Assembly: GCA_963707955.1 (NCBI GenBank)
Contig: OY970176.1
Coordinates: forward strand, 2,282,765-2,346,764
Origin: Candidatus Bathyarchaeota archaeon
GTDB taxonomy: Archaea; Thermoproteota; Bathyarchaeia; Bathyarchaeales; Bathycorpusculaceae
DNA length: 64,000 nt
Direction of reading: 5' to 3'
Each line of letters opens with the position of its first letter. Positions within the stretch are counted from its first letter, which is position 1. A model generated the notes under the pieces. The model worked only from the letters and a program-made list of their open reading frames with translations. It was not told the DNA's origin and made no database searches. This document shows, in pieces, positions 1 to 64,000 of the stretch. The position numbers were made by a program, and so were the translations under genes.

Positions 1-1375
1 CATGTGCCCTCTTCAAAACAGCCTCTCGGGAAAGCAACTCTTGCTTGAGTTCAGCTATCTCTTTCTTCGGGGAATACTTGATGTAGATGGGCACTCCCAC
101 GAGAAGCAAGAGCAGACCTAATGCGATCTGCGTCAGACTGCACTGTGTGATCAGGTACAAAGAAAACCCTGCACCCAGAACTGGAATGATCAGCCCACCT
201 CTGAGACGGAAACTGGGCTGTGAGACCTTTCTGCGCAGGAAAAAGATCGAGGCACTGGTTGCAAGGTAAGAAGCCGCCATGAAAAACACTGAAACAGCAA
301 TCAGCATACCGAGACCGCCAATAGTCGGAGCCACTGAAGCTGCAACAAACGCCGCGGCACCCTCAATTATTATCCCCAGGTAAGGAGTCTTGAACCTTGC
401 ATGAACCTTCGCAAACACTTTAGGAAAGAGACCGTCTGCAGCAAGCGCATACCCAAGTCTTGACGTACCTATCATTCCAGACTCATCAGACCCAGCAACT
501 GAAACCAACGCCCCACCCCCGACTATGTATAGACATATCGCTGCCAAGATCGGCAATGAGACAAGCGCCGCCGTTGTCGCATCGGCCAAAGGAGCGTTGG
601 AACCACCCAACTTGTAAGATGGCATTATTCCAAAAAGCAAAATGTTCGTTATCAAATAGAAGATTGTCACGATTGTGATCCCAACCACTATGGCCTTCGG
701 AATCGTTTTCCCAGGATCCTTTATCTCCCCTGCTGGTATAGTTGAGATTTCGAAACCAGCATAGGCCCAGAACACCAGAACGACAGTTATCCCGAAACTT
801 CCCAACCCACCTGGCAAGAACGGCGTAAAATTCCCGGCTGCTGCAATAGGATGTAGAACCACGAAGAATATGCCAATAATCGCGAAAAGAACCAGCGGGA
901 CCAGCTTAACCACAGTCAAGACGTCATTCGTCTTCCCAGCTGCTTTGACCCCAACGACATTCGTTATGACCAGAAAAGCCACGAACAGTCCCTTGACAAG
1001 CGTCTGAATAGGAAAGGAAAGGCTGAGAAAAACCCCCAAATACTGCACGAACGCCAATGGAAAAACAGCTAACGATACCCATTCAGCCAGCCACAGCGAC
1101 CAGCCGACCGTGAATCCGGCAAACGGTCCCCAAGCTTCTTTCGCGTATGCATATGGACCACCGACTTTCGGAAGCAGGGCAGCACACTGAGCGAAACACA
1201 GGGCGATCACGATCGCTATGATTCCACAGAAGACCCAGACCACCAACGAGAAAGGTCCCAAGTATTTGGCTCCAAACGCTGAAGCCACGTAAATGTCAGC
1301 ACCTATGATGGCTCCAACAACCAGATTCGTCACGTCAAAAAGTGTGAGCTCCGACTTAAGATCAACCTTAGACAT
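1..1375 (-). CDS. APC-family amino acid permease (3' end runs off the window)
   Basis: Manual translation from ATG 1375: MSKVDLKSELTLFDVTNLVVGAIIGADIYVASAFGAKYLGP..., with GFEISTIPAGEIKDPGKTIPKA and TSRLGYALAADGLFPKVFAKVHARFKTPY motifs typical of APC permeases; frame is open at the window edge. Confidence 0.9.
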   Translation of the reverse strand, partial: MSKVDLKSELTLFDVTNLVVGAIIGADIYVASAFGAKYLGPFSLVVWVFCGIIAIVIALCFAQCAALLPKVGGPYAYAKEAWGPFAGFTVGWSLWLAEWVSLAVFPLAFVQYLGVFLSLSFPIQTLVKGLFVAFLVITNVVGVKAAGKTNDVLTVVKLVPLVLFAIIGIFFVVLHPIAAAGNFTPFLPGGLGSFGITVVLVFWAYAGFEISTIPAGEIKDPGKTIPKAIVVGITIVTIFYLITNILLFGIMPSYKLGGSNAPLADATTAALVSLPILAAICLYIVGGGALVSVAGSDESGMIGTSRLGYALAADGLFPKVFAKVHARFKTPYLGIIIEGAAAFVAASVAPTIGGLGMLIAVSVFFMAASYLATSASIFFLRRKVSQPSFRLRGGLIIPVLGAGFSLYLITQCSLTQIALGLLLLLVGVPIYIKYSPKKEIAELKQELLSREAVLKRAH

Positions 1376-1541
1376 CGAAACAAGTTAACAGCAAAACTCA
1401 CATATAAGATATTTCGCTTCGATGCCTAAGCGCGCGCTTGCCACAAATCAACAGGAAATTGCTTGAATATTCAGATTACATTCGTTCTGAAAAACGGAAC
1501 ATAGCCCAACATCCAACGAGGATTTTTAGTCAAAAGGAAGC

Positions 1542-1642
1542 TCAGACATGGCAGTAGGCAGACTCTTGACACGTTGATTAGTGAAGAGGCTTACTTGCTT
1601 GCAAAGTTTCTGAGGCATGAACGGGAAACATGGGTTCCAAGA
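1542..1642 (+). pseudogene. Gene fragment resembling the C-terminus of archaeal solo Cas1 (copy 1)
   Basis: LRHGSRQTLDTLISEEAYLLAKFLRHERETWVPR; near-identical to 12814-12942(-); family assignment is from memory only. Confidence 0.5.
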
Positions 1643-1882
1643 GAAGAGAGCGCACGCGACGTCAAAGAAGTGAAAGAAATACTTGATGGAAAACGAGATT
1701 ACGCACTGAATTATGAACCTCCAATAGACGTGAACCTGAATGAAAAGAAAGAACAGCAGAAAAAACGTGTTTGGACAATTGACTTAGACACTCTTACAGG
1801 TCACAGAGCGCGCGACATACTTGCGGATTTCCTTTCTTTTTCGAAATAGCTTGACTTGCACATGTCACAGACCTTCTTAGAT

Positions 1883-2662
1883 CTAGATTTTATCAGGCTT
1901 GGCAGATGCGTCTTGTTTGTACGATTTGTCGTAGAAGAGATCTGGATCCATCTTCAGATACTCCACGTACAATTCTATTAGCTGTCTTAACTTGACTAGC
2001 TCAAGCGTGGCTTCTCCAACCTTGACAGTTTTCATTATTCCTCGTGCAATACAAGGATTCGTCAACTTTGCAAAATCTGGGTAAGGACCAAAATCCCATT
2101 CCCACTCGCCCTCAGGATACTTCTCAATGAGCCAATGTGGCGGAGTGATCTTCTCTAGGATGCGCTCAGGGAGTTGGACAAGTTTCTCAGCCAAGTGCAT
2201 GGCAGTACAGCTTTCTAGGCCGACGCCGATGAGCAGTATGTAACCGTCCCGGTCAAGCAGTCTATGCCAGCCTTCTGACAGTTCTTTTGCGTTCGGTCCT
2301 AGAGCTGCGATAGAGTTGCTGGGATGAGAGCCGCGGACTACACCCTTCCTCTTTCTAAAAGTCTCGGGAATTATGCCCGTTCTTACGGGTGTCTCCTTAG
2401 GATCATACGGTAGAAGCTTAAGCAACCATGAAACCCCTATCGCAATCTCCTCAGGTGTCCTTCGATCTTCAGACACGTTTGCAGAATGCGTCGACATTAC
2501 TATGTTTCCTTCCTGCCCAACAATCTCCAAGAGAGCATCGATAACAGCATCAGCCCCGCCCTCAACGTGCCCGAAACGCCTCAAGGAGCTGTGAACGCCA
2601 ACAGAGTCGCCTTTCTTCAACCCCAGTGTCCTTAGGCCAGCCTTAATATGCTCCTTATTCAC
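1883..2662 (-). CDS. AAC(3)/YokD-family N-acetyltransferase
   Basis: LGLKKGDSVGVHSSLRRFG, GIIPETFR, SHPSNSIAALG, ILLIGVGLESCTAMHLAE motifs. Confidence 0.9.
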   Translation of the reverse strand: MNKEHIKAGLRTLGLKKGDSVGVHSSLRRFGHVEGGADAVIDALLEIVGQEGNIVMSTHSANVSEDRRTPEEIAIGVSWLLKLLPYDPKETPVRTGIIPETFRKRKGVVRGSHPSNSIAALGPNAKELSEGWHRLLDRDGYILLIGVGLESCTAMHLAEKLVQLPERILEKITPPHWLIEKYPEGEWEWDFGPYPDFAKLTNPCIARGIMKTVKVGEATLELVKLRQLIELYVEYLKMDPDLFYDKSYKQDASAKPDKI

Positions 2663-2734
2663 TGACTCCAGATTTCCCTCTCCGCTGCATTCATTCGACG
2701 CTTAGCGCGCCGGCTAACTTTTCCGACATATCCA

Positions 2735-2867
2735 ATGTTGGTTGGTTTGGATAAGACTTTACCCTTTTTCTCTCTCCTACTCTACCTTCCTCTCTACCTC
2801 TCTTATTCTACTCCTCTTCTCACAAAACTGCACAATAAACTATAACTCACACACAAAGAGCGCGCGC
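2735..2867 (-). repeat. Low-complexity TG/AG tract with GGGTAAAGTCTTATCC pseudo-palindrome (copy 1 of 4)
   Basis: Same layout as 6370-6530, 10810-10957 and 16761-16900. Confidence 0.55.
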
Positions 2868-2973
2868 CCGCCCCGTAGGAGAAAAGTGTTAGCGATGGAG
2901 ATGGACGTTGAAGCTTCTTTCGTAAACTTTTTACCACTGCAAGTTCACCTATTGCTTAGAGAGAGGAGTTAAA

Positions 2974-5900
2974 TTGTCTAGGAAGACTGTTTCTGCAATA
3001 ATGCTATTTTTGTTGGTGATAAGCACATTAACATTGGCATTTAAGATTCAATCAGTCAAAGCAGACGATGGAACTGTCTACGTTAATGCTGACGGAAGCA
3101 TAAGCCCGATCAGCGGCAATGTTGTCACAAATGTCACTTCGTTCGAGGCCATTAGATGGCAGGAAAAAACGTTCTTCGCTGCTGGAAGGTACTGGCTTTT
3201 TTATGTTGACGGAGGTTACCCCACAGAGAGCTCCTTGCCGAGCTCCACGATGTATTATACGACAAGCACGGATGGAGTTTCTTGGACCCCTCCGACCGCA
3301 CTTGCATCTGGTCTCAGTGAAAACTCTGGAGAAAACGTACAGGCATTTCTAAGCAATAGTGGATATCTCCAAGTTTTTTATAGGATTAATAATGAGCTTT
3401 TCTACCGCATGGGGAGTCCCAACTCAGACGGTTCAATAACGTGGGCGACACCTAGCTGGCAACTCGTCTTCAATGCTAATGCAGCAGAAGGAGAAGCAAG
3501 CGGTACGTGTGACTTTTTCGCAATAGTCGACTCTAACAATTATCCTTGGGTTTCTTGGGGGTACGTCCAAGAGCCGATACAGTTGCTCAATCCTTCAGAC
3601 ACTAAAATGTACGTTTGGAAAGACGCGTTTAACAATGGCACGTGGCAGACTGCCTCAGGCTTTCCCTATAACGTAGGCACTGGCAACTATACAAACGACT
3701 TGATGATTCCGCTTTCGAACGGTCAAAATTACGTAATGTACTTTCTTGATAATCCCCCCTTAAGCGGTCAGATCTATGGTGAACTGTGGAACGGCACTGC
3801 GTGGGGGCCTCAGGAAACATGCACAACCAGTCAGGTGAATGAGCAATACGTTTGGGGACAGGAATCCTGGGACAGAACTGCAGTTGCGGATTCAAACGAT
3901 AACATATACCTGGCTTTTTTGTCCACAACACTGAACTTGGTTTTTGTCGAGCGCACGATGAGCGGTGGATGGACTAGCGAAACAATCGTGCAAGGTGGCT
4001 GTGGCATTTATTCGTCTCCTTCATTCAACTTATACGACGACAACCTGCGACTGTTTTGGATTAACAGTTCCACCTCAATATGCTACAAGAAATACGTTGG
4101 CGGCGTATGGGATACTGACCCGACTTTGATAGTGAATGAAACAAACTCTCAGATTGCAGTCGGCACCTCCGTCGACGGCACGGATGATGGACGTTTAAAC
4201 GCTTTCACAATGTCTCTTGATGGTAGCATTGGCTTGTTGTGGGTAAACAATCAAACAGTGACGAACACTGGTCAAATAATGTTCGGGCTTCAACCGCAGA
4301 CAGCACTGACATTCTCAAACATCGGTTTAAGCAGCACAGTAGCAAATTCGACTTGCACGTTCAGCTGTTGTTGGACCGACACGCAAGGACTTGGTGCGTT
4401 CATTTTCTCGACAAACAATACCGGCAACTGGCAGAACGACTCCACGGTGAGTCTCAGTGGCACTGTCGCGTGGACAAACGTGACGAAGACTTTGAACCCC
4501 ATAGTGGGCACGGTCGTCGGTTACGAATGGTTCGCAAACGACACGAATGGCAACTGGGCATCGACAGGAATTCAAACATTAACAACACACGCGCCCGCTG
4601 GTTATATCTCGACCGAACCCATTTACATACAGGCCGACGGAAGCATACAACCGTCAACAGCGCCGATTTCCAGCGTTGACAACGTGACCTACACGTTAAC
4701 AAACGATATCACGGCAAACGTCACAGCCAGTTCCAGCGCAATCATCATACAAAGAGACAACATCACAATAGACGGAGCAGGCCACACGCTGCAAGACTCA
4801 GGAGCTTCAGACTCCGAAGGAATAGATTTGACAGGAAGAAGCAACGTAACAATCAAAAACATGCAAATCACAGCATTCTATTATGGCATCGATCTCAATT
4901 CTTCTTCTAACAACAGCGTGAGCGGAAACAACATAACAAGCAACAGCTGGGCTGGCATCTGGCTCGATTCTTCTTCTGATAATAATAGCGTGAGCGGAAA
5001 CTCGTTTGTTAATTGCGGCTTACTTGTGTTTGATTCCTATGGGAATGTGGTGACTGATAACTTGGTGAACGGTAAACCCTTGGTCTATCTTGAAGATGTG
5101 TCAGACTATGCGGTTGGGGACGCTGGGCAAGTCATACTCGTCAACTGTAACAACGTAACCGTGGAAAACCTCAACCTATACAACACTAACACAGGCGTTG
5201 AACTATGGGAAACAAACAACACCACAATCTCAGATAACGACATAACAGCAAACACCAACGACGGTATCTCGTTCTATTCTTCTGCTAATAATAACGTGAG
5301 CGGAAACAACGTAACAAACGACGGTGCTGGCGTCGATTTCGATTCTTCTTCTGCTAATAATAGTGTGAGCGGAAACAACATAACAAACGACGGCTATGGC
5401 ATCATGCTCTTTTCTTCTGCTAATAATAGCGTGAGCGGAAACAACATAACGAACAACGGCTATGGCATCATGCTCTTTTCTTCTGATAATGATAATAGCG
5501 TGAGCGGAAACAACATAACGAACAACAGCTGGGCTGGCATCTATCTCCTTTCTTCTGCTAATAATAGTGTGAGCGGAAACAACATAACGAACAACGGCTA
5601 TGGCATGATGCTCTTTTCTTCTGCTAATAATGGCGTGAGCGGAAACAACATAACAAGGAACAGCTGGGCTGGCGTCTATATCGATTATTCTGATAATAAT
5701 AGTGTGAGCGGAAACAACATAACAAACAACAGGGTTGGCATTGAGATAGATTCTTCCTCTAAGAATACAGTCTACCATAACAACTTCATAAACAACACCG
5801 GCCAAGTTTATTCTTCTGGCTCGACTAGTGTTTGGGATGTTGGCTATCCCATTTGTGGAAACTACTGGAGCGACTACAACGGCACAGACTTGTACAGCGG

Positions 5901-6372
5901 GCAATATCAGAATGTGACTGGAAGCGACGGCATAGGCGACACACCATACGTTATTGACGCCAATAACACGGATTTTTACCCTCTGATGGGAGGATTCTCA
6001 GACTTCAATGTTGTACAAGGCGTTGATGTTCAGGTTGTGAGCAACTCCACGGTTTCTGATTTTCAGTTCAACGGAACCGCTATACTCTTCAACGTTTCAG
6101 GTACGAATGGGACAACGGGCTTCTGCAACGTGTGCATACCAACAGCCCTGTTAAACGGCACTCTCAGCGTGTTCGTTAATGGGACGCAGGTTCAATACAA
6201 CCTCTTGCCCGTCTCAAACAGCAGTATCAGCTACCTGTACTTCACCTACGGCCACTCAGCAGAACAGGTCATAATAATGCCCGAGTTTCCTGAGCCTCTC
6301 ATCCTAGCAATGTCCATGTTAGCGACACTGTTGACAATTGCAATCTACAAGAAAAAACATAGCCGTTCTTAG
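2974..6372 (+). CDS. Secreted NosD/parallel beta-helix surface protein with N-terminal BNR/propeller-like insert and C-terminal PEF-type membrane anchor
   Basis: Signal peptide; TSTDGVSW Asp-box-like motif; 22-aa SxNNSVSGNNITNN repeats; GNYWSDYNGTD...GDTPY; C-terminus MPEFP + TM + KKK. Confidence 0.9.
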   Translation: MSRKTVSAIMLFLLVISTLTLAFKIQSVKADDGTVYVNADGSISPISGNVVTNVTSFEAIRWQEKTFFAAGRYWLFYVDGGYPTESSLPSSTMYYTTSTDGVSWTPPTALASGLSENSGENVQAFLSNSGYLQVFYRINNELFYRMGSPNSDGSITWATPSWQLVFNANAAEGEASGTCDFFAIVDSNNYPWVSWGYVQEPIQLLNPSDTKMYVWKDAFNNGTWQTASGFPYNVGTGNYTNDLMIPLSNGQNYVMYFLDNPPLSGQIYGELWNGTAWGPQETCTTSQVNEQYVWGQESWDRTAVADSNDNIYLAFLSTTLNLVFVERTMSGGWTSETIVQGGCGIYSSPSFNLYDDNLRLFWINSSTSICYKKYVGGVWDTDPTLIVNETNSQIAVGTSVDGTDDGRLNAFTMSLDGSIGLLWVNNQTVTNTGQIMFGLQPQTALTFSNIGLSSTVANSTCTFSCCWTDTQGLGAFIFSTNNTGNWQNDSTVSLSGTVAWTNVTKTLNPIVGTVVGYEWFANDTNGNWASTGIQTLTTHAPAGYISTEPIYIQADGSIQPSTAPISSVDNVTYTLTNDITANVTASSSAIIIQRDNITIDGAGHTLQDSGASDSEGIDLTGRSNVTIKNMQITAFYYGIDLNSSSNNSVSGNNITSNSWAGIWLDSSSDNNSVSGNSFVNCGLLVFDSYGNVVTDNLVNGKPLVYLEDVSDYAVGDAGQVILVNCNNVTVENLNLYNTNTGVELWETNNTTISDNDITANTNDGISFYSSANNNVSGNNVTNDGAGVDFDSSSANNSVSGNNITNDGYGIMLFSSANNSVSGNNITNNGYGIMLFSSDNDNSVSGNNITNNSWAGIYLLSSANNSVSGNNITNNGYGMMLFSSANNGVSGNNITRNSWAGVYIDYSDNNSVSGNNITNNRVGIEIDSSSKNTVYHNNFINNTGQVYSSGSTSVWDVGYPICGNYWSDYNGTDLYSGQYQNVTGSDGIGDTPYVIDANNTDFYPLMGGFSDFNVVQGVDVQVVSNSTVSDFQFNGTAILFNVSGTNGTTGFCNVCIPTALLNGTLSVFVNGTQVQYNLLPVSNSSISYLYFTYGHSAEQVIIMPEFPEPLILAMSMLATLLTIAIYKKKHSRS
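5240..5790 (+). repeat. Intragenic ~66-bp tandem repeats encoding PbH1 units
   Basis: Repeated tcttctgctaataatagcgtgagcggaaacaacataac units. Confidence 0.9.
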
Positions 6373-6530
6373 CGTCCGCTTTCTGTCTGTGACTGTCTGT
6401 CAGTTTGCGTGTGTTTTTTTTGTTTGTTTGTGTCAAGGTGTAGAAAGTAAGAGAGATAATTAATAGTAAGTAGAATAGTAGAAGGAAGAAGAAGAAAAAG
6501 GCTAACTTTAACCCAAGCCAACCAACAAGA
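6370..6530 (+). repeat. Low-complexity TG/AG tract with GGCTAACTTTAACCC motif (copy 2 of 4)
   Basis: Begins at the NosD stop codon; TCTG/TG-rich, then AG-rich, then the motif and CCAACCAAC. Confidence 0.55.
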
Positions 6531-6562
6531 CTGAACAAACAGAAAAGTATAGACCGCGCTAG

Positions 6563-6796
6563 TTATCTGTGCAATTTTATGACTAACTTGAAATGCTTTG
6601 ATTCCTTTTGGTTGGTAAAGACCTTGCAAGCTTCCAAAATGGCCGCGCAGTGCTTGCATTGAAAAAAGGTCGATTCGCGCTTTGCGATGAGCCAAAAACC
6701 TTCAGCAGATTTGCACTCTGGACAAGCTGCTGGTGATTTGCGGAAGTCTTCAATTTCCCCCAAGCTCAACCTTTCTCCCGAACTGTTTAGAATCAT
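6563..6796 (-). CDS. Small zinc-ribbon protein
   Basis: CPECKS...FFQCKHC double CxxC. Confidence 0.6.
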   Translation of the reverse strand: MILNSSGERLSLGEIEDFRKSPAACPECKSAEGFWLIAKRESTFFQCKHCAAILEACKVFTNQKESKHFKLVIKLHR

Positions 6797-7260
6797 GGTC
6801 CGATTTATCCCTTATGCGGTCCCGCCAATTCATGTCAGCGAGTCCCCCGTAAACGAGGGATCTGTCTTCATCTTGCATTGGGCGAATGCTTATTGCGCGT
6901 CTAGCCGTCACGTTCCTAATCAAACTTGAGCTTGCTTTAAAAGTTTGGTTGAGAAGACTGCGTCTCACCAGCATACTTCAGCACATAGTTTCGTGACGAG
7001 CCAGCGCGCTAATACATTAGTCCATGCCACCGCTAAGTATTAGTGCTTTTCAGTCTAGCAATTTCTTGAAAACTCTCATTGACTAGAGATTACTTCTATC
7101 ACTCCTTTTATGCCAGTTTGACGCGTTTATCCCTTGGAAAAAAACGGTCATGCTAAGACGGACTTCGGGAGATATCTCCACTTTGTGTTTGGTGCAAACC
7201 TTCTGAGTGTGCCGTTTTACTAAAATACAAGAGTTAGCCCCTATTCTATTGGGACCCGCT

Positions 7261-8163
7261 ATGCCCATAAACGAGCTTGACCTTCTTTTAACTTACAAAT
7301 GCAACCTAGAATGCGATCATTGCTTTGTCTTCGGGAGCCCAGATGCAAGAGGTGTGATGAAAATTGCTGACATACGAAAAATATTGAAAGAAGCAAGGAA
7401 GATCAAGAGCATTGACTGGATATATATTGAAGGTGGCGAACCTGTTCTTTACTATCAGATTCTCTTGTGGGGGTTGCGTGAAGCAAAAAAGCAGGGGTTC
7501 AAGACAGGGTTTATTACGAATGCTTATTGGGCGACGTCGATTGAAGATGCAAAAGAATGGCTGAAACCTATTTCAGAAATAGGCATATCTAACGTGATAA
7601 TAAGCGATGACCTCTTCCACTACGGCAAGGAGGAAGAAAACCTTTCGAAATATGCTTTTCAGGCAGCCAAGGAGTTGCGAGTTGCTGTAAGCAACATCAG
7701 TATAGAGCAACCCAAAGAATACATGACTAGGAAAGAATGGAAGGGGAGACCTGTCACAGAAGGAGCTGTGCTATTCAAAGGGAGACCTGCTGAAAAACTC
7801 GTTGAAGGCTTGCCGAGGAGGCCATGGGAGAAATTTGACAAGTGCTTAGACGAGGATTTCTCCAATCAGAAGCGGGTACACATCGACCCCTTCGGGTACG
7901 TTCACCTGTGTCAAGGCATAACCATGGGAAACATGAATAAGACCCCACTGCACCGATTGTTTGAACAGTTCGACCCATACCAGCACCCTATATGCAAACC
8001 AATTCTAAAAGGAGGCCCAGCTGAACTTGTCAGAACATATCATGTTAATCACGAAGAAGCCTATGTGGACGAATGCCACCTCTGCTACTTGACCCGGCTG
8101 AAACTGCGAAAGATGTTCCCAGAGATTCTTGCACCCAACCAGATGTATGGAATCTTCACCTGA
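7261..8163 (+). CDS. Radical SAM protein
   Basis: CNLECDHC, EGGEP, TNAYWA; C-terminal DECHLC. Confidence 0.9.
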   Translation: MPINELDLLLTYKCNLECDHCFVFGSPDARGVMKIADIRKILKEARKIKSIDWIYIEGGEPVLYYQILLWGLREAKKQGFKTGFITNAYWATSIEDAKEWLKPISEIGISNVIISDDLFHYGKEEENLSKYAFQAAKELRVAVSNISIEQPKEYMTRKEWKGRPVTEGAVLFKGRPAEKLVEGLPRRPWEKFDKCLDEDFSNQKRVHIDPFGYVHLCQGITMGNMNKTPLHRLFEQFDPYQHPICKPILKGGPAELVRTYHVNHEEAYVDECHLCYLTRLKLRKMFPEILAPNQMYGIFT

Positions 8164-8244
8164 AACGCACACGCATCTGCATTTCCACGAAGTTAGGGCA
8201 TGTGACAGACTTGACCCCCTCTTCCAAGCGCATTTCGCACGCGC

Positions 8245-8364
8245 GACTTAGACCCGAATGGGTTTGAGTCCACTGCTTTAAAAATCCTGTAACCAGCATT
8301 CTCTTTGTTCAGGCCAACTGGTTCAGAGCTACTCGACCCCATACCCAAAAGGGTTCAGGTCCTA
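8245..8364 (-). repeat. ~120-bp dispersed att-like element, copy A
   Basis: Reverse complement matches the core agctctgaaccagttggcc...caaagagaatgctggttacagga...aagcagtggactc; ends at CGCGCG. Confidence 0.9.
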
Positions 8365-8482
8365 GCATGCGCGGCGCAGTGCCCAAACCAAGAACGCAGC
8401 ACGTGCTATATGTCGGTTGGCTATTTGTTTCGTTCGAGAAGTCTTATAAGGACAGATATTGGATATTCAAAAGCCAAGGAGC

Positions 8483-9265
8483 ATGATAGATTTGAAGAAG
8501 GCATTTGTAGCGGCATTGACAGTTGTGATGGTGTGCATGTTTCAAATAATGATTCTTCCAGCCATGGCGCAATACGCATGCGGTCTTCAAAGTGGAAAAT
8601 ACGCCAAGTATGACTGGTCAATAACATACTCAGCGATGGGGCAAAGCTACAGCATGAGCGGAACCTTGGACGTCAACATTCAATCTGTATCTGGATCTAG
8701 TTATTCGGGCACGTTTGAGGAGGCCGTAACTGGAGGAAGTGTGCCAACAGGCATATTAACTATCCCTGAAAGCAATCAGACCTTTTCAGGGGATGTCGGA
8801 TCAGGTTCTGGAATCACTGGTTTCATCGATCCTCTTGCAATACCGGCTAACATGACAGCAGGAAGCAGCATTCCAGGTGTTGGCAGTGTGCAGCAAATCG
8901 GAAGTTGGGGCGGCAGAAGCGCAGTCGTACTGTATTCAAGCGGGCTCAGCCTTGGTCAGGGGAACTGGTATTATGATGAAACCACAGGGATATTCCTGTC
9001 TGCAACGACCACATTTGGTTATGGAGGTGTCTATTCGCTTAATTACAAGTTGGAGATGGTCGGAACTGATCTTTGGAGCGGTGGATTTGGCGGTGGTGGT
9101 CTTCTTGGACTTGACCCATGGATATGGGCCGTAATTATCGTAATCATAGTGGCTGCTGTTGCTGCTGTTGCTGCTGTGGCAGTAAGGATGCGTAGGAAGA
9201 AGCTGCCTACTGCTCCCACTCCAACTCCACTTCAACCGCCTCCTCCTCCGACGCCGCCAGCATGA
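8483..9265 (+). CDS. Secreted/membrane-anchored protein with Pro-rich cytoplasmic tail
   Basis: Signal peptide; WYYDETTGIFL motif; C-terminal TM + RRKK + poly-Pro. Confidence 0.8.
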   Translation: MIDLKKAFVAALTVVMVCMFQIMILPAMAQYACGLQSGKYAKYDWSITYSAMGQSYSMSGTLDVNIQSVSGSSYSGTFEEAVTGGSVPTGILTIPESNQTFSGDVGSGSGITGFIDPLAIPANMTAGSSIPGVGSVQQIGSWGGRSAVVLYSSGLSLGQGNWYYDETTGIFLSATTTFGYGGVYSLNYKLEMVGTDLWSGGFGGGGLLGLDPWIWAVIIVIIVAAVAAVAAVAVRMRRKKLPTAPTPTPLQPPPPPTPPA

Positions 9266-9715
9266 TCTGACGGAACTACAAGGCATTACAAATTCCCGCA
9301 CGCGCTTTTCTAATTAGAAATAGAAGCGGCTATTAGGCTAGGCAAATCCATTCGTTCAATCTTGAAGTCTCGCGCCATCCATTGGACATTTGAGCGGATA
9401 ATTCTCTTTGCTCAACATTCGTTGGCTGTCGTAACATCAAGAAAGACGGAAATGGGGTACTTGCAAGAATTGAAAGAGAATCCTACTCCTTCTAAAAGTC
9501 TATAGACTGAAGTTCTGATTGAGTTACAGCATGCTCTGCTTAAAGGGACGCCCTCGCAACAAAGATTTCTCAAACTCTTGTTAAGATGTCAAAGAACTTG
9601 TTGAGCGCGCGCTTTCCAGCAAGATTCACTACAACCAGCTCAAAACTATTCCACAAGCTTCGGAAACACTTTTTTGTGTAGGCTGACAAGACTGAAGCAG
9701 GGTGTAGAGTCGAAC

Positions 9716-10741
9716 ATGCATCATCCAAGGATAAAGGGTTCATACTGCGAAATGGGATGCAGGTATGGAGCCATACTGCATAGGCATGGCTTCAAAGTTT
9801 CAGCACAACCAAAGGAAAAACTTGACTTTGCCCTTGAATCTGAGTCCGAAGTAAAAAGAATCTTTCCAGAAATATTGGACGAAATACGAGGCTTCGCAGA
9901 AGGCTGCCATGCTTCATACCAAGACATGGCATCTTTCATGATGACAATTGGAGCATTCAAGCCTCAACCAATGTGTAGCAGCTTCGCCGCGTTCAACGGC
10001 TCCGATGTGATATTCGGGAGAAACTATGACTTCTTTTACAGCTTCAAGAAGTACACGGAAAGCTATCTGACTGCGCCGCAGGACGCATTTATCAGTCTGG
10101 GGCATTCTGATGTCTTCATAGGAAGAGAAGACGGAATCAACGAAAATGGCTTGGCCATCGCAATGACGGGCGTGTGTGAGAAAAAGGTCAAACCTGGAAT
10201 CAGCTTCGTACTGGCAGTGAGGCTCGTACTCGACAAGTGCGCAAATGTCAAAGAAGCCGCAAAAAGCCTTTTGAACATGCATGCGTCGGCTGACGCCAAC
10301 TTTCTGTTAGCTGACAAAGCAGGCGACATGGCCGTTGCCGAAGTCTCGCCGGACAAGGTTATGATCCGCAAACCAAAGAATGACGAGAACTTCATCGTTT
10401 GCACAAACCATTTCGTTCTTCCTGAAATGCAGCAGTACGAGGACTTGGAGCGCCGAAGCAGAGAAAATTGGGACACGATACCACGTTACGATGCAATATC
10501 TGAAGGCGTACGCAGGGCAGGAAGCAAGATGAATTTTGAGAAAGCGCAAAGGATAATGTCAGACCACACTGGCTGGGTATGTTCTCATCAGGACAACAAA
10601 AAGCTAGGAACGTTATGGTCGATAACAGCTGGCCTCAAGAATCTTGAAGTGTTCCGAGCTGAAGGAAATCCTTGCCGAACGAAATACAGAGAAGACCCGA
10701 GACTCAAAAGAGAAGCTCAGAAACAGAAACGCAAGAGCTAG
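9716..10741 (+). CDS. Peptidase C45 / Ntn-hydrolase family protein
   Basis: CSSFA (autocleavage nucleophile), GRNYD, DGINENGL, CTNHF. Confidence 0.9.
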   Translation: MHHPRIKGSYCEMGCRYGAILHRHGFKVSAQPKEKLDFALESESEVKRIFPEILDEIRGFAEGCHASYQDMASFMMTIGAFKPQPMCSSFAAFNGSDVIFGRNYDFFYSFKKYTESYLTAPQDAFISLGHSDVFIGREDGINENGLAIAMTGVCEKKVKPGISFVLAVRLVLDKCANVKEAAKSLLNMHASADANFLLADKAGDMAVAEVSPDKVMIRKPKNDENFIVCTNHFVLPEMQQYEDLERRSRENWDTIPRYDAISEGVRRAGSKMNFEKAQRIMSDHTGWVCSHQDNKKLGTLWSITAGLKNLEVFRAEGNPCRTKYREDPRLKREAQKQKRKS

Positions 10742-10750
10742 CGTACGCGG

Positions 10751-10819
10751 ACAACTGATGAGTACTGTAAGTTGGTGGAGGCAGGATTCAGCTACGTGTG
10801 TGACGTTGGTGATAGTTAG
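10751..10819 (+). pseudogene. Fragment resembling the extreme C-terminus of an archaeal tyrosine integrase
   Basis: TTDEYCKLVEAGFSYVCDVGDS*; begins right after GCGTACGCG; assignment is from memory of the LxEAGFEYV tail motif. Confidence 0.45.
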
Positions 10820-10957
10820 TTGGGGTAAAGTTTTATCTTTCTCTCTCTCAATTTCTTACGCACACGACGACGCTCTAATTCTAACGCGCTAACTCTCCCC
10901 TACTCACTCACTCTCTCTACACACACGCACACACACAGAGACAGACAAAGCACGCGC
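10810..10957 (-). repeat. Low-complexity TG/AG tract with GATAAAACTTTACCCC motif (copy 3 of 4)
   Basis: Directly downstream of the second NosD gene. Confidence 0.55.
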
Positions 10958-12750
10958 TAGGAACGGTTATGCTTTTTCTTGTGGATTGCTATTGCTGACA
11001 GTGTCGCTAACATGGACATTGCTAATATGAGAAAATCAGGAAACTCGGGCATTATTGTAATCTGTTCTGCTGAGTGGCCGTAGGTGAAGTACAGGCAGGT
11101 GTTACTGCTGTTTGAGACGGGCAAGAGGCTGTATTGAACCTGCGTCCCATTAACGAACACGCTGAGAGTGCCGTTTAACATCGCTGTTGGTATGCACACG
11201 TTGCAGAAGCCCGTCGTACCGTTCACGCCTGAAACGTTGAAGAGTATAGCGGTTCCGTTGAACTGAAAATCAGAAACCGTGGAGTTGCTCACAACCTGAA
11301 CATCAACGCCTTGTACAACATTGAAGTCTGAGAATCCTCCCATCAGAGGGTAAAAATCCGTGTTATTGGCGTCAATAACGTATGGTGTGTCGCCTATGCC
11401 GTCGCTTCCAGTCACATTCTGATATTGCCCGCTGTACAGGTCCGTACGGTTGTAGTCGCTCCAATAGTTGCCGCCTGAAGGATAGTCGTTGTCCCAAGTG
11501 TTGCCGATGGATGTGCTGTCGACTAAAGTCTGGGCACCGTTCCCAATGAAATTGTTATGGTATATCGTGTTGTTTGAGGAAGAATTGTCGAGCCAAATGC
11601 CACTACCATAACTATTTGCTGTGACGTTGTTGCCAGATAGAACATTGCCAGAAGAATTGTCGAGCCAAATGCCAGCATAGTAGTTTGCTGTGACGTTGTT
11701 GCCAGACAGAATATCGCCAGGAGAAGAGTAGAGATAAATGCCATACCAGCCGTTAGCTGTGAGGTTGTTGCCGATGATTTTTGAATCAGTCGTGTTTGCC
11801 AGCGTGAGTCCCCCATAATTTCTCGTGAGAGCCAAGCCTTGCACTGTCACGTTCTTGCAGTTGACGAGGCACACGTACCCAACGCCCTCGGGATAAGTCT
11901 GGGGGCTTATCACGATGTTCGACTTGTTCATCAGGTAGTACACGGGCTTACCCTCCACGAGGTTTGAAGTGTCAACATGATTCACAAAATCGCTCAAAAC
12001 ACTGCCAGAGGCGCTGCCAGAGACGCCAAAGTTGTAGGTGTTATCTGCTATCACGTTGTCAGACAGAACATTGCCAGAAGAAGCGCGGAGATAAATGCCA
12101 TAGATGTTTGCTGTGGCGGTGTTGCCTGACACGGTATTGTTATCAGAAGAAGAAAAGAGCTCAATACCATCAAAGACGTTTGCTGTACTGTTGTTGCCTG
12201 ACACGGTATTGTTATCAGAAGAAGAGCCGAGGTTAATTCCAAAGCCGTTTGCTCTGACGTTGTTTCCGCTTATGCTGCTGCTGTTAGAATATTCGAGATC
12301 GATGCCACCCCCGCTGTTTGCTGTGACGTTGTTGCCGCTAACAGTGTTGTTTGAAGAAGAGTAGAGATAGATCCCTTCTTGGAAGTTTTCGATGTTGGCG
12401 TTTTCGATCGTCACGTTGCTTATGTCCGTCAGGCTTAGACCATATCCGCTTAGGTTTCCTTGTACAGTGTAGCCGTTTCCGTCGATTACGGTGTTGTTTC
12501 TTTCGACGACGATTCCGTTGTAAGCTGGGTAGCTGACGTTGCCAGTTAGCGTGTACGTGACGTTGTTAACGCTTGAAATAGGTGCGGAAGACGGAGAAAC
12601 GCTTCCGTCACTGTTAATATAAACGGTTTCATTTGGTGCATGGACAAGCCCAATGTTAAACGCCAAGGCGAACGTGCCTGCAAGAAGCAACGACAAAATC
12701 ATCAAAGAAACAATTCTCCTCATTCTACTCTCCCTGCCCACTACAAACAT
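10957..12750 (-). CDS. Secreted NosD/parallel beta-helix surface protein with PEF-type anchor
   Basis: Signal peptide (start could be 12723); PbH1 repeats; last ~170 aa nearly identical to 2974..6372. Confidence 0.9.
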   Translation of the reverse strand: MFVVGRESRMRRIVSLMILSLLLAGTFALAFNIGLVHAPNETVYINSDGSVSPSSAPISSVNNVTYTLTGNVSYPAYNGIVVERNNTVIDGNGYTVQGNLSGYGLSLTDISNVTIENANIENFQEGIYLYSSSNNTVSGNNVTANSGGGIDLEYSNSSSISGNNVRANGFGINLGSSSDNNTVSGNNSTANVFDGIELFSSSDNNTVSGNTATANIYGIYLRASSGNVLSDNVIADNTYNFGVSGSASGSVLSDFVNHVDTSNLVEGKPVYYLMNKSNIVISPQTYPEGVGYVCLVNCKNVTVQGLALTRNYGGLTLANTTDSKIIGNNLTANGWYGIYLYSSPGDILSGNNVTANYYAGIWLDNSSGNVLSGNNVTANSYGSGIWLDNSSSNNTIYHNNFIGNGAQTLVDSTSIGNTWDNDYPSGGNYWSDYNRTDLYSGQYQNVTGSDGIGDTPYVIDANNTDFYPLMGGFSDFNVVQGVDVQVVSNSTVSDFQFNGTAILFNVSGVNGTTGFCNVCIPTAMLNGTLSVFVNGTQVQYSLLPVSNSSNTCLYFTYGHSAEQITIMPEFPDFLILAMSMLATLSAIAIHKKKHNRS

Positions 12751-12813
12751 AGCCCTAATTAACTTTTAAGTTTATCTAAGCAACAACCAGAAGATTCCTA
12801 GACGGCTCGCTCA

Positions 12814-12942
12814 TTAGGCTAGGCTCGCTATTCTTGGAATCCATGTTTCTCGTTCATTCCTCAGAAACTTCGCAAGCAAATAAGCTTCTTCATTAATCAA
12901 CGTGTCAAGGGTCTATTTACTGCCATGTCTGATTCTTGGAAT
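12814..12942 (-). pseudogene. Cas1-like C-terminal fragment (copy 2, internal stop)
   Basis: IPRIRHGSK*TLDTLINEEAYLLAKFLRNERETWIPRIASLA*; starts right after CGCGCG (12943-12948). Confidence 0.5.
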
Positions 12943-13054
12943 CGCGCGGTTTACCCAGGATCTTTCGGAGCCGCTTATCTAACAGTCTCTTTTTGGCAGT
13001 ATTTGTCCACTCGGCAACACTGGTTGGAGATCCCAGCGGGCGCTAAATAGCGCG

Positions 13055-14047
13055 TTAATTCGATGCTTCTTTAGCGCGCGTTTTCAAAGTTTCTGAGGCC
13101 TTTTCTGCCCATTTCGGGTCCTTCCAGAGCGCTCTGCCCACGGCCACCAGGTCAACTTTGCCGTCTCGAACTAGTCTGTCAGCATGCTCGGCCTCGGTGA
13201 TTCCTCCTACGCCTATGACTGGAGCATTGACGGCCTTCTTTATCTCGTAGGCCTGAGGAATGAAGTAGCCCTTGACGTTTCGAAGCTGCTTGGGCTCGCT
13301 TCCACAAAGGCCGCCTGACACGTCGATGATGTCGACGCCATTTTGCTCAAGCTTCAAGGCAAAGGCAGCCGAATCCTCAACCTGCGTTCCTTTCGGGGCA
13401 AGGTCGTCCGCGCCTAAACGGTAGAGTAGAAGTTTGCCTCTAACTCTTTCTCGAACCGCGTTAACTACCATGAGGGGAAAACGTGTCCTGTTCTCCAAGG
13501 AACCCCCGTACTCATCTCGACGCTTGTTGAACAGGGGTGAGAAGAACTGGTTGAGCAGGAAACCGTGCGCCCCATGAAGCTCCACACCGTCAAAACCGGC
13601 TTTAACCGCGCGATCGGCAGCCATGGCGAACTCTTCTACCAAAGCCTCAATCTCATTTCTTGTCAGTTCGCGGCTCTTCTCCGTTGCAGAGGGGCTCGTA
13701 GGCTCTGCGCCGATGATTTTCTCGTTCGCGATGCCCCCCGCATGGGTAATCTGTACAACGACAGGAGTGTCGACCGCGTGTATGGCGCCCGTAAGCCTCT
13801 CTAACCCGTCGATCAACTCGTCATCGTACATGCCTAGCTGCTTTGAACTCAACTTTCCACTTGCAGAAACGAAAGAGTGCTCCACAATGAGCAGGCCTAG
13901 CGCCGCTGAACGCCTAACATAGAACTTGATGAGCCTGCCAGTGACGGCGCCTTTAACCGTGGCTCGACCTGTTTGCATAGGAGGCATAACTATCCGGTTC
14001 CTGAAGATCAGATCCTTCACTTCTAGAGGATCAAGAAGCCCCACCAA
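13055..14047 (-). CDS. NADH:flavin oxidoreductase (Old Yellow Enzyme family)
   Basis: RNRIVMPPM, AGFDGVELHGAHGFLLNQFFSP, RRDEYGGSLENR, DLVAVGRAL. Confidence 0.95.
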   Translation of the reverse strand: MVGLLDPLEVKDLIFRNRIVMPPMQTGRATVKGAVTGRLIKFYVRRSAALGLLIVEHSFVSASGKLSSKQLGMYDDELIDGLERLTGAIHAVDTPVVVQITHAGGIANEKIIGAEPTSPSATEKSRELTRNEIEALVEEFAMAADRAVKAGFDGVELHGAHGFLLNQFFSPLFNKRRDEYGGSLENRTRFPLMVVNAVRERVRGKLLLYRLGADDLAPKGTQVEDSAAFALKLEQNGVDIIDVSGGLCGSEPKQLRNVKGYFIPQAYEIKKAVNAPVIGVGGITEAEHADRLVRDGKVDLVAVGRALWKDPKWAEKASETLKTRAKEASN

Positions 14048-14347
14048 CTCCCAACACCAAGAAGACTACAGACTAGTTCACGTCTATAAGAACATAGCAC
14101 AAGTGCGGTAAGAACAAGGCCACAAAAAGATGTTGCCTCTCTGCCCTTCCTCAGCGCGCGCCGCACGCTATTCATTGCCTTACATAAGGAAGCTCTGCAT
14201 ATATGCATATCTTTGGTAAGAAACATAAATGCTAATGTACTAAACAAAATTGTGGTTGAAATCACACAGAGGACATCAAAATCGAAGAAGTTTTATAACA
14301 TAGCAACTGAAAGTTAAATGTGCCTCGTACGTAAGGAGGTGAAAAAA

Positions 14348-14668
14348 ATGGAACGTAGAGCCAACCCATGGGAAATATTCAACGAGGAAAGGCCTGAGGT
14401 TGTGAAAGCTTTCCAAGAAATGATGAAGCGCGTTAACAAAAACAATGTCCTTGACAAAAAGACGATGGCACTAATCTATGTTGGCATCTGCTCTACGATA
14501 CGAGAAGCAGGCGCGCTGCGTCATTTCGTCGGTGAGGCATTAACAGCTGGAGCAACGAAGGAAGAAGTAGAAGCAGCGGCCTTACTTGCTTTCACTACAG
14601 GGGTTTCCTCCGCAGAACTAAGCCTACCTATAATCCTCGATCTCGCCAGGAAAACTAAACAAAAATAG
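14348..14668 (+). CDS. Carboxymuconolactone decarboxylase (CMD/AhpD-like) family protein
   Basis: LDKKTMALI...HFVGEALTAGATKEEV; AAGGAGGTGA Shine-Dalgarno upstream. Confidence 0.85.
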   Translation: MERRANPWEIFNEERPEVVKAFQEMMKRVNKNNVLDKKTMALIYVGICSTIREAGALRHFVGEALTAGATKEEVEAAALLAFTTGVSSAELSLPIILDLARKTKQK

Positions 14669-14850
14669 CGCTACATCGCGTTGAGAGGTCGCAATTGTGT
14701 CATAATGGCTGCCAATTCTGCCTCTAAGAAGAGCGAGCGCTATTGTGCAGCGCGCGCTATCGTAACATGTAAATCTGTCTCCTCACAGCAAATCCTTAAT
14801 TGTGTATGCGACCAAGAGCGTCGTTGCCGAACTGGGAGAGGCGCAAGGGA

Positions 14851-15699
14851 TTGATTAAGCGAGTTAGTATCGTTCTTGCGAATTATTGTCCGCACTGTGT
14901 ACCGTTTTCTCTGCGTAATGCTAACAAAATGTCCAGAGACCTTGGGGTTCCGCTTCTTACTCTTGACATAGAGATCCCCGAGCAGCTTGAGGCGGCTGAC
15001 AGGCTCGTCGAAGAACACGGCGATTGGTCGGAGGATTATCTTATCCCTCAAGTCTTTGTTGAACACATGGACGGGAGAGTTAATCACGTATTAACTGGTT
15101 TTTCAGAGGCAGTTTCGGTGACAGAACGTTCTTGGAAAGCGCTGTTTTCGAGTAGTTACTATCAAAGTCTCGTACATGGAGAACCGGCTATCTCGTTGCC
15201 TCACTCATCATCCCGTCGTAAGTCGTTGAAGGAGTTTGTGGAGGCATACCTAACGTTCGATGGACAATGTTACAGGCACTGCGATAGCCCTTCCTCCTTC
15301 GTAGATCTGCGATCCGACTCGGATAATGTCATCGGAGCATACGTCTGCCCCGGCGGATACGTGTCTAGGGTTGTCTACTTCAGTGTTTACCCAGATGTCA
15401 AGCAATTAAGAAGCTTCCTTATCTCCCAAGTCGGTAAGGAAATTGTTAACGATCGCGATATCCGTCCAGCCACTAGGCACGGGTGGGAATTGGGAGGTGA
15501 TGCTTTGGCTGAGATTGGTGAAGTGAGCCCCACCGGTGTCATAAAGGAGATCTATTGGACAGTCTATGCCAAAACCGAAGACGAGAGAAGACGTGGAGTT
15601 TTTATCTGCTCACATCCTAGGAAAGGAATGGGATGTAACAGACTATTCGTTCAAGACAAGAAGTCAAGAAACAGATTGTGCCCAAAGTGTAAACAGTGA
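14851..15699 (+). CDS. Thioredoxin-like (YCPHC) protein with Cys-rich C-terminal domains
   Basis: YCPHC and cis-Pro-like IPQV; CYRHC; CSH...C...CPKC. Confidence 0.65.
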   Translation: MIKRVSIVLANYCPHCVPFSLRNANKMSRDLGVPLLTLDIEIPEQLEAADRLVEEHGDWSEDYLIPQVFVEHMDGRVNHVLTGFSEAVSVTERSWKALFSSSYYQSLVHGEPAISLPHSSSRRKSLKEFVEAYLTFDGQCYRHCDSPSSFVDLRSDSDNVIGAYVCPGGYVSRVVYFSVYPDVKQLRSFLISQVGKEIVNDRDIRPATRHGWELGGDALAEIGEVSPTGVIKEIYWTVYAKTEDERRRGVFICSHPRKGMGCNRLFVQDKKSRNRLCPKCKQ

Positions 15700-15876
15700 A
15701 GCGCGCGCTAAGGCTTTCTCTAATTTGGTGACTAGAGATAATGGCTTTTGAAAAAGCCGTTTTCCCTATTCCACACCCAACAGGTTTCTAAGCGAAATCC
15801 ACACTTTAAGGCTTGCCCAGTAACCGCGAGTTAGAAGATTCTTCTCAATCACCAGCGCGCGCTCCAAGATGATGAC

Positions 15877-16662
15877 CTACTTGATTTTCTCTGCAACTTT
15901 TGACTTGATGTATCTTGAACGATACCAATATAGAGCCGACACGAATGTTAGTGCTAGGATGCATACTGAAAGAATTTGGTAAACAAGAGGAAAAAGAACG
16001 ATGGAAGGCAAAAGGGTCAAAAGCAAAATACCAATCAATGTCGGAATGACTGTCTTAAGTTTGCGATTTGTAAGCAGATAATATCCGACAGTCACTAGAA
16101 ACAGAATGGGTATGGAAACAAGCAATCCCTTAAAAAGACCAATAAATAACAACACGAATGGAAAGAGCGTAAAAAACAAGACTACGCCAGTAGCGAAAAG
16201 CAAGCTACCAACTATTTTTTGGAGAAGAGATGGTTTGCCCAAATATTCCTGAGTTGGTTTTGGACGTGAAGCCCGTTGTGGCTCAGTTTTCTCTTGCTTC
16301 TGTTCAATGCCTTCAATGCGTGCTGTTTGTTGGGGTTTATGCTTCTGGTAGTATCTCCTGTAGGAAAGAAGGATAATTGAAACCACCAATGACCAAAGAA
16401 GAAACTGCGATTCATCGGGAAGCTGGATGAGGAAGATTAGACTCGAAGGAACCACAAGCAAAGAACCGCCCAGTAGTGCTATCACAGAACGTCTAAATCC
16501 TAAATCGACCAGAAGAAAGCAAGCCTCTCCAAGAATAAGAGCAACCAACCAACCGAACATCAAGGCTCAGAGCAAACCGAATCGAAAGACAAACGGGATG
16601 CCTAACAAGAGAAGCAAAAATCCCAAAATTATGAGCAATAGCCCAGTTGTTCTCTTGAGCAT
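15877..16662 (-). pseudogene. Multi-pass membrane protein with an in-frame TGA at 16569-16567
   Basis: ATG 16662 MLKRTTGLLLIILGFLLLLLGIPFVFRFGLL* is in frame with the 228-aa hydrophobic ORF. Confidence 0.6.
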
Positions 16663-16760
16663 CGGCAAGCGATTTCTCCGCATGCTACGTTCTCCTAACC
16701 CACGATTAGTTCTATCCGTTAAGTTGCACTATAACTTTTCTGCACAATAAGAAATACTCC

Positions 16761-16900
16761 GCGTGTCTGTCTGCCTGTCTATTTGTGTGATGTATGTGTG
16801 TGATATCTCTGTGTGAGATATGTAAGTAGCTAAGAGAAAGAAAGAAGAAGAGAGAGAAGGTGTGTGTGTGTTTGGGGGTAAAGTTTAATCCCACACACAT
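16761..16900 (+). repeat. Low-complexity TG/AG tract with GGGGTAAAGTTTAATCCC motif (copy 4 of 4)
   Basis: Same layout as the other three copies. Confidence 0.55.
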
Positions 16901-16973
16901 GAAAAAATACAATATTTTTTATGTATCATCAGAATCAAAGGTAGAACTAAAGAGGAAAGGATGTAGTGGTATA

Positions 16974-17402
16974 ATGAGAATAATCTATGGATTCGTTTTG
17001 TTGGCTATCATCTTCGTAGCTTGTTTCGGCTTTCAATCATACCTAATAATGCATCTACAGTCACAGTTAGACAATGTTCAGCATCTGAATGACGAGAGCA
17101 TTAAACCTAAGGTTGTTGTCTTGTCGTATACATGGGCACTATCTTCATATGACCCATTAGAGAGCATGGTGAGTGCTAACTGCACGTTGCTAAATCTGAG
17201 TCCAACCACAGCGGTGAATGTGGAAATAGACATTACTGTTTCAGTACAGAATACGACCATAACTTGGGTACGTACCTTAGCTGATTTTGACCCTTGGCAT
17301 ACGGAAAACGTCTATGATATAGTAGTTATCTATAACAGTAGTTTAGGAGTACCATTGAACGTTTGGCTTACACCTAGATGGAACGGTATGTATGGATATT
17401 AG
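16974..17402 (+). CDS. Membrane-anchored hypothetical protein
   Basis: N-terminal TM, short coiled coil, beta-rich domain; stop overlaps TTAGCGCGCGCTAA. Confidence 0.7.
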   Translation: MRIIYGFVLLAIIFVACFGFQSYLIMHLQSQLDNVQHLNDESIKPKVVVLSYTWALSSYDPLESMVSANCTLLNLSPTTAVNVEIDITVSVQNTTITWVRTLADFDPWHTENVYDIVVIYNSSLGVPLNVWLTPRWNGMYGY

Positions 17403-17479
17403 CGCGCGCTAAGGCTGAATCACGCGTAAAGATTATCTGGCCGATCCTAAAACTTTACGGGAGTAAGTGTTGAAGTCAC

Positions 17480-17839
17480 ATGGATGTTAGCGGCGTTGCC
17501 GACGAGAAGTACATCTATTTAACAACTAGAGGTAGGAAGACTGGAAATCCACACACGGTTGAATTGTGGTTTGCGATAGCTGGAAAGAAAATCTATCTTA
17601 GCCATGAAGGAGCGTACACTGACTGGATGAAGAACATTCTTGAGGATGGTCGAGTCGAGTTTAAGGTCGGAAAGATCCAGTTTGAGGGCATTGCTCGAAT
17701 TGCTGAAGGTGGGGAGGTTTTTGAATTGGGAAAACATGTTCTCTACCTTAAGTATTATGGCAAGGCAGACGAAGACACGATTAACGATTGGTTCTCAGAG
17801 TCAACAATAATCGAGATCTCAATGATCGGTAGAGTATAA
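17480..17839 (+). CDS. Deazaflavin(F420)-dependent nitroreductase/quinone reductase family (split barrel)
   Basis: LTTRGRKTG.PH, TDWMKNI. Confidence 0.85.
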   Translation: MDVSGVADEKYIYLTTRGRKTGNPHTVELWFAIAGKKIYLSHEGAYTDWMKNILEDGRVEFKVGKIQFEGIARIAEGGEVFELGKHVLYLKYYGKADEDTINDWFSESTIIEISMIGRV

Positions 17840-17918
17840 AGCGCCTATGGTAAGAGGTTGATGAATTGATGAAATGGAAGTCCGTGAACTAAACCTGACG
17901 GCGCGCTGAAGAATGAAC

Positions 17919-17946
17919 TGAACCCATTTAGGTCTAAGTCCGGGCG
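17919..17946 (+). repeat. Att-like element, partial copy B (right end only)
   Basis: tgaacccatttaggtctaagtccgggcg, lying between two GCGCGC sites. Confidence 0.7.
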
Positions 17947-18451
17947 AGCGCGCTGGCTTTCTCTCTAGGCGAATTACACAATACGCTAAGGACACGTTGG
18001 ATTCGACCATTGAAACTAGACTTTTGTTGAGTTATCTGTGATGCCTAAAACGTGTTTTGGCAAATGGGACTGCAAAGAGTTTGGAGACACACTAGTAAGA
18101 TTGTTCTACCAAGTAGCTAGTGGTTCTTGACAGCATTACTAAGTGGAAAATAGCGCGCGTTAATCCACGAAGGCGCTCTCAGCAACCTCGTCAACCAAGC
18201 ACTGGGAAACACACAGCGTGATACCTATCCTTCCGTGATCCATAAGCACTATAAAAACAAGCTTGATCTAGACTAAAAATGATCGCGCGCGCAAGAAAAC
18301 TGCTCAAATCTGGCGAACCCGGTGCAAGAAAAAAAGGGAATGAGGTTGGGAATGGTTCTAGCTGTATTGGAGGTTTTGTATGCGGCTCTCGTACGAGGTT
18401 GTTCCCCAGTAGAACGTGGATGAGGTTATCTTAAGTTGGCGGTTGTAGACA

Positions 18452-18732
18452 GCGCGCGCGCTGAAGTAATATTCAGTGATGATCTCGCTAACAACGTCTC
18501 TCTTGCCTTCGAATCGAAGAGCCCAGATTCGAAAATCCTGTTCTTGGGCGATCTTCCATCCGAAGTGCTTGACGTTGTTCACATAGAACCCGGACGATTT
18601 CATTTGGTCAAGGCTGCTCACCATGGGACTGAATTTGGCAGCAATCTCGAGCCTGTTTCTGCCGATTTCGTTTTCATATCAAGAAATGAAAGAGAGTTTA
18701 GAAATCAAGGATATTTGTCCGAATTATCTTGA
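18452..18732 (+). pseudogene. C-terminal fragment of a ComEC-like MBL-fold hydrolase
   Basis: NNVSL, ILFLGD, KAAHHG motifs; no N-terminus, begins at (GC)5. Confidence 0.65.
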
Positions 18733-19273
18733 CAACTTTGGTGCCCATGTGCTGAGCAGTCAGCTGTTGGGTAGCTGTCATCTGAAGAGGATTCTTCAGT
18801 TCAGCAGAAGGCAGGCAGAACCGAGATGCTCCGCAGGATGCATTGTATTTACGGGGAAAGGGAAAGCAATTCGCTTCCTTATGTTGCGTCGCGAGAAAAG
18901 TGCCGTTTGGGACTTCCCGAAAGGCAAGGCCAAAGACAAGGACAAATCCTCAAGAGAAACGGCACTGCGGGAGGTCGCAGAAGAAACCGGGCTGACCATA
19001 AAAATTCTACAAGGATTCAACTGTGTCTCGCACTATTCCGATTTGGACCCAGTCTCTGACTGGATCTATCCTTTCCTATATGACGGTGATGTCCGCTTGT
19101 TCATCGCGAAAGCGCTAAACACAGAAGTTCACCTCCAGATGAGTGCTGAACACGATCTTTACGCATGGCTTCCGTTCCAAGAGGCAATGGAAAGATTGAC
19201 CCTTCAAGACTCAAGAGACGCATTGGCGGAAGCTCATGAATTCTTGAAGCCCATGCCCCCTATATTTTCGTAG
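18623..19273 (+). CDS. NUDIX hydrolase (Ap4A hydrolase-like), probably the C-terminal domain of a frameshifted MBL-NUDIX fusion
   Basis: WDFPKGK...ETALREVAEETGL Nudix box; SAEH..Y.W. Confidence 0.8.
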   Translation: MGLNLAAISSLFLPISFSYQEMKESLEIKDICPNYLDNFGAHVLSSQLLGSCHLKRILQFSRRQAEPRCSAGCIVFTGKGKAIRFLMLRREKSAVWDFPKGKAKDKDKSSRETALREVAEETGLTIKILQGFNCVSHYSDLDPVSDWIYPFLYDGDVRLFIAKALNTEVHLQMSAEHDLYAWLPFQEAMERLTLQDSRDALAEAHEFLKPMPPIFS

Positions 19274-19624
19274 CTCGAAAACGCGCGCACAGTGCCATAA
19301 CTTAGCCTACCCTTGGTGCCCGCGCATTGCATCAAACCAGGACTGTTTGCACACGCTAATCATAAATATCAATAGTGTGACATATGACAAGTGATGTTAC
19401 AATGCCTCGGAACCTTGCTTTGGCAATCTTCGTGGTTTTTTGATGTTAGGCATTGTCTTAAGTCTAAACGTTTCAACTGCGAAGGCAACGTGGTGACTAG
19501 ATCTCTGTTCTGTAAAAAAGGGGAGATGCGAGTGATATCCACTGTGGTGGATTCACGTTCCACTTCCGAGACTTCCAACGTACGTCCCTCTGTCTCTGAA
19601 AACAGGCTTTGACTGGTATCTTAG

Positions 19625-19843
19625 TTACGAAGGTTTGACTATTTCCACGTAGTAGCGCCCATCTTTAGTTCTTTTTATTCCACGAATCTTGGCCAGATCG
19701 TGGTTCAGAATCCACTCTTCGAGACCTAACTCTTCAGGCCTTTTAGCAGTTTCTTCTGACACAGCGCCCAGTTCTTTCATCTTTCTCCTGGCCAAATCTG
19801 CGCGGATACCTAATCCAACCAAGAGTCCTGCCATTGCCAACAC
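19625..19843 (-). CDS. Small membrane-anchored hypothetical protein
   Basis: TM + LGAVSEETAKRPEELGL...RTKDGRYYV. Confidence 0.65.
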   Translation of the reverse strand: MLAMAGLLVGLGIRADLARRKMKELGAVSEETAKRPEELGLEEWILNHDLAKIRGIKRTKDGRYYVEIVKPS

Positions 19844-19859
19844 CTCAGAGAGAGTTGCT

Positions 19860-20223
19860 TTAAGGCGATATAAACCATGGGATGCAAACGGTTGTCGTTA
19901 TGTCTCCTATCTCATAAGGGCCATAATATTTGTAGCATGTTGCCTCCAAATGACCATCAAAGACAACTTCTGTTAAGCCGCACGTCTTAGCGCCAACGGG
20001 ATCCGATCCCAGGAAGATTAGATCGCTTGCGCTACCACCTGTATTGTTATTTGCAATGTAGAAATTTAACTGGCTCTGATATAGGCCGTACTTTTCGCCA
20101 TAATAGTCGCCGAGAAGGTTGTTCGACGTAAGCTGCACATGATGTGTCTGTGCAATTGTTTCGTTGTACCCTGATACTGGCTGTCCTTGCGTATAATCAA
20201 AAGCAGTGGCTACTCCCTTCATT
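19860..20223 (-). pseudogene. C-terminal fragment of an unrelated, probably secreted protein
   Basis: Open frame with no convincing start of its own, beginning at the (CG)5 at 20224. Confidence 0.45.
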
Positions 20224-21219
20224 CGCGCGCGCGATCCATAGTGCAGGACCGTTTGCACCGTTGCCCCCATTTAAGAAAGTATCGACGCCTTGTGGGTCGT
20301 TTTCGAAGACTTGGCCATTGTCAGCCCATATTCCAACGGTGTACCAAGAAACGCTTTCATTGTTGACTTTGTCAAAGGTTATCGCGACACCCCATGCTGG
20401 ATAAATCGCAAAATCGTCTCCTCTGAACATGTCAATGTCCCGGAGCCAAGTGAGTGACGCATTCACAGAGACGACCCGCTGTCCGTGTTGTTGCGCGTAG
20501 TTTTGGGCAATGGAATTTGCGATGACCTCTGCTTCTTCCTCTGAGACAGTAATGTTTGTACTTGCAACGTAATAGAGGTCCATGTTATCGGAGATCGAGG
20601 TTACTAGGCCGTTCTTTGACACGCATATTCCCAGAAATTCCTCAAAATTCGTGTTGTTTATTCTTTTCGCCCATTGAAGGTCGGTGTATCTCCTGTAGTC
20701 TTCGGGCGTTGAGCAGTTTGCAACGCATGACGCATTCAGTACAGTGTCGCCATTTTCGGCAGAGAATTTAGAATTGTTAAGCGCAGCGGGGATCATTTCG
20801 GCGAATGTGTCGCCATAGGTCAAGTTCAGGGTTTCTCCGTATTGTCTGACAGTTCTGCTTGCCACTGCTAAACAGTTGCTAAAAGTTTCATTTCCAGAGA
20901 ACTGGGTAGTAGGTGAGGTTAAGTCAAACATGGTGAGTTTTCCATCCTCGAGGAGCATCGAAGCCACGAACGTGTCGTTGTTGACTGTGACCTCCAATTG
21001 CATGGGAGTCTCAACGTGTTCAGAACCAGTCATTGTGCTACCTGTCGTGGAGTTGAAGGAGACGATTTGGAAATTGCTGAATCCGATGACCTTCGTCAGA
21101 AAATTCGTGGCGAACTGCCCTGTAACGTCATACGCGTGCCCATGCACAATCGTAGTCGGCAGGGTTGCCGAGAATACGAGAAAGATGCCTAAGAAAGCCA
21201 TGATACACTTCTTGCTCAT
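20197..21219 (-). CDS. Secreted hypothetical protein, C-terminal anchor apparently truncated
   Basis: Signal peptide; many N-X-S/T sequons; YPAW...WADNGQV PepSY-like end; sequence changes character at CGCGCGCGCG 20224-20233. Confidence 0.75.
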   Translation of the reverse strand: MSKKCIMAFLGIFLVFSATLPTTIVHGHAYDVTGQFATNFLTKVIGFSNFQIVSFNSTTGSTMTGSEHVETPMQLEVTVNNDTFVASMLLEDGKLTMFDLTSPTTQFSGNETFSNCLAVASRTVRQYGETLNLTYGDTFAEMIPAALNNSKFSAENGDTVLNASCVANCSTPEDYRRYTDLQWAKRINNTNFEEFLGICVSKNGLVTSISDNMDLYYVASTNITVSEEEAEVIANSIAQNYAQQHGQRVVSVNASLTWLRDIDMFRGDDFAIYPAWGVAITFDKVNNESVSWYTVGIWADNGQVFENDPQGVDTFLNGGNGANGPALWIARANEGSSHCF

Positions 21220-21545
21220 GGTTTTTCCCCAAATTGTATAGAAACACTCCGGCTTTTAAGATTTTGCATACATTTGCTAGTTGTATTGACAAAAATGAAA
21301 AAAGCGTTCTCACCGTGCAATTAGCCCTCTTGTATCATCGAGCCATCACCCCACCGTTAACAGGGAGAAGCATCACCCCGTCAAGTTATCAGAACCAGAT
21401 ATTACTTCCTTCTAAATTTCTTCTCACCATTCCCCGCCTACCGTTAAAATCTGTTTCCCAAGCGTTGAGAACCCAGAGTTCGATAGTGAACCGTGTCTTT
21501 CAGATTTATCATGAAGGTTTCAATGTCAGGCCTTTCCAGAAACTT

Positions 21546-21708
21546 GCAGCTCTGATCAGTTGGCCTAAGACAAAGAGAATGCTGGTTACAGCATATTTGA
21601 AGCAGCGGGCTCGAACCCGTTTAGGTCTAAGTCCGGCTCGGCCCATTTTTAGCAGAGAGAGAAAGTGGACTTGACCCCGTTTGGGTTCTAATCCCAACCG
21701 GTCCACCA
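21546..21708 (+). repeat. Att-like element copy C with two tandem tRNA-3'-end-like tails
   Basis: Core repeat, then AAGTCCGGCTCGGCCCA, then a second right end with AATCCCAACCGGTCCACCA. Confidence 0.9.
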
Positions 21709-21732
21709 CCGTTTTTGCTGCTCGCCTCTGGT

Positions 21733-22703
21733 TTAGTACCCGAGGTTTTTGTCTACGACGTTGATTAGGGGTTGTTTGTGAATGAATCGGTTCAGGTTTT
21801 CTGTGAATATGTTCGTTAATCGTTCGGCGTAGTGTGGTGTGTCCCCCGCGATGTGAGGGGTGATTATGACGTTCTTGAAGTTCCAGAGTTCGCTGTTTTC
21901 TGGTAGGGGTTCGTTTTCAAAGGTGTCCAAGCCCGCGCCGGCGATCCATCCTTTTTTGAGGGCTTGAACGAGTTTGTTTTCTTGAATGATTTTTCCTCTG
22001 CTCACGTTGATGAGTATGCCCGTGCGTTTCATGCTTCTTAACTGCCTTTCTCCGATCATTCCTTCTGTTTCCTTAGTCAGGGGCAAAGAGAGAACGGCGA
22101 AGTCAGACTCGGCGAGCAACTGGTTCAAATCAGCGGGGTGGATAAGCCTGTCAACATAGGTCGATGCTGCACTGGTCGGGTCTCTTTTCGTGGCGATCAC
22201 CCTCATTCCGAGGCACTTTGCTTTTTTGGCAATCTCCGTTCCGATCTTGCCAAGTCCTACTATTCCTAGGGTTTTGCCTGACAATTCTTCGATCATCGGC
22301 GAGGTCCATGTTTCGGGCCGTTCCCACTTCTTCTCCGTCTGATTTCTGATGAAGACATGCAACCTTCGAGTGAAACAGAGCATCATACCGATGACGTGTT
22401 CCGAGATGGGCGTTGGATGGATGCCTCCAGCGTTCGTCACAATCACCCTGCTGTTTACTACTTCCGGAATGAGAATCCTCTCAACACCCGCGCCCCAAGA
22501 TTGGATCCACTTCAGTTTCTTGGCAGCTTGGAACAGTTCTTTCGAAAAGAAACCAGCAAACAGACCATCCACATCCTTGGCAAGGGCCAGACTTCTTCTT
22601 TCTCTTCGCTCTTCACGACTTCAACTTCAGGCGAAACATTCCTGATCTTCTCAACATAAATCTCGGGCAAATCGAAAGAAATCAGAATCTTCGTCATTAC
22701 CAT
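21733..22703 (-). pseudogene. D-2-hydroxyacid dehydrogenase, frameshift near 22590
   Basis: LKWIQSWGAGV, GIVGLGKIG, INVSRG, AGLDTFENEPLP, ITPHIAG; N-terminus MVMTKILISF lies in another frame. Confidence 0.85.
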
Positions 22704-22788
22704 ATCAGAGACCTCCAATCAGGATCGACCAGTCAACATATGTCAACTTAGACAAGGGGACACGACGGTATTTAAATCGCGCGCGCTC

Positions 22789-22886
22789 GGGACGGGCAGC
22801 TCTGAATCAGTTGGCCTAAGACAAAGAGAATGCTGGTCACAGGATATTTGAAGCAGCTGACTCGAACCCATTTGGGTTCTAATCCC
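22789..22886 (+). repeat. Att-like element copy D
   Basis: Core repeat begins just after CGCGCGCGC (22778-22786). Confidence 0.9.
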
Positions 22887-22997
22887 TAGAGACCAATTCC
22901 GGAAACGGTACGAATCCTTATAGTTCTGCCTTTCTTGCACAAGCGCGCGCTAAGTGGCTTTTCACGGCCGTCTTGAGGCGTGCGAGTTCTCTTTTAC

Positions 22998-23369
22998 TTA
23001 CGCTTGAATGTGTTGATGTTGTTTTTCTTTGCTTCTTTCACTGTTGTATCTTTCCCTCAGCCTTCTTATTCTGTCTTGGAGTACTGCTAGTCCCTTTTCA
23101 GGGCTCAACCCTAACTCTTGTGATAGTGCTTCTACGATTGCGTCCTCTAGGATTGTGGGAGCGCCGAGAATCTGTCCTCTGCTTGTCCCGAGTAGGTCTC
23201 TGAGCTTTGCGGAAAACAGGTCTAACTTTGTGGGTATGTCCTGCATGGGACAAGAGCTCTTTTCGAGGTAGTCGTAGATTATGAGTGTGTTTCGGTCGCC
23301 CAGGACGTACCTGAGTGTTTTGTCTAAGGTTTTGAGTAGGATCTCATCGAATTCGTCCATGCTTTGCAA
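22998..23369 (-). CDS. DUF3227/Nitrosopumilus-output-domain-like protein
   Basis: ILLKTLDKTLRYVLG...IIYDYLE...IP.KLD.F...LRDLLG...ILE..IV pattern. Confidence 0.65.
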   Translation of the reverse strand: MQSMDEFDEILLKTLDKTLRYVLGDRNTLIIYDYLEKSSCPMQDIPTKLDLFSAKLRDLLGTSRGQILGAPTILEDAIVEALSQELGLSPEKGLAVLQDRIRRLRERYNSERSKEKQHQHIQA

Positions 23370-23502
23370 CCCGCTTGATTTCTATGCCTTTCACCCTGCA
23401 ACTTATGGCACGACCGCTCTCAGCGTCTTTTCAAGGACGAGTCACCGTTTGGGTTTGCGTTCGGACGGTTTTGAAGAGGCGAACCGTTCGCACCACATCC
23501 CT

Positions 23503-23856
23503 CTACTTTCTCTTCACGTGTCTGCAGTGGTTCTGAAGGGGCTGTGCCCACTCGCGGGAAGAAGTCCTTATCGTCACTTCTGTTGTGTTGAGGCCCAGTG
23601 CGATCTGTCTCTGAGTTCTGATGCTGCCGCACCGTTGCCCTAGAAGGTAGAACAGTCCGCCTACGATTCCCTTTGCGCTCTTGCCGCTGAAAAACGTTGG
23701 GTCTGTCTGGTACTTTTCGCGGATGACGGTCAGGGTCTCTGACGCTATTTCTGTGGCCACTTGGTTTTGACTCTGCCATATTTTCTGCGCGAGTGACAGT
23801 ATCTCTTGTTCTCCTATTCGGTTCAGGATGCGAGTCCTCTCGGCCTTGCTCATCAT
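23503..23856 (-). CDS. Stand-alone TFB/TFIIB C-terminal cyclin-repeat-like protein
   Basis: GKSAKGIVGGLFYLL...RTQRQIA..LNTTEVTIR resembles the TFB second repeat GKxPxGxAAAxLY...TQxEIA..AGVTEVTIRNR. Confidence 0.75.
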   Translation of the reverse strand: MMSKAERTRILNRIGEQEILSLAQKIWQSQNQVATEIASETLTVIREKYQTDPTFFSGKSAKGIVGGLFYLLGQRCGSIRTQRQIALGLNTTEVTIRTSSREWAQPLQNHCRHVKRK

Positions 23857-24101
23857 TGTTCTACTCGATTTTTCATGCTCGTTCGTTTTGATTCCGCCGT
23901 AGCTGCACTTTTTTCTGTCCTGTCGAAGCATGTTGCACCTGTTAATTCATGTGTGAAGATGTCGGCGATAGAACTCTCGGTTTTCTTTTGGTCTGGAACA
24001 TGCATGAGACTCGGAGCGCGGCTTGTTCTCACTAAGTGCCTTTCCGCGTGTATATTTTACTTTCGGTCTGTTTGGCGAATATTTTGCGTAAAAAGTAAAA
24101 G

Positions 24102-25235
24102 CTAACAGGTTACGGCCGATTCGTTTATCGTGAACTGGAGTCTCTCTAGGTATTTTTCGCTGTCGTATTCCCACTTGTTGTTCTTGAAGTACTCGTATGA
24201 GATGGTTTGTCTTTCTGTTTTGGTCGCGTCTTCGGTCACGTATTCGTAGGTTTCAATAAATCCGTTTCTGACGAGTTTGGAGAGCGTCGTGATAAAGTGC
24301 GTGAGTTCTTGTCTCGGCATGTAGATTCGGACGAACAGATGGTTCTTGTCGTACACTTTTCCCATGGCTCTGACGAAGGGCTTGTCCAACAGTGAACAGG
24401 CGAACTTCTTGAATGTCTCGTGGTCCTTGAACGAAAATATGAAGAAGTGAAGGTCAGGGGACAATTCCTTATAGTGGTCTGCGAGTATCTGGGGCCCTTC
24501 AAACATCTGTTTTTTTACTACGTGATTGTCATAGTGGTACTTTATTCTCTGCTCGCTCGTGCCAAGCTTCTCTGCTATTCGCTGGAGTCTGATGGTGCAG
24601 TCTTTTTCAAGCTCTTTCAGTATCATGATGTCCGTCCAGTCTGCTTTCTGGGGGTAGTCGGCGGATTGTCTGAGTGTGAAGGGCAATTCTCCCTGGCAGA
24701 TCTGTGATTCGCGAAGCCACAGGTCCCAGGGAAAGACCCAGTTTTCCGAGGCGCCGTCAAACCATGTGCTGGTGGTGTTCACACTGTGTATGCACGTTGA
24801 CCAAAGGTGTCTGACTTCTGTTATGGTGCTCGTTTCCCTGAGTTGGTTTATGAATTCTTCAAACTTGTTTTCTTTTCCAGCTGGGATGCCGTAGGTTGCT
24901 ACGCATCCGGGCTTCCCAATGCATTGACTGACGTAAAGCCAGTAATCGTTGCACTTTAGGCATTTGTAGAGGAGGTCTTCGTATCCTGGCTTGGATTCGG
25001 CCAGCACCACCACTTTTCTTAGGCCAATGTTGGTGTGGTACAAGTTTCCCTGCAAATACAGAGAAAAATGGGAACGAAGATGGTTGATCCTGTGCAGCAA
25101 TGTTTCTCTGGGCATGTTGAGCTGCGCTGCGAGGTTAGTCATGTTTCTGGCGTGGTACAGCGCTAGTCCTTCCAGTACTTTCACATCAATCCAGCGAAGC
25201 TTTGCCTGCTTAGTCGACTTCGTCAATGTGACCAC
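24102..25235 (-). CDS. Double Lrp/AsnC-type wHTH transcriptional regulator
   Basis: Two HTHs (IDVKVLEGL...LAAQLNMPRETLLHRI; DIMILKELEKD...IAEKLGTSEQRIKYHY), each followed by an alpha/beta sensor-like region. Confidence 0.8.
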   Translation of the reverse strand: MVTLTKSTKQAKLRWIDVKVLEGLALYHARNMTNLAAQLNMPRETLLHRINHLRSHFSLYLQGNLYHTNIGLRKVVVLAESKPGYEDLLYKCLKCNDYWLYVSQCIGKPGCVATYGIPAGKENKFEEFINQLRETSTITEVRHLWSTCIHSVNTTSTWFDGASENWVFPWDLWLRESQICQGELPFTLRQSADYPQKADWTDIMILKELEKDCTIRLQRIAEKLGTSEQRIKYHYDNHVVKKQMFEGPQILADHYKELSPDLHFFIFSFKDHETFKKFACSLLDKPFVRAMGKVYDKNHLFVRIYMPRQELTHFITTLSKLVRNGFIETYEYVTEDATKTERQTISYEYFKNNKWEYDSEKYLERLQFTINESAVTC

Positions 25236-25285
25236 GTCAGCACCGTTAGCGTGTTATAGGCAGTGTGACTTTAGAAACTTTTGGT

Positions 25286-25495
25286 CTAACCAAGTCCGCC
25301 TAACACCATCGGCGTTCCGCCGCCTGGAACAGGATCACCCATCATCGGACTCGCGTAATCGGCTGTTGGCGCGTGCACGTCGAGTACTTTCCATCCGAGG
25401 CTCTTTGCGAAGACTGTGGGGATTATTGCGGCGGCAAGGACTGCTGAGCACAACAGGACAAGCATAGGCAAGAACTTGACGATTTTTGAGGCCAT
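25286..25495 (-). CDS. Secreted 69-aa peptide (putative signalling propeptide)
   Basis: Strong AAAGGAGGTGA Shine-Dalgarno; signal peptide ending ...VFA; C-terminal MGDPVPGGGTP. Confidence 0.75.
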   Translation of the reverse strand: MASKIVKFLPMLVLLCSAVLAAAIIPTVFAKSLGWKVLDVHAPTADYASPMMGDPVPGGGTPMVLGGLG

Positions 25496-25726
25496 GTGTT
25501 CACCTCCTTTTACATTCGGTAATAGAAATCATGCTTATCTAGCATAAATAAAAAACGTCTGTGAGGGTAACGCTCAGCGCGCGTTTGGCAATGGAACCAA
25601 CACGTTCTGCTCTCTAGGGTGCTCTAGAGTTGACAGTGACGCGTCAAAGTAATCGTTAAATGGGCAGAGGACAATTACAACGTGCCTGAGCTGCTTGGCG
25701 CTCGCCGTTTTGGAGATGAATCATGA

Positions 25727-27862
25727 ATGAGCACGGAAATAGGTGAGGATGACTCAGGAAATGCCGCTTCGGGTTTCCTGTTCTTAGGCAAAACCGTGGT
25801 TGATGAGACTGAGGTTCTGTTGCCGATTCAGGCTTTCAAGCGTCATTTCATGGCGCTCGGGGGAAGCGGTTCGGGTAAGACCGTGCTGTGCAAATGTGTC
25901 ATTGAGGAGGCCGTGCGGAACAACGTTCCAGTCCTAATAGTCGATCCGCAGGGGGACATTTCGTCCCTTGCGATAAAGGGTGACGTCGAGGAGTTGATGC
26001 GGCACGGGACAGCGGTTGAAGTGCAGGAGGACTTTTTCAGTAAGGCGCGTGTAGCGATTTTTACTCCTGCGAGCAACAGGGCGATTCCGATATGTGTCAA
26101 CCCTTTCAGGTCTCCTTCACAGGACATTCCGCATGAGGAGGCGGTACAGGCCATCGATCTCACGGCGGATTCTCTAGCGGGCTTCCTAGGTTATGATCTA
26201 AACGGGGACGCTGGAAAAAGTGCGAAGGCTTACATCTTCACGATTCTGGAATACATGTGGCAACAGGGACAGAGAATCGGTGACATGGCTCAACTCGCCG
26301 ACGTCGTATTGAACCCTCCTGAGAAGATTACTGCGACTCTGAACGGTCTTGTGGCGAAGAAAGAACCTGAGGAGATTGCCCGAAAGCTGCGTTTCTTGAC
26401 AGTGGGCACTTCGTCGCTCATGTTTCAGATGGGAGTCCAAATAGACATCAACCTGTTCGTGGACAACAGCGATGGAAAAGTACCGGTGAACATAATCTAT
26501 CTTAACACGTTGACGTCTGAGAACGATAAACAGTTTTTCTTGGCTACGTTGCTTAAGGAGCTTTATTGTTGGATGCTGAAGAACCCCTCCAACGATTTGC
26601 GGATGCTCTTCTACGTTGATGAAATCTCACCTTACATTCCACCCTACCCGAGGAACCCGCCGCCAAAAAACGCTTACACGCTCCTGTTTAAGCAGGCGAG
26701 AAAGTACGGCATAGGACTCGTTGCGGCCACCCAGAACATCACGGACATAGACTACAAAGCATTGGCGCAGGTCAACACGTGGTGTCTAGGCCGCATGATG
26801 ACAACCCAAGACATCGCGAGAGTCCAGAAAATCATTCAGTCCATCGACCCCGTACATGCTGATGCCGTTTTGCAGAAACTGCCCAGCCTGCAGACGGGCG
26901 AGTTTCTTCTCCTGTCTCCAGACCTGTACAGTGACGTAGTCGATTTTGACGTTCGGTGGTTGGTCAGTAAACACTTGACGTTGGACGAGAGGAATCTCGC
27001 CCAGTACGTGCCCGCAGAATCAAGGGCCTTTTTCGAAAAACACGTGCAGGCGGATGTCATGAAGAAATGGACCAATGCTGCCCATTTTGAACCGTCTAAG
27101 ACTCTGGATGAAAAGATTCAACGGTTACTCCGTTCAGAAGGAAGGGCCGTTCCAGCATTGTTCGTAGCAACGGACCTGAAGATAAGTCAGGGGGACTCTG
27201 AGAGGGTCTTGGCTAGTCTTGTAAAAGCTGGAATAGTCAAGAAGGGCCGAAACAAGGCTGATGGTGAAACCTTGTACTGGCTGTCAGAATTCAACTTGGA
27301 CCCGTCTATAGGCATTAGAGGTGAAGTGTTGATGATTTCTCCAGTAATCAGCCAAGCAGAAGCCGTGAAAAAGTCTGCTCCTCTGCTTGAGGGGGGAGTG
27401 TTTCATAAAGACGAGCAAGTCTACGATGCTGAGTTCCGCTATGTGCCCCTCTGGAGAGTGAGGGCAACCAAAGAAACACGATTGCTTCTCGTCAAGAAGA
27501 AAGAGGCACGCACATACTACGTCAGCGGAGAGATGGGTGACCTCGTATCGCTGGAAAAAAGGGAGATAATGTTTCACAAGTTGCTTTCAGGCACGTCTCA
27601 GAAACTCAGAAATCTGGATGAGGACAAACGCTTTACATTCGTCTCAAAAATGCCCGGCGAAATGGACAAGTTACCCCAGATAAGGCTAAGCAAGAATAAA
27701 GCGTGTCAGACGTTGGAATTGAAGATAGGCGTGAAGTCAGAGTCAGCGGAACTGGTTCTGCTGCCCATCTGGAGCCTTAAGGTGCAGCACAAAACGAAGA
27801 AGGCAAGACGCACAATCAACATGGATGCAGCCACGGGACGCCTGCTTGTTGGGAACGTTTAG
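25727..27862 (+). CDS. HerA/FtsK-superfamily (DUF87/DUF853-like) ATPase with C-terminal wHTH-like extension
   Basis: GGSGSGKT Walker A, IVDPQGD, FYVDE Walker B, ARKYGIGLVAATQ. Confidence 0.9.
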   Translation: MSTEIGEDDSGNAASGFLFLGKTVVDETEVLLPIQAFKRHFMALGGSGSGKTVLCKCVIEEAVRNNVPVLIVDPQGDISSLAIKGDVEELMRHGTAVEVQEDFFSKARVAIFTPASNRAIPICVNPFRSPSQDIPHEEAVQAIDLTADSLAGFLGYDLNGDAGKSAKAYIFTILEYMWQQGQRIGDMAQLADVVLNPPEKITATLNGLVAKKEPEEIARKLRFLTVGTSSLMFQMGVQIDINLFVDNSDGKVPVNIIYLNTLTSENDKQFFLATLLKELYCWMLKNPSNDLRMLFYVDEISPYIPPYPRNPPPKNAYTLLFKQARKYGIGLVAATQNITDIDYKALAQVNTWCLGRMMTTQDIARVQKIIQSIDPVHADAVLQKLPSLQTGEFLLLSPDLYSDVVDFDVRWLVSKHLTLDERNLAQYVPAESRAFFEKHVQADVMKKWTNAAHFEPSKTLDEKIQRLLRSEGRAVPALFVATDLKISQGDSERVLASLVKAGIVKKGRNKADGETLYWLSEFNLDPSIGIRGEVLMISPVISQAEAVKKSAPLLEGGVFHKDEQVYDAEFRYVPLWRVRATKETRLLLVKKKEARTYYVSGEMGDLVSLEKREIMFHKLLSGTSQKLRNLDEDKRFTFVSKMPGEMDKLPQIRLSKNKACQTLELKIGVKSESAELVLLPIWSLKVQHKTKKARRTINMDAATGRLLVGNV

Positions 27863-28004
27863 AAGCATTTGCACGCTAAATGGCGCGCGCTTGTTACAGT
27901 TTATGTGTCTCCAACCCCTAGGGAAAACCTTTCGAATCAAATCGTCGGAAACACAGAATAGTGAAAAAAGCACACGAGTCACTTAAGATAGCGCTTGCTC
28001 GGTT

Positions 28005-28135
28005 GGTCCTGAACCCTTTTGGGTATGGGGACGGGCAGTTCTGAATCAGTTGGCCTAAGACAAAGAGAATGTTGGGTACAGGATATTTGAAGCAGTGGAC
28101 TCGAACCCATTTGGGTTCTAATCCCAAGAAGCCCA
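28005..28135 (+). repeat. Att-like element copy E (full length)
   Basis: Both GAACCCwTTTGGGT hairpins present; tail AATCCCAAGAAGCCCA. Confidence 0.9.
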
Positions 28136-28271
28136 TTTCTTTTTGGCAATGGAACCGGTCCTGTCCACCAATCAACAAAATTAGCGCACGCTAATATCTA
28201 CTCAGGTGACTTGAAAAAAGAATATAAAAACGGGGAGAAAACCAATCTTAGAATAGAGCTGTTGGCTTGAT

Positions 28272-28421
28272 CTAGTATCGGTCTCTTCTTGGGGGTGCTC
28301 TCTTAGCGTAACATTCTCGGCAGTATACTGGTCTGCTGCCATCAGGCTTGAATGGCACTTCACATTCCTTTTTGCATTCAGCGCAAACTGCCTTGTACAT
28401 TTCTTTTCTCTCATATGTCAA
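28272..28421 (-). CDS. CxxC-x17-CxxC zinc-ribbon microprotein
   Basis: AVCAECKKECEVPFKPDGSRPVYCREC. Confidence 0.9.
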   Translation of the reverse strand: MTYERKEMYKAVCAECKKECEVPFKPDGSRPVYCRECYAKRAPPRRDRY

Positions 28422-28790
28422 CTCTCTCAACTCCTTTACGGTTGCTGTGCAAAAATCACTTCTTACACGCTGCACCTACCCTTCACACCGACACTTATAA
28501 ACAAATGCCTCATAAATCATAAAGCCTAGACTCATAGAGTCTGAATCAGAGAACAACAGACGCCCGCGCCCCATTGTTACGGAAAATCTTTACGTATCAC
28601 CCGCCGCGCAGCGCGCGCGCAACTTTGCCATGCCCAGAAGCCTTCAGAACCGTAGTTCTCCGGTGTTCGTTGTGAATATACCCTGACCGTGAGAACTACC
28701 CGCACGCGACGGGCTGTGGTAAAGATTTATATTTGTGAGCACTTTTGCCTTATTCGGACTAGTAAAATTAACCTTGGATGGAGGGTTTGT

Positions 28791-30440
28791 ATGGCTTATT
28801 TGACAACAACTGCGACGGGCCAACCAGTTTTAATTCTTAAGGAAGGTACGACCCGAAGCAGAGGAAAAGAAGCTCAGAGAAACAACATGATGGCAGCTCG
28901 TGTGATTGGTGAAGTGTTGAAGACGACTTTGGGACCGCGCGGTATGGACAAGATGCTCGTTGACAGCTTGGGAGACATAACGATAACGAATGACGGTGCA
29001 GTAATACTGAACAAGATGGAAGTTGAACATCCAGCGGCGAAGATGATGGTGGAAATCGCAAAAACACAGGACGACATGGTGGGCGATGGGACAACAACCG
29101 TCGTGGTGCTTGCAGCCGAACTACTGAAAAAGGCTGAGGAGCTTCTAGAACAGAATATACACCCGACAATAATTGTAAGCGGCTACCGCAAAGCAGCGCA
29201 AAAGGCGGTTGACGTCATAAACAACATCGCAATCCAAGTGGACATCGAAGACCGTGCAACACTCAAGAAAGTCGCGGTGACCTCGATGGCGAGCAAAGCG
29301 GTCGGTGCAGCAAAGGAACATTTGGCAGACATCGCCATTGACGCTGTGAGACAGATAGCCGAAACACGTGGAGACAAAATGCTAGCGGACATAGACAACA
29401 TCCAAGTGATAAAGAAAACTGGTAAAAGCGTCTTCGAATCCCAACTCGTCAAAGGCCTTGTGATAGACAAGGAAGTTGTTCACCCTGGAATGCCCAAAAA
29501 AGTCGAAAAAGCAAAAATAGCCTTGCTCGACTGCGCTCTAGAAATCGAGAAAACGGAGATGAGCGCTGAAATACGGATACGTGACCCAAACCAGATGAAA
29601 GCGTTCTTTGATCAAGAAAACAAGATGTTACAGGGCATGGTTGAGAAAATCAAAGCCTCGGGCGCAAACGTTGTTTTCTGCCAGAAAGGCATAGACGAGA
29701 TGGCTCAACATTTTCTGGCAAAAGAGGGAATAATGGCTGCTAGAAGAGTGAAACAGTCAGACATGGAAAAGCTGACAAGAGCGACAGGTGGAAGAATAAC
29801 CTCAAATCTGGCCGATCTAAGAGCGCAGGACTTGGGCGCGGCAGGCATCGTTGAAGAACGTAAGCTTGGCGAAGACAAAATGATCTTTGTCGAAAAATGC
29901 AAGGACCCACGCTCAGTTGCTATCATCATAAGAGCTGGACTCGAAAGAATGGTTGACGAGGCGGAAAGAGCGATGACTGACGCCTTGTCGGTTGTTTCCG
30001 ACGTGATAGAGACTAACAAGATAGTTGCAGGCGGCGGTGCAGTAGAAGTCGAAGTGGCCAAAGAATTGCGAAACTACGCTACAAGCGTGGGCGGAAGAGA
30101 ACAACTTGCAATAGAAATGTTTGCCGACGCCGTTGAGGTAATACCTAAAACCTTGGCTGAAAACGCGGGACTGGAGCCCATTGACATAATCGTGGAATTG
30201 AGAGGCGCACATGGGAAACCAGAGGGTCAATACAAGGGCGTGAACGTTTTCACAGGAAAGGTTGAAGACATGTGCAAAGAAGGCGTCGTCGAACCAATAA
30301 TCGTGAAAGAACAAGCAATGAAGTCAGCCACAGAATCCGCAGCAATGATACTCCGCATAGACGACGTGATAGCCTCAACCAAACCCAAAGAAGGACCGGG
30401 AGCAGGCAAACCACCTGGCGGCGCAGAAAGCGAAGATTAG
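28791..30440 (+). CDS. ths: Thermosome subunit (group II chaperonin)
   Basis: [37 protein letters not shown]. Confidence 0.98.
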
Positions 30441-30525
30441 AAAGGTTTCCCCGTTCTTCTTTTTCCAACTCTATTTTTGCATACCAAGAACTCAGTGTGA
30501 TTGCATAGCGATTTAGTGCGCGCTA

Positions 30526-30654
30526 CTAAGCACTTGCTTTTATTTCTCCTTTGAAAACTCGGTAGCACCTTTCTGAGCAGAAGCCTTGAAAATCATTGTC
30601 TGACATGAATATTTTTCCACAAGTTTTGCACTTCTGCTTAGTCCTTTCCTGCAT
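30526..30654 (-). CDS. 42-aa zinc-finger microprotein (below the ORF-track cutoff)
   Basis: MQERTKQKCKTCGKIFMSDNDFQGFCSERCYRVFKGEIKASA*; GGAGG Shine-Dalgarno; stop followed by TAGCGCGC. Confidence 0.7.
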   Translation of the reverse strand: MQERTKQKCKTCGKIFMSDNDFQGFCSERCYRVFKGEIKASA

Positions 30655-30984
30655 TCACTTCCTCCCCGTTCATGTTCAATTGAACAGGGTTAAGTTCAGG
30701 AGAACATGATACGGAAGGACTTTACGCCGACCGAGATTGTAACAACTACAGCAAACATCCGCATTAGAAAAGCAAGGAGGTGGAAAAGAATGATTGATGA
30801 AGACGAAGATTCTGAAGATAAAGACGAAGAGCGCGTGCGAGGTAGCTGAATAAGCCTGATTAGTCTGTTAAGCCTGGTAAGCCTCACTCGCGCATGCACG
30901 CGCACACGAGCACAGCGTTTTGCGATTGATCGTGATAAACAACACTTTTAAGTTATTTGATGCTAATTAAGAAAGCAATTCTGA

Positions 30985-31500
30985 GTGGTTGAAACCATGA
31001 AAATGAGAATGATAAAACTACGCCCTGAATTCCTCATAGAAAAACTACAAGGAAAAGTATCATCTTTCACTTCCAACCTGCCAGACGATATAGAACTTTT
31101 AGATATTAAGTACGACTTGTTTTCCAAGCAAGTATCGGCAATCATAAGAAGCGACAGTTTTGAAGACGTTGCAGAATCCTATCTAATTCCCGAATTCAAT
31201 ATAATCTACACGACAAACCCCAAAGCCGAATCTCAGCCCACAACAAACTCCAAACCTGAATCTAAGCCCACAGAGAAAACGCCGGTTCAGCCAAGTCAAG
31301 ACACAAGCGCAGTAGAAAAAGAATTCAGCCCAGAGCAGCGCAAGTTGTTAAGTTTCACAGCAGACGGAGAATACGTCATAATAAAGCCAAATCAATACTT
31401 GAAGAATGAGTGGGATGAAATTAACGATACTGTGAGAAGTTTAGGTGGTAAATGGACGAAAGGCGACAGCTTCAGCCATTGGGCAATTCGACGAACCTAG
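30985..31500 (+). CDS. Hypothetical protein
   Basis: 171-aa ORF, two domains with a P/S/T linker; C-terminal WDEINDTVRSLGGKW. Confidence 0.7.
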   Translation: MVETMKMRMIKLRPEFLIEKLQGKVSSFTSNLPDDIELLDIKYDLFSKQVSAIIRSDSFEDVAESYLIPEFNIIYTTNPKAESQPTTNSKPESKPTEKTPVQPSQDTSAVEKEFSPEQRKLLSFTADGEYVIIKPNQYLKNEWDEINDTVRSLGGKWTKGDSFSHWAIRRT

Positions 31501-31948
31501 CGAGCATAAAGCAAAGTACCCAAAGACTAGTTTCTTTAGCTAGCTGGCTAACTAGCTTTTTTCACCATTCATAGAACTTGCAAGCATATCCTTTTACTTC
31601 CCAAACCCAAACGCAACTATTTGTTACCTTTAGAATGTTTTGCAAGAAGCGAAACCTGCTTTTTCTCTTTTCTTTTCAGTTCTTTCTCTCGCCGTAATTT
31701 TTTATGCTGCTCTAAACCTGCAGCTTTCGTTTCTCTTCTTGACAAAACTCATCAACTTTAGCAGGCAGTAGAAACATTTAGCATTTCAAAGCGTTGTCCT
31801 TTTGTCTACAACTGAAGGGCGTATACTCGATTCGCGCGCGCTAAGGTTAAGAAGGCTTGAAAAGACGCTACATTAACCTGGCCCGCTTTCATTTTGTATG
31901 GCATCCAACGCTTCCGACAAGCGACATACTCATCTAACCCAACTCTGA

Positions 31949-32081
31949 TAGGGTCTTGAACCCATTTGGGTTCGGGGACGGGCAGCTCTGAACCAGTTGG
32001 CCTAAGACAAAGAGAATGCTGGTCACAGGATATTTAAAGCAGTGGACTCGAACCCATTTGGGTCTAAGTCCGAGCGGGCCC
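31949..32081 (+). repeat. Att-like element copy F (full length)
   Basis: Perfect GAACCCATTTGGGTTC hairpin at the left; tail AAGTCCGAGCGGGCCC. Confidence 0.9.
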
Positions 32082-32205
32082 CCGTTGAGCGTTGATTGGC
32101 ACGTTCACAAGTCCACGCACGTTTTTGTAAGGGTGGAAGGGCAATTGTTCGTGTCTGGGTTATTGGTTTTTTTTGGGGATTCTGGAATTCTGCGCTGTTC
32201 AAGCG

Positions 32206-32789
32206 TCAACCCTGTTCATCGGTCTTGAGTTTTTTTCGCATTTGACATATCTTCTCCAGCATTTTCTCCGCCTGTTCCGGGTCCATTTCATGATTCGCAA
32301 CTTGCTTTTCGATCTCTCCCATTCTTTCTGAGAATGCGGTTGCTGCGGACTCTGCGGGCGGCTTTTCCTTTGGTGCTGGCTCTTCTTTCACGATTATTTT
32401 TCTTTTCCCCGCTTTCTTGTCGGCCTGTTTGTGGGGCCTCATCATGAGGGCTTCCTCTATACTTCTGCGCAGCTGCGGGTCCGCAACGTCCATCAACGCG
32501 TGCAAAAGCATCGTTTCCACAGGGGTCTCATTACCATCTGAAACGGGGACCCACTGCTTTCCATTTTTGTACCAGTTGAGAGCACGCGAGCGTAAGCTTC
32601 TAACCCTTGAACCTTTGCCTTTGCCATGCCCTGCATCATGTTCAAAACCGATAACGCCGAACCGGTCCGCAGGATAAGCCTAAGAAACTCCTCTAACGGC
32701 TCAGATGGCCGCAGCTTCTCGCGGCCGCAAAGACCCCTGTAGGCACCCCACACTTGAGCATCGACCCAAAAACCTGTCTGCTTCTTCAA
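32206..32789 (-). pseudogene. Frameshifted hypothetical gene with ribbon-helix-helix-like N-terminus
   Basis: Two overlapping ORFs (32493-32789, 32206-32520); WVDAQVWGAYRGLC.REKLRPSEPLEEFL. Confidence 0.55.
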
Positions 32790-32885
32790 CGCTCGTTACC
32801 ACACAACATTACAACTGACGTTACTTAAAAAAAGGGCGGGTCAACCGCGAAACAGCACGCCTACACAAATCCTCAAAGAAGCACG

Positions 32886-35393
32886 TTACTGCTTCTGCTC
32901 CTTCCTCTTCAGCATGTTCTCCAAGATCGGCCGCATCTTCGCGTTCTCCGCCTTAATCTTTTCCTTGCCTAACGTATTCATCTGTGCGGCTATCTCCTTA
33001 ACCACCTCGGCGAACTTGATGCCTTCAGCTGCCGACACGTATTCTACACGTAACCGTTCAGGACTCATGCCAAGTTTCTGCAGCATAGGCGCCAAAGCAT
33101 CCATCCTGGCTTTCATCTTGTAGTTTCCACTGATGTAGTGACAGTCGTAGGGAAGGTGGCAGGCGCCCACCATAACCATGCCTGCACCAAGCCTGAAAGC
33201 TTCAAGCACAAAGTCACGGTCAACCCTGCCTGAACACATCACCCTGATCGGCCTAATAACAGGCGGATACTCAAACCTGCTTGTGCCAGCCAAGTCAGCG
33301 CCAGCGTAACTGCACCAGTTACACAGAAACGCCAATATCTTGCCTTCAGGATCCGTCTCCAGCGCAGCCCTTATCTGAGACACTATTTGCACGTCTGTAA
33401 AATGCTTCTGCGTAATCGCGTCTGTCGGACACTCGGCAACACACGTGCCGCAGCCGTGACACATCGCACTCATCGTCTCTGCAACCTGACCTTCAAGCGC
33501 CCTGATAGCGCCGTACGGACAAGCCTTGGCACAGAGGCCACACTTCACTTTAGTGTTCCGACACTTAGTCGGGTCAACCACGGCTACTATTGGCTGAATC
33601 TTGTACGTCGGCTTAGAAAGAACCGTCGCTGCCCTAGCAGCTGTTCCCATGCCTTGAGAAACACTGTAAGGAACATCTTTCGGCCCCTGGCATCCCCCTG
33701 CGACGAAAACCCCGTCTGACGGCGTGTCTATAGGCTTCAGCTTCGGATGGCTCTCCATGAAAAACCCGTCGCTTCCCCGGCTGATGTTGAAGACCCTCGC
33801 AACCTCTTCCGACCCCTGGCTCGGCACCGCGGCTGTTGCCAACACGACCAACTCGGTTTCAACTTCGACGGGTTCGCCGTTCTCTTTCTCAGCATGCACC
33901 ACAAGCTTCTTTGTTTCCGGGTCTTCACTCACGTTTCTGTTCGTCAGGCTGACACGGATGAAGTTTATGCCCAGCTGTTGACCCTTTCTGAACAGCTCCT
34001 CATACCCTTTCCTGTTTGCGCGCATGTCAGTGTATAACACGTTGATTTCAAGTTTGTCACTGTACTTCTCCTTAAGGAAAACGGCGCTTTTGAGCGTGAG
34101 CATGCAGCAGAAGCCGGAACAGTACTCAAACTTGTTTACGTCCCTCGAACCGACGCATTGTATGTACGTCAGGCTTTTAGGCATTTTACCGTCTGAAGGT
34201 TTGCGAAGGTCTCCGAGAATTTGCGTGTCAGTGTCTATGATTCTTTCAAGCTGCAGGGCCGTGATCACATCTTTGTGTTTTCCAAAGCTGTAGTTTGGCA
34301 GGTCGTACGGCTCGTAGATGTCGTAGCCCGTTGCTACAACCATGCAGCCGACCTCAAGCTTTTCCTCTACAGGTTTCTGCTCAAAATCCACAGCATCCAC
34401 AGGACAGATCTCTTGGCATTTCCTGCAGCTTCCGTCTTTGAAGTAAAGACAAGTCTCTCTGTCAATCGTGTAAGTGTTAGGCGTCGCGTTTGCGAACGGC
34501 AAGTAAATGGCCTTGCGTTTCCTCATGCCCGCGTCGAACTTGTTCAGTGATTCAACCGGACAGACCTCAGAGCACTTGCCGCAGCTTATGCACTTGTTTT
34601 CGTCGACGAAGCGCGGTTTTCTCACAACGCTGGCCTTGTAGCTTCCTATGACACCTTCAACGTGCTTCACGTCGCTGTAAGCAAGAAGTTTGATCTTCGG
34701 ATTGACGGCCGCAGCGCCTATTCTCGTGGCAACGCACGAGAACCTAGGACAGTGAATCTGCTGTGGACAGTTTGAACATTCAAAGACAGGGAAGGTTTTG
34801 CCGAGCTGCGCCATGTGGCCGCCCATTATTTCGGCCCGGTCAACTAGGTACACGTGGTAACCCATCTCTGCAAGGTCGACGGCGGCGCTTGCGCCTGCAA
34901 CGCCTGCACCCACGACGAGCGCTCTGTTAGTGACTGGCACCTCGATCACGTCTAGCGGTTCAAGAAGTCTCACTTTCGCAACGGCCATCTTCACAAGCTC
35001 TTTTGCCTTTTCAGTTGCCTCCTTAGGCGTTCCCTGATGACACCAGGACGAAAACTCGCGGATGTTTGCCATCTCATACAGGAAGGGGTTCAGCCCAGCC
35101 TCCGATACAGTTCTCCGAAAGGTTGGCTCATGCATTCTGGGTGAACATGCGGCAACCACAACACGATTCAGCTTATGCTCTCTTATACCCTTTCGTATTT
35201 CCTCTTGACCCGGGTCGGCACACGTGTAACGATTTGTCTTAACATAGACCACGTTGGGCAGCTTGCGAGCGTACTCTGCCACATCCTCAACGTCCACCGT
35301 GCCAGCAATGTTGAGACCGCAGTAGCACACGAAAACGCCGATGCGTGGTTCCTCAACTTTCGCCGAGGACTTCAGGGCCGACTGTTCACTCAC
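32886..35393 (-). CDS. hdrA: Heterodisulfide reductase subunit A fused to MvhD
   Basis: RIGVFVCYCG, VVVAACSPRMHE, FAD-binding VVGAGVAG, IQCVGSRD...YCSGFCC; C-terminal CNWCSYAGAD, RVMCSGRV, ACHLPYDCHY. Confidence 0.95.
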   Translation of the reverse strand: MSEQSALKSSAKVEEPRIGVFVCYCGLNIAGTVDVEDVAEYARKLPNVVYVKTNRYTCADPGQEEIRKGIREHKLNRVVVAACSPRMHEPTFRRTVSEAGLNPFLYEMANIREFSSWCHQGTPKEATEKAKELVKMAVAKVRLLEPLDVIEVPVTNRALVVGAGVAGASAAVDLAEMGYHVYLVDRAEIMGGHMAQLGKTFPVFECSNCPQQIHCPRFSCVATRIGAAAVNPKIKLLAYSDVKHVEGVIGSYKASVVRKPRFVDENKCISCGKCSEVCPVESLNKFDAGMRKRKAIYLPFANATPNTYTIDRETCLYFKDGSCRKCQEICPVDAVDFEQKPVEEKLEVGCMVVATGYDIYEPYDLPNYSFGKHKDVITALQLERIIDTDTQILGDLRKPSDGKMPKSLTYIQCVGSRDVNKFEYCSGFCCMLTLKSAVFLKEKYSDKLEINVLYTDMRANRKGYEELFRKGQQLGINFIRVSLTNRNVSEDPETKKLVVHAEKENGEPVEVETELVVLATAAVPSQGSEEVARVFNISRGSDGFFMESHPKLKPIDTPSDGVFVAGGCQGPKDVPYSVSQGMGTAARAATVLSKPTYKIQPIVAVVDPTKCRNTKVKCGLCAKACPYGAIRALEGQVAETMSAMCHGCGTCVAECPTDAITQKHFTDVQIVSQIRAALETDPEGKILAFLCNWCSYAGADLAGTSRFEYPPVIRPIRVMCSGRVDRDFVLEAFRLGAGMVMVGACHLPYDCHYISGNYKMKARMDALAPMLQKLGMSPERLRVEYVSAAEGIKFAEVVKEIAAQMNTLGKEKIKAENAKMRPILENMLKRKEQKQ

Positions 35394-37446
35394 GCTTTTT
35401 CACCTTTTTTTCCATGACTGCCTGAATCTGGGTCACGATCTGGTTGTCCGAATAGTTCGGCATCGTTATCGCGTCCATCGGGCAAGCGGAACTGCAGATG
35501 CCGCAGCCTCGGCACAAGCCTTCGACGACTTTTGCGACGGGTTTTTCGTCGCCTTTCTCAACGTTGATGGCGCGGTAACTGCAGGCTGATTCGCATATTC
35601 TGCAGCCGCTGCAAAGTTCCTCGTTGACTTTTGCAACGAGCGGCTCAACTGTCCATGACTCTTTGCTGAGAACAGATGCAGCTTGAGCTGCCGCGGCACT
35701 TCCTTGGGCTACGCTGTAGGGAATATCCTTCAGGCCTTGACATGCGCCTGCCAAGAATATTCCAGGCACTTCAGTGTCGGTTGGCCTGATCTTGGGTTGA
35801 CATTCCATGAAGAACCCGTCTTTTCCAAGGGGGATGTTCAGAATTCTTGCCAACTCGGGCCCCGTCTCGGCTGGAACAGCCGCGTTTGCTAAGATAACCA
35901 TGTCCGCCTCCGCTGAGACAGGCTTGCCCTCCTCTGTTTCCCCGTAAACTGTCAAGCTCTTGGTCTGCGCGTCCTCGGTTATCCGCCGGTTTTCAAGCTT
36001 GACCCTCAGGAATTTGACTCCGGATTTTTGGGCTCTGTTGAAGAATTCCTCGTAGCCTTTGAAGTTGCTTCTCATGTCGTTGTAAAAAACGTAGACTTCG
36101 ATGGCGTCCCTGTACTTCTCTTTAAGCATAACCGCATGTTTGAGGGTGTACATGCAGCAGAAGCTCGAGCAGTATTCGTATCTGTTGATATCGCGCGATC
36201 CGACGCACTGGATGAACGCTACAGAATGTGGTTTTTGCCCATCTGAGGCCCGGACGACTTTGCCGCCAGTCGGTCCTGCGGCGAGTATAAGCCTTTCAAA
36301 CTCCAGCGCTGTGAAAACGTTGGAGAACTTGCTGTAGCCGGTCCACTCTAGGTCTTTGGGGTTGTACATTCCGTAGCCAATCGTGACGACTATGGCTCCA
36401 ACGTTGAGCTCAATCTCTTCGGGCTTCTGGTCAAAGTTTATCGCTTGACGGGCTCCACAAGCGTCAACGCACTTGTAGCATTCGATGCAGTAGTCGCGGT
36501 TGATCGTGTGCGTGAGCGGAACAGCTTGACCGAACGGAATCGATATCGCCTTTCTCACGCCAAGATACATGTCTGCATAGTTTGGATATTCTATCGGACA
36601 CGCGTCTCTGCACTCGCCGCAACCGGTGCAGTTTGCGGCTATGACGTAACGGGGGTTCTTACGGACTTTCACCTTGAAGTTGCCAGCGTACCCGTCGACT
36701 TTCAAGACGTCAGCGTAAGAGATTATTTCAATGTTAGGATGCCTGCCGACGTCAACCATTTTGGGCCCTTCGATGCATATGCTGCAGTCAAGAGTTGGGA
36801 ACGTCTTGTCCAGCAGCGCCATGTAGCCTCCTATGGTTTCGGTTTTTTCAACCATGTAAACTTTGAAACCCATGTCGGCCAAGTCTAGGGCAGCGTTGAT
36901 TCCGGCGATTCCACCGCCGATGACCATAACCCTCTTCGTCATCGGCAGCTGTATCGGTTTTAACGGTTCCAGAAGTCTTGCTTTGGCAACGGCCATTCTG
37001 ACCGTGTCTTTCGCTTTTTCCGTTGCCTCTCCAGGTGTAGTCCGGTGACAGTAGGATGCGAATTCTCGGATGTTTGCCATCTCAAAAAGCCATGGATTGA
37101 GCTCTGCTTGAGACACGCAGCTTTGAAAGGTCGGTTCATACAGCCTCGGTGAGCAGCCAGCCACGACTACGCGGTTGAGCTTCTTGGCCCTTATCGCTGT
37201 GATTATCGCGTCCTGACCCTGGTGGCTACAGGGATAGTTCATGTTCTCCGCATAAGCCACGTTCCGCAGAGTCTTGGCATATCTTGTTAGAGCATCGACA
37301 TCTATCACTGAAGCTATGTTTGAACCGCATTGGCAGACGAAGACTCCTATCCGAGGCTTTTCAGCTTTTGCCTTGGGCTTCGTCTGTCTCAGCTTTCTTT
37401 CTTTCTCAGGGGTTTCAGCTTTCTTAGGGGCAGTTCTTCTAGGCAC
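35386..37446 (-). CDS. hdrA: Heterodisulfide reductase subunit A
   Basis: RIGVFVCQCG, IGGGIAG, LDKTFPTLDCSICI, IQCVGSRD, ferredoxin motifs. Confidence 0.95.
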   Translation of the reverse strand: MPRRTAPKKAETPEKERKLRQTKPKAKAEKPRIGVFVCQCGSNIASVIDVDALTRYAKTLRNVAYAENMNYPCSHQGQDAIITAIRAKKLNRVVVAGCSPRLYEPTFQSCVSQAELNPWLFEMANIREFASYCHRTTPGEATEKAKDTVRMAVAKARLLEPLKPIQLPMTKRVMVIGGGIAGINAALDLADMGFKVYMVEKTETIGGYMALLDKTFPTLDCSICIEGPKMVDVGRHPNIEIISYADVLKVDGYAGNFKVKVRKNPRYVIAANCTGCGECRDACPIEYPNYADMYLGVRKAISIPFGQAVPLTHTINRDYCIECYKCVDACGARQAINFDQKPEEIELNVGAIVVTIGYGMYNPKDLEWTGYSKFSNVFTALEFERLILAAGPTGGKVVRASDGQKPHSVAFIQCVGSRDINRYEYCSSFCCMYTLKHAVMLKEKYRDAIEVYVFYNDMRSNFKGYEEFFNRAQKSGVKFLRVKLENRRITEDAQTKSLTVYGETEEGKPVSAEADMVILANAAVPAETGPELARILNIPLGKDGFFMECQPKIRPTDTEVPGIFLAGACQGLKDIPYSVAQGSAAAAQAASVLSKESWTVEPLVAKVNEELCSGCRICESACSYRAINVEKGDEKPVAKVVEGLCRGCGICSSACPMDAITMPNYSDNQIVTQIQAVMEKKVKKRE

Positions 37447-38383
37447 ATTTCTCCCCCTTCAATCCTATCCTCTTCTTCACAGATTCTCGCGCTTTCAGAG
37501 AACCCTTGGTCTTCAATTCCTTGCTCATCTCTGTCGATGAAGTGAGGCGTTCCAGAGCCTTGTTCCAAGCGCCTGAGCGGACAGGCGTATGGTTGATGTG
37601 GGTCCTTTTGAGGTAAAGAGCATCGTCCACCGGACAAGCGACTTTGCAGGCCCCACAGTAGATGCAGAACATCTCGTTCACGTGCACCTTCTTGTCGTTT
37701 TCTGAAAGGTAGAGCGCTTGGGTGATTGGGCAAACATCCATGCAGGCCGTGCATCCGTCTGGGCACTTCTCAGCGTTGATCGAGAGCCTTCCGGAGAGGA
37801 ACTTGCGCACATGAATTGCCCCATCAGGAAGTTTAACTTCGCATATTCCGCAGCACGGGCAATGCTCCTTTTCAATTTCGACGTTGACGCTAAGCCGTCG
37901 TCTCTCAGGCTCGCTTAAAGAAGAAAGATCTTCAACTGTTTTTCCATCCGCAGTCAAGAAGGAGACTTTTATAAGTTTTAGCGGACAGACGTCTTCATTC
38001 TTCTCTCGGTCCAACGGAAACTTGTTTGCATCAACCTTAATGTCGCGTACGAGCTGGGGAAAACTTTGCCTTTCAAGAACGGAGAGTAAATGCTTTCCGT
38101 CTACAGTAACGTTAATCGCACCGTATGGACAGGATATGTCACATATCCCGCAGAAGTTACACTTGGCCAAGTCGATGTCTACCCTAGCTTTCCGCGCCTT
38201 TTCCCCCTGAAACTTCGGATGTCCTTCAAGTCTAATAGCCTCTTTTGGACAAGCTAAGGTGCAAATCTGACAGCCCACACACCTGCTCTTATCAAGGGTG
38301 AGCTTGTAATTCTTCACGTGCAAAACCCATTCTAACGTTAGTGATTCTGGCGTTTCTTCCTTGAGCGCTTTCAACGGCATCAA
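37439..38383 (-). CDS. Polyferredoxin (FwdF/MvhB-like 4Fe-4S protein)
   Basis: Multiple CxxCxxCxxxCP motifs. Confidence 0.9.
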   Translation of the reverse strand: MMPLKALKEETPESLTLEWVLHVKNYKLTLDKSRCVGCQICTLACPKEAIRLEGHPKFQGEKARKARVDIDLAKCNFCGICDISCPYGAINVTVDGKHLLSVLERQSFPQLVRDIKVDANKFPLDREKNEDVCPLKLIKVSFLTADGKTVEDLSSLSEPERRRLSVNVEIEKEHCPCCGICEVKLPDGAIHVRKFLSGRLSINAEKCPDGCTACMDVCPITQALYLSENDKKVHVNEMFCIYCGACKVACPVDDALYLKRTHINHTPVRSGAWNKALERLTSSTEMSKELKTKGSLKARESVKKRIGLKGEKCA

Positions 38384-38625
38384 AGGTCACATCCTTCAAC
38401 GTCTCTGCAACACGAAACGAAGCATAATGCTGCAGGTCTGGAGTTGGCGTGTGACATGGATGAATTGTCCTTCTTCTTGGAAAGCTTTCAGAGTCTGAAT
38501 TGTTAATATAAACGTTGCTCGCTGTCTGACATAAAACGTACATGTGGCTTGTGGGGAAACTTTTCCCATAGCGTGCGACAGTGATATTAAGGGATGTCTC
38601 TCTAAAGCGGGTAAAGATCGTTGAG

Positions 38626-39561
38626 GTGCGAGTTTTGATAACTGCTTTGGCCGGAGGGGTTGGGGCTGCAAGATTCCTGTCTGGACTGGTCAGAGTTATC
38701 CCGGAGAAGGAACTGTCGGTGATTGTGAACACGGGTGATGACATCGAGCTCTACGGACTGCACGTTTCACCGGATCTCGACATAGTCTCGTACACTTTGG
38801 CAGGCATGGTCGATGAGGAGAAGGGTTGGGGGATAAAAGGAGACACGTTTCGTTGCCTCGAAATGTTGAGAAGTTTTGGATTTGAAACTTGGTTCAACTT
38901 GGGCGATAAGGACCTCGCAACGCATCTGTACAGAACCGGTCTACTGAGGAGAGGACTAACGCTGTCTGAGGTGACGGCTGAAATATCACGTGCCTTGGGA
39001 TTGAAGGTGAGGATTCTTCCGATGACTGACGACAGGTGTGAAACATGGGTAACAACCGAGGCAGGCTCCACACATTTTCAAGAGTACATGGTGAGACGAG
39101 GCGGGAGAGACGCCGTGTTAGACGTGAAACTTGTGGGAGCAGAGGCTGCCAAGGCTGCGCCAGGAGTCATTGACTCCATTCTTGGAAGCGAGTTGATTAT
39201 CGTGTGCCCGAGCAATCCAATCGTTAGTATAGGCACGATCCTGTCCTTAAGAGGAGTGAGAGAGGCTTTGAGACGGAGTAAGGCTCGAAAAATTGGGGTA
39301 AGTCCGATAGTTGCGGGTGCTCCAATAAGAGGCTACGCGGATAAGTTGATGAGAGGGTTGGGGTTGGAGGTGTCAGCCTATTCTGTTGCTTGTCTTTACA
39401 AGGATTTTCTTGATGTCTTTGTGCTGGACGTTGTTGATGAAGAGGAGAGGATGAGGATCGAAAGACTCGGGGTTGAAGTGGTCACGGCGAACACGATAAT
39501 GAAGACGTTGGGGGACAGGGTTGAATTGGCGAGGATTGTTGTGAAAGAGGGGGGAAGATGA
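38626..39561 (+). CDS. cofD: 2-phospho-L-lactate transferase
   Basis: LAGGVGAARFL, NTGDD, SPDLD, WFNLGDKDLATH, HFQEY, PSNPIVSIG. Confidence 0.97.
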   Translation: MRVLITALAGGVGAARFLSGLVRVIPEKELSVIVNTGDDIELYGLHVSPDLDIVSYTLAGMVDEEKGWGIKGDTFRCLEMLRSFGFETWFNLGDKDLATHLYRTGLLRRGLTLSEVTAEISRALGLKVRILPMTDDRCETWVTTEAGSTHFQEYMVRRGGRDAVLDVKLVGAEAAKAAPGVIDSILGSELIIVCPSNPIVSIGTILSLRGVREALRRSKARKIGVSPIVAGAPIRGYADKLMRGLGLEVSAYSVACLYKDFLDVFVLDVVDEEERMRIERLGVEVVTANTIMKTLGDRVELARIVVKEGGR

Positions 39562-39664
39562 TGGCTGTTCTTCTTGTTGAACTTGGTCATAGCCGTCTTC
39601 GGTACGGGTTGGTATTAGGCGGTGTAATGCATAAGTTCAAGTTGCTTTCAAGTGTACGGCGTGT

Positions 39665-40444
39665 TTGTTGGAGGAGGGCTTAGGGTTGAACGCGGTTCAG
39701 GTGATCGCGGTGCAGGGGTTGCCTATCATAAGAACAGGGGACAGTGTTGCTAAGCTCGTGTGTGATGCGGCTCGGAGGCAGGGTACTCCGGTTCAGGACG
39801 GGGACATAGTGGTGGTTACGCATGTTTTTGTTTCGCGTGCTGAGGGAAGCGTTGTCGATCTTGATGAGGTTGTTCCGTCAGATTTTGCGAGATGCATAGC
39901 GGAGCAGTTTGGAAAGGACTCTGCTTTGGTGGAGGTTGTTCTTCGCGAGTCGAAGAGCATCAGCCGAATGGGTGATGGTATCCTCATTACGGAGACGAAG
40001 CATGGGTTTGTGTGTGCGAATTCTGGGGTTGACAGGTCTAACGTTCCTGGAGAGAGAAACGTGGCTTTGTTGCCTGTGGACCCTGATAGGTCGGCTGAGG
40101 CGATTAGGCGTGAAATGAAAAGATTGACTGGGTGTGAAGTGGCCGTGATTGTCTCTGACACGCATGGTCGTCCGCTTAGGCTTGGCGAGATAAACGTGGC
40201 CATAGGCGTCGCGGGGATTAAGCCTATCAGGGACAGGAGGGGGGAGAAGGATTTGTTTGGGTACGTGTTGAGAGTGAAGCAGACGGCGATTGCGGACGAG
40301 CTTGCTTCGGCTGCTGAGCTGGTGATTGGGCAAGCAAGTGAGGGCGTTCCTGTTGCCATAATCAGGGGGTACAAGTACGCCGGGTCTGATTCTGCGAAGG
40401 CCACGGAGCTTGTCAGGCCGAAAGAGAAAGACTTGTACAGGTGA
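39665..40444 (+). CDS. cofE: Coenzyme F420-0:L-glutamate ligase
   Basis: GLPIIRTGD, CANSGVDRSN, DTHGRPLRLG, DLFG, AIADELASAA. Confidence 0.97.
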   Translation: MLEEGLGLNAVQVIAVQGLPIIRTGDSVAKLVCDAARRQGTPVQDGDIVVVTHVFVSRAEGSVVDLDEVVPSDFARCIAEQFGKDSALVEVVLRESKSISRMGDGILITETKHGFVCANSGVDRSNVPGERNVALLPVDPDRSAEAIRREMKRLTGCEVAVIVSDTHGRPLRLGEINVAIGVAGIKPIRDRRGEKDLFGYVLRVKQTAIADELASAAELVIGQASEGVPVAIIRGYKYAGSDSAKATELVRPKEKDLYR

Positions 40445-40510
40445 GAACTCGGTTTCAAAGAGCCTTTTCTGTGCCGTGGGCCACATGATGCTGGTTACCG
40501 TCGAGTTGAT

Positions 40511-40620
40511 ACGCTACATCCCTGTGTTCGCGTTTTGGCCCCGTCTATTCCACCCTCCCCCTAGGGTGTTAGTACTGCACGTAGGCGTTCGGGTAGGTCC
40601 TACCGACTTTGCGTAGGCTT
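40511..40620 (+). repeat. ~110-bp intergenic direct repeat, copy 1
   Basis: acgctacatccctgt...cccctagggtgttagtactgcacgt.ggcgttcg...cctac.gacttt, also at 48432. Confidence 0.9.
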
Positions 40621-40925
40621 AGGGCGGGGTGTGTGTGCGGGGCTCGGCGTGGAGTCTGGGGTGGGGTCGTGTTTCGCGCTTTATGGGAAGCCTCGTTCGT
40701 GTGGTGGAAGATTTGTTTTGGTGTTATAGAACATGTTGGGAATAATGGAGATATAGAATGAGTGGAGTATTGTTCTAGAAAATTTGCATGGATGTTTCAT
40801 ACTGAATTGTTTAAATATCGGTTATGAAGAATGGTTGGGGTGGAGGAAGACAGTAGACCTGTGTTGGCGGTTGTTTAGGGTGGTCTTGTTGTTCCTGTCT
40901 GCTCCTGTCAGGGAGGGATTAGTTA

Positions 40926-41315
40926 GTGCAAGCTTCGGATGAGAAGGATGTTGTTGAAGGGTTGAAGTCTGAGTGGAAGAGGTTGTGGACGGAGCGGTTT
41001 GATGATAAAGTTAGAGCTGAGGGGATTGCGAGTAGTGATTTTTCTGGTTTGTTTGTGGAGAGGGGGACGGTTATTTTTGCGACTAGGAATTTTAGGTTGT
41101 TGAGTTTTAGGGATGTTTTGGAGCGGCATGGGATAGTTGATGCGGGTAGGCATGTTCCTCCTGACATTCGTGTCGGGGGCTGGGGCAAGTTTGTTCGCTC
41201 GACCATTGCTAGTCGCGCGTTACCAGGGCGAGTTAGGAGGGCTGCTTCTTACGTGGCTGAGAAGAGCGAGAGACAGCAGTTGAAGAAGGGTGGAAGGGGC
41301 TGGGTTCATCTCTAG
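40926..41315 (+). CDS. Hypothetical protein
   Basis: 129-aa ORF co-oriented with the cluster. Confidence 0.7.
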   Translation: MQASDEKDVVEGLKSEWKRLWTERFDDKVRAEGIASSDFSGLFVERGTVIFATRNFRLLSFRDVLERHGIVDAGRHVPPDIRVGGWGKFVRSTIASRALPGRVRRAASYVAEKSERQQLKKGGRGWVHL

Positions 41316-41368
41316 GCCCATACGGTTTTGTGAGTAGACTAGCGCGGTGTGGTTTTCGCGGCTTTTTG

Positions 41369-41397
41369 TTGCATATACAATTTGCATATACGTTTTG
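41369..41397. promoter_or_regulatory. Two 13-bp-periodic TGCATATAC units (putative operator)
   Basis: ttgcatatacaatttgcatatacgttttg directly upstream of the wHTH gene. Confidence 0.55.
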
Positions 41398-41421
41398 ATT
41401 GTGGTTTTTGAGGGGGTTTTC

Positions 41422-41745
41422 TTGGGTTATAGGCGGAAGTTGGATATCATAGCTGACATGCTGTCTGTGGCTAGTGGGGGTGCTAAGAAGACGCAGATTA
41501 TGTATCAGGCTAATTTGAGTTATAGGCTTTTGACGAAGTATTTGGTTGAGGTTAGGAGGGCGTATCTTGTGAGTTTTGAGCGGGGGAGGCGTTGTTATGT
41601 TTTGACTTCGAAGGGAAGGCAGTTTCTATTGTTGTATAAGGAGTATTCTAGGCGTACTAGGTATGTTGAGAAGCGTCTTGACGATGCTAATGGTAAGAAG
41701 AAGGTTTTAGAGAGTTTGTGTTCGAAGAGGAGCGGTGGGGGTTGA
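41422..41745 (+). CDS. Archaeal wHTH transcriptional regulator (HTH_45/DUF4364-like)
   Basis: RRKLDIIADML...KKTQIMYQANLSY...YVLTSKG. Confidence 0.9.
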   Translation: MGYRRKLDIIADMLSVASGGAKKTQIMYQANLSYRLLTKYLVEVRRAYLVSFERGRRCYVLTSKGRQFLLLYKEYSRRTRYVEKRLDDANGKKKVLESLCSKRSGGG

Positions 41746-41752
41746 GTAAGCT

Positions 41753-42241
41753 TTGAAAAGGTTTAGGACTGTTTGCCTTGTTCTTTCGCTTTGCTTAATT
41801 GTGCTTTTCATCGTGCGCAGTGTTACGTTTTCTTATGCATCAACTGAGTCGGATGCAAGTTCAGCTATAGTTCAGGCTGAGCAGAGAATCGAAGGGTGCT
41901 ATTCAGCAGCTGCGGACGCGGAGAAGGCTGGGGCAAACGTGACCGGTCTGCTCTCTGTTCTTGACGATGCTGGGATGCTGTTGTCTAAGGCTAAACTGGC
42001 CTTTCAGAATGGGGATTTCGATTCTGCTTACGGTCTGGCTGTTCAGAGTAACTCGACGCTCACCGGGTTTGAAGCGCAGGCAGGTTCCTTGAGGAACACG
42101 GCGGCCCAGCAGGGACGCGTGGATTTCTTGGTTAACGTTGTGGGGTCCACGGCGGGGACGTTTGCCGTCATAGTCATCGGTTTGTTGCTCTGGTTTAGTC
42201 TGAAGAAAAGATACGAGAAGTCTGGAAGCGTTACAAGATGA
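41753..42241 (+). CDS. Membrane protein with helical extracellular domain
   Basis: Signal/TM, AEKAGANVTGL, C-terminal TM. Confidence 0.8.
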   Translation: MKRFRTVCLVLSLCLIVLFIVRSVTFSYASTESDASSAIVQAEQRIEGCYSAAADAEKAGANVTGLLSVLDDAGMLLSKAKLAFQNGDFDSAYGLAVQSNSTLTGFEAQAGSLRNTAAQQGRVDFLVNVVGSTAGTFAVIVIGLLLWFSLKKRYEKSGSVTR

Positions 42242-42834
42242 ACATAAAGAAAATCGGTGTTCCCTTTTTCGTCGTCGTGGCGATCGTGGCTTTGCTGGTG
42301 GCTTCGCCCGCGCTCAGCAGGGTTCTCGTGTTTCCCCGAAAGTTTTTCACTGAGCTTTATATTCTTGGGTCTAACGGCACGGCTGAGAACTATCCGTTTA
42401 ACATTTCTTCTGGCCAGAGTTACACTGTAACTCTCGGCATTGGTAACCAATTAGGCTACTGTGCCTACTATGTGGTTGAGGTGAAGTTTCGAAATGAGAC
42501 TCAGTCGGCTCCGAGCAGTTTCGACAGCACGCCGAGCAGTTTGCCTTCGCTTTTCAACATAACTGCTTTTGTGGCTGACCAAGGTGTTTGGGAGATGCCT
42601 CTGACGTTTTCTTGGAGCTATCAGTACAATGCGACGCTGCTTGAGGTCGATTTCGTTAACATGACGTTGAACGATGTTGTGCTGGACCTGCATGGTTCCA
42701 GTACGGCTTGGAACGCTACTGAGAGCAAGTTTTATGGTGACCTGGTTTTTGAGCTGTGGATTTTCAACGCTACGACAAGCGTTTTTCAGTATCATGAGCG
42801 TTTCGTGGATTTGAAGTTGAACATGACGGTGTAG
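42238..42834 (+). CDS. DUF1616-family protein
   Basis: FTELYILGSNGTAENYP...GIGNQLG...Y.VEVK. Confidence 0.85.
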   Translation: MNIKKIGVPFFVVVAIVALLVASPALSRVLVFPRKFFTELYILGSNGTAENYPFNISSGQSYTVTLGIGNQLGYCAYYVVEVKFRNETQSAPSSFDSTPSSLPSLFNITAFVADQGVWEMPLTFSWSYQYNATLLEVDFVNMTLNDVVLDLHGSSTAWNATESKFYGDLVFELWIFNATTSVFQYHERFVDLKLNMTV

Positions 42835-42847
42835 GCGGCTGACGTTT

Positions 42848-43636
42848 TTGAGCCAGTACAAGGTTAGGAATTTCAGGCGCGGAGATGAAGAGGCGATTGT
42901 CAAGCTTTTTGATCAAGTGTACGAGGGTTATGGCGGCTATGTTCCCAGAACCGTGGAGTATTGGCGTTGGAGTTGTCTTCAGAGGCCTGATGTGAAGGAG
43001 GGTGGGGTTTTTGTGGTTTCTGAAGATGAGGGCAGCGGTCTTTTGGGTTACGCGGTTGTGGGTTCCTCTGGCAACATTTGGGAGTTCTGCGTGGCGGATG
43101 GAGAGAAGGAGGCAGCGCGGGTTCTCTTGGCCGAGGCTGTGAAGTATCTTGAAGGAGTTGGGGTTTCTTCGGTGAGCGTTAACGTTCCTTGCAACGCCGA
43201 TGTGGCTGAGGTTTTGGTTGAGGCTGGTTTCGGTGAGGTTCCTGCTGAGAGGATGTTTGTCACGTCTGTGAGTCCTGCAATGCTGGTTCAGGCCTTTGTG
43301 GGTTCTTGGAAGAGCAGGGAGGTGGGCGGGTTTGATGATGTTTTGGGTTTTCGCCTGCGTGACGTGCCCTTCGGTGTCGGTGGAGAGTTTTCTGTTAAGG
43401 CTCGTGGCGGGGCGGTGGAGGTTGGTGAGGGTTTTCCTTCGGGCGCGTCGGTTGTTGTTGAGATGGGTTTCATGGATTTTCTGTCGGTGCTCTTTAAAGG
43501 TTCGAGTGCTGGCCGGTTGTTTCTTGCAGGTAAGATGCGTGTTAAGCCGTTTCGGAAGTTCGGTGTGGCTTTGAGGTTTTTGAGTGCGATTCGTTTGACG
43601 CGTTCATGGTTTTTTCCGTTGAGTGATTTCGGCTGA
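42848..43636 (+). CDS. GNAT acyltransferase with C-terminal SCP2-like domain
   Basis: VRNFRRGDEEAIVKL...RTVEYWRW; LFLAGKMRV. Confidence 0.75.
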   Translation: MSQYKVRNFRRGDEEAIVKLFDQVYEGYGGYVPRTVEYWRWSCLQRPDVKEGGVFVVSEDEGSGLLGYAVVGSSGNIWEFCVADGEKEAARVLLAEAVKYLEGVGVSSVSVNVPCNADVAEVLVEAGFGEVPAERMFVTSVSPAMLVQAFVGSWKSREVGGFDDVLGFRLRDVPFGVGGEFSVKARGGAVEVGEGFPSGASVVVEMGFMDFLSVLFKGSSAGRLFLAGKMRVKPFRKFGVALRFLSAIRLTRSWFFPLSDFG

Positions 43637-44461
43637 TGTTTATGGTTGAGTCTTTTGTTTGTCGTTCGCTTCGCGTGGAGGATGAGGGGGCAGTTAGGGC
43701 TTTGGTTGGGTCGAGTTTCAGCGGTTTTTTTGGGGGGAGGTTTTGGGACTGGAAGTATCTGGAGAGTCCGGGTTTTGACCGTTCATGGGTAGCAGTGGCT
43801 GAGGAAGGGGGCAGGATCATTGGGTGTAATCATTGGCTTTTTCGAAGCTTCAAGGTTTCAGGTTCGGTTGTGGTTGACGCCGCCTTGGGCGCCGACATCG
43901 CGGTTGTTCCTGAGTATCGAAAAAGGGGTGTTGGGAGGGCTTTGATTTATTTTATGAGGGGGAAGCATGCTGACAGGAGGTTGCCGTTGATGTACATGTT
44001 TGCTGACCCTGCGTTGAGCAGGCATTTTCACACGCCTGTTGCGGGTTACGTTCCCGTTGAGCATGGCACGGCGTTGTACACGAAGATTCTGAATTGGAAC
44101 AAGGTTGAGAGCAGCGCGGGTACCTTCAGCGAGAGGGCGAAGGCTTGGAGAGTTCGGTGACAGGCTTTCGAAGGTTGATCTGACGGTGGTTTTCAGAGTG
44201 CGGGGTGCTCCGCCGCTGCGTCTGCAGGTGAACCGTGACAGGGTGAAGGCTGATGTTTCTGAGGGCGGCGCGGACGTTACGGTGTCGGGTGACGTGGCGA
44301 CTTTAGCCTTGATTAAGGGTCAGGGCAGGGGTGGAAGGTGGAGTCTCGTTCGGGCCGTGGTGACTGGCAGGTTGAGGTTGAGGGGTAGCCCTCTGAAGAT
44401 GCTCTTGTTGTACAGGAGCATGTGGGTGTTTCGAGAAGTGTTCAGTGGAAAGATGACTTAG
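43636..44461 (+). pseudogene. GNAT acyltransferase + SCP2-like domain, frameshift near 44145
   Basis: FWDWKYLESP, DIAVVPEYRKRGVGRAL; continuation ADVTVSGD...VVTGRLRLRG lies in another frame. Confidence 0.75.
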
Positions 44462-44480
44462 ACTTAGAGGGTTAAGCGGC

Positions 44481-45764
44481 ATGGCTGGAAAGTTTTGGAA
44501 CAGGAAGGTTCAGATCGCGTCGGTCAGCGAGTTGAGGGCTTTGCAGCTTAGGCTTTTGAAGAGGCAGGTTCACTTTGCCTTTGAGAATAGCAGGTTTTAT
44601 CGTCGCAAGTTTAAGGAGAGCGGCGTTGGCGTTCCGCGGGTTCGGAGTTTAAACGACGTGGAGAAGCTGCCCTTCACGTCTCGTGAGGAGCTTGAACGGA
44701 ATTTTTGGACTGTGCTTTCGGTTCCGTTTTCTGATGTTTCGACTCTTCGCATGTCCAGTGGCAGCACGGGTCTTCCGTTGGCGGTGGCTCACACGCAGAA
44801 AGACGTTGAGAACATCGCTGAGGCTTCTGCTAGGAAGCTTACTTATCACGGAGTCACCGGGAAGGACGTGTTACAGGTCACGTCTGCGTACGGTCTGTGG
44901 CAGGGAGCCTGGTCCGTTCATTGGGGCGCGGAGAAGGTCGGCGCGTGCGTGATTCCTGTCGGCGCCGGAGATACTGAGAGGCAGATTCGTATTATCAAGC
45001 AGTTTAAGACGACGGTTCTTTACGGGGTGACTAATTATCATCTCAGAATTGCCGAGGTTGCTAAGGCTTTGGGAGAAGTTTTGAGCGATTATAGCCTGTG
45101 GCTCGGGGTCTGCGTGGCGGAGAAGCCTAGCAGGCAGCAGGTTGAGACGTTGAAGAAGGAGTTTGGTTATGAAAAAATCGCGTTAGATTATGGTGCAACG
45201 GAGTTTCCTGGTTTTTCGGTCAACTGCGAACAGGGCGATTTTCATCATGTTTGGGCGGATTATTATCTGATTGAAGCTGTGGATCCAGAGACGCATGAAC
45301 TGTGTGAAGACGGAGACAGGGGTGAGCTTGCCATCACGAGCTTGCAGAGGCAAGCGTTTCCTCTGATTAGGTATCTTTCGCGTGACGTGACCAAGTTTCT
45401 GGGCTTTGAAAAGTGCTCGTGCGGTATGGCTCATCCGCGGGTCAGCGTTGAGATTGACCGTGAGGATTTTATGACGAAGATTCGTGGGGTGCCCGTGTTT
45501 CCAGGCCAGGTTGAGCTGATACTGGGCAGGTTTTCCGAGCTCACTGGCAAGTGCCAATTGATCGTTGATAAGCGGACGCCTCAGCATGAGGCCAGTTTGA
45601 AGGTTGAAACGCAGAACATTCTTTCGCAGGTTGACAAAAAAACCATTGCGCGGGCGATTGTTGAAGAGGTCAAGAACAGGGTTGGAATAACGTTCAACGA
45701 AGTGGTCTTTGTTCCTTCAGGAACTTTCGAGGCCAAGTATAAGAAGGCACTTGTCGTAACCTGA
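44481..45764 (+). CDS. Phenylacetate-CoA ligase (PaaK)-like adenylate-forming enzyme
   Basis: LPFTSREEL, SSGSTG, YGATE, PLIRY, KIRGVPVFP. Confidence 0.9.
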   Translation: MAGKFWNRKVQIASVSELRALQLRLLKRQVHFAFENSRFYRRKFKESGVGVPRVRSLNDVEKLPFTSREELERNFWTVLSVPFSDVSTLRMSSGSTGLPLAVAHTQKDVENIAEASARKLTYHGVTGKDVLQVTSAYGLWQGAWSVHWGAEKVGACVIPVGAGDTERQIRIIKQFKTTVLYGVTNYHLRIAEVAKALGEVLSDYSLWLGVCVAEKPSRQQVETLKKEFGYEKIALDYGATEFPGFSVNCEQGDFHHVWADYYLIEAVDPETHELCEDGDRGELAITSLQRQAFPLIRYLSRDVTKFLGFEKCSCGMAHPRVSVEIDREDFMTKIRGVPVFPGQVELILGRFSELTGKCQLIVDKRTPQHEASLKVETQNILSQVDKKTIARAIVEEVKNRVGITFNEVVFVPSGTFEAKYKKALVVT

Positions 45765-45800
45765 CATTGCTTGATACTTGCGGTTTTCAGGGCGCTTTCT

Positions 45801-47075
45801 ATGATTGTCTGTCTCTCGGTGTCGCATAAGAAGGCAGGTTTGCCCATGCTTGAATCGGTCACTTTTCGAAACGAAGGTGAGGTTGCGAGGGCTCTTTGTA
45901 AGGAAGGCATGCTTCAGGAGTGCGTTGTTCTGCAGACTTGTCACCGCGTCGAGGTCTACGGTGTGGCTCAGGATTCGATGAAGAATGGTTCAGTGAATCG
46001 GATACTGAGGTTTTGGAGTTCAAGGGTTGGGGTTAGCTATGACGTGTTGAGCAGGGTTTACGAGTTCTATGTGGGAAAGGAGGCTTTGGCTCATCTTTTT
46101 TCTTTAGCAGCCGGCTTGGAGTCGATGGTAGTTGGTGAGGACCAGATTCTCGGCCAAGTGCGGACGGCTTACGTGAAGGCGAAGAAGCTTGGCAGTGTGG
46201 GGCACGTTCTTGACAGGACTTTTATGAAGGCTGTTAACACTGGCAGAAGGGTCAGGAGCGAGACGAAGATTAATGAGGGTTCGGTTTCGGTCAGTTCCGC
46301 CGCGGTGGACCTGGCTGCGAGGGAACTTGGAGGCCTTGAGCATGTTAGGGCTCTTGTAATCGGTGCTGGCGAAGCTGCTTCCATCGCTGCAGACGCTTTG
46401 AGAAGGAGAAGGGCGAAGGAGATCGTTGTTGCAAACAGGTCCCTTGCTAAGGGTGCTGCTCTTGCTGCAGAGGTGTCTGGAAGAGTTGTGGGTCTTGATG
46501 CTGTTTACGATGTGCTTCCATCTGTGGACTTGGTCGTTGCGGCGGTTTCGGTTGATAAGCCGATTGTTGAAGCTCGTCGCGCTAAGAAAGCACTTGCTAG
46601 GAATAGCGGTTCTAGGCTTCTTGTGGTCGATATTTCTCAGCCTAGGGCGGTGGAGGAGGCTGTGGGTCTGCTTCGAGGAGTCGTTTTGAGGAACATTGAG
46701 GATCTTAAGGGGATCGTTGAGGAGAATGTTCAGAAGCGTCGTGTGGAAGCTGAGAAGGCTCGATTGCTTGTTGCTGAGGAGCTGGAATTGTTTGAGCGGG
46801 AGCTTTCGTGGGTTCTTGTTGAGCCTTTGGTCTCGGCGATCTATCGGAGTTTGGAAGCTGTGAGGCGTAGAGAGTTTGACAGGGCCGTTCGGAAGATGGC
46901 TGAGTCGGATGTGAAGAAGGTTATGGTTGTGGAACGGTTTTCCATGGAGCTTGTTGAAAGGATCATGCAGGTTCCAACCGAGGAGTTGAAGAAGGCTGCA
47001 TTAGAAAGTGAAAGCGAACTGCTGTCGGCTGCTGGAAGATTGTTTAAGGTGAAGGGCGAGGAGGAGCATGAGTAG
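45801..47075 (+). CDS. hemA: Glutamyl-tRNA reductase
   Basis: LQTCHRVE, GLESMVVGEDQILGQVR, IGAGE, VANRS, DISQPR. Confidence 0.95.
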   Translation: MIVCLSVSHKKAGLPMLESVTFRNEGEVARALCKEGMLQECVVLQTCHRVEVYGVAQDSMKNGSVNRILRFWSSRVGVSYDVLSRVYEFYVGKEALAHLFSLAAGLESMVVGEDQILGQVRTAYVKAKKLGSVGHVLDRTFMKAVNTGRRVRSETKINEGSVSVSSAAVDLAARELGGLEHVRALVIGAGEAASIAADALRRRRAKEIVVANRSLAKGAALAAEVSGRVVGLDAVYDVLPSVDLVVAAVSVDKPIVEARRAKKALARNSGSRLLVVDISQPRAVEEAVGLLRGVVLRNIEDLKGIVEENVQKRRVEAEKARLLVAEELELFERELSWVLVEPLVSAIYRSLEAVRRREFDRAVRKMAESDVKKVMVVERFSMELVERIMQVPTEELKKAALESESELLSAAGRLFKVKGEEEHE

Positions 47076-48336
47076 GTCTGAGAGGCTTTATGAAAAGGCT
47101 AAGAAGCTGATGCCGGGCGGAGTGAACAGTCCTGTTAGGGCTTTCTTGCCTTACCCGTTTTTTACGAGAAGCGCAAAGGGGTCGAGGCTGTTTGACGTTG
47201 ATGGAAAAGAGTATATTGATTATTGTATGGGTTATGGGCCGTTGATATTAGGCCATGCTTATCCGAAGGTCATCGACGCTGTGAGAACGCAGCTTGAGGA
47301 TGGAACGTTGTTCGGCACTCCGTCTGAGCAGGAGGTGGAGCTTGCTGAGCTCGTGTGCAAGTTTGTGCCTTCGGCGGAGATGGTTCGTCTTGTGAGCACG
47401 GGCGGTGAGGCGACGATGAGTGCGATACGTTTGGCTAGGGGTTTTACGGGTAGGAAGAAGATTATCAAGTTTGAAGGGTGCTATCACGGTGCGCATGACT
47501 CGGTGCTTGTGAAGGCTGGTTCTGGTGCGGAGACGTTTGGGATGCCTGATTCGCTTGGGGTTCCTGAGGAGACGGCTAGGAACACGGTTGTTGTGCCTTT
47601 CAATGATGTTGCCGCGTTTGAGGCGGCGGTGAAGAAGGAGCAGAAGGATCTTGCGGCGGTGATTGTTGAGCCTGTTATAGGTAATATCGGTGTGGTGTTG
47701 CCGAAGGAGGGTTTTTTGGAGTCTTTGCGGGAAGTTACTGAGTACTTTGGTGTGGTGTTGGTTTTTGATGAGGTGATTACGGGGTTTAGGCTTGCGCTTG
47801 GTGGGGCTCAGATGTTTTATGGTGTTAAGCCTGATTTGACATCGTTGGGCAAGGTTTTAGGCGGGGGTTTTCCGTTGGCAGCTTATGCTGGTAGAGAAGA
47901 GATTATGCGGATGGTTGCGCCTTCTGGGAAAGTGTACCAGGCGGGCACGTTCAGCGGTAATCCGATTAGCGTTGCGGCTGGTTTGGCTACGTTGCGGGTT
48001 CTGCGGGGCAGGAAGGGTTTCTACTCTGAGTTGGAGAGGAAGTGTGAGAAACTGGTTAAGGGGTTAGAAGGTATAGCGGAGGGTTTGGGTTTGAGGGTTC
48101 AGGTTAACCATGTGGGTTCGATGTTTCAGATGTTTCTCACAGGCGAGCCTGTCTTCGATTATGCTAGTGCGAAGAAGAGTGACAGTAAGAAGTTTATGGT
48201 TGTGCACCGGAAGCTTCTGGACGGGGGCGTGTTTGTTCCGCCTTCGCAGTACGAAACGTGCTTCTTGTCTGCGGCTCACAAGGACATGGACTTAGCGAAG
48301 ACTGTCGAATGCTATGAGCGGGCTCTTCAGTTTTAA
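47068..48336 (+). CDS. hemL: Glutamate-1-semialdehyde 2,1-aminomutase
   Basis: MPGGVNSPVRAF, FEGCYHG, FDEVITGFR, LGKVLGGG, YQAGTFSGNP. Confidence 0.97.
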   Translation: MSRSERLYEKAKKLMPGGVNSPVRAFLPYPFFTRSAKGSRLFDVDGKEYIDYCMGYGPLILGHAYPKVIDAVRTQLEDGTLFGTPSEQEVELAELVCKFVPSAEMVRLVSTGGEATMSAIRLARGFTGRKKIIKFEGCYHGAHDSVLVKAGSGAETFGMPDSLGVPEETARNTVVVPFNDVAAFEAAVKKEQKDLAAVIVEPVIGNIGVVLPKEGFLESLREVTEYFGVVLVFDEVITGFRLALGGAQMFYGVKPDLTSLGKVLGGGFPLAAYAGREEIMRMVAPSGKVYQAGTFSGNPISVAAGLATLRVLRGRKGFYSELERKCEKLVKGLEGIAEGLGLRVQVNHVGSMFQMFLTGEPVFDYASAKKSDSKKFMVVHRKLLDGGVFVPPSQYETCFLSAAHKDMDLAKTVECYERALQF

Positions 48337-48355
48337 TTTCTGAACTTTTTTCAAA

Positions 48356-48390
48356 TGTATATACGTTTTGCATATACGTTTTGTATATAC
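48356..48390. promoter_or_regulatory. Three tandem 13-bp TG(T/C)ATATACGTTT units
   Basis: tgtatatacgttttgcatatacgttttgtatatac; same unit as 41369-41397. Confidence 0.55.
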
Positions 48391-48431
48391 AGTCGACGTC
48401 TGCTTGGCTTTCGTTCCGTGTGGATGGGTGG

Positions 48432-48547
48432 ACGCTACATCCCTGTATTCGCGTTTTTCCCCTTCTATTTTACCCCCCCCTCCCCCCTAGGGTGTTAGTA
48501 CTGCACGTGGGCGTTCGCGAGGGCCCTACTGACTTTGTATGGGCTTT
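48432..48547 (+). repeat. ~110-bp intergenic direct repeat, copy 2
   Basis: Matches 40511-40620. Confidence 0.9.
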
Positions 48548-48687
48548 AAGCTGAGCTTGTGTGGAGGGTTTGAAAGAGGGCTGCGCGAGGGTAGTTACTT
48601 TTCTATGTGCTTGACCATCGCTCATTAGCGCGCGCGTCTATTAGGTTGCACCGTGGAATTAACTGCAACTGTGACATTTTGGGAGAG

Positions 48688-49518
48688 ATGGGAAAATTGG
48701 AGAACCAAACGCTGGAAGAACAGATCTATGAAGCTAATATCGCAGCTCACCGAATTGAATCAAAGTACTTCGAACTACTTCACCCAGAAATATATAATAA
48801 AATCGAGCAGAGGAGGTTGGTCAAAGAGCTTAAAAAAGCCGTTAGATTAGTTGCAAGCGGTGGGAGAAGAGCCCTTGATTTTGGTGCTGGGACAGGCAAC
48901 GTAACGGGCAAATTTCTGCGCATGGGGTACGAAGTTACATCAGTCGATATTTCGAGGGAAATGTGCGGAAGGCTGCAGGATAAATATGCTGACTTCGTCA
49001 AAAATGGCATGCTGCACATCGTGAATTCCAAGATTGAAGACGCCTACTTCGGTCTAGAAGAATTCGACCTGATTACGTGCTATTCGGTACTGCATCACCT
49101 TCCTGACTACGAACAGGTGATCCAAATGCTTGCATCCTATTTGAAAAAGGGCGGGATACTCTACTTAGATCATGAGATTTCCCCTTTCGTGGGATCGGAA
49201 GACAGAATCGCACGAACCTACTACCGAATCGATTGGGTTGTAAACTCACTTATCGGAACCATGATTCCTCAGATCAGAAAGGCTAACGATGAACGTGGCA
49301 TCCTAAATCGTGCAATTTCCACTTTGGCCGACTATTGGGGACAACCAGAGCGGAAGATCGACAACGCAAGAATAAAGCGTGTCTTCAAAGAACTGAGCTT
49401 CACATACAGTGTACGCAAAGATTACCATCTTCATAGAACGAGAATTCCTAACCCTGTTTATTTCGTCTTTAAATATGCTTCCAGACCTGACGTAAGTTGT
49501 TGGATAGCTCATAAATAG
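48688..49518 (+). CDS. Class I SAM-dependent methyltransferase
   Basis: ALDFGAGTG, VDIS, FDLITCYSVLHHLPD, LKKGG. Confidence 0.9.
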   Translation: MGKLENQTLEEQIYEANIAAHRIESKYFELLHPEIYNKIEQRRLVKELKKAVRLVASGGRRALDFGAGTGNVTGKFLRMGYEVTSVDISREMCGRLQDKYADFVKNGMLHIVNSKIEDAYFGLEEFDLITCYSVLHHLPDYEQVIQMLASYLKKGGILYLDHEISPFVGSEDRIARTYYRIDWVVNSLIGTMIPQIRKANDERGILNRAISTLADYWGQPERKIDNARIKRVFKELSFTYSVRKDYHLHRTRIPNPVYFVFKYASRPDVSCWIAHK

Positions 49519-49818
49519 CGCGCGTCGGTTAAGACGAGAACGTCGCCACGCGCACGCATGCGCGGTTTGAGCTTTGCTTGTTAAAATGTGACGGTTGGCG
49601 GGTGTTAGGTTTGCTTTCTGTTGTGATTAGCGCGCGCTTTGAGAGTTGATGGCGTGGGATGAGGAATGGGGAATGTTGTTAACGCGTCGTTGCCCGTTGC
49701 AGTTTTGCGCTGCGAGTGAGTGGTCGTTCTTGATATATTGTTAGGCTTGAAATATCCTTCTAATGAGGGTTTCTTGTACGTTTGGAGTTGTAAGTGTTGA
49801 GTAGACACAAGAGGTTCG

Positions 49819-51054
49819 GTGTGGCTTCGGTTGAGAATTGCGTTTGTAGACTTGGATATGTCTCCGAGAACTGGATCGAGGCGTTTTACTTGTGAGGTGG
49901 CTAGTGAACTTCAGGCTATGGGTCATGAAGTTGGAATTTTCACGTCTAGGCTGGATACTCAGAGATGTTTTAGACAGTGCTTATCTCTTCCTGTTGATGT
50001 CGCTTCGAGTCGTGGTTCCTCTCAAGAGGGAAGCGCAAGTGTGCTGACGAGGGCGATCAGGAAGTTCGGAAAAAATGCGATAATCAATCTTGCGAATAAT
50101 TATGAATATGACTTGTTAGAGACCGATTTCGCTTTGAAGACGAGCGAAAAGATTGTGAGCATGGGATACGAAGCAGTTCTTTTTCAGTACCATGGGGAAC
50201 ATTGGCTTTTTCCAGTCTTCTATCACCTGAACGGAGCGAAAGGTGCCGTGTTTCTTAACATGGTTCCGCCGAGGCCTCGGTCGGAGGCTTTGCCTTTTCA
50301 GGAATCGACTCTGGAACGAAGGATTGTAGACAGGCTGGTCAGTCTGCCTTTTGTCCGTAGGTTTGAGAAAGTAAGCCTCAGAAACGTGGCTTTGTTTGTC
50401 ACTCCGAGCGAGTTTCAGCTTCAGCAAGCGCGGGTGCAAGGTGTGATTGGGCAGAAGAAGGCTGCTGTTGTTCCGTTAGGAGTTGATCATTGCGAGTTTT
50501 GTCCGACGGGTGAAGAGGAGCCTTTTGCGCTTTATGTAGGGCGGATTCATCCTCATAAGTCGTTGGAACTGGCGATGATGTCCATGAAGAACATGGATTC
50601 AGACTATTCGCTGGTGATTGCTGGAGACGTTGACGACGGTAACGTTGAGTATGTGGAGAGGCTTCTGAGTCTGGCTGAGGAGTTGAAAATCTCGGACAGG
50701 TTTGAACTGATTTTGCATCCGTCAGAAAGGCGGATTGTTAGGTTGATGCAGAGTTGTTCGGCTTTTTTGTTTCCAAGCACTATTGACACTTTTGGACTTG
50801 TGGTTCTTGAAGCTATGGCCTGTGGAAAACCAGTTGTGGCTTGCAACAGAGGAGGTGTTCCAGAGATAGTCGGAGACGCGGGATTCCTTATTGAGCCAGA
50901 TCCAGTTCAGTGGGAGAAAGCCGCTACAAGACTGCTGTCAGATTCTGAGTTTCGGCACGCTATGGGACAAAAAGCATTGCAGCGATCCGAAGAGTATTCA
51001 TGGAAACACACGACTTGCCGATTGCTCGAAGCTTTAGAAACCAAGTGTGCCTAG
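49819..51054 (+). CDS. Glycosyltransferase family 4
   Basis: VGRIHPHK, FPSTIDTFGLVVLEAMACGKPVV. Confidence 0.93.
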   Translation: MWLRLRIAFVDLDMSPRTGSRRFTCEVASELQAMGHEVGIFTSRLDTQRCFRQCLSLPVDVASSRGSSQEGSASVLTRAIRKFGKNAIINLANNYEYDLLETDFALKTSEKIVSMGYEAVLFQYHGEHWLFPVFYHLNGAKGAVFLNMVPPRPRSEALPFQESTLERRIVDRLVSLPFVRRFEKVSLRNVALFVTPSEFQLQQARVQGVIGQKKAAVVPLGVDHCEFCPTGEEEPFALYVGRIHPHKSLELAMMSMKNMDSDYSLVIAGDVDDGNVEYVERLLSLAEELKISDRFELILHPSERRIVRLMQSCSAFLFPSTIDTFGLVVLEAMACGKPVVACNRGGVPEIVGDAGFLIEPDPVQWEKAATRLLSDSEFRHAMGQKALQRSEEYSWKHTTCRLLEALETKCA

Positions 51055-51086
51055 TTGATGCGTGCCCTTTTTGAAGGGCGCGCTAG

Positions 51087-51959
51087 TTGAGTGTGACGTT
51101 TGGCGGAGTGTCAGGTTTGCTTTCTGTTGTGATTCCGGCGCTTAACAGTGCGTCTACGATCGGTTTGACTCTTTCTTCGGTTTTTTCTAGTAGTTTTCCG
51201 CGGGAATTGTTCGAGGTGCTCGTGGTTGATAATGGGAGTTCCGATGGGACTGTGGAAGTGGCTCAGAGGTTTCCGGTGAGAGTGGAGCGTTGTGCTGAGA
51301 GAGGCATTGGGCCTCCTAGGAACGTTGGCATCAAGATGGCCAGGGGAAGCATTGTTTGTTTGACGGATTCAGACTGCGTCGTCGAGGAGGATTGGCTGGG
51401 GAAGATTTGGGGTTTTTTCGAGAAGCATTCAGATGCGGATGGGGTGGGCGGGCCGGTTTTTCCTTATCCTGTTAGTCAGAACAAGATTCAGAGGCTGACG
51501 GGCGAGCTTTTTGTTGAAGATCAAGGATATCCGAGTAGCATCAGGAAGGTGCGGTTTGGCTCTATGAGCGGCATGATTTTCGGGTCTAACAGCGCGTACA
51601 AGAAGGATGCTGTTAGATCCGCAGGGGGTTACTCCGAGCCTGGGGGTTCAAACTTGGAGTCTGCGTGGAGACTCGCTTGTTTAAGACGGAATCTTTTTTT
51701 TGATCCTGAAATAAGAGTCAGTCACATTTTTCCGTCGAACCTCAAAGGCATTTTCAGGCAGCAGTTCAGGTGGGGAGCACAATCGACACATATGAAGCGA
51801 ATGTATCACTTGGACAATAGGGCAAAGGAAATTGTCTTCATTTCTTGCTTTCTTGTTCGCCGTTTGCTTTCTCTGGTTTCTCCTGATGATAGGAAGCTGT
51901 TACACTTTTTCCAGATGGCAAGTTACAGCTTCGGTCGTGTCTATGGGCTTCGTTTGTGA
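51087..51959 (+). CDS. Glycosyltransferase family 2
   Basis: SVVIPALN, VVDNGSSDGT, TDSDC, QQFRW. Confidence 0.93.
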   Translation: MSVTFGGVSGLLSVVIPALNSASTIGLTLSSVFSSSFPRELFEVLVVDNGSSDGTVEVAQRFPVRVERCAERGIGPPRNVGIKMARGSIVCLTDSDCVVEEDWLGKIWGFFEKHSDADGVGGPVFPYPVSQNKIQRLTGELFVEDQGYPSSIRKVRFGSMSGMIFGSNSAYKKDAVRSAGGYSEPGGSNLESAWRLACLRRNLFFDPEIRVSHIFPSNLKGIFRQQFRWGAQSTHMKRMYHLDNRAKEIVFISCFLVRRLLSLVSPDDRKLLHFFQMASYSFGRVYGLRL

Positions 51960-52124
51960 GATCGTGGGACATGGTATCTGAAACAAAGAAACGGTGTGAA
52001 ACGCGACGATGACGGGCATAAGGCACGTAAAAAACATAGTGAATGTCTCAGCTGCCTGAGGCCTATTGGTGTGCAAATCCTTCGCATATCTGGTGGCGCG
52101 CGCATACCTGCGCTGAATTAGGAA

Positions 52125-53519
52125 GTGAGTCTCGTGAAAGTGCTGCTTTGTTCTCAATTTTATGGTAACGGCGGTCGGGTTTTTCCTGCTGGGATAGTTT
52201 TCCCAACGGGGTTGGCATACATTGCTTCAGTTCTCGATGATCATGATGTGAAGGTTTTTGATGCGAACGTGGTTGACGATCCGCTGGGAAAACTTTCGAA
52301 GTTGCTTGAAAGTGACATGCCCACCGTGGTCGGCATATCTCTGAGAAATATTGATTTGTTGGATCCGCCCAGGAATGACGTGAATTTTTATGGGCGTTTC
52401 AAAGTGATGATACGTCTCATTAGGGAAAAGGCTCCGTCTGCCAAGTTGGTCGTTGGCGGAACTGGGTTTTCGATCTTTGCGGAACAGTTAATGGCTGAGA
52501 ACGGGGAGATCGATTATGGTGTGGTTTCTAACGGTGAAATTGCGATAAGGGATCTTTTGAAAGATTTGGGTCATCCTGAGAGGGTGAAGAACGTTTTCTT
52601 TCGAAGGGGAAGGCAGGTCTTTTTCTCGGGGGAAGGCGAGTTGATTGATTTTGACCGTTTGCCTGCTCCTTCAAGGAGCTTATTTGACATGTCTGAGTAT
52701 AGGAAGACGCCTTTTTCGGTGGGTGTTCAGTCAAAGCGTGGGTGTGCGTTCAGGTGCATATACTGTCCAGACCCTTTCTTAGGTGGATACAAGCTGCGGG
52801 TGAGGTCTCCGAAGAGCGTTGTGGACGAAGTGGAAGCATTAGTGAATGATTATGGTGTTGAATCATTCTTTTTTGTTGATCCGATTTTCAACTATCCCAC
52901 CGAGAATGCGCGTGAAGTGTGCAGAGAGATGCGCAGAAGGAAACTCGATGTAGAATGGAATGCTTACTTCCGCGAAGACCTGTTAAACTCAAGCTTTGTC
53001 AAAGAAGCTGAAGACGCAGGATGCAGGATCTTTGAGTTTCATTCTGACGGCGCCTCTGATCAAGCCTTGAGCATGCTCAACAAGAATATCCGGATCAAGG
53101 ACATTGAGAAGACTATGGATTTGACGCGCTTTATGAAACGCGCAGGCGTAGGCTACAATTTCTTTTACGACTTACCACGGGGCAACGTTGAAAACATGTT
53201 CGCCATCGCGCGTCTGACAGAAAAAATCGTGACTAAATGCAGAGAAAAACTTGCATACATGACGTTAGACAGAATGCGCATATATCCTCACACGATGCTC
53301 TACGACCTTGCCCTAAGAGAAGGCAAGATTAGCAAGCGCACTAACCTGTTGAATTCACTTTATTACACGTCTTCAACGTCGAAAATTCAAGAACTGTGCA
53401 CGAAGCCCATGAAGACACTGTCCTACCTGCTGGGCAGCAAGAATTTCAAGGCGCGTCAGAGGCTGCGTTCTAGATCTGTGCACGCGTCGCGCGCAACGAG
53501 CATCCTGCACGGTATGTGA
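52125..53519 (+). CDS. Cobalamin-binding radical SAM protein
   Basis: PTGLAYIAS, VVGG, KRGCAFRCIYC. Confidence 0.92.
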   Translation: MSLVKVLLCSQFYGNGGRVFPAGIVFPTGLAYIASVLDDHDVKVFDANVVDDPLGKLSKLLESDMPTVVGISLRNIDLLDPPRNDVNFYGRFKVMIRLIREKAPSAKLVVGGTGFSIFAEQLMAENGEIDYGVVSNGEIAIRDLLKDLGHPERVKNVFFRRGRQVFFSGEGELIDFDRLPAPSRSLFDMSEYRKTPFSVGVQSKRGCAFRCIYCPDPFLGGYKLRVRSPKSVVDEVEALVNDYGVESFFFVDPIFNYPTENAREVCREMRRRKLDVEWNAYFREDLLNSSFVKEAEDAGCRIFEFHSDGASDQALSMLNKNIRIKDIEKTMDLTRFMKRAGVGYNFFYDLPRGNVENMFAIARLTEKIVTKCREKLAYMTLDRMRIYPHTMLYDLALREGKISKRTNLLNSLYYTSSTSKIQELCTKPMKTLSYLLGSKNFKARQRLRSRSVHASRATSILHGM

Positions 53520-53591
53520 TGGATGTTCAGCGAGTTTGTAAACTTCGCGCGCCCACTGATTGTCTGTCTGGATTGTTGGAGAGAGACTAGA

Positions 53592-54674
53592 ATGAGTGGA
53601 GTTTTAAGGCGTCTTTCAAATGAGGTACGTTATGGCGTTCTGTATTTGGGGAATTACTCTGTTTTGAAGCTTATTTCTCCAAGGCCAGATTATGTTGAGG
53701 TGAGAGTTACCGAGGGATGCAATAGCCGATGCATAACGTGCAGAGCTTGGAAGAATTCCAGAGAAGGTGAATTATCTACTGAGGAAATGATCGATGCTTT
53801 CAAGCAGTTGAGGGAAATAGGTGTAAACTCTATTCGCATCTCGGGAGGAGAACCGTTAATTCGGTCTGACATCGTCGAGTTGATAAAAGAGTGCAAAAGG
53901 CTGAAATTCCAAGAAATATACGTCGCAACAAACGGTCTCTTGCTTCAGCCGAAGGCTGAGGAGCTTGTTGAGGGTGGAGTAACCCATTTCGGTGTTTCGT
54001 TGGACGGAATTGAAGAGACTAATGATTTGATTCGTGGGGTTCCTGGAAGCTTCAAGAGAGCGCTGGAGGGAATCAGTGCTGTAAAGCGTTCTGTGAAGAA
54101 GGTGGAGACCGATGTTCCTGTGACCGTTTTTACGACGTTGTTGAGGCAGAATATTCGTGAGGTGCCATCGCTCCTGAAGCTGTGCGAAGACATGGGGGTG
54201 AGCTGGTGTTTCAGTTTGCTGGATAATAATCTTGATTTTTTTGAGGGAGTTGATATTTCAGAGTTAGCCATCAAAGATTGGAAGGTCATTGATGAAACCA
54301 TAGATTATTTGAAGAATCTGTGGTATGAGAAGCCTTCGCTCGTTTATTCTGGACTGGACATTCTTGAATATGCCAGAAGCTACCTTAAGGGGGCAAACAG
54401 GGACGATGATCTTCCATGCACTCTTGGGTACAAGCTGATCTCCATAGGATCGAGAGGAGAAGTCTATCCAGGATGTTACGTTTTCAAGCCCATCGGAAGC
54501 ATAAGGGAAACAAGACTCAGCGAGATAGTGAAGTCCAAAGAATATAGGACCCTTGCAGAAAAAATATACCGAAGAGAATGCTCAGGCTGCACGTTCTTCT
54601 ATGAAGACAACGTCATGATTAGGCACATGTTTCCGAAAGCAGAGAGAATAAGAAGTTTAGTCAGAAGCAAATGA
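53592..54674 (+). CDS. Radical SAM/SPASM-domain protein
   Basis: CNSRCITC, SGGEP, TNG, SLDG; C-terminal C...GEVYPGC...CSGC. Confidence 0.9.
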   Translation: MSGVLRRLSNEVRYGVLYLGNYSVLKLISPRPDYVEVRVTEGCNSRCITCRAWKNSREGELSTEEMIDAFKQLREIGVNSIRISGGEPLIRSDIVELIKECKRLKFQEIYVATNGLLLQPKAEELVEGGVTHFGVSLDGIEETNDLIRGVPGSFKRALEGISAVKRSVKKVETDVPVTVFTTLLRQNIREVPSLLKLCEDMGVSWCFSLLDNNLDFFEGVDISELAIKDWKVIDETIDYLKNLWYEKPSLVYSGLDILEYARSYLKGANRDDDLPCTLGYKLISIGSRGEVYPGCYVFKPIGSIRETRLSEIVKSKEYRTLAEKIYRRECSGCTFFYEDNVMIRHMFPKAERIRSLVRSK

Positions 54675-55618
54675 ACATGTCTCCTGCAAGAACCCTTTTT
54701 TTAACGTTTGACGTAGAAGATTTCATAAATGACAGATCAATCAAGGCATTGCACGGTATTCTGGAGATATTGAAGAGGAATAGACTCGAAGCATTGTTCT
54801 TCATCACGGGGCACATGGCAGAAAAACTTGTTGGGCATGAAGAAATTCTTGATCTTCTTCGTGAACATCAAATAGGATATCATTCGTCAAGCCATTCGGT
54901 GAGACCGACAATCCTCGAATACACGGATGTGGAAGATTACGCCCAGGCCCAGTTGGAATCCATCAGAAGGGAAACTTCCCACATAAATCCGCTGACAGGA
55001 GCAATTGAAGGAAGAGGCGGAATAAACAGTCTGCGCGAGTTGTTTCCTGATCAAAGCATAAGAGCCTTCAGGGCCCCCCACTACTGTTGGTCTCCACCAC
55101 ATTTGCAAGCACTGACCGACCTCGGAGTAAATTTCGACTTCTCCACAAAGCTTTTTCCTGAACCAGCAGCCTTCAGAGGCATCAACTTCTACCCGTACCC
55201 GATCTCTCACTACTGGAACAGAATGGGCGTGTACCGCGCGCTGCTGAGAGCTTTGCCAAGCAAGCGAACCATAGTGCTGAATTTCCATGAGTGGCACTTC
55301 GTGAACGTTGATGCTTGGGACCGATGCTATGCGAATGGAAACCCAGAAGTGCTGACTTTGACGAAGGCGCGAAACCTGGGAGAAACGATGAGGATGTTTT
55401 CGACGTTCGAATTGTTCATCAGCAAAATCAAAGCTCTGCAGAGAGCGAACCTGTTCGAAGTTACGCCCAGGCTTGAAGTGCTATCTGCCCATCCTTCGAT
55501 TGACAGAGCCAGCGTTACAAAACGATGCAGCGAAATGGCTGCGTGGTACAGGAGAAACTACCACTACGAGCCCAGGTATCTTCGTAAACATTTTGAAACG
55601 TTCTTCTTCGAAGCTTGA
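54671..55618 (+). CDS. Polysaccharide deacetylase (CE4) family protein
   Basis: LTFDVED, HQIGYHSSSH, FRAP, LNFH. Confidence 0.85.
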   Translation: MNMSPARTLFLTFDVEDFINDRSIKALHGILEILKRNRLEALFFITGHMAEKLVGHEEILDLLREHQIGYHSSSHSVRPTILEYTDVEDYAQAQLESIRRETSHINPLTGAIEGRGGINSLRELFPDQSIRAFRAPHYCWSPPHLQALTDLGVNFDFSTKLFPEPAAFRGINFYPYPISHYWNRMGVYRALLRALPSKRTIVLNFHEWHFVNVDAWDRCYANGNPEVLTLTKARNLGETMRMFSTFELFISKIKALQRANLFEVTPRLEVLSAHPSIDRASVTKRCSEMAAWYRRNYHYEPRYLRKHFETFFFEA

Positions 55619-55697
55619 TGGCTCGTCATGGCCAGAATGCTGGGTTAACAAGATTAATATGAGGAGAAAACAGTTCACAAGACTGGAGACCTTTAAG

Positions 55698-56675
55698 ATG
55701 CCTTTAACAAATCGCTTGAAGAAATCGAGACAGATGATTCGTCTTGTCAGACCGTTTGAGTTGACTTTGAGTGACTTGATATATCCGATTTTTGTCAGGG
55801 AGGACGGCAAGAAGTATGCGATACCGTCGATGAAGGGACAGAATTATCTCTCGTTGGACGACGCTGTTGGGATTTGCAGCAAGACTATCGCGTTGGGTAT
55901 TCCTGCGGTTATGGTTTATGGCGTGTTGAAGCAGAAGGATGCTGACGGGTCCATAGCTTTGCGGAAAAACAACTTTCACTCGAAGATTTTCAAGCGGCTG
56001 AAGAAGGAGTTCGGGGACGATTTGGTTCTGATTTCAAACGTCTGCCTCTGCGATTACACTGCGGAAGAATATTGTGTTTACAGTGAAAAGGGGAAGGTTT
56101 TGAACGAGAAGACTGCTGAGATGCTCGCGAAAATAGGCGCCATCCACGCAGAAACCGGTGCCGACGTGATTGCTCCTGCCGCGATGTGCGACGGGCAAGT
56201 TGGGCATATTAGGGCAGCGTTGGATGAAAAAGGCTTGGAAGACGTTGCGGTAATGGCGTATGTCAAGACTGACAGCTGCCTTTTTGAACCGTATTTCGAG
56301 GCCATGACATTATCGAAAACGCCCCGAAAGGGAGTGGATTCGAGCAAGTTCAGGACGGACATCATCAACGAGAAGATGTACATGCAGAAGGTAGAATTAG
56401 AAGTGAGTGAAGGGGCTGACATGGTGATCGTCAAGCCCGCGCTCACTAACCTTGACCTGATGGCCAAAGTCAAGCAAACGTATCCTACTCTTCCCATTGC
56501 GGCTTACCAAGTTAGCGGTGAATACGCGATGATAAAGTTACTCGCTCAGTCGACACCTGTTGATGAAAAAGTACTTTTCATGGAGACTCTTAGCTCAATC
56601 AAGAGGGCGGGAGCAGACATGATACTGACGTACTACGCCATGGAAGCAGCAAAACTCTTGAACAAGCGCAAGTAG
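55698..56675 (+). CDS. hemB: Porphobilinogen synthase-like protein (divergent)
   Basis: DLIYPIFV, CLCDYT...C, GADVIAPAAMCDGQV, GADMVIVKPA, AAYQVSGEYAMIK, IKRAGADMILTY. Confidence 0.85.
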   Translation: MPLTNRLKKSRQMIRLVRPFELTLSDLIYPIFVREDGKKYAIPSMKGQNYLSLDDAVGICSKTIALGIPAVMVYGVLKQKDADGSIALRKNNFHSKIFKRLKKEFGDDLVLISNVCLCDYTAEEYCVYSEKGKVLNEKTAEMLAKIGAIHAETGADVIAPAAMCDGQVGHIRAALDEKGLEDVAVMAYVKTDSCLFEPYFEAMTLSKTPRKGVDSSKFRTDIINEKMYMQKVELEVSEGADMVIVKPALTNLDLMAKVKQTYPTLPIAAYQVSGEYAMIKLLAQSTPVDEKVLFMETLSSIKRAGADMILTYYAMEAAKLLNKRK

Positions 56676-56833
56676 GATATTGTCAAACATACAATTCCCA
56701 AAACTATTCTTGCGCTCTTTTGGAATCAAATCAGAGATTAAGAATCTTGAAGTCTTGGATTGATTAGAAACCTGCAGAGAATAACCAGTTAGTCAAACGG
56801 TTTGAGTGGCTGCAAGCTCGAGTGTGACGCGTT

Positions 56834-57841
56834 TTGGAGGAAGAGAAGTTAAAGATCGCTGTCGTAGGACTGGGCAAGATGGGCATTCTTCACTCTTGTA
56901 TTTTGAATGTCTTGCCTCAGGTTGAGCTTTCGGCCTTATGTGAGAAGAGTGGCATGACTCGCAGGCTGTTGAAGAAGCTGTTTAACGGGGTCCGAATGGT
57001 TGATGACGTTCGAAAACTTGCCAATTCCGATCTTGATGCGATCTACGTGACTACGCCGATACCCTCTCATTATCCGGTTGTTAAGAGTCTGTATTCAATG
57101 AACGTGACTCACAACGTGTTTGTTGAGAAGACCCTTGCGGCCAGCTATGAGGAGGCAAAAGAACTCTGCGAGTTAGCCAACCATTCTGGGGGGATTAACA
57201 TGGTTGGCTACCTGAGGAGGTTTTACGTTACGTTCAGAAAGGCTAAGGACATGCTGTCTGAAGACGTGATAGGAAAACTATCTTCCTTCAAAGCCTATGC
57301 CTATTCGTCAGACTTTCTTGGCGTTGATCATGAAGCAGGAACGTCTGCTTCCAGAGGAGGTGTTCTTAGGGACTTGGGCTGCCATGCGGTAGATTTGGCG
57401 CTATGGTTTTTTGGTGATCTGCAGGTTCGTTCAGCTCACTCAGCCTCTTCCGCTGGTCCTAACTTCGATGACTCAGTGAATTTTGAAGCTGAGAACTATG
57501 GCGGTTTGAAAGGAGACTTCAGCGTATCGTGGCGTATGGAGAATTATCGCATGCCAGAGGCGGGACTGTCGATTACTGGTTCTGAAGGAACCTTGATGGT
57601 TAATGATGACAAAATAGAGCTTAATCTGAAAGATGGCAGAAAGTCCACGATGTATAGACATGATTTGGACGATAACGTTCCGTTTTGGTTAGCGATGCCT
57701 GAATACTACCGTGAAGACCTGTGCTTTGTCAAGTCAATTGAGGAGCGCGTTAAAGCAGAGCTTGATTTTCGCGCTGGTTCGAAGGTTGATGAAGTCATCA
57801 GCCAAGTGGAAAAAAGAGTTGGTGCCATTGGTCAACAGTAG
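56834..57841 (+). CDS. Gfo/Idh/MocA-family oxidoreductase
   Basis: VVGLGKMG, VFVEK, GGVLRDLGCHAVD. Confidence 0.92.
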   Translation: MEEEKLKIAVVGLGKMGILHSCILNVLPQVELSALCEKSGMTRRLLKKLFNGVRMVDDVRKLANSDLDAIYVTTPIPSHYPVVKSLYSMNVTHNVFVEKTLAASYEEAKELCELANHSGGINMVGYLRRFYVTFRKAKDMLSEDVIGKLSSFKAYAYSSDFLGVDHEAGTSASRGGVLRDLGCHAVDLALWFFGDLQVRSAHSASSAGPNFDDSVNFEAENYGGLKGDFSVSWRMENYRMPEAGLSITGSEGTLMVNDDKIELNLKDGRKSTMYRHDLDDNVPFWLAMPEYYREDLCFVKSIEERVKAELDFRAGSKVDEVISQVEKRVGAIGQQ

Positions 57842-58733
57842 CAAAAAGGCTTTGCTCGTTGGAGACAACCCGTTCCATAACATAAGCCACTTGTCGCAGG
57901 ACAGAATGAGAGCCCGAGACGGATCGGTTACTGAGCCAGAGCATGCAGCAAGCCTAGTGTTGATGTCTCTTGATAACGGGGCGAACGGGTTTATGTTTTC
58001 AGTTAGCGAAGAGACGCTTTCAATCTTGAAAGTGATCCGCGAAAGGGACCAGACTGAACGCTTGAGCCTCTATCCAATCGTACCATATGCATACGAATAC
58101 GTGCAGCTGGCTACGCAGTCCGGCGGAATTCCTGGACTAGCTAGAAGATTTGCGAAACAGATAGTGCTGTCAGGGAACCTTGGTGCGCTTGCGACAGGTT
58201 TCAAGGGTGCGGTCTGGACTGACCCGGTTTCTCTGATGAAGACTTACTTGACGTATGAAGTGAGCAGAATAAGGTCTTCAGCAGGTAAAAAGGCTGACAT
58301 CGCTTCTGTGGTGCTTCATGAGATAGTCACCGACGTGGCCCTAGCCCTTAATCTAGACTGGTTCTTCAAAGCATACGTTGATTTCGTTTCCAAAACGGGA
58401 GCCACGCCAGGCTTTAACACTTGCAACTTCGCATACCTGCTTGACAAGTTTGACAGGTGGGGCATTGACCCGTGCAAGACGGTTGTCGCATCACCGTTTA
58501 ACAAGGTAGGTTTTCAGATGAATCCGTCGAAGACAGCCTGCGAGGAGGCCCTGAAGAAGTGCCAAGGACCAGTGCTAATAGGCATAAGCATTCTGGCCGC
58601 TGGATACTTGAAACTCGAAGAGGCTGTTGACTATATAGCTGCTCTGCCTAACGTAAAGGGCGTTGCCGCAGGCGTTTCAAAAGAGAAGCACGCACTGGAA
58701 ACGTTCAGGCTTCTAGATCAAAGATTAAGATGA
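57828..58733 (+). CDS. Hypothetical protein (possibly TIM-barrel), glycan-cluster associated
   Basis: LLVGDNPFHNISHLSQ, PFNKVGFQMNPS, SILAAGYL. Confidence 0.7.
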   Translation: MVNSSKKALLVGDNPFHNISHLSQDRMRARDGSVTEPEHAASLVLMSLDNGANGFMFSVSEETLSILKVIRERDQTERLSLYPIVPYAYEYVQLATQSGGIPGLARRFAKQIVLSGNLGALATGFKGAVWTDPVSLMKTYLTYEVSRIRSSAGKKADIASVVLHEIVTDVALALNLDWFFKAYVDFVSKTGATPGFNTCNFAYLLDKFDRWGIDPCKTVVASPFNKVGFQMNPSKTACEEALKKCQGPVLIGISILAAGYLKLEEAVDYIAALPNVKGVAAGVSKEKHALETFRLLDQRLR

Positions 58734-58856
58734 AGCAAGCTGTTCACGATCGAGTAAGTGTCGACTCCAGTAGTGATTCCACCATCAAACAGCGCAAGAA
58801 CCATACCCGCTGTGGGTCTCATTTTTGGGCTTGTCTGGAATGAGCAGGGAAGAAAC

Positions 58857-60017
58857 ATGCTACTTGTTTCTATTTTGTGGGTGATTTTTGCTTTCTTATC
58901 TTTTGGCATCTTAGGTCTGAGTTACCTTTGGACCCGACGTTGTGCGAGAAAACCTTGGAAGATAAGGAAAGTAGAAGGTTATTACCCCAAAGTGGCAATC
59001 ATAGTGCCGACGTTTAATGAAAGTGGAACGATTGATTTCAAGCTCAAAAACCTAGCCAAGTTGGATTATCCAAAAGGCTCAACTCAAATGCTTTTCGTAG
59101 ACAGTGCATCTACTGATTCAACCGTTGAAAGGATTCGGAAGTTTGCTGAAGATCACCGTGACATGAATATCAAGGCACTAGTCGAGAGTGAACGAAGGGG
59201 GAAATCTTCGGCCTTGAATGCGTGTCTAGAAAGCTGCGATGGAGATGTTATCATCGTGTCTGACGCCGATTGTTTTTGGCCATCCAACATCTTGAACAGA
59301 GCCCTACCTTACTTGGCTGATCCTGAAGTTGGCGCAATATCGGGACCGAAGAAATTGCTAAATTCAGGAGCTTCTTCAGCGACCAAAAGTGAAGATGCAT
59401 ATCTTGAATCAATGAATCTGATGAAACTAGGCGAATCGAAGAGTTCTTCAACCATACTGTTTGAGGGTGGGTTCAGCGCCTACAAAAAAGAAGCACTAGA
59501 CTCGTTTGACCCATACATCACAGGGTCTGATGACTCTGGAACTGTTATCACGTTGCTGGAAAAAGGCTACAGGAGCATTATGGTTCAAGAAGCCGAGTTT
59601 TTCACAACCTTTCCGAGAACTTGGAAAGGAAAAATCGCGATGAAAGCGAGAAGAGCCAATCAGCTTGTTCGGCTCTTCAGGAAATATGCCGTTCTACTCC
59701 TCAAGAATAAGATCAGGATTGCGAAACCTGTCGTTGCAAAGAATGTTTTCATGTATTTGGTGTCTCCAATAATGTTTCTGCTTCTCGCAGCCACTACAGT
59801 CTACCTCGTTGTAAAGTTTCCAATAGCAGCAGCAAGCTTGTTGATCTTGCTGGTTCCGAAGGCAAGATCCTATTTTGCAGAGGCTACGCTGAACTACCTG
59901 ATTTTGGCTTACGCTATTTTCGCAACTCTGTCAAAAAAGAGATCCGTCATTTGGTCACAACCAGAAGACAGAGCCCTGTTAGAAGAGCAAATGCTGGTTC
60001 AGAACGGACTGATCTGA
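58857..60017 (+). CDS. Membrane GT2 (CESA-like) glycosyltransferase
   Basis: IIVPTFNE, LDYP, DSASTD, GKSSALN, SDAD; N- and C-terminal TMs. Confidence 0.92.
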   Translation: MLLVSILWVIFAFLSFGILGLSYLWTRRCARKPWKIRKVEGYYPKVAIIVPTFNESGTIDFKLKNLAKLDYPKGSTQMLFVDSASTDSTVERIRKFAEDHRDMNIKALVESERRGKSSALNACLESCDGDVIIVSDADCFWPSNILNRALPYLADPEVGAISGPKKLLNSGASSATKSEDAYLESMNLMKLGESKSSSTILFEGGFSAYKKEALDSFDPYITGSDDSGTVITLLEKGYRSIMVQEAEFFTTFPRTWKGKIAMKARRANQLVRLFRKYAVLLLKNKIRIAKPVVAKNVFMYLVSPIMFLLLAATTVYLVVKFPIAAASLLILLVPKARSYFAEATLNYLILAYAIFATLSKKRSVIWSQPEDRALLEEQMLVQNGLI

Positions 60018-60028
60018 AGGAAAAGAAT

Positions 60029-61690
60029 GTGCCGAAGAAGCGACATCAGGTTTTCTTAACATTTGACGCTGAAGGTCCAGCACCACACGAAGATGTCTTG
60101 GACCAAAGAACGCAATTCATTCTAATGGCAATCTTGAGAAAGCTCAGGAGAAACAAGCTGAGAGGACTGTTCTTTCTTCCTGGAAGCGTGGCTTGGACCG
60201 TTCAAAAACACCCTGAACTAATGGCGGCTTTGCAACCGCATGAGATAGGATACCACTATTCAACTCATTCGATGAGACCGCTGATTTTTGAGTTTACAGA
60301 CATCCCAAACTACAACGCAGCCATCGAGGTCTCGATTGAGAAGGAAACACAACTTTCCCGATCAGGCGTAGCAAAAAATGTTCAAGGAAAAGGACTTTTG
60401 GCCTTTCAAGAGATGTTTCCTGAATGGAACATAGTCTCGTTCAGAGCACCGTTTATGAGTTGGTCTCCTCCGCATCTTGAAGCGCTGCAGTCACTCGGGA
60501 TATCTTACGACTTCTCTTCATCAGTGACCGATAGGCCATTCTACTATCGAGGCGTAATGTTCTACCCGCCTGCGCTGCCCCTTGATGGAATCCCAAACAT
60601 CGTGGGTTTCTGGGGGAAAAGTCCATTGAATGCAAAGAACGGAGGGTCAAAACTAAACCTGACTCTTCCAACGATACTCAGAGGTTCTTGCACGGTGTTA
60701 TCATTGCATCCCGCCCGACTTGTCTTCAAGACTCGAAGGAACTACTTGAAAAAGGACTCAAAGAACATCGAACGCGGGTCTTTGGATGTCGCGATAAGAC
60801 TATGCGTAATTGAATTGACGTTCAGAATGCTTAACATCTTGCAAAGAATGAAACTAATCGCAGTCACTCCTTCGCTGAAAATTGAGAAAGAAACCATTCC
60901 AGAATTTAACCTAAAAGAAGCATACAATCGAAGCGCCTACGCTGCAAGAAAACTCTTTCATTACGACCCAAGATTCTTGTACTCGCACTTTAAGAGATTC
61001 TTCGATTTGAGCAACTATGAGAATAGTTTTTCTTTTGAAGCCAAATCAGCAAGTGCAATTCAACAGGGAATCATGTGGAGAGTTGAGGCCCAGATCGAAA
61101 GACAGGTTGCAATGAAGGGCGGACTCCGCAAATGGCTAAAAGACACTTTCAAGGGGGCAAATCGAGAGATTCTGTATAGGATAGATGCCTCATCTGACAA
61201 GGCTCCCGAATATCAGATGACTTCAAGGTTTGGATGCGATAAGCATGGAAGAGACATAGAAAGCGGTCTAAAAGAATATGTTAGGCTTTTGAGAACTCGA
61301 GATTCGAAGCTTCATACTGTATTGGTTTTAGGGTCGAGAGTTAAAGGAACATGGTTGCCAGGAAGTGACGTTGACGTAACGATTATTTCCGACAGTTTAT
61401 CAAGCAAAAATCTGGACCCCATTTCCCAAAGACTCTACGAATTGAAAGTCCATTTTCGATATTCTGACAGGCCATTGAACCTCGGAATCGTGGCGAGTTG
61501 TTACTATTCGAGGAACGAATTCATCAGATCTATTGAAAAATTTGATTTCCAAGCGCTCGACGCCCTGTTTTATGGCAAGGTAATATATGACGATGGTTTT
61601 TGGCCAGTAGCGATGGACAGGTATAAAGAATTAGAGAGAAGATATGGGCTCACTAGAGACAGCCTGAAGAAAATAGTCAAAGATGCCTAA
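60029..61690 (+). CDS. CE4 polysaccharide deacetylase fused to a Pol-beta-type nucleotidyltransferase domain
   Basis: LTFDAE, HEIGYH..TH, FRAP; C-terminal VLGSRVKG....SDVDV. Confidence 0.8.
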   Translation: MPKKRHQVFLTFDAEGPAPHEDVLDQRTQFILMAILRKLRRNKLRGLFFLPGSVAWTVQKHPELMAALQPHEIGYHYSTHSMRPLIFEFTDIPNYNAAIEVSIEKETQLSRSGVAKNVQGKGLLAFQEMFPEWNIVSFRAPFMSWSPPHLEALQSLGISYDFSSSVTDRPFYYRGVMFYPPALPLDGIPNIVGFWGKSPLNAKNGGSKLNLTLPTILRGSCTVLSLHPARLVFKTRRNYLKKDSKNIERGSLDVAIRLCVIELTFRMLNILQRMKLIAVTPSLKIEKETIPEFNLKEAYNRSAYAARKLFHYDPRFLYSHFKRFFDLSNYENSFSFEAKSASAIQQGIMWRVEAQIERQVAMKGGLRKWLKDTFKGANREILYRIDASSDKAPEYQMTSRFGCDKHGRDIESGLKEYVRLLRTRDSKLHTVLVLGSRVKGTWLPGSDVDVTIISDSLSSKNLDPISQRLYELKVHFRYSDRPLNLGIVASCYYSRNEFIRSIEKFDFQALDALFYGKVIYDDGFWPVAMDRYKELERRYGLTRDSLKKIVKDA

Positions 61691-61755
61691 ACGCAAACTT
61701 CAAAGCATTCACGTAAAGTTGTGAAGTTTTTCCATCACTGGAAGTCTGATTTAGT

Positions 61756-62958
61756 TTGGTCAAAGTGGCATTGGTGTCTGCAGCTTATCCTCCGTATTCT
61801 TTTGGCGGCATAGATACGCAGACTTTTGACTTGGCACATGGGCTCTCTTCTGAGGGTGTTGATGTCACCGTTTTTTGCGGATATGCTAAGCAACCGACGC
61901 TCACACAAGAAAACCGAAACCTTAGGATTTGCCGTCTTCCACTGTATGATATCCCACCGCGAGTTCTCTCGTTTCAGCTGAGAAACGTGGACTACTTCAA
62001 AAAGAACCTGGGAAACTTCGATGTGGTTCATGCACAACATTCCTCCGGATCAGTAATCGGGCTCCTGAAAAAGAGAATTGGAAAACCGTGGATCGTTTCG
62101 TTCCACGATCATCAACTTAGACGATTATCGATCGCCCTCAGTCTTAGGCCTTGGGACCTGAATCTGAGTGATATGCTCTTTTTCAGCGCAGGTTACCCTC
62201 TATTCGAGTTCATGACAAGAATAGAAATAAAGTACGCTGATCATTACATCGCATGCGGTTTCTCTGGGTTTGAAGACTACGTACGTTACAGCAAGATGGC
62301 TATTGACAAAACAACCCTAATCCAAAATGGGATAGACCTTGCTAAGATTGAGTCAGCGGCGAGATCTTTTAAAGAGACAAGAAGCGACCCTGAGCAAGAT
62401 GGCGGGCTTACTATCTTCACGTGCGGCCGACTCTACACTTCAAAGGGGGTACAATATCTGATCAGAGCGATGCTGGAGGTGGTCAGAAATTTCCCAGATG
62501 TTCATTTGAAGATATTTGGCAAAGGGCCTCTCCGTTCTCGCCTTGAAACATTGATAAATCACCTAGGATTGTCCAACAATGCTAGCTTGGAAGGGCACGT
62601 TCCCTATGACAGACTTATGTATGAGATGAACAAGTGTGACCTGGCTGTTTTTCCATCTCTAATCGAAGTTGGTGCGAGCCTTGCTGTCATGGAGGCCATG
62701 GGTTTCAGCAAGACCGTTGTTGCCTTCAATTATCCTTTCACCACGGAAATAATAGAGCACCTGAGAACAGGATATATCGTGCAACCCAAACACGTTGAGG
62801 AGCTTGGAAATGCCATTTGTTTTTTGCTCGGAGACAAAAAATTACGAAGGAAACTGGGCGAAAACGCCCATTCAAAAATAGTAAACGACCACAACTGGAA
62901 TGATATTGTCAAGAAGTACATCCAGGTCTACCGAAATGTCATTCAAGCAAGAAGCTAA
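61756..62958 (+). CDS. Glycosyltransferase family 4
   Basis: YPPYSFGG, GRL..SKG, FPSLIE...VMEAM. Confidence 0.93.
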   Translation: MVKVALVSAAYPPYSFGGIDTQTFDLAHGLSSEGVDVTVFCGYAKQPTLTQENRNLRICRLPLYDIPPRVLSFQLRNVDYFKKNLGNFDVVHAQHSSGSVIGLLKKRIGKPWIVSFHDHQLRRLSIALSLRPWDLNLSDMLFFSAGYPLFEFMTRIEIKYADHYIACGFSGFEDYVRYSKMAIDKTTLIQNGIDLAKIESAARSFKETRSDPEQDGGLTIFTCGRLYTSKGVQYLIRAMLEVVRNFPDVHLKIFGKGPLRSRLETLINHLGLSNNASLEGHVPYDRLMYEMNKCDLAVFPSLIEVGASLAVMEAMGFSKTVVAFNYPFTTEIIEHLRTGYIVQPKHVEELGNAICFLLGDKKLRRKLGENAHSKIVNDHNWNDIVKKYIQVYRNVIQARS

Positions 62959-62975
62959 AAGAGCTTGCATAAAGA

Positions 62976-63626
62976 ATGAAAAATAGTTATTTGATCTGCT
63001 TCACGGGCGTTGATGGTTCAGGCAAGACTACGCATGCAAAATCTCTACAAAAATACTTAGAAGACAAAGGATATACATGCAAGTATGTATGGGGAACTTC
63101 GAGACCGATATTTTCTTATGCCTTCTTAGTGTTCGCAAGATCGCTCGGCTATTGGAAAAAGACCAAGAAAAACGTTTACACAGATCCATTAGAGTACGCT
63201 CCAAGTGAACTTGCTTCAAAGCTGGGAAGAATATGGCGACTCTTCGTTTTCGCTGACTTCCAGATAAAAACTTTGGTCAAGACAAGACCATTCTTGATGC
63301 TCAGAAAGATCGTTATTTTAGATAGATATTTCTACGATCTGCTCATGGACCTTCGCGTTAGCCACACGTCTTCAGAAGAATTCGTCCGAAGAATCTCAAA
63401 AACTCTGCCCAGACCGCAATTAACTTTCTTGCTTGACGCACCTCCGAGCCTGACAGCCCAAAGACGCGGTTTCGCTTGGCACGATCTCAAAACAAAAAGA
63501 GAAGCATTCTTACAAATTGGACAGCAATTTCAATTCTGCGTCGTAGACTCTTCGCAAGATTTCAATGTGAACCAGCAGAGAATCCGAGATTTGATCTTAG
63601 CAAGAATCGAGAAAAACTCGCCTTGA
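62976..63626 (+). CDS. Thymidylate-kinase-like P-loop kinase
   Basis: GVDGSGKTT, ILDRYFYD, PRPQLTFLLDA. Confidence 0.85.
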   Translation: MKNSYLICFTGVDGSGKTTHAKSLQKYLEDKGYTCKYVWGTSRPIFSYAFLVFARSLGYWKKTKKNVYTDPLEYAPSELASKLGRIWRLFVFADFQIKTLVKTRPFLMLRKIVILDRYFYDLLMDLRVSHTSSEEFVRRISKTLPRPQLTFLLDAPPSLTAQRRGFAWHDLKTKREAFLQIGQQFQFCVVDSSQDFNVNQQRIRDLILARIEKNSP

Positions 63627-63647
63627 TTTGAACGAAGCAGGTTCCTG

Positions 63648-64000
63648 ATGCGAAAGATCATCCTTATTTGCGAAGGTTTGCACGACCAGACAATAGTGGC
63701 CCAACCTTGGAAGCACGTTATTGAACTAGCTACTCGCATGAAAAAACTCGGAATCGACGTAGAAATAGTTTCTGACAAACTACCTGGAAAAGAGGAGAGC
63801 AAAGAAATTAATTCTGTCCCGATTGAAAGAGTGAACAAGAAAGGCTTGTTTCTTGATACAAAAGCGCTCGCGAAATTGCTGAACCAAGAAAAGCCTAACA
63901 TAGTGAACTGGCATTGCAGTGACATTTGGTCTTCTTTCTATTTCTGGCGGCTGAGGAAAAAAACAGATTTCAATATGGTATGGACATTGCATTCTGGGCC
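63648..64000 (+). CDS. Probable GT4 N-terminal domain (runs off the window)
   Basis: Manual translation MRKIILICEG...QPWKHVIELATRMKKLGIDVEIV...KPNIVNWH...VWTLHS. Confidence 0.65.
   Translation, partial: MRKIILICEGLHDQTIVAQPWKHVIELATRMKKLGIDVEIVSDKLPGKEESKEINSVPIERVNKKGLFLDTKALAKLLNQEKPNIVNWHCSDIWSSFYFWRLRKKTDFNMVWTLHSG

Follow-up and report, generated by a model that had tools for sequence, protein, structure and literature searches.

The palindrome GCGCGCGC, eight letters long and scattered between the genes of an uncultured archaeon, shows a strong association with accessory-genome junctions, as supported by comparison with its relatives. In those comparisons, mobile elements occupy the motif at sites where the empty alleles of close relatives contain one GC run, the homology shared with a close relative breaks off at the motif far above chance, and one and the same accessory gene has the motif on both sides in several genomes. 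We tentatively interpret GCGCGCGC (probability roughly 0.4) as a non-coding joint within the flexible genome, a palindrome that is cut and that takes up mobile DNA. Each insertion would duplicate part of the palindrome and leave the insert bracketed by two copies, so that motif copy number would grow with every event. Copies would last only where insertions are tolerated, between genes, and would then decay neutrally. Gene-sized segments lacking terminal inverted repeats may enter, leave and be trimmed at the same sites, possibly by cut, fill and join reactions of the same type, and this process would be what makes the motif abundant. An earlier sequence-only reading had proposed a recombination crossover that assembles accessory genes into a mosaic, and as a whole it was partly supported.

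Within the window, the whole 64,000-nt stretch analyzed, GCGCGCGC gave 21 overlapping matches at 19 sites (18452 and 28611 being 10-mers), and the motif was present at all 19 coordinates that the sequence-only reading had listed (Table 1). Dinucleotide-preserving shuffles of the window (n = 100; mean 0.72, maximum 5) reached 21 in 0 of 100 cases. By rough gene calls, 17 of the 19 sites are intergenic, the exceptions being 18452 and 20224, and the hdr/cof/hem block is free of sites as described (none between 31842 and 48627). Abutment on stop codons was likewise found at 15697, at 17400-17402 and at 49516, where TAG is followed by the one-mismatch copy GCGCGCGT. Two supposed cut places, 8240 and 12943, carry only short CGCGCG near-matches. 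In three samples (X1, X2, X3), short-read contigs cross window sites unaltered; these sites are not an artefact.

Table 1. Motif sites and gene-sized blocks in the window (positions counted from its first nucleotide)
Feature	Position	Strand	Context
GCGCGCGC site	1430..1437	.	intergenic
GCGCGCGC site	2860..2867	.	intergenic, divergent spacer
Block C, radical SAM gene unit	7241..8159	+	90% identical to G009 contig 28, unrelated locus
GCGCGCGC site	9605..9612	.	intergenic
Block B, Oxidored_FMN gene unit	13035..14128	-	92% identical to G007 contig 6, unrelated locus
One-mismatch copy GCGGGCGC	13036..13043	.	exact left edge of block B
GCGCGCGC site	14154..14161	.	25 nt past right edge of block B
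GCGCGCGC site	14750..14757	.	6 nt ahead of block A
Block A, lone accessory gene (299-aa ORF)	14764..15710	+	no Pfam family
GCGCGCGC site	15701..15708	.	one base past TGA stop of block A
GCGCGCGC site	15855..15862	.	with 15701 encloses a unique 146-bp segment
GCGCGCGC site	17402..17409	.	first G is the G of a TAG stop; 3 nt ahead of block D
Block D, F420H2 quinone reductase-like gene unit	17413..17844	+	88-92% identical to G009 and G007, unrelated loci
CGCGCGCGC site	18284..18292	.	intergenic
(GC)5 site	18452..18461	.	inside a doubtful 88-aa ORF
CGCGCGCGCG site	20224..20233	.	near stop-codon end of a 340-aa ORF (20197-21219, minus strand)
CGCGCGCGC site	22778..22786	.	immediately ahead of one copy of a miniature-element-like local repeat
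GCGCGCGC site	22943..22950	.	intergenic
GCGCGCGC site	27883..27890	.	20 nt past a stop codon
(GC)5 site	28611..28620	.	intergenic
CGCGCGCGC site	31833..31841	.	intergenic
GCGCGCGCG site	48628..48636	.	end of a repeat-family copy (48433-48635)
GCGCGCGC site	49630..49637	.	intergenic
GCGCGCGC site	52096..52103	.	21 nt ahead of a called gene start

The same excess holds for the genome (G000), a single contig of 2,346,764 bp. It contains 464 overlapping matches in 419 maximal runs, against expectations of 28, 26 and 34 under Markov models of orders 1, 2 and 3. Genes were called with a home-made dicodon score that assigned 81% of the genome to coding DNA; some real genes are missed, so figures for spacers are approximate. 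By these rough calls, 384 of the 419 runs lie outside genes or at their edges (371 intergenic, 13 at a gene edge, 35 coding), which corresponds to 0.86 runs per kb of intergenic and 0.018 per kb of coding DNA. The motif is at chance level in coding DNA and roughly 75-fold over-represented in spacers. Run lengths also separate the two compartments. Counts of coding GC runs of 4, 6 and 8 nt fall off steadily (3355, 249 and 15), while spacer runs of 4, 6, 8, 9 and 10 nt (842, 261, 252, 116 and 45) form a second peak at length 8 and then stop sharply at 10-11 nt (two runs of 11, none longer).

Comparison with a relative about 92% identical to G000 (G007) pointed to neutral turnover of the sites. 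Spacers alignable between the two are mostly 90-95% identical. Within them, 5 of 12 motif 8-mers were identical, a small sample, compared with a fraction of 0.441 across the full set of 67,255 spacer 8-mers and 0.393 among 8-mers made up of G and C only. Conservation of the motif is that of the background, and it decays like neutral sequence; one-mismatch relics number 812 in spacers and 393 in coding DNA. Sites concentrate in recently changed DNA. Unalignable spacer carries 94 sites in 77,572 bp and alignable spacer 21 in 75,130 bp, a density 4.3 times higher in the former (1.21 versus 0.28 per kb).

Homology with the close relative ends within 2 nt of a G000 site in 20 of 256 cases, and on a motif in either genome in 29 of 256 (about 11%). 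As only 0.76% of 5000 random spacer positions fell on a site, homology ends do so about ten times more often. The proposal that breakpoints are enriched at the motif was borne out to this extent, but most homology ends lie elsewhere. Ends of relocated blocks showed no enrichment relative to collinear ones (3 of 26 versus 26 of 224). The crossover reading is supported insofar as sites mark accessory-genome junctions, and is not supported by the relocated blocks or by the imprecise joints described below.

Breakpoints of this kind could also arise at a fragile site without a dedicated enzyme, where an alternating GC tract breaks (as putative Z-DNA or a hairpin) and its hundreds of copies serve as micro-homology in illegitimate recombination. 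Deletions, insertions and exchanges would then begin or end at identical GC-rich copies. At many breakpoints the edge of the motif in one genome is precisely where homology stops, and the other genome lacks a motif there; small length differences occur immediately beside the motif in orthologous junctions. Among 16 loci fetched from relatives, two show a repeat or short segment truncated by the motif at a new position. The genome also encodes a complete end-joining (Ku/LigD) operon, and 8 of the 11 genomes from the genus have Ku. At the level of the class, however, Ku does not track the motif, being found in 3 of 14 motif-rich genomes, and the Ku-rich families f24 and f34 are motif-poor; a link to end joining fails at this level. 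Fragility would account for loss and rearrangement, but not for the spacer excess or the length stop, and we consider it unlikely as the main explanation.

The preferred interpretation, a joint at which DNA enters, draws gene-level support from block A of the window. This block has the motif on both sides in 5 of 5 genomes, with differing offsets and neighbors and unrelated DNA beyond, and metagenome contigs contain two more junction variants. Homology of its region with G001 and G007 stops at the 15701 site. Part of the adjoining 146-bp segment also occurs at another position in G001, directly beside a motif, and sites 18284 and 18452 enclose a 159-bp segment within which a short sequence recurs in relatives. 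For block B, the G007 orthologue has a perfect motif at the left edge, where the window has GCGGGCGC (13036). The motif abuts block D in G000, G009 and L076 at offsets that differ, and for block C it occurs 80 nt upstream in G009 only. The repeat family with a copy at 48433-48635 has 22 further copies in the genome.

Such arrangements would also be expected of a dedicated cassette system, in which an integron-like site-specific recombinase uses an orientation-free palindrome as crossover and moves single-gene cassettes. Besides the consistent bracketing of block A, motif-rich islands show a gene-motif-gene-motif order with genes on either strand, an arrangement that a palindromic site would permit. 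One island (806-886 kb; 48 sites per 100 kb) has two paralogous tyrosine recombinases in its middle, of 9 tyrosine recombinase matches overall. At several breakpoints both genomes carry the motif, with unrelated DNA beyond. Conservative recombination, however, would fix the distance between motif and gene, and this distance was different in every genome compared for blocks A and D. For the same gene in different genomes, the 5' spacer from the motif is 6, 14, 20 or about 50 nt, or the motif cuts into the block, and 3' offsets range from about -35 to +5 nt. This variation argues against precise site-specific recombination. The site is moreover 8-10 bp long without conserved flanks, and known tyrosine or serine recombinase sites are far longer. 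With the small share of homology ends on the motif also against it, we regard a cassette system as distinctly unlikely.

IS5-family insertion sequences, miniature derivatives and one cargo element insert into the motif and duplicate part of it. The cargo element measures 1750 bp and carries a MEDS/HTH gene, a zinc-ribbon gene and terminal inverted repeats; GC runs of 6 and 8 nt lie on its two sides, where G007 and G001 have a single 8-mer. A miniature element in G001 has flanks of 6 + 6 nt, and its site is a perfect 8-mer in G000 and a decayed 8-mer in G007. A 122-bp miniature element of G000 corresponds to an empty site with a 6-nt run in G007, and an 8-mer of G000 is interrupted in G007 by an insert of 184 bp. 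GCGCGC adjoins about 62% of the 135 terminal-repeat cores in G000. Both transposase-bearing copies adjoin the motif and belong to the IS5 family, with DDE_Tnp_1 and DUF772 domains; the elements have terminal inverted repeats and duplicate a short stretch of the target.

These elements account for occupancy of the motif, not for its abundance. The apparent duplication varies by event (4, 6, 6 and about 8 nt), a length that is ambiguous (4-6 nt) because the target is itself a palindromic repeat. Ends of miniature elements adjoin runs of 6-7 nt (38 of 534) and hardly ever runs of 8-10 nt (3 of 453). Given these short runs and the varying duplication size, regeneration of the dominant 8-mer class is not accounted for. 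Among 36 clean indels relative to G007 contig 1, none was an insert without terminal repeats that had a single motif in the empty allele and motif-insert-motif in the filled one. Across the class, the IS5 transposase clade occurs in 30 of 151 Bathyarchaeia genomes, 18 of them in the motif-poor family f24, and in none of the 5 from the motif-rich family f35. Motif hits within the genus number 359 in G009, 254 in G008 and 128 in G004, but the matching element ends in these genomes number only 1, 2 and 0, respectively. The IS5 family was accordingly rejected as a general cause, since there are motif-rich genomes and families without the element. Neither Ku nor this clade explains the patchy spread of the motif across Bathyarchaeia.

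The relationship might instead run the other way, with the 8-mer a scar of transposon excision composed, for example, of two retained copies of a 4-nt GCGC target duplication or of retained element tips. GCGCGC lies beside the ends of IS5-family elements of 4 or more subfamilies, the sharp length limit fits the joining of two short GC runs, and scars would build up only between genes and decay neutrally, as observed. Yet aligned DNA contains 20 sites that either G000 or G007 has and the other lacks, and 0 of them showed a clean change from GCGC to GCGCGCGC; 13, counted by eye, were point decays and the others complex, two or three differing by 5-7-nt indels of other content. In addition, the two elements comparable in three genomes each show a solo motif in two genomes and the element in one, which fits insertion into an existing motif. 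Together with the motif-rich genomes and families that lack the element, these results make excision scars very unlikely as the source.

Selection by the host, for example for a nucleoid or regulatory protein binding site, a terminator or an RNA signal, appears just as improbable. A perfect palindrome, strictly intergenic placement and preferred flanks (A before and T after the motif in 166 and 162 of 231 exact 8-mers) would suit such a role. The flank logo shows information only at two bases either side of the 8-mer. Tandem spacers also show a modest excess near stop codons (54 of 190 in the first fifth). Against this, density is much the same across spacer types (0.79 per kb in tandem, 1.20 in convergent and 0.77 in divergent spacers) and length classes (0.65-1.07 per kb throughout), conservation in the small aligned sample is that of the background, sites are enriched in the least conserved spacers, and an Rfam search of the window gave no family match. 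Position within spacers is roughly even, and an intrinsic terminator or promoter element was rejected for want of a fixed position or orientation relative to gene ends. In behavior, the sites are unlike promoters, terminators or conserved binding sites.

Among known systems, HIP1 of cyanobacteria (GCGATCGC) resembles the motif as an octameric palindrome that is specific to some lineages and one to two orders of magnitude over-represented. It first drew attention at the border of a deletion. According to PMC5861425, HIP1 is enriched and conserved inside as well as between genes and is considered to be under selection; PMC4390886 links it to orphan methyltransferases. The analogy drawn by the sequence-only reading breaks down on the first two of these points. 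The present motif is at chance in genes (15 coding versus 252 intergenic runs of length 8) and is conserved, in a small sample, only at background level. A search of G000 for the C5 methyltransferase family (PF00145) gave no match. PF01555 methyltransferases are present, and 27 of 31 relatives have them whatever their motif content.

REP elements and BIMEs, with their RAYT transposases, are likewise intergenic, lineage-specific, present in hundreds of copies, targeted by insertion sequences and located at rearrangement points, all of which holds for the motif. REPs, however, are imperfect palindromes of 20-40 nt with a loop and a conserved tetranucleotide, whereas the motif is a perfect palindrome of 8-10 nt with one or two conserved flanking bases, and a search of G000 for the Y1 (IS200-like) transposase, PF01797, gave 0 matches. 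Integron arrays and integrase-less attC clusters share with the motif the placement of single accessory genes between short recombination-associated sites in variable islands, and the occurrence of the same gene with different neighbors in different genomes. An attC is a folded site of 55-140 nt. The integron likeness suggested earlier was not supported, as the motif lacks an attC-like structure or any conserved flanking sequence beyond its 8-10-nt palindrome, the genes lie in both orientations and cassette boundaries are imprecise. The occupants of the motif, finally, resemble the IS5 family in their DUF772 and DDE_Tnp_1 transposase remnants, terminal inverted repeats and short target duplication. 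They differ in their target: TA-centered sites are usual for this family, while here the target is an alternating GC palindrome.

Across the source genome we counted the palindrome GCGCGCGC, taking each maximal GC run of at least 8 nt as one site. The sequence-only reading had named 19 places in the window, and the 8-mer is present at all of them. Two are 10-mers, giving 21 overlapping matches, while dinucleotide-preserving shuffles of the window yielded a mean of 0.72 and a maximum of 5. The genome is one contig of 2,346,764 bp, of which the window forms the last 64 kb, and it carries 464 overlapping matches in 419 maximal runs, against 26-34 predicted by Markov models of orders 1 to 3. The opposite phase CGCGCGCG occurs on its own only 36 times (267 length-8 runs minus 231 in GC phase), and the remaining alternating octamers number 17-79 copies each.

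No shared sequence was found past the palindrome and its immediate flanks among the 419 sites, the logo being flat beyond two bases. The 231 exact 8-mers are preceded by A in 166 cases and followed by T in 162; the 114 with both equal the prediction under independence. A longer repeat around the motif was rejected on this flat logo and on a terminus-anchored repeat common to only 90 of 1978 run flanks. A TA target duplication was also rejected, TA standing at both sides 19 times versus the 23 that independent sides would give. Three window pairs lie 154-168 bp apart, but a period is absent genome-wide, and segments between paired motifs are unique sequences.

Sites are concentrated between genes, as the sequence-only reading had noticed in the window. 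By our own dicodon-score gene caller (2374 genes, 81% coding; some real genes missed), 371 runs are intergenic, 13 lie at a gene edge and 35 are coding, corresponding to densities of 0.86 per kb in intergenic and 0.018 per kb in coding DNA. Coding alternating G/C runs of lengths 4 to 8 fall steadily (3355, 1301, 249, 56, 15), indicating that coding DNA is at chance level. Spacer runs of lengths 4 to 10 number 842, 473, 261, 130, 252, 116 and 45, with a second peak at 8, and the longest GC runs are two of length 11. Spacers thus hold discrete (GC)3, (GC)4 and (GC)5 classes with no slippage tail.

Density differs little with genomic context. Tandem, convergent and divergent spacers carry 0.79, 1.20 and 0.77 sites per kb, respectively, and spacer length classes are alike (0.65-1.07 per kb). 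Position inside spacers is about even, with a modest excess close to stop codons. The alike density and near-even position argue against a terminator or promoter element. Scans of the 64 kb for Rfam families and tRNAs gave none. An origin of the C5 methyltransferase/very-short-patch type was rejected, as the genome has no PF00145 match; N4/N6 methyltransferases were uninformative as to the motif.

The motif is no assembly artefact. The worry that its junctions are assembly chimeras was dispelled by short-read contigs from X1 (the likely source sample), X2 and X3, three metagenome samples of one study, which cross window sites unchanged; a fourth sample, X4, yielded short pieces only, none shown across a site. 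In addition, genomes assembled independently share orthologous motif sites. Public contigs agree with the window arrangement and contain no joints at motif sites, as far as contigs that cannot show rare variants can tell; the four joints listed from them fall in repeated coding DNA at 11.5-12.8 kb or a local repeat.

To follow turnover, the whole 790-kb contig 1 of a relative (G007) was compared with the source genome; 617 kb aligned, mostly at 90-95% identity. The window's gene blocks that are 88-94% identical in relatives are therefore relocated orthologues, and recent horizontal transfer was rejected for them. Of 12 motif 8-mers in aligned spacers (a small sample), 5 are unchanged in G007, close to the rates for all 67,255 spacer 8-mers (0.441) and for all-GC 8-mers (0.393). 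In this small sample, sites therefore decay like neutral sequence. One-mismatch relics number 812 in spacers and 393 in coding DNA, although there is four times as much of the latter, and transitions are foremost among their internal changes.

The motif is statistically tied to variable DNA. Within the part of the source genome syntenic with contig 1 of G007, 21 sites fall in the 75,130 bp of alignable spacer and 94 in the 77,572 bp of unalignable spacer. The proposal that synteny breakpoints fall on the motif held for a minority: the distance from a homology end to a site is at most 2 nt in 20 of 256 cases in the source genome, 14 of 256 in G007 and 29 of 256 in either, compared to 0.76% for 5000 random spacer positions. 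Most ends lie elsewhere, the share at the motif being only about one in nine. Ends are not in excess at distances of 3-1000 nt from a site, which makes the coincidence of motif and end exact. At some ends both genomes have the motif and differ past it; at more, one genome alone has it, abutting conserved flank. Relocated blocks are not richer in the motif (3 of 26 ends vs 26 of 224 for collinear blocks).

Mobile elements use the motif as a site. The core of one terminal inverted repeat has about 135 copies in the source genome, about 62% of them adjoining GCGCGC. Its 28 complete pairs are mostly miniature elements of 110-200 bp, and one copy of 1058 bp carries an IS5-family transposase gene with a frameshift (DUF772 and DDE_Tnp_1). 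Full-length reading frames for transposases of this IS5 subfamily are present in relatives. The motif also adjoins a further, diverged insertion sequence whose terminal repeat is related. A 1750-bp element with the same kind of repeats carries two ordinary genes in place of the transposase; GC runs of 6 and 8 nt flank it, where G007 and a second relative, G001, have a single 8-mer. In G001, a miniature element is flanked by runs of 6 and 6 nt, where the source genome has a perfect 8-mer and G007 a decayed one. At two further polymorphic insertions, the empty sites measure 6 and 10 nt. These filled and empty alleles establish the motif as an insertion target of IS5-type elements that is partly duplicated on insertion. 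The duplication can be narrowed no further than 4-6 nt, since the four events disagree and the target is itself a palindromic repeat. An insertion sequence at 389 kb had flanks with no collinear match beside the element in five relatives.

Other repeats occur in the window. A dispersed repeat of 105-200 bp has 22 further genome copies, no Rfam match, and counterparts at 84-87% identity in G007 and G001. A second, miniature-element-like repeat of about 90-120 bp has all five of its source-genome copies inside the window and more in relatives, one of those in G007 being flanked by the motif on both sides. A sequence of about 160 bp lies in opposite orientations inside 1132-aa and 597-aa ORFs. 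Relatives match it in many places, on either strand, so it is probably a repeated protein module.

Feature coordinates (positions in the window unless marked as contig positions of the source genome, which lie outside the window)
Feature	Position	Content
Block A	14764-15710	299-aa ORF; no Pfam family
Doubled contig depth over block A	14672-16005	
Dispersed repeat copy	48433-48635	
Miniature-element-like repeat copies	8235-8385, 21548-21633, 22789-22882, 28005-28121, 31957-32070	
160-bp sequence	5830-5990, 11340-11503	
Region of positive GC skew	38000-64000	
Motif-rich island	contig 806-886 kb	48 sites per 100 kb
L079 ORF, inside the island	contig 818421-819419	332 aa
Tyrosine recombinase paralogues	contig 847123-848073, 853333-854286, 296898-297581, 284692-286200, 550490-551551	
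Stretch without G007 counterpart	contig 1414420-1427855	13.4 kb; 11 sites, motif at start
End-joining operon	contig 957178-960233 (L113 4178-7233)	LigD primase-polymerase, Ku, ATP-dependent ligase fused to 3'-phosphoesterase

Two gene units with homologues at unrelated loci in relatives, blocks A and D, extend the case to single genes. Block A has the motif at both sides in all five genomes examined (the source genome, G001, G007 and two further Bathyarchaeia), and the sequence past these motifs is unrelated in each. The 5' motif stands 6, 14 or 20 nt or about 50 nt from the block, or else cuts into it; the 3' motif ranges between a point about 35 nt within the gene end and one 5 nt past the source-genome position. 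Loose ends of metagenome contigs supply two more junction variants. The pattern at block D is the same, and in 2 of 16 small repeat loci of relatives the motif cuts at a new position. Such imprecise distances argue against conservative site-specific recombination, and fit a cut-and-rejoin process in which a few bases are lost or gained. In the likely source sample, summed contig depth is twice as high over block A, and the assembly there includes a second, diverged copy with other junctions; more than one variant is therefore present in that community.

The best-supported account, to which we assign a probability of about 0.4, has four steps. The motif would be the joint of a flexible genome, a site of DNA cutting and mobile DNA insertion. 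The GC run would be duplicated at insertion, so that copy number grows with each event; copies would persist only between genes, and survivors would then decay neutrally. We infer that gene-sized segments without terminal repeats take the route used by IS5-type elements, and that this route makes the motif abundant. Clean insertion cases for such segments numbered 0 among 36 simple insertions or deletions.

Four rivals jointly share the remaining probability. A dedicated recombinase system would have to accommodate the variable junctions of block A. An enzyme-free fragile or micro-homology site would be a place of breakage and rejoining in its own right. For transposon scars, IS5-type elements do meet the motif, yet a scar origin is unsupported: a clean GCGC to GCGCGCGC change was seen in 0 of 20 lineage-specific sites in aligned DNA. 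A host-selected element sits poorly with the near-neutral decay of aligned sites.

The IS5 clade was rejected as general cause of motif abundance, failing at genus and class level. Ends of IS5-type elements lie at 38 of 534 runs of 6-7 nt and at 3 of 453 runs of 8-10 nt. Three relatives in the genus have 359, 254 and 128 motif matches versus 1, 2 and 0 matching element ends (G009, G008 and G004, respectively). Among 151 Bathyarchaeia genomes, the clade was found in 30, with 18 in family f24 and none in f35, absences that are weakened by repeats missing from draft genomes. Ku was found in 34 of the 151, mostly in two families. The source genome also contains a complete Ku/LigD end-joining operon. 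A link to Ku was appealing within the genus (8 of 11 genomes vs 1 of 20 outside), but the survey removed it. Genomes were called motif-rich by eye, with at least 13 copies of the 10-mer AGCGCGCGCT and a count well above control. The 10-mer is enriched in several separate lineages: this genus, three further genomes (G094, G148 and G065), all five genomes of f35 and six of seven of f26. Only 3 of 14 motif-rich genomes have Ku, and families f24 and f34, rich in Ku, are poor in the motif.

The nearest known systems are HIP1, insertion-sequence-targeted REP elements and integron arrays, and each has a defining property that the motif does not share. HIP1 is enriched and conserved inside genes; GCGCGCGC is neither, and the proposed likeness fails. 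REP elements combine a stem-loop with a Y1 transposase, whereas GCGCGCGC forms no stem-loop and a Y1 transposase was not found in the source genome. The suggested integron-like array also fits poorly, since integrons have an attC site and precise boundaries, while here an attC-like site is absent and boundaries are imprecise. In full-text searches we found no description of GCGCGCGC in archaeal spacers or of a Bathyarchaeia palindrome; judged by titles and abstracts, papers on highly iterated palindromes that matched archaea concerned cyanobacteria or general methods only. New here are the length classes of GC runs, the conservation test with its neutral outcome, insertions of IS5, miniature and cargo elements demonstrated with empty sites, the patchy class-wide distribution, and negative findings on Ku, the IS5 clade, C5 methyltransferase and Y1 transposase.

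Bathyarchaeia are abundant, uncultured archaea of sediment and peat with widely differing accessory genes, and we know of no established route by which these are gained and lost. The motif offers a concrete sequence handle on this process: it marks borders of variable DNA, attracts insertion sequences and cargo elements, and is met again in several separate families. It predicts positions of structural variants in long-read data, and its distribution is a phylogenetic profile for seeking the responsible nuclease, transposase or recombinase. A more far-reaching possibility, which we consider unlikely, is that several Bathyarchaeia lineages share a putative integron-independent gene exchange with the orientation-free 8-bp GC palindrome as universal joint. 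Inserts would gain two flanking copies and become transferable again, and single accessory genes would travel as cassettes inside species and from one species to another. The putative enzyme would be horizontally mobile, which would account for the patchy motif distribution.

The most motif-rich island alternates gene and motif in both orientations. Of its cassettes compared with relatives, one is unique to the source genome and another is a mosaic of modules that occur separately elsewhere. Inside it, the middle and C-terminal thirds of the L079 ORF each have a match in a separate ORF (about 147 and 160 aa) elsewhere in this genome and in relatives, and the L079 ORF looks like a gene assembled from modules, judging by these matches. 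Five tyrosine recombinase paralogues in the source genome share a conserved C-terminal extension, and two sit in the middle of the island. The 13.4-kb stretch holds extra copies resembling TATA-binding protein, Alba and a CDC48-type ATPase, judged from first residues, and an integrase-like 201-aa ORF adjoins its motif-bearing end. Within the window, GC skew is strongly positive from about 38 kb on, where all genes called are on the plus strand.

Follow-up and report, generated by a model that had tools for sequence, protein, structure and literature searches.

The window, as we call the whole 64,000-nt stretch of Bathyarchaeal DNA analysed here, contains five copies of a repeat of about 120 bp and two solo hairpin units. 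Their basic module is a 28-bp palindrome with an 11-6-11 layout, for instance GGACTCGAACCCATTTGGGTTCTAATCC at 28097-28124, directly followed by a 3' fragment of a tRNA gene. Read on the opposite strand, its left arm gives the tRNA T-arm consensus. The composite repeat starts with a left module whose tRNA-Pro tail is cut, continues through a 58-nt core and ends in a second module. The first-pass annotation had described a single unit bounded by two equivalent hairpins, a picture that does not hold, because a shortened 3' piece of tRNA-Pro is attached to the left hairpin. Left modules with the complete piece, ending ...GGGCAGCCCCACCA, are present in other genomes, and the module is widespread in Bathyarchaeia. 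The core of two copies carries single-base indels and is therefore not coding.

Repeat copies and the mosaic around them

The first composite (8245-8362, minus strand) consists of a left module with its cut Pro tail at 8335-8362, the core, and a right palindrome at 8245-8271, behind which a CGCGCG run (8240-8245) cuts off the tail. The remaining units are on the plus strand. The solo hairpin unit at 17918-17953 (hairpin 17918-17941) partly lacks its left arm, carries a tail three mismatches from a tRNA 13-mer, and is flanked on both sides by GCGCGC runs (17901-17906 and 17948-17953). A composite without left module follows at 21546-21645 (repeat part 21546-21634), in which core and right palindrome (21607-21634) lead into a tail at 21633-21645 that is identical over 13 of 13 nt to the 3' end of tRNA-Ile(GAT). 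The second solo unit lies 60 nt behind this copy, at 21667-21708 (palindrome 21667-21694); its tail, 21693-21708, has one mismatch in 13 to tRNA-Ala(TGC), the similarity extending into the CC.TTTTT flank. The composite at 22789-22947 (repeat part 22789-22885, right palindrome 22858-22885) also has the core and lacks the left module, which is replaced at a GC run (22778-22786), and its tail is of non-tRNA type; the stretch 22859-22947 is common to two places in the sister species G007 at 86-87% identity and ends at another GC run (22943-22950). Both modules are present in the composite at 28005-28132 (repeat part 28005-28124), with the left module at 28005-28032 and a Pro remnant, then the core, the right palindrome at 28097-28124 and a tail ending GAAGCCCA, and in the last composite at 31952-32081 (repeat part 31952-32071; left module 31952-31979, core, right palindrome 32044-32071), whose tail is two mismatches from tRNA-Val(CAC).

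Six copies had been noted initially, and the repeat is indeed present at all six places, but the one at 17918 is a solo hairpin unit rather than a composite. Likewise, the letters of the four tails quoted at that stage are correct, but the tail ending in CCACCA belongs to the solo unit at 21667-21694, which had not been counted. With up to two mismatches, the hairpin pattern matches the window 15 times, three palindromic sites being scored on both strands, compared with a mean of 0.91 and a maximum of 4 in 100 shuffles. An nhmmer profile built from the five long copies gives five full-length matches, all in the window (E-values 7e-43 to 7e-37); the rest of the 2.35-Mb genome yields the right-hairpin-plus-tail part only.

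The surroundings of the copies are variable. From 1 to 32 kb the window is a non-syntenic mosaic that matches five relatives in scattered pieces only, with cargo genes on both strands, and long synteny with the sister genome G001 (92%) resumes at 32074, within the last tail. The window is also devoid of complete tRNA genes, as had been noted: ARAGORN finds none, Rfam at gathering score finds none, and none of the 44 RF00005 matches of the genome lies inside. One well-delimited piece of the mosaic is a plus-strand element at 25584-28156, bounded by 15-nt direct repeats (25584-25598 and 28142-28156), with a single gene for a HerA/FtsK-like ATPase (25727-27862) and a composite at its right end. 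Its part 25584-28133 is 93% identical to G007:C9, where the element directly follows tRNA-Lys(CTT) and has the composite at its far end; synteny between our genome (G000) and G007 stops 19 nt past this tRNA. Between two composites, a plus-strand thermosome segment (28620-30667), which starts at a GC run (28611-28620), shares 94% identity with one place in G009, the remaining thermosome genes in five relatives reaching 76-81%. The flanks of the composites are unrelated among G000, G001 and G007, and composites occur in variable DNA only. The copies sit stranded in this tRNA-free mosaic, as first proposed. Several islands may have been stacked or shuffled into a tRNA-free hypervariable region that takes up at least 1-32 kb of the window, with the last tail, at 32070, probably marking the old chromosomal side; we infer this stacking rather than observe it, since the composite clusters of G000, G001 and G007 have no tRNA nearby.

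tRNA 3' ends behind the palindromes

Are the tails tRNA ends? Compared with the tRNA 13-mers of this genome, four of the seven tails in the window differ by 0 (Ile), 1 (Ala), 2 (Val) and 3 mismatches, far better than chance: among 5000 random 18-mers, 1 reached at most one mismatch, 6 at most two and 42 at most three. The remaining three (8252, 22864 and 28103) are 4-5 mismatches from every tRNA found in G000. The relation extends beyond this genome. Among 70 distinct archaeal units from other genomes, an acceptor-plus-discriminator 8-mer of a G000 tRNA occurs at the expected offset exactly in 25 and with at most one mismatch in 42, compared with 16 and 337 of 3500 shuffled tails. Metagenome units behave alike (28 of 81 exact, 43 of 81 within one mismatch), and none of 14 chance matches in bacteria comes within one mismatch of a tRNA 8-mer.

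A comparison of an empty and an occupied site reveals what these tails are. In G001, tRNA-Val(CAC) with its CCA runs directly into its flank. In G000 the same gene lacks the CCA and is followed by 3.5 kb, the palindrome, the old 3' end with CCA, and then the same flank; palindrome, old tRNA-Val 3' end and flank are likewise present in G007. An 18-nt common block, from the end of the T-loop to C74, is collinear with G001, as is the flank. Hairpin and tail are therefore the right junction of a 3.5-kb island in tRNA-Val(CAC). The right arm here is distinct from the T-arm of the tRNA itself, which places the exchange to the right of the palindrome, within the 18-nt block.

The same arrangement recurs. 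A tRNA, an island and a hairpin with the tail of that tRNA, all on one strand, are found at six loci in other Bathyarchaeia (Val, Gly, Ala and three times Pro; 196-1331 nt), and G000 has two further pairs of a tRNA and a matching unit, at tRNA-Pro(TGG) over 1.0 kb and at the tRNA at 1126018 over 7.0 kb. Insertion into the 3' part of a tRNA gene that is kept whole is seen at the Val site and for the HerA element beside tRNA-Lys(CTT) in G007, and at the Val site and in the six same-strand pairs the distal end of the island carries a second, directly repeated copy of the tRNA 3' segment with the native flank behind it. The module is thus the right-hand junction of islands (attR; attP in the free form), and the ~120-bp repeat forms the right end that one island lineage of this genus has conserved.

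Together, the tails, the empty Val site and the recurrent tRNA/unit pairs support the initial proposal that the repeats are attachment ends of one integrative family that targets several tRNAs. We give a probability of roughly 65% to the reading that small gene islands, inserting at tRNA 3' ends in Bathyarchaeia, left them as junction scars. The island supplies a replacement for the final 11-19 nt of the tRNA, by which the gene stays whole, while the former 3' end, encoded CCA included, and the native flank are displaced beyond the island and come to lie behind the palindrome. Insertion would proceed by site-specific recombination within the short common block, and because the islands carry no recombinase, the enzyme would act in trans; on the element side it probably binds the palindrome. 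The ~120-bp repeat may then represent an older, shortened Pro-type module, the 58-nt core and the active palindrome, and the sequence after each copy would be the tRNA fragment or site with which that island last recombined. Two observations sit less well with this scheme. Genome-wide, a missing encoded CCA and a downstream duplicate do not go together: 2 of 9 tRNAs without CCA have a duplicate, as do 11 of 33 with CCA, and this counts against the island model. In addition, half-palindromes lie directly 3' of intact tRNAs at Lys(CTT), Val(CAC), Ala and Ile loci, and units with differing tails occur in tandem, which suggests that some exchanges take place at the palindrome itself, outside the simple model.

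The search for an enzyme and other readings

Which enzyme moves the islands? None of the islands has an integrase linked to it. Pfam detects no recombinase among 32 ORFs of the window (scanned in 1883-40444) or in 41 ORFs around solo units, the Val island has no integrase, and none of the nine PF00589 matches of the genome lies in the window or beside a unit. A phmmer search with these nine integrases, which may miss distant or unrelated recombinases, matched ORFs at 3 of 65 archaeal genome loci, none of them within a tRNA-to-unit island, and at 0 of 80 metagenome loci. None of the 12 integrase matches in the complete genome G041 is located between a unit and a tRNA of the same strand. The search for free or circular forms was likewise negative; a viral collection gave no matches and then one ambiguous match, and in contigs of public sequencing runs the joints at the repeats had sides too short to be reliable.

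Integrase-less elements that borrow a host enzyme, termed IMEX, are known from bacteria, and the palindrome might similarly be a dif-like site for a host Xer-type tyrosine recombinase used by integrase-less islands, with exchange at its 6-nt centre, where any unit could recombine with another unit or with a tRNA end. The idea varies the island reading in enzyme and crossover point rather than being an exclusive rival, and we regard it as unlikely while giving it the most room among the alternatives. The absence of an integrase from the islands, the half-palindromes joined to tRNA ends and the tandem units with differing tails all agree with it. So does the layout: two 11-nt inverted arms around a 6-nt centre, 28 bp in total and read directly from the units, equal the arrangement that the review PMC8371274 gives for dif. 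However, dif is a single-copy site, whereas a strict 20-nt pattern (at most two mismatches) finds 18 places in G000, not all with tRNA-like tails, and the units are multi-copy per genome and tied to tRNA ends. Moreover, the one resolved exchange, at tRNA-Val, sits to the right of the palindrome in the 18-nt common block, and neither a host dif site nor XerA was identified. We offer with similar reserve the broader conjecture that Bathyarchaeia possess a cassette system in which a host-encoded, Xer-like enzyme acts in trans on 28-bp dif-like palindromes that mimic an inverted T-arm. If true, tRNA 3' ends would capture single-gene cassettes, which would later be swapped between palindromes, yielding tRNA-free arrays like that of the window, integron-like in function with unrelated sites and no dedicated integrase adjoining.

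The composite could be a plus-strand gene for a small structured RNA with a tRNA-like 3' tail, which might serve as guide or decoy by pairing with tRNA genes or their transcripts. T-runs follow three of the tails, the core is about 90% conserved between species where the flanks are not, a 9-10-bp core helix keeps its pairing through G-U changes that fit the plus strand only, and the fold of the 8245 copy reaches z-scores of -3.9 and -4.8. Yet the other copies fold like shuffled sequences (z -0.03 to -2.0), covariation is weak (term -0.52; double changes in 3 of 22 pairs, each in one sequence), Rfam reports nothing at gathering score in the whole window and one chance match (E 7.3) in a permissive search of 27950-28200, and a search of the genome turned up neither TnpB nor a Y1 transposase. 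The tail at the Val site continues into the native tRNA flank, which marks it as a displaced gene end, unlike a guide. A non-coding RNA, suggested at the outset as an alternative, is thereby weakened to about the level of an outside chance, with the helix and the 8245 fold scores still in its favour. A miniature transposon of the IS200/IS605 type, moved by Y1 as single-stranded DNA and with tails that are chance flanks, would account for a short non-coding unit bounded by two similar hairpins and for strand-specific, clustered copies; we think it very improbable, as the genome has no match to Y1_Tnp (PF01797) and a single sub-threshold one to the TnpB zinc ribbon (PF07282; 18.5 bits, cut-off 26.3), the tails match tRNAs beyond chance, and the left hairpin is itself a tRNA-Pro-tailed module. 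Least probable of all is a split-tRNA reading, in which the units would encode 3' halves that a common leader brings together in trans with 5' halves. Met, Tyr and Phe are missing from the 43 genes of ARAGORN, to which Rfam adds unnamed candidates only, and many tRNAs here have unusual introns; on the other hand, the fragments begin only at the T-loop or T-stem, the empty site identifies the Val unit as a displaced gene end, and intact Ile(GAT), Ala(TGC), Arg(TCG), Arg(TCT) and Val(CAC) genes are present for the matched tRNAs; for the matched tails this reading is already contradicted.

Small islands at tRNA genes in Bathyarchaeia

How do the proposed junction scars of tRNA-targeting islands compare with known systems? 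Integrons, which also exist in archaea, form cassette arrays with attC sites, and the window resembles them in its short structured repeats between single-gene cargo in a variable region. It differs from them in the tRNA-fragment ends, in genes on both strands and in the absence of an integron integrase or attI nearby; we rejected an integron cassette array, with no PF00589 match in the window, no integron integrase in the scanned ORFs, cargo in both orientations, and two palindromes plus a core in place of the R''-L''...L'-R' order of attC. Streptococcal cis-mobilisable elements are flanked by att sites, lack an integrase and accrete into tandem arrays. They share with our units the att-type junctions without recombination genes and the stacking at one place, but the stacked copies here have differing tRNA tails and lie far from any tRNA, and we know of no helper element for these islands.

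A close likeness is with genomic islands and cryptic integrated elements of the tyrosine-integrase type at tRNA genes, for instance those of the related Thaumarchaeota, for which PMC6563490 reports att sites of only 17 bp (median) within the 3' ends of tRNA genes. Common to both are insertion at the tRNA 3' end with restoration of the gene by the element, a direct repeat that is likewise short (11-19 nt in our islands), the use of many different tRNAs and variable cargo. In contrast to such tyrosine-integrase islands, those described here lack an integrase, are very small (0.2-3.5 kb) and have at their right junction a 28-bp palindrome, conserved class-wide, that resembles an inverted T-arm. 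Fragments of tRNA genes far from the parent gene, explained by integration and subsequent recombination, have been described in Caldiarchaeum, where a mobile element left them scattered (PMC3293823), and in prokaryote genomes (PMC9897764); the Caldiarchaeum case concerns a 5' fragment and a 1.8-kb element that encodes a recombinase, whereas we find 3' fragments, a common palindrome and no recombinase. A full-text search returned no published description of a T-arm-mimicking 28-bp palindrome at island junctions. The islands are thus of the tRNA-targeting kind, and new are the shared palindrome and the lack of an integrase.

The integrase-less islands pose the question of the moving enzyme, which can be tested at the bench with the 28-bp site. 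Island junctions also explain stray tRNA 3' fragments, which are able to mislead tRNA annotation. Sediments hold Bathyarchaeia in abundance; few members are in culture, and little has been learned about their mobile DNA. One short palindrome that flags junctions across the class offers a simple marker to map recent gene acquisitions and integration hot spots in hundreds of metagenome-assembled genomes.

Anatomy of the repeat and its tails

The ~120-bp repeat proposed in the first-pass annotation is real: the window has 15 matches to its hairpin pattern where 0.91 are expected, and a repeat search of the window grouped four direct copies (21546, 22789, 28005 and 31952), to which the minus-strand copy at 8245 matches in inverted orientation. 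An nhmmer profile of the long copies finds five at full length, all within the window, and elsewhere in the 2.35-Mb host genome (G000) detects no more than the right hairpin and the tail behind it. The two hairpins are present, but they are not equal bounding elements, because the left one is itself a module with a cut tRNA-Pro tail. Among hairpin matches outside the genus the complete tRNA-Pro 3' end stands behind this "left hairpin", which makes the basic module a 28-bp palindrome followed by a tRNA 3' fragment; in the composite, the Pro tail is cut after GGGCAG. The ~120-bp repeat is composed of this cut Pro module, a 58-nt core, a second palindrome and a second tail. In 13 aligned copies from five genomes of the genus the core is ~90% conserved, the flanks are unrelated and the tails vary, and a divergent copy on a metagenome contig has the same core with a different first tail. 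The module also stands alone in the window, as solo units at 17918 and 21667.

The palindrome has a CNTTTR centre between two 11-nt arms. The left arm is GGGTTCRARTCC, the T-arm consensus, in reverse complement; the right one is a degenerate T-arm. Could the composite be a structured RNA gene? We consider this improbable. Consensus folding does recover a helix in the core as well as the right hairpin, but covariation is slight, which weakens the RNA alternative raised earlier; folds of single copies extend from the level of shuffles to z = -4.8. No Rfam family is present in the window. Covariation is absent at the outer positions of the arms, where in many units a left-arm C stands opposite A, and we therefore take the palindrome to be a site in DNA and not a stem in RNA. 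RNA contigs of public runs cover cargo genes and none of the composites, which favors neither reading. The DNA contigs of public runs are fragmentary and end at the repeats; where they join one repeat to another, the sides are 20-35 letters long and the joints unreliable. A coding reading was rejected: one minus-strand frame is open, but the core has single-base indels in two copies. In full-text literature searches, which gave background on archaeal elements that target tRNAs, we found no description of the palindrome.

The suggestion that the tails are 3' ends of different tRNAs is borne out for four of the seven in the window. Compared with the list of G000 tRNA 3' ends, the seven window tails show 0 (Ile), 1 (Ala), 2 (Val), 3, 4, 5 and 5 mismatches to a tRNA 13-mer; among 5000 random 18-mers, one had at most 1 mismatch, six at most 2 and 42 at most 3. 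The Ile, Ala and Val tails and the one with 3 mismatches are therefore far beyond chance, whereas three tails have no matching tRNA among those found in G000, two of them being the recurrent non-tRNA types AGAAGCC and TAGAGRCC that are present in many Bathyarchaeia. Outside the window, G000 units carry an exact Arg(TCG) tail and Arg(TCT) and Val(CAC) tails with one mismatch each. Among the matches listed, 42 of 70 archaeal and 43 of 81 metagenome units lie within one mismatch of a G000 acceptor-plus-discriminator 8-mer, against 337 of 3500 shuffled tails and 0 of 14 bacterial chance matches.

Three tails of different type share a flank motif, in which CGTTGAG is followed by TTGGCA and TTCACAA, at window 32074-32110, at genome 1822950 and near position 52781 of contig C5 of the relative G001, so conserved sequence travels with, or lies behind, some tails. 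The window itself has no tRNA gene, as first noted and as tRNA searches of its whole length agree. ARAGORN reports 43 tRNAs in G000, with Met, Tyr and Phe not listed, and in many of them the introns are long or in unusual places; a T-arm-plus-acceptor scan adds candidates at genome 524200, 550565, 595222 and 1526891. An encoded CCA is absent from 9 of 42 scanned tRNA candidates, one of which (1282972) is doubtful.

Islands between tRNA genes and units

The clearest case for these repeats as att ends, the interpretation first put forward, comes from tRNA-Val(CAC), where an occupied site in G000 can be compared with an empty one in G001. In G000 a unit at genome 2012424 lies 3.5 kb downstream of the tRNA on the same strand, and the flank behind its tail is the one that in G001 directly joins the tRNA with its CCA; the 3.5 kb, encoding a zinc-ribbon ORF, a 565-aa ORF and a radical-SAM/SPASM enzyme, were thus inserted, and the island ends at palindrome and tail. 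The palindrome arrived together with the insert, and the tail of the unit is the displaced original end of the tRNA gene. The block common to both junctions is 18 nt long and ends at C74. Six further same-strand pairs of tRNA and unit enclose islands of 196-1331 nt in a like layout, with CCA usually on the displaced copy only.

Several other mechanisms were considered and rejected. A casposon-type target duplication would have a fixed length, and the repeats vary from 11 to 19 nt. Homing by a guide RNA (crRNA- or omega-RNA-like), an idea prompted by units 60 nt apart seen twice, does not fit the Val tail, which is collinear with the native flank, and TnpB is absent; IS200/IS605 or TnpB genes are missing from the genome. 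As for the native flank of the Ala-tailed unit, the nearest homologue of the gene next to it lies in the relative G008 and has no adjoining tRNA.

The composite also stands at an island end, beside tRNA-Lys(CTT) in G007. Window positions 25584-28133, comprising one HerA/FtsK-like gene and a composite, are 93% identical to a stretch of the relative G007 that begins 35 nt after tRNA-Lys(CTT) and ends with a composite; in the window the full element extends to 28156 between 15-nt direct repeats. Synteny between G000 and G007 holds to 19 nt beyond this tRNA and then breaks, and G000 has a different, 3.8-kb island there, ending in a unit at 252165. The HerA-like ATPase was discarded as mobiliser: G000 has a single copy, and of all the loci fetched only the G007 copy carries it. 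Its family is large and conserved (96 clusters within the E-value cut-off), with only distant likeness to HerA, CedB and TraD, and one distant relative occurs in the viral collection. Its structure model has a mean pLDDT of 60, with residues 460-711 confident.

A mosaic stretch of the window and the spread of the module

Window 1-32 kb finds only scattered single-gene matches in five relatives, at 85-95% identity and on different contigs, while 7.9 kb from 32074 on align to a single G001 contig at 92%. This synteny boundary falls within the tail of the last composite, and at the same boundary G001 has a tail-like sequence without palindrome, with a GC run ahead of it. The thermosome gene enclosed by two composites shares 94% identity with one locus of the relative G009, against 76-81% for the other thermosome genes. 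In the composite clusters of G001 and G007, tRNAs are absent and the flanks are not common to the window.

GC runs (GCGCGCGC, consensus TAGCGCGCGCTA) are very frequent genome-wide: the 8-mer occurs 464 times against ~26 expected by our own estimate from base composition, and of the 455 runs with a length of at least 8, 374 lie between genes, with no kind of intergenic region left out. Examples in the window lie at 14750-14757, 15701-15708, 25577-25583, 28611-28620 and 31833-31841. Eight of 35 window ends of segments common to relatives fall within 2 nt of a GC run, including both ends of a 957-bp gene segment (14764-15710), and several repeat copies are cut exactly at such a run. GC runs may themselves serve as sites of recombination or exchange. 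A link of GCGCGC to the units was dismissed, as it lies within 60 nt upstream of 12/68 and downstream of 4/68, near the intergenic background.

Other repeats were observed as well. A ~350-460-bp sequence (28155-28618) with a 70-aa ORF (28202-28414, minus strand) is multi-copy at 75-97% identity in all five relatives searched, one G001 copy adjoining a thermosome gene. Two large NosD/beta-helix genes on opposite strands (2974-6372 and 10957-12750) have a common 579-nt inverted repeat (5832-6410 and 10919-11497, 90%) and internal 66-72-nt tandem repeats. Direct repeats of 31 nt (90%) and 93 nt (77%) lie 7.9 kb apart (40511-40642 and 48432-48568), each copy preceding a run of plus-strand genes, and a TGCATATACG-type repeat at 41370-41410 recurs at 48356-48396.

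Full composites occur in this genus only (G000, G001, G003, G007 and G010). The module is class-wide, with at least 122 matching stretches in species-representative genomes; among the matches listed are 79 loci, 65 archaeal, nearly all from Bathyarchaeia, and 14 bacterial with tails that are not tRNA-like. At least 126 matching stretches come from a metagenome scan. The strict pattern has no match in the viral collection, and a looser one has a single ambiguous match, in which a unit follows a tRNA-Val-like stretch; the fragment is 40% complete and has no integrase.

Recombinase and site of exchange

What moves these islands? An integrase accompanying them, as first expected, did not appear in Pfam searches of the window or of the surroundings of the solo units, and the nine tyrosine recombinases of G000 all lie outside both. 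When the matches listed were searched with these nine by phmmer, 3 of 65 genome loci contained a relative, in no case within a tRNA-to-unit island, and 0 of 80 metagenome loci did. When the ORFs of the 65 loci and the window were clustered all against all, no recurrent protein family emerged beside units. In a complete Bathyarchaeia chromosome with 7 units, no integrase separates a unit from a tRNA on the same strand. This points to an enzyme acting in trans or belonging to an unknown kind.

Two further tRNA neighborhoods were seen. A tyrosine-recombinase ORF at genome 550490-551551 faces a tRNA with an intron head to head, overlapping it as called, and a close homologue (E 8e-77; positions 854-1843 of L105, another Bathyarchaeia contig) adjoins tRNA-Gly(TCC) in the same arrangement. 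A classical 14.5-kb integrated element (genome 654665-669300) has an integrase ORF 52 nt downstream of tRNA-Ser(GCT) and at its far end a copy of the tRNA 3' end (669289) with no palindrome, so a second att type coexists in G000.

The exchange in the Val case is located in the 18-nt shared block, unlike an exchange at the palindrome. However, half-palindromes directly joined to tRNA ends, together with tandem units that carry different tails, are a hint that the palindrome itself is the place of some exchanges, and the dif-like layout of the palindrome would fit such an exchange.

Follow-up and report, generated by a model that had tools for sequence, protein, structure and literature searches.

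In a sediment archaeon (Bathyarchaeia), we describe a two-gene cassette that pairs a small gene encoding a predicted signal peptide with an adjacent gene for a double Lrp/AsnC regulator. The cassette is conserved in Bathyarchaeia, and the analysis establishes its genes, their folds, their conserved adjacency, a conserved Pro/Gly-rich peptide core, and the co-diversification of its two members. The small gene may encode a secreted peptide signal that is sensed by, or feeds back on, the neighboring regulator, a reading to which we give slightly less than an even chance. The cassette lies within a block of four genes in a 64,000-nt stretch of the 2.35-Mb genome, referred to below as the window.

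Gene organization and chromosomal context

The minus strand carries the whole block, in the order peptide ORF, regulator, TFB-like gene, and gene for a helical protein (Table 1), which confirms the four co-oriented genes of an initial sequence-only reading of this DNA. The 50-nt gap that it gave between the peptide stop and the regulator start was likewise recovered; the two genes are in different frames. Upstream of the peptide gene, a TATA-like element with a core, TTTTATTT (25546-25553), that is invariant across four orthologous loci (the window, L034, L035, and L036) represents a putative promoter. Only 91 GGAGGTG sites followed by a start codon occur in the whole genome.

Table 1. Features of the four-gene block, with positions in the window
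Feature	Position	Strand	Basis
Putative TATA box of the peptide gene	25542..25555	-	Upstream alignment of the window, L034, L035, and L036
Shine-Dalgarno sequence GGAGGTGA	25500..25507	-	4 nt 5' of the peptide ATG
Peptide ORF, 69 aa	25286..25495 (including stop codon)	-	Five relatives; orthologues in L034, L035, and L036
Predicted signal peptide, residues 1-30	25406..25495	-	Hydropathy maximum 2.9; -3/-1 rule
Conserved core GDPVPGGGTP, residues 53-62	25310..25339	-	Alignments of close and more distant peptides
C-terminal tail, residues 63-69	25289..25309	-	Conserved among close relatives
Regulator, fused double Lrp/AsnC fold, 377 aa, GTG start	24102..25235	-	Pfam, AF2, Foldseek, profile
First HTH, residues 15-57	25065..25193	-	Model helices 15-27, 32-38, and 43-57
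First RAM-like beta-alpha-beta-beta-alpha-beta domain, residues 58-146	24798..25064	-	AF2, Foldseek, profile
Trp-rich conserved linker, residues 147-199	24639..24797	-	Alignment A1, 30 regulators
Second HTH, residues 200-240	24516..24638	-	Pfam E 2.6e-7, AF2, profile
Second RAM-like domain, residues 241-342	24210..24515	-	AF2, Foldseek, profile
Solo TFB second cyclin repeat, 142 aa	23503..23931	-	1ais_B alignment, NCBIfam
NitrOD5/PH0832-like six-helix protein, 123 aa	22998..23369	-	AF2, Foldseek, PF11537 matches of relatives
Palindrome AGCGCGCGCT	22942-22951	.	Downstream of the block; not specific to it

The neighbors of the block in the window encode a thermosome, HdrA/MvhD-like proteins, a NUDIX protein, an old yellow enzyme, and a 2-hydroxyacid dehydrogenase. 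Because these are ordinary chromosomal genes, the idea of a mobile element was dropped. No tRNA and no Rfam family was found in or beside the block. The GC palindromes described as bracketing the block both exist, the one on its upstream side being a GCGCGC of just 6 nt (25577-25582), but they do not specifically bracket it, since GCGCGC occurs throughout the window (57 observed versus 13 expected); they were rejected as block boundaries. The locus is present in 12 runs, among which no RNA run is listed. Genomes that carry the cassette occur in samples of freshwater sediment and peat.

The peptide gene

The 69-aa product begins with a basic N-terminus and a hydrophobic stretch of ~23 residues, followed by a proline and then V-F-A before the putative cleavage site, and it carries the sequence GDPVPGGGTP at residues 53-62. 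By the -3/-1 rule, signal peptidase presumably cuts after V-F-A. The strong Shine-Dalgarno sequence, predicted signal-type N-terminus, and C-terminal Gly/Pro motif reported at the outset are thus all present in the sequence. Among six close peptide sequences, G53-G60 and P62 are invariant, as are L65, G67, L68, and G69 of the tail, and six more distant sequences preserve G53, D54, V56, G58, G60, and P62. Neither Pfam nor NCBIfam returned a match for the peptide. That the ORF might be a fragment of a longer protein had been named in advance as a refuting outcome; instead, its ATG is the first start codon past an upstream in-frame stop, and five metagenome relatives, 71-86% identical, are each exactly 69 aa long. 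The hydrophobic segment of the window peptide is long and its core does not lie at the very C-terminus; the segment could serve as a membrane anchor.

The regulator is a fused double Lrp/AsnC protein

The AF2 model of the regulator (pLDDT 93.2), Foldseek, and profile searches support the two HTH-plus-sensor repeats originally described, and identify it as a genuine double module of the Lrp/AsnC type, complete with RAM-type ligand domains. In searches of the family profile against PDB sequences, each half matches full-length Lrp/AsnC chains with E values of ~1e-10, with profile positions 4-142 matching 7fby and further matches covering the HTH and RAM regions of PH0140 and PH0061; single Lrp/AsnC chains are matched by Foldseek at TM 0.6-0.7. 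Pfam HTH_AsnC/HTH_24 (PF13404/PF13412) is recognized at residues 200-235 (E 2.6e-7). A BLASTP comparison of the two halves gave no significant repeat (E 0.027 over 23 residues); it takes profile and fold comparison to reveal the duplication. In alignment A1 of 30 regulators, both HTH modules show good conservation, and linker residues W158, D160, W166, F168, W170, and W173 are invariant or nearly so. Neither the fold nor the secondary structure of the model suggests a membrane segment.

With known Lrp/AsnC proteins (PH0140, PH1519/FL11, ST1022, LrpA, and LrpC), the regulator shares an HTH plus a RAM domain in each half. Whereas those proteins are single modules of ~150 aa that form dimers or octamers, the regulator has two modules fused in one chain of 377 aa, with a conserved, Trp-rich stretch of ~50 residues as linker and an additional helix at the C-terminus, and its constant partner is a gene for a predicted secreted peptide. 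The only solved full-length chain with a fused double Lrp fold is that of the NirDL/AhbA-AhbB group (4ch7, 4czd), and NirDL 4ch7 is the best Foldseek match (E 1.2e-11, TM 0.5-0.59, rmsd 12.5, 10% identity). NirDL, however, is a siroheme decarboxylase, an enzyme of haem d1/haem synthesis, and no haem-pathway genes were found among the cassette neighbors. The Pfam NirdL-like_HTH family stays below threshold for the regulator (E 0.059), and assignment to NirDL/AhbAB was rejected on these grounds of E value, identity, rmsd, and context.

Conservation of the peptide-regulator pair

The sequence-only reading had proposed in advance to test whether regulator homologues are consistently flanked by a small signal-peptide ORF with a GDP.PG-like motif, and this comparison came out positive. 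A regulator counted as a close homologue if its score against the family profile reached 400 bits, and as assessable if 300 nt or more of sequence was available upstream; 51 loci from Bathyarchaeia genomes qualified. A partner was defined as a co-oriented signal-type ORF ending at most 200 nt from the regulator. Such an ORF is present at 47 of the 51 loci, and the partners of 44 carry the Pro/Gly C-terminal core. Shine-Dalgarno matches of 7 nt or longer lie ahead of 38 of these 47 ORFs, and 37 of the 47 combine such a match with the motif. Of the four loci without a partner, L005 is frameshifted in an A8 run. The 47 include L014, which passes the loose criterion yet appears to have decayed. 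As a control, 1115 long ORFs of the genome that holds the window were scored: the loose signal criterion was passed upstream of 196, a signal-like ORF with a strong Shine-Dalgarno sequence lay upstream of five, and the motif occurred at two, which are the two regulator paralogues.

Adjacency is thus consistent among close homologues but not among many distant relatives, which have no peptide or a 103-165-aa protein in its place. No adjacent peptide was found at 15 of 25 family members scoring 230-400 bits, nor at 18 of 20 loci from other classes. The names recovered in a word-indexed search with the H-type profile were all of Bathyarchaeota.

The expectation that the peptide motif would co-vary with the regulator was upheld, as peptide class follows regulator clade, with 18 label changes on the regulator tree compared with 55.2 in shuffles (0 of 200 shuffles were as low). 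Because linked genes are inherited together, this result indicates co-inheritance rather than recognition. The regulator columns that discriminate between peptide classes show no concentration in the sensor domains; HTH, RAM, and linker regions all have an even share of them. Co-folding of the regulator (A1) with peptide residues 31-69 (A2) gave a median of 0.63, and one unrelated-peptide control gave 0.55, values that argue neither for nor against binding.

Class-specific inverted repeats occur between the TATA box and the Shine-Dalgarno sequence in related loci, and repeats with at least eight matched positions were found at 24 of 45 loci compared with 71 of 450 shuffles. These repeats would fit autoregulation in the related loci. 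The peptide gene of the paralogous cassette has a long inverted repeat upstream. In the window itself, an inverted repeat acting as operator was rejected, as the candidate had 6 matches and shuffles reached 7.

Diversity of the partner genes

The partners number about 70 in all, and partner ORFs at close homologous loci range from 42 to 78 aa. Their pro-region is variable; only the ends are conserved, and the core is invariant. In the shortest class, an AxA signal-peptidase site is followed directly by a 9-mer, [DE]P[IV][DN]xPxGP, and a predicted exported product of nine residues is hard to reconcile with a structural or enzymatic role. The basic N-terminal dodecamer of the short class is conserved about as well as its C-terminal core. 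Long forms retain xP[NTQ]G directly ahead of their core, possibly as a second site of processing, and the core is present in tandem in the peptides of L076, L028, and L036. Several cassettes with differing cores can occur per genome; the genome studied here has two, and its paralogous cassette (C1:672.5-673.6 kb) belongs to the 9-mer class. More distant regulators adjoin predicted secreted proteins of 103-165 aa that are folded, beta-sandwich-like, and end in the same type of tail, FDPPGG..GP. Since distant members have either no peptide or such a folded protein, the family may have started out with a partner other than a pheromone.

Comparison with bacterial peptide-receptor cassettes

The layout recalls the RRNPP(A) cassettes of Bacillota and their phages and plasmids (Rap-Phr, PlcR-PapR, NprR-NprX, Rgg-SHP, and AimR-AimP), in which a small, Shine-Dalgarno-led gene for a Sec-type propeptide, as predicted here, adjoins a cytoplasmic HTH protein of 250-500 aa. 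The criteria given in an excerpt of PMC10075063 are a propeptide of 10-100 aa, its secretion by Sec, a cytoplasmic receptor of 250-500 aa, peptide binding by TPRs, direct neighborhood of the two genes, and re-import of the mature peptide for binding to the receptor. At 69 and 377 aa, the two products fall within these size ranges, and the genes are direct neighbors both in the window and at the 47 close loci. Further likenesses are an active part at the C-terminal end of the propeptide (here, putatively, the conserved core) and a variable pro-region. Some members have their core in tandem, a genome can hold several diverged cassettes, and the Opp-type importer is encoded elsewhere. Tandem cores also occur in RRNPPA propeptides, according to an excerpt of PMC11343458.

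The receptor, however, has no TPRs: Pfam finds no TPR family in the regulator at E<=1, and its fold is alpha/beta, Lrp/AsnC twice over. The cassette is therefore not a member of RRNPP, and of the comparison with RRNPP/arbitrium systems that was first drawn, the layout of an adjacent signal-type propeptide and HTH receptor stands while membership does not. It differs also in its archaeal host, its Pro/Gly-rich core, its double Lrp/AsnC receptor, and the pairing of some relatives with folded secreted proteins of 103-165 aa.

A possible signaling cassette and its alternatives

In the proposed signaling cycle, the 69-aa product would be exported via Sec, cut by signal peptidase, and probably trimmed to a short Pro/Gly-rich peptide comprising the GDPVPGGGTP region and tail. 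Its partner in the cytoplasm would be the double Lrp/AsnC protein, which would contact DNA through two HTH domains. The peptide, or a product of it, might return to the cell, for example via an Opp-type transporter, and change the activity of the regulator, resulting in autoinduction or cell-to-cell signaling. All steps of this cycle, from export and cleavage to re-import and binding, are inferred, as is any dependence on cell density. Against the proposal count the long hydrophobic segment and non-terminal core of the window peptide and the distant family members without a peptide. No transporter or protease was found conserved next to the cassette; the genome encodes two SBP_bac_5 (Opp/Dpp-type) binding proteins far from it. 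The known ligands of Lrp/AsnC sensors are amino acids, not peptides.

The small secreted protein could instead be an output of the regulator rather than its signal, with an Lrp-type protein that responds to amino acids or another metabolite switching on its neighbor, and the exported Pro/Gly tail serving an extracellular role, be it as a surface ligand, in adhesion, in metal binding, or in antagonism toward other cells. This is possible, if doubtful, in our judgment. It accords with the general habit of Lrp/AsnC regulators of controlling neighboring genes and binding amino acids, with the Ile, Leu, and Gln complexes among the PDB titles of the Foldseek matches, with the resemblance of the beta-sandwich-like partners to extracellular effectors, and with the lack of a linked importer. 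It sits poorly with the shortest partners, which consist of a signal peptide plus nine residues, and with the apparent loss of the passenger domain while tail and linkage were kept; tail class and regulator clade, moreover, diversify together, and paralogous cassettes coexist, a pattern more typical of recognition pairs than of a generic output. In another view, which we consider improbable, the small protein is never released. It would cross the membrane once, N-in, and through its short cytoplasmic N-terminus or its insertion state would tether the regulator or modulate it, as an anti-regulator or secretion-stress sensor would. The ~23-residue hydrophobic segment of the window peptide is long enough to span a membrane, and the conserved dodecamer of the short class would suit such a role, but that class also has small -3/-1 residues ahead of its core, a helix-breaking proline lies upstream of V-F-A in the window peptide, and conservation is strongest in the part predicted to lie outside the cell.

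The fused NirDL match raises a further alternative, namely that the Lrp-fold protein handles peptides as an enzyme or chaperone and that the small ORF supplies its precursor, as in ribosomal natural products, whose N-terminal leader and conserved C-terminal core the peptide would share. We hold this to be quite unlikely: the supposed leader has every hallmark of a Sec signal peptide, the sequences of the two conserved HTH modules match those of DNA-binding Lrp/AsnC proteins, the NirDL match has 10% identity at rmsd 12.5, and no linked maturase, transporter, or protease was found. Finally, although the 69-codon ORF is short and without family match, the notion that it arose by chance or belongs to a longer gene was rejected and can be dismissed almost with certainty, contradicted as it is by the strong Shine-Dalgarno sequence, the same-length relatives, the genome control, and a core and position conserved in dozens of genomes.

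A more specific form of the signaling proposal, which we regard as speculative and rather unlikely in its full form, is an archaeal peptide-pheromone system with a new class of receptor, the single-chain double Lrp/AsnC protein, in which short Pro/Gly-rich peptides were stripped from the FDPPGG..GP tail of a secreted beta-sandwich protein and then diverged into clade-specific 'pherotypes'. Archaeal cell-to-cell signaling is a barely known field. In an excerpt of PMC12240190, the archaeal signals named are a carboxylated AHL in Methanosaeta and an unidentified small molecule in Haloferax, with no peptide among them, and our literature search for archaeal peptide signaling systems found no description. 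If the pheromone reading is true, Bathyarchaeia, which are widespread, uncultured archaea of sediment and soil and abundant in the former, communicate by ribosomal peptides, Lrp-fold sensors gain a new type of ligand, and peptide quorum sensing extends beyond Bacillota; if experiments confirm it, the cassette would be the first system of the bacterial peptide-pheromone type in archaea. If it is false, a strongly conserved and undescribed module of secreted tail and regulator still wants explanation.

Accessory genes

Both remaining genes of the block are present as described, but they are accessory rather than core parts of the module: the TFB-like gene is found at only 3 of 93 loci (the window, L034, and L036) and the NitrOD5-like gene at 28 of 93. 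In the clade of the window, their products may act as accessory transcription modulators, and if the signaling proposal is true, this would be the first function for stand-alone NitrOD5 domains and solo TFB repeats.

The identification of a TFB-repeat protein was correct. Residues 62-132 align with the second cyclin repeat of P. woesei TFB (1ais_B 125-193, E 1.5e-4), including part of the alignment that matches the DNA-contacting helix-turn-helix of TFB, and NCBIfam reports a TFB match (4.7e-7). Whereas archaeal TFB has two cyclin repeats, the window protein aligns with the second only. A zinc ribbon, B-reader/linker, and first cyclin repeat are absent from its 142 residues, which contain no paired Cys motifs, and it therefore cannot be a general initiation factor.

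The AF2 model of the NitrOD5-like protein (pLDDT 89.5) superposes on 2p9x (PH0832) with a TM of 0.82 and a Foldseek E of 0.03. Its earlier label, DUF3227-like, holds at the family level, as 15 of 26 aligned relatives match PF11537 NitrOD5 (formerly DUF3227; best E 6.4e-8), but not for the window protein alone, which has no PF11537 match at E<=0.1. According to an excerpt of PMC5847659, NitrOD5 often stands alone and is also an output domain of thaumarchaeal response regulators; there it is linked to a REC domain, whereas here it is linked to the double-Lrp cassette.

A minute peptide, predicted to be exported, encoded beside a fused Lrp/AsnC regulator

The block under study comprises four genes in one orientation, all on the minus strand of a 2.35-Mb genome assembled as a single contig. 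The first is a 69-aa ORF preceded by the Shine-Dalgarno (SD) sequence GGAGGTGA with a 4-nt spacer; its stop lies 50 nt from the regulator start, in a different frame. The product consists of a basic N-terminal end, a hydrophobic segment of ~23 residues closing with Pro-Thr-Val-Phe-Ala, a variable middle, a Pro/Gly-rich core (GDPVPGGGTP, residues 53-62) and a short hydrophobic/Gly tail. In this peptide and its five closest metagenome relatives, each also 69 aa, GDPVPGGG and the tail are invariant and the middle part varies. Since upstream extension is impossible and relatives share the same length, the ORF is a complete gene and not a piece of a longer one, in line with the sequence-only reading.

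Features of the cassette and its surroundings in the window
Feature	Position	Strand	Basis or remark
69-aa ORF (peptide)	25495..25286	-	ORF in window
377-aa protein (regulator)	25235..24102	-	GTG start
Regulator, first HTH	residues 15-57		AlphaFold2 model
Regulator, first beta-alpha-beta-beta-alpha-beta domain	residues 60-146		AlphaFold2 model
Regulator, linker of ~50 residues	between first domain and second HTH		AlphaFold2 model
Regulator, second HTH	residues 200-240		AlphaFold2 model
Regulator, second beta-alpha-beta-beta-alpha-beta domain	residues 245-342		AlphaFold2 model
Regulator, C-terminal helix	after the domain ending at residue 342		AlphaFold2 model
142-aa protein (TFB-like)	23931..23503	-	ORF in window
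123-aa protein (NitrOD5-like)	23369..22998	-	ORF in window
Spacer between peptide and regulator genes	25236-25285	-	50 nt
711-aa HerA/FtsK-type ATPase	25727-27862	+	divergent from peptide gene
Stretch between 340-aa ORF and 2-hydroxyacid dehydrogenase gene	21234-21709		~500 nt
GCGCGC, two examples	22942-22951; 25577-25582		

The AlphaFold2 model of the regulator, built with 30 homologues, is confident (pLDDT 93.2, pTM 0.89). Of the two HTHs, Pfam recognizes the AsnC-type one at 200-235 significantly and gives a weak match around residues 28-57; plain BLASTP detects no internal repeat. In a 30-sequence profile, positions 4-142 match the full-length Lrp/AsnC chain 7fby (E 4e-11) and positions 189-327 the full-length chain 9w4v (E 7e-11). 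Because each half separately matches full-length chains and the model shows both modules, the earlier designation as a double Lrp regulator is correct. Foldseek agrees, its top full-length match being NirDL (4ch7), a fused Lrp-fold enzyme (E 1.2e-11, TM 0.50/0.59, rmsd 12.5, 10% identity), followed by many single Lrp/AsnC regulators at TM 0.6-0.7. Trp, Phe and Asp residues of the linker are near-invariant in an alignment of 30 regulators. The family is not rare: 434 clusters match at E<=1e-3 in a set of 5.8 billion proteins, with no names other than 'Lrp family regulator', 'hypothetical' or 'winged helix', and 192 match at E<=1e-30 among 1.84 billion representatives. The nearest named relatives come from Candidatus Bathyarchaeia MAGs (69%, 69% and 60% identity).

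Linkage of peptide and regulator genes across Bathyarchaeia

Homologues were drawn from 61 related genomes, the host included (30 with a match), a species-representative collection, 401 genomes of the class (186 with E<=1e-10, the weakest being probably ordinary Lrp genes) and 60 further regions from the top of the 401-genome list, whose flanks were not known at selection. After omission of a duplicate contig (L041) and of two regulators lacking their N-terminus (fragments L029 and L031), 93 regulators remained; for 90 of these the upstream sequence extended over 300 nt or more. A qualifying ORF was co-oriented, 28-200 aa long, carried an N-terminal hydrophobic stretch and ended in the interval from 200 nt ahead of the regulator start to 40 nt into the gene. 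As related genomes are not independent samples, the figures are given as counts and not as statistics.

Upstream ORFs by regulator score (bits against the family profile; motif, C-terminal Pro/Gly)
Regulator score	Assessable	Signal-type ORF	Motif	SD of at least 7 nt	Motif and SD
at least 400	51	47	44	38	37
230-400	25	10	10	5	5
100-230	14	11	9	1	1

The expectation that homologues adjoin a small signal-peptide ORF is thus borne out in the highest score class, most members with the motif, and fails for most regulators at 230-400 bits. As a control, the same script was applied to every host-genome ORF of 250 aa or longer, 1115 in total: 196 qualified loosely, 5 had a strong SD and 2 carried the motif, these two being the window regulator and a paralogue at C1:672.5-673.6 kb. 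At L005, a frameshift within an A8 run splits an otherwise typical peptide gene (region 1290-1500); an assembly error or phase variation might account for it. At L014 (1290-1500), positive by the loose criterion, SD and frame are lost and the regulator is intact; the partner at L078 is cut by the contig end, and no upstream signal-type ORF occurs at L022, L050 or L054. A distant regulator (L030, 23% identical) has a similar 66-aa signal-peptide ORF ending in a Pro/Gly run on the opposite strand (1108-1308 in regulator orientation); gene orientation is therefore not fixed across the family.

Phylum-wide, 83 of 401 genomes have a regulator match at E<=1e-25, and among the named representatives are Culexarchaeum/Verstraetearchaeota proteins that carry an AsnC-regulator annotation. 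Of 20 loci taken from other classes, two (L112 and L113) adjoin a partner, which is of the long type; the filters used found none at the remaining 18. One Bathyarchaeia family carries convergent, tail-to-tail double-Lrp paralogues ~180 nt apart (L071, L075; e.g. G225:C13:35182-37525), and no peptide gene was found beside these pairs. Given such peptide-less loci in and beyond Bathyarchaeia, the regulator family is wider than the peptide association.

Peptide classes follow regulator clades

One clade encodes 42-43-aa products made up of a predicted signal peptide with small residues at -3/-1 and, immediately after it, a terminal 9-mer that fits [DE]P[IV][DN]xPxGP; the peptide of the host's own paralogue (DPINTPVGP) belongs here. 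In other clades the products run to 60-78 aa, a variable spacer leads to the C-terminal core, and xP[NTQ]G often stands in front of that core. All five sequences of the window clade (SH-aLRT 100) share GDPV.GGG.P, and another family of 42-44-aa products has GD.GGG.H plus a hydrophobic tail. Three peptides (L076, L028, L036) contain the core in two or three copies. The most distant regulators adjoin secreted proteins of 103-165 aa ending in FDPPGG..GP (alignment A7), for which an Atlas structure look-up offers, as a lead only, a beta-sandwich fold. A quick maximum-likelihood tree of 90 regulators, built after removal of five fragments and a duplicate, needs 18 changes of peptide class, versus 55.2 in shuffles (0 of 200 as low). 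Motif class and regulator clade co-vary, a check that the sequence-only reading had set; the tree shows the two genes diversifying together and is silent on mutual recognition.

The paralogous cassette lies outside the window (L002, G000:C1:671034-675119). It encodes a 386-aa regulator, 45% identical, a 43-aa pre-peptide with a predicted signal peptide and then directly the 9-mer, and a divergent NitrOD5-like gene; a 14-of-15 inverted repeat with a 16-nt spacer separates the peptide gene's putative TATA box from its SD.

Accessory genes

The 142-aa protein resembles the second cyclin repeat of P. woesei TFB (1ais_B residues 125-193, E 1.5e-4) and positions 231-307 of 312 in the NCBIfam TFB model, confirming the suspected TFB repeat; zinc ribbon and first cyclin repeat are missing. 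The 123-aa protein itself has no Pfam match, and its description as DUF3227-like holds at family level: 15 of 26 aligned relatives match PF11537 (NitrOD5, formerly DUF3227) and 7 match NitrOD2. Its model (pLDDT 89.5, six helices) superposes on PH0832 (2p9x) with TM 0.82. According to Galperin et al. (2018, PMC5847659), NitrOD5 serves thaumarchaeal response regulators as an output domain, is frequently found alone and has a function described as not known; a full-text search returned the term in a single paper. Of 93 loci, just three carry the TFB-like gene (the window plus L034 and L036, the latter two with the last two genes in reversed order relative to the window), and an iterated profile finds relatives of the 123-aa protein at 28. 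This makes both of them accessory to the core pair, and the proposed four-gene core is not sustained.

Neighbour clustering across loci returned the NitrOD5-like gene, a PadR-type gene in 10 loci and an MFS gene in 6, and no recurrent transporter or protease beside the cassette; the host's two SBP_bac_5 genes both lie away from it. The 109-aa PadR-family gene (L007, L011, L016, L017, L025, L026, L028, L037, L039 and L040) may fill the place held elsewhere by the NitrOD5-like gene. The neighbouring 711-aa ATPase has N-terminal Walker-type HerA/DUF87 matches, weak CedB/HerA matches and a long C-terminal half without assignment; its position beside the cassette is not conserved in other genomes.

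Possible roles of the peptide

Four features jointly form the pattern known from propeptide/receptor cassettes such as RRNPP, the bacterial quorum-sensing systems: a tiny product, predicted to be strongly translated and exported, in which conservation of the exported portion is confined to a Pro/Gly core of 9-17 residues; a constant genetic link to a cytoplasmic HTH protein with two ligand-type domains; several diverged cassettes per genome; and occasional tandem cores. Set against the five criteria for RRNPP systems in PMC10075063, the cassette departs in one, the TPRs of the receptor; its export is predicted from sequence. Lacking TPRs, the cassette would be RRNPP-like in its working and not a family member. 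Full-text literature searches on archaeal peptide quorum sensing, on RRNPP or communication peptides in archaea and on Bathyarchaeota Lrp with signal peptide found no prior description of an archaeal secreted-peptide and Lrp module.

That the regulator senses the peptide is a tentative reading, to which we give slightly less than an even chance. The regulator might instead merely control a secreted tail that acts outside the cell, a rather unlikely reading; in its favor, distant relatives have long, folded partners and no importer is linked to the cassette. A membrane tether would be an improbable role for the product, and an enzyme or chaperone function of the Lrp-fold protein slightly more so. 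A chance ORF is scarcely credible.

Regulatory DNA around the cassette

An invariant TTTTATTT lies ~50 nt ahead of the start codon in four putative orthologous promoters, which also have the SD region in common. Related loci carry class-specific inverted repeats between putative TATA box and SD, which are candidate operators; those of the short-peptide clade pair over 8-15 positions, with arms built on TTTTTGTCGA and spacers of 14-20 nt. At least 8 matched positions occur in 24 of 45 loci versus 71 of 450 mononucleotide shuffles, and the window's own upstream inverted repeat does not rise above shuffles. The GC palindromes once thought to bracket the block are instances of GCGCGC, which the 64-kb window contains 57 times where shuffles predict 13; most copies fall within the first 35 kb, and the motif often reads GCGCGCGC. 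The stretch at 21234-21709, next to the 2-hydroxyacid dehydrogenase gene, holds only unconvincing ORFs on both strands, with no tRNA or Rfam match found. In the spacer between peptide and regulator genes, AAAAG.TCTAAAAA and ATAACA-like stretches are partly conserved in four orthologues, and the regulator may have its own promoter there for a leaderless or short-leader transcript.
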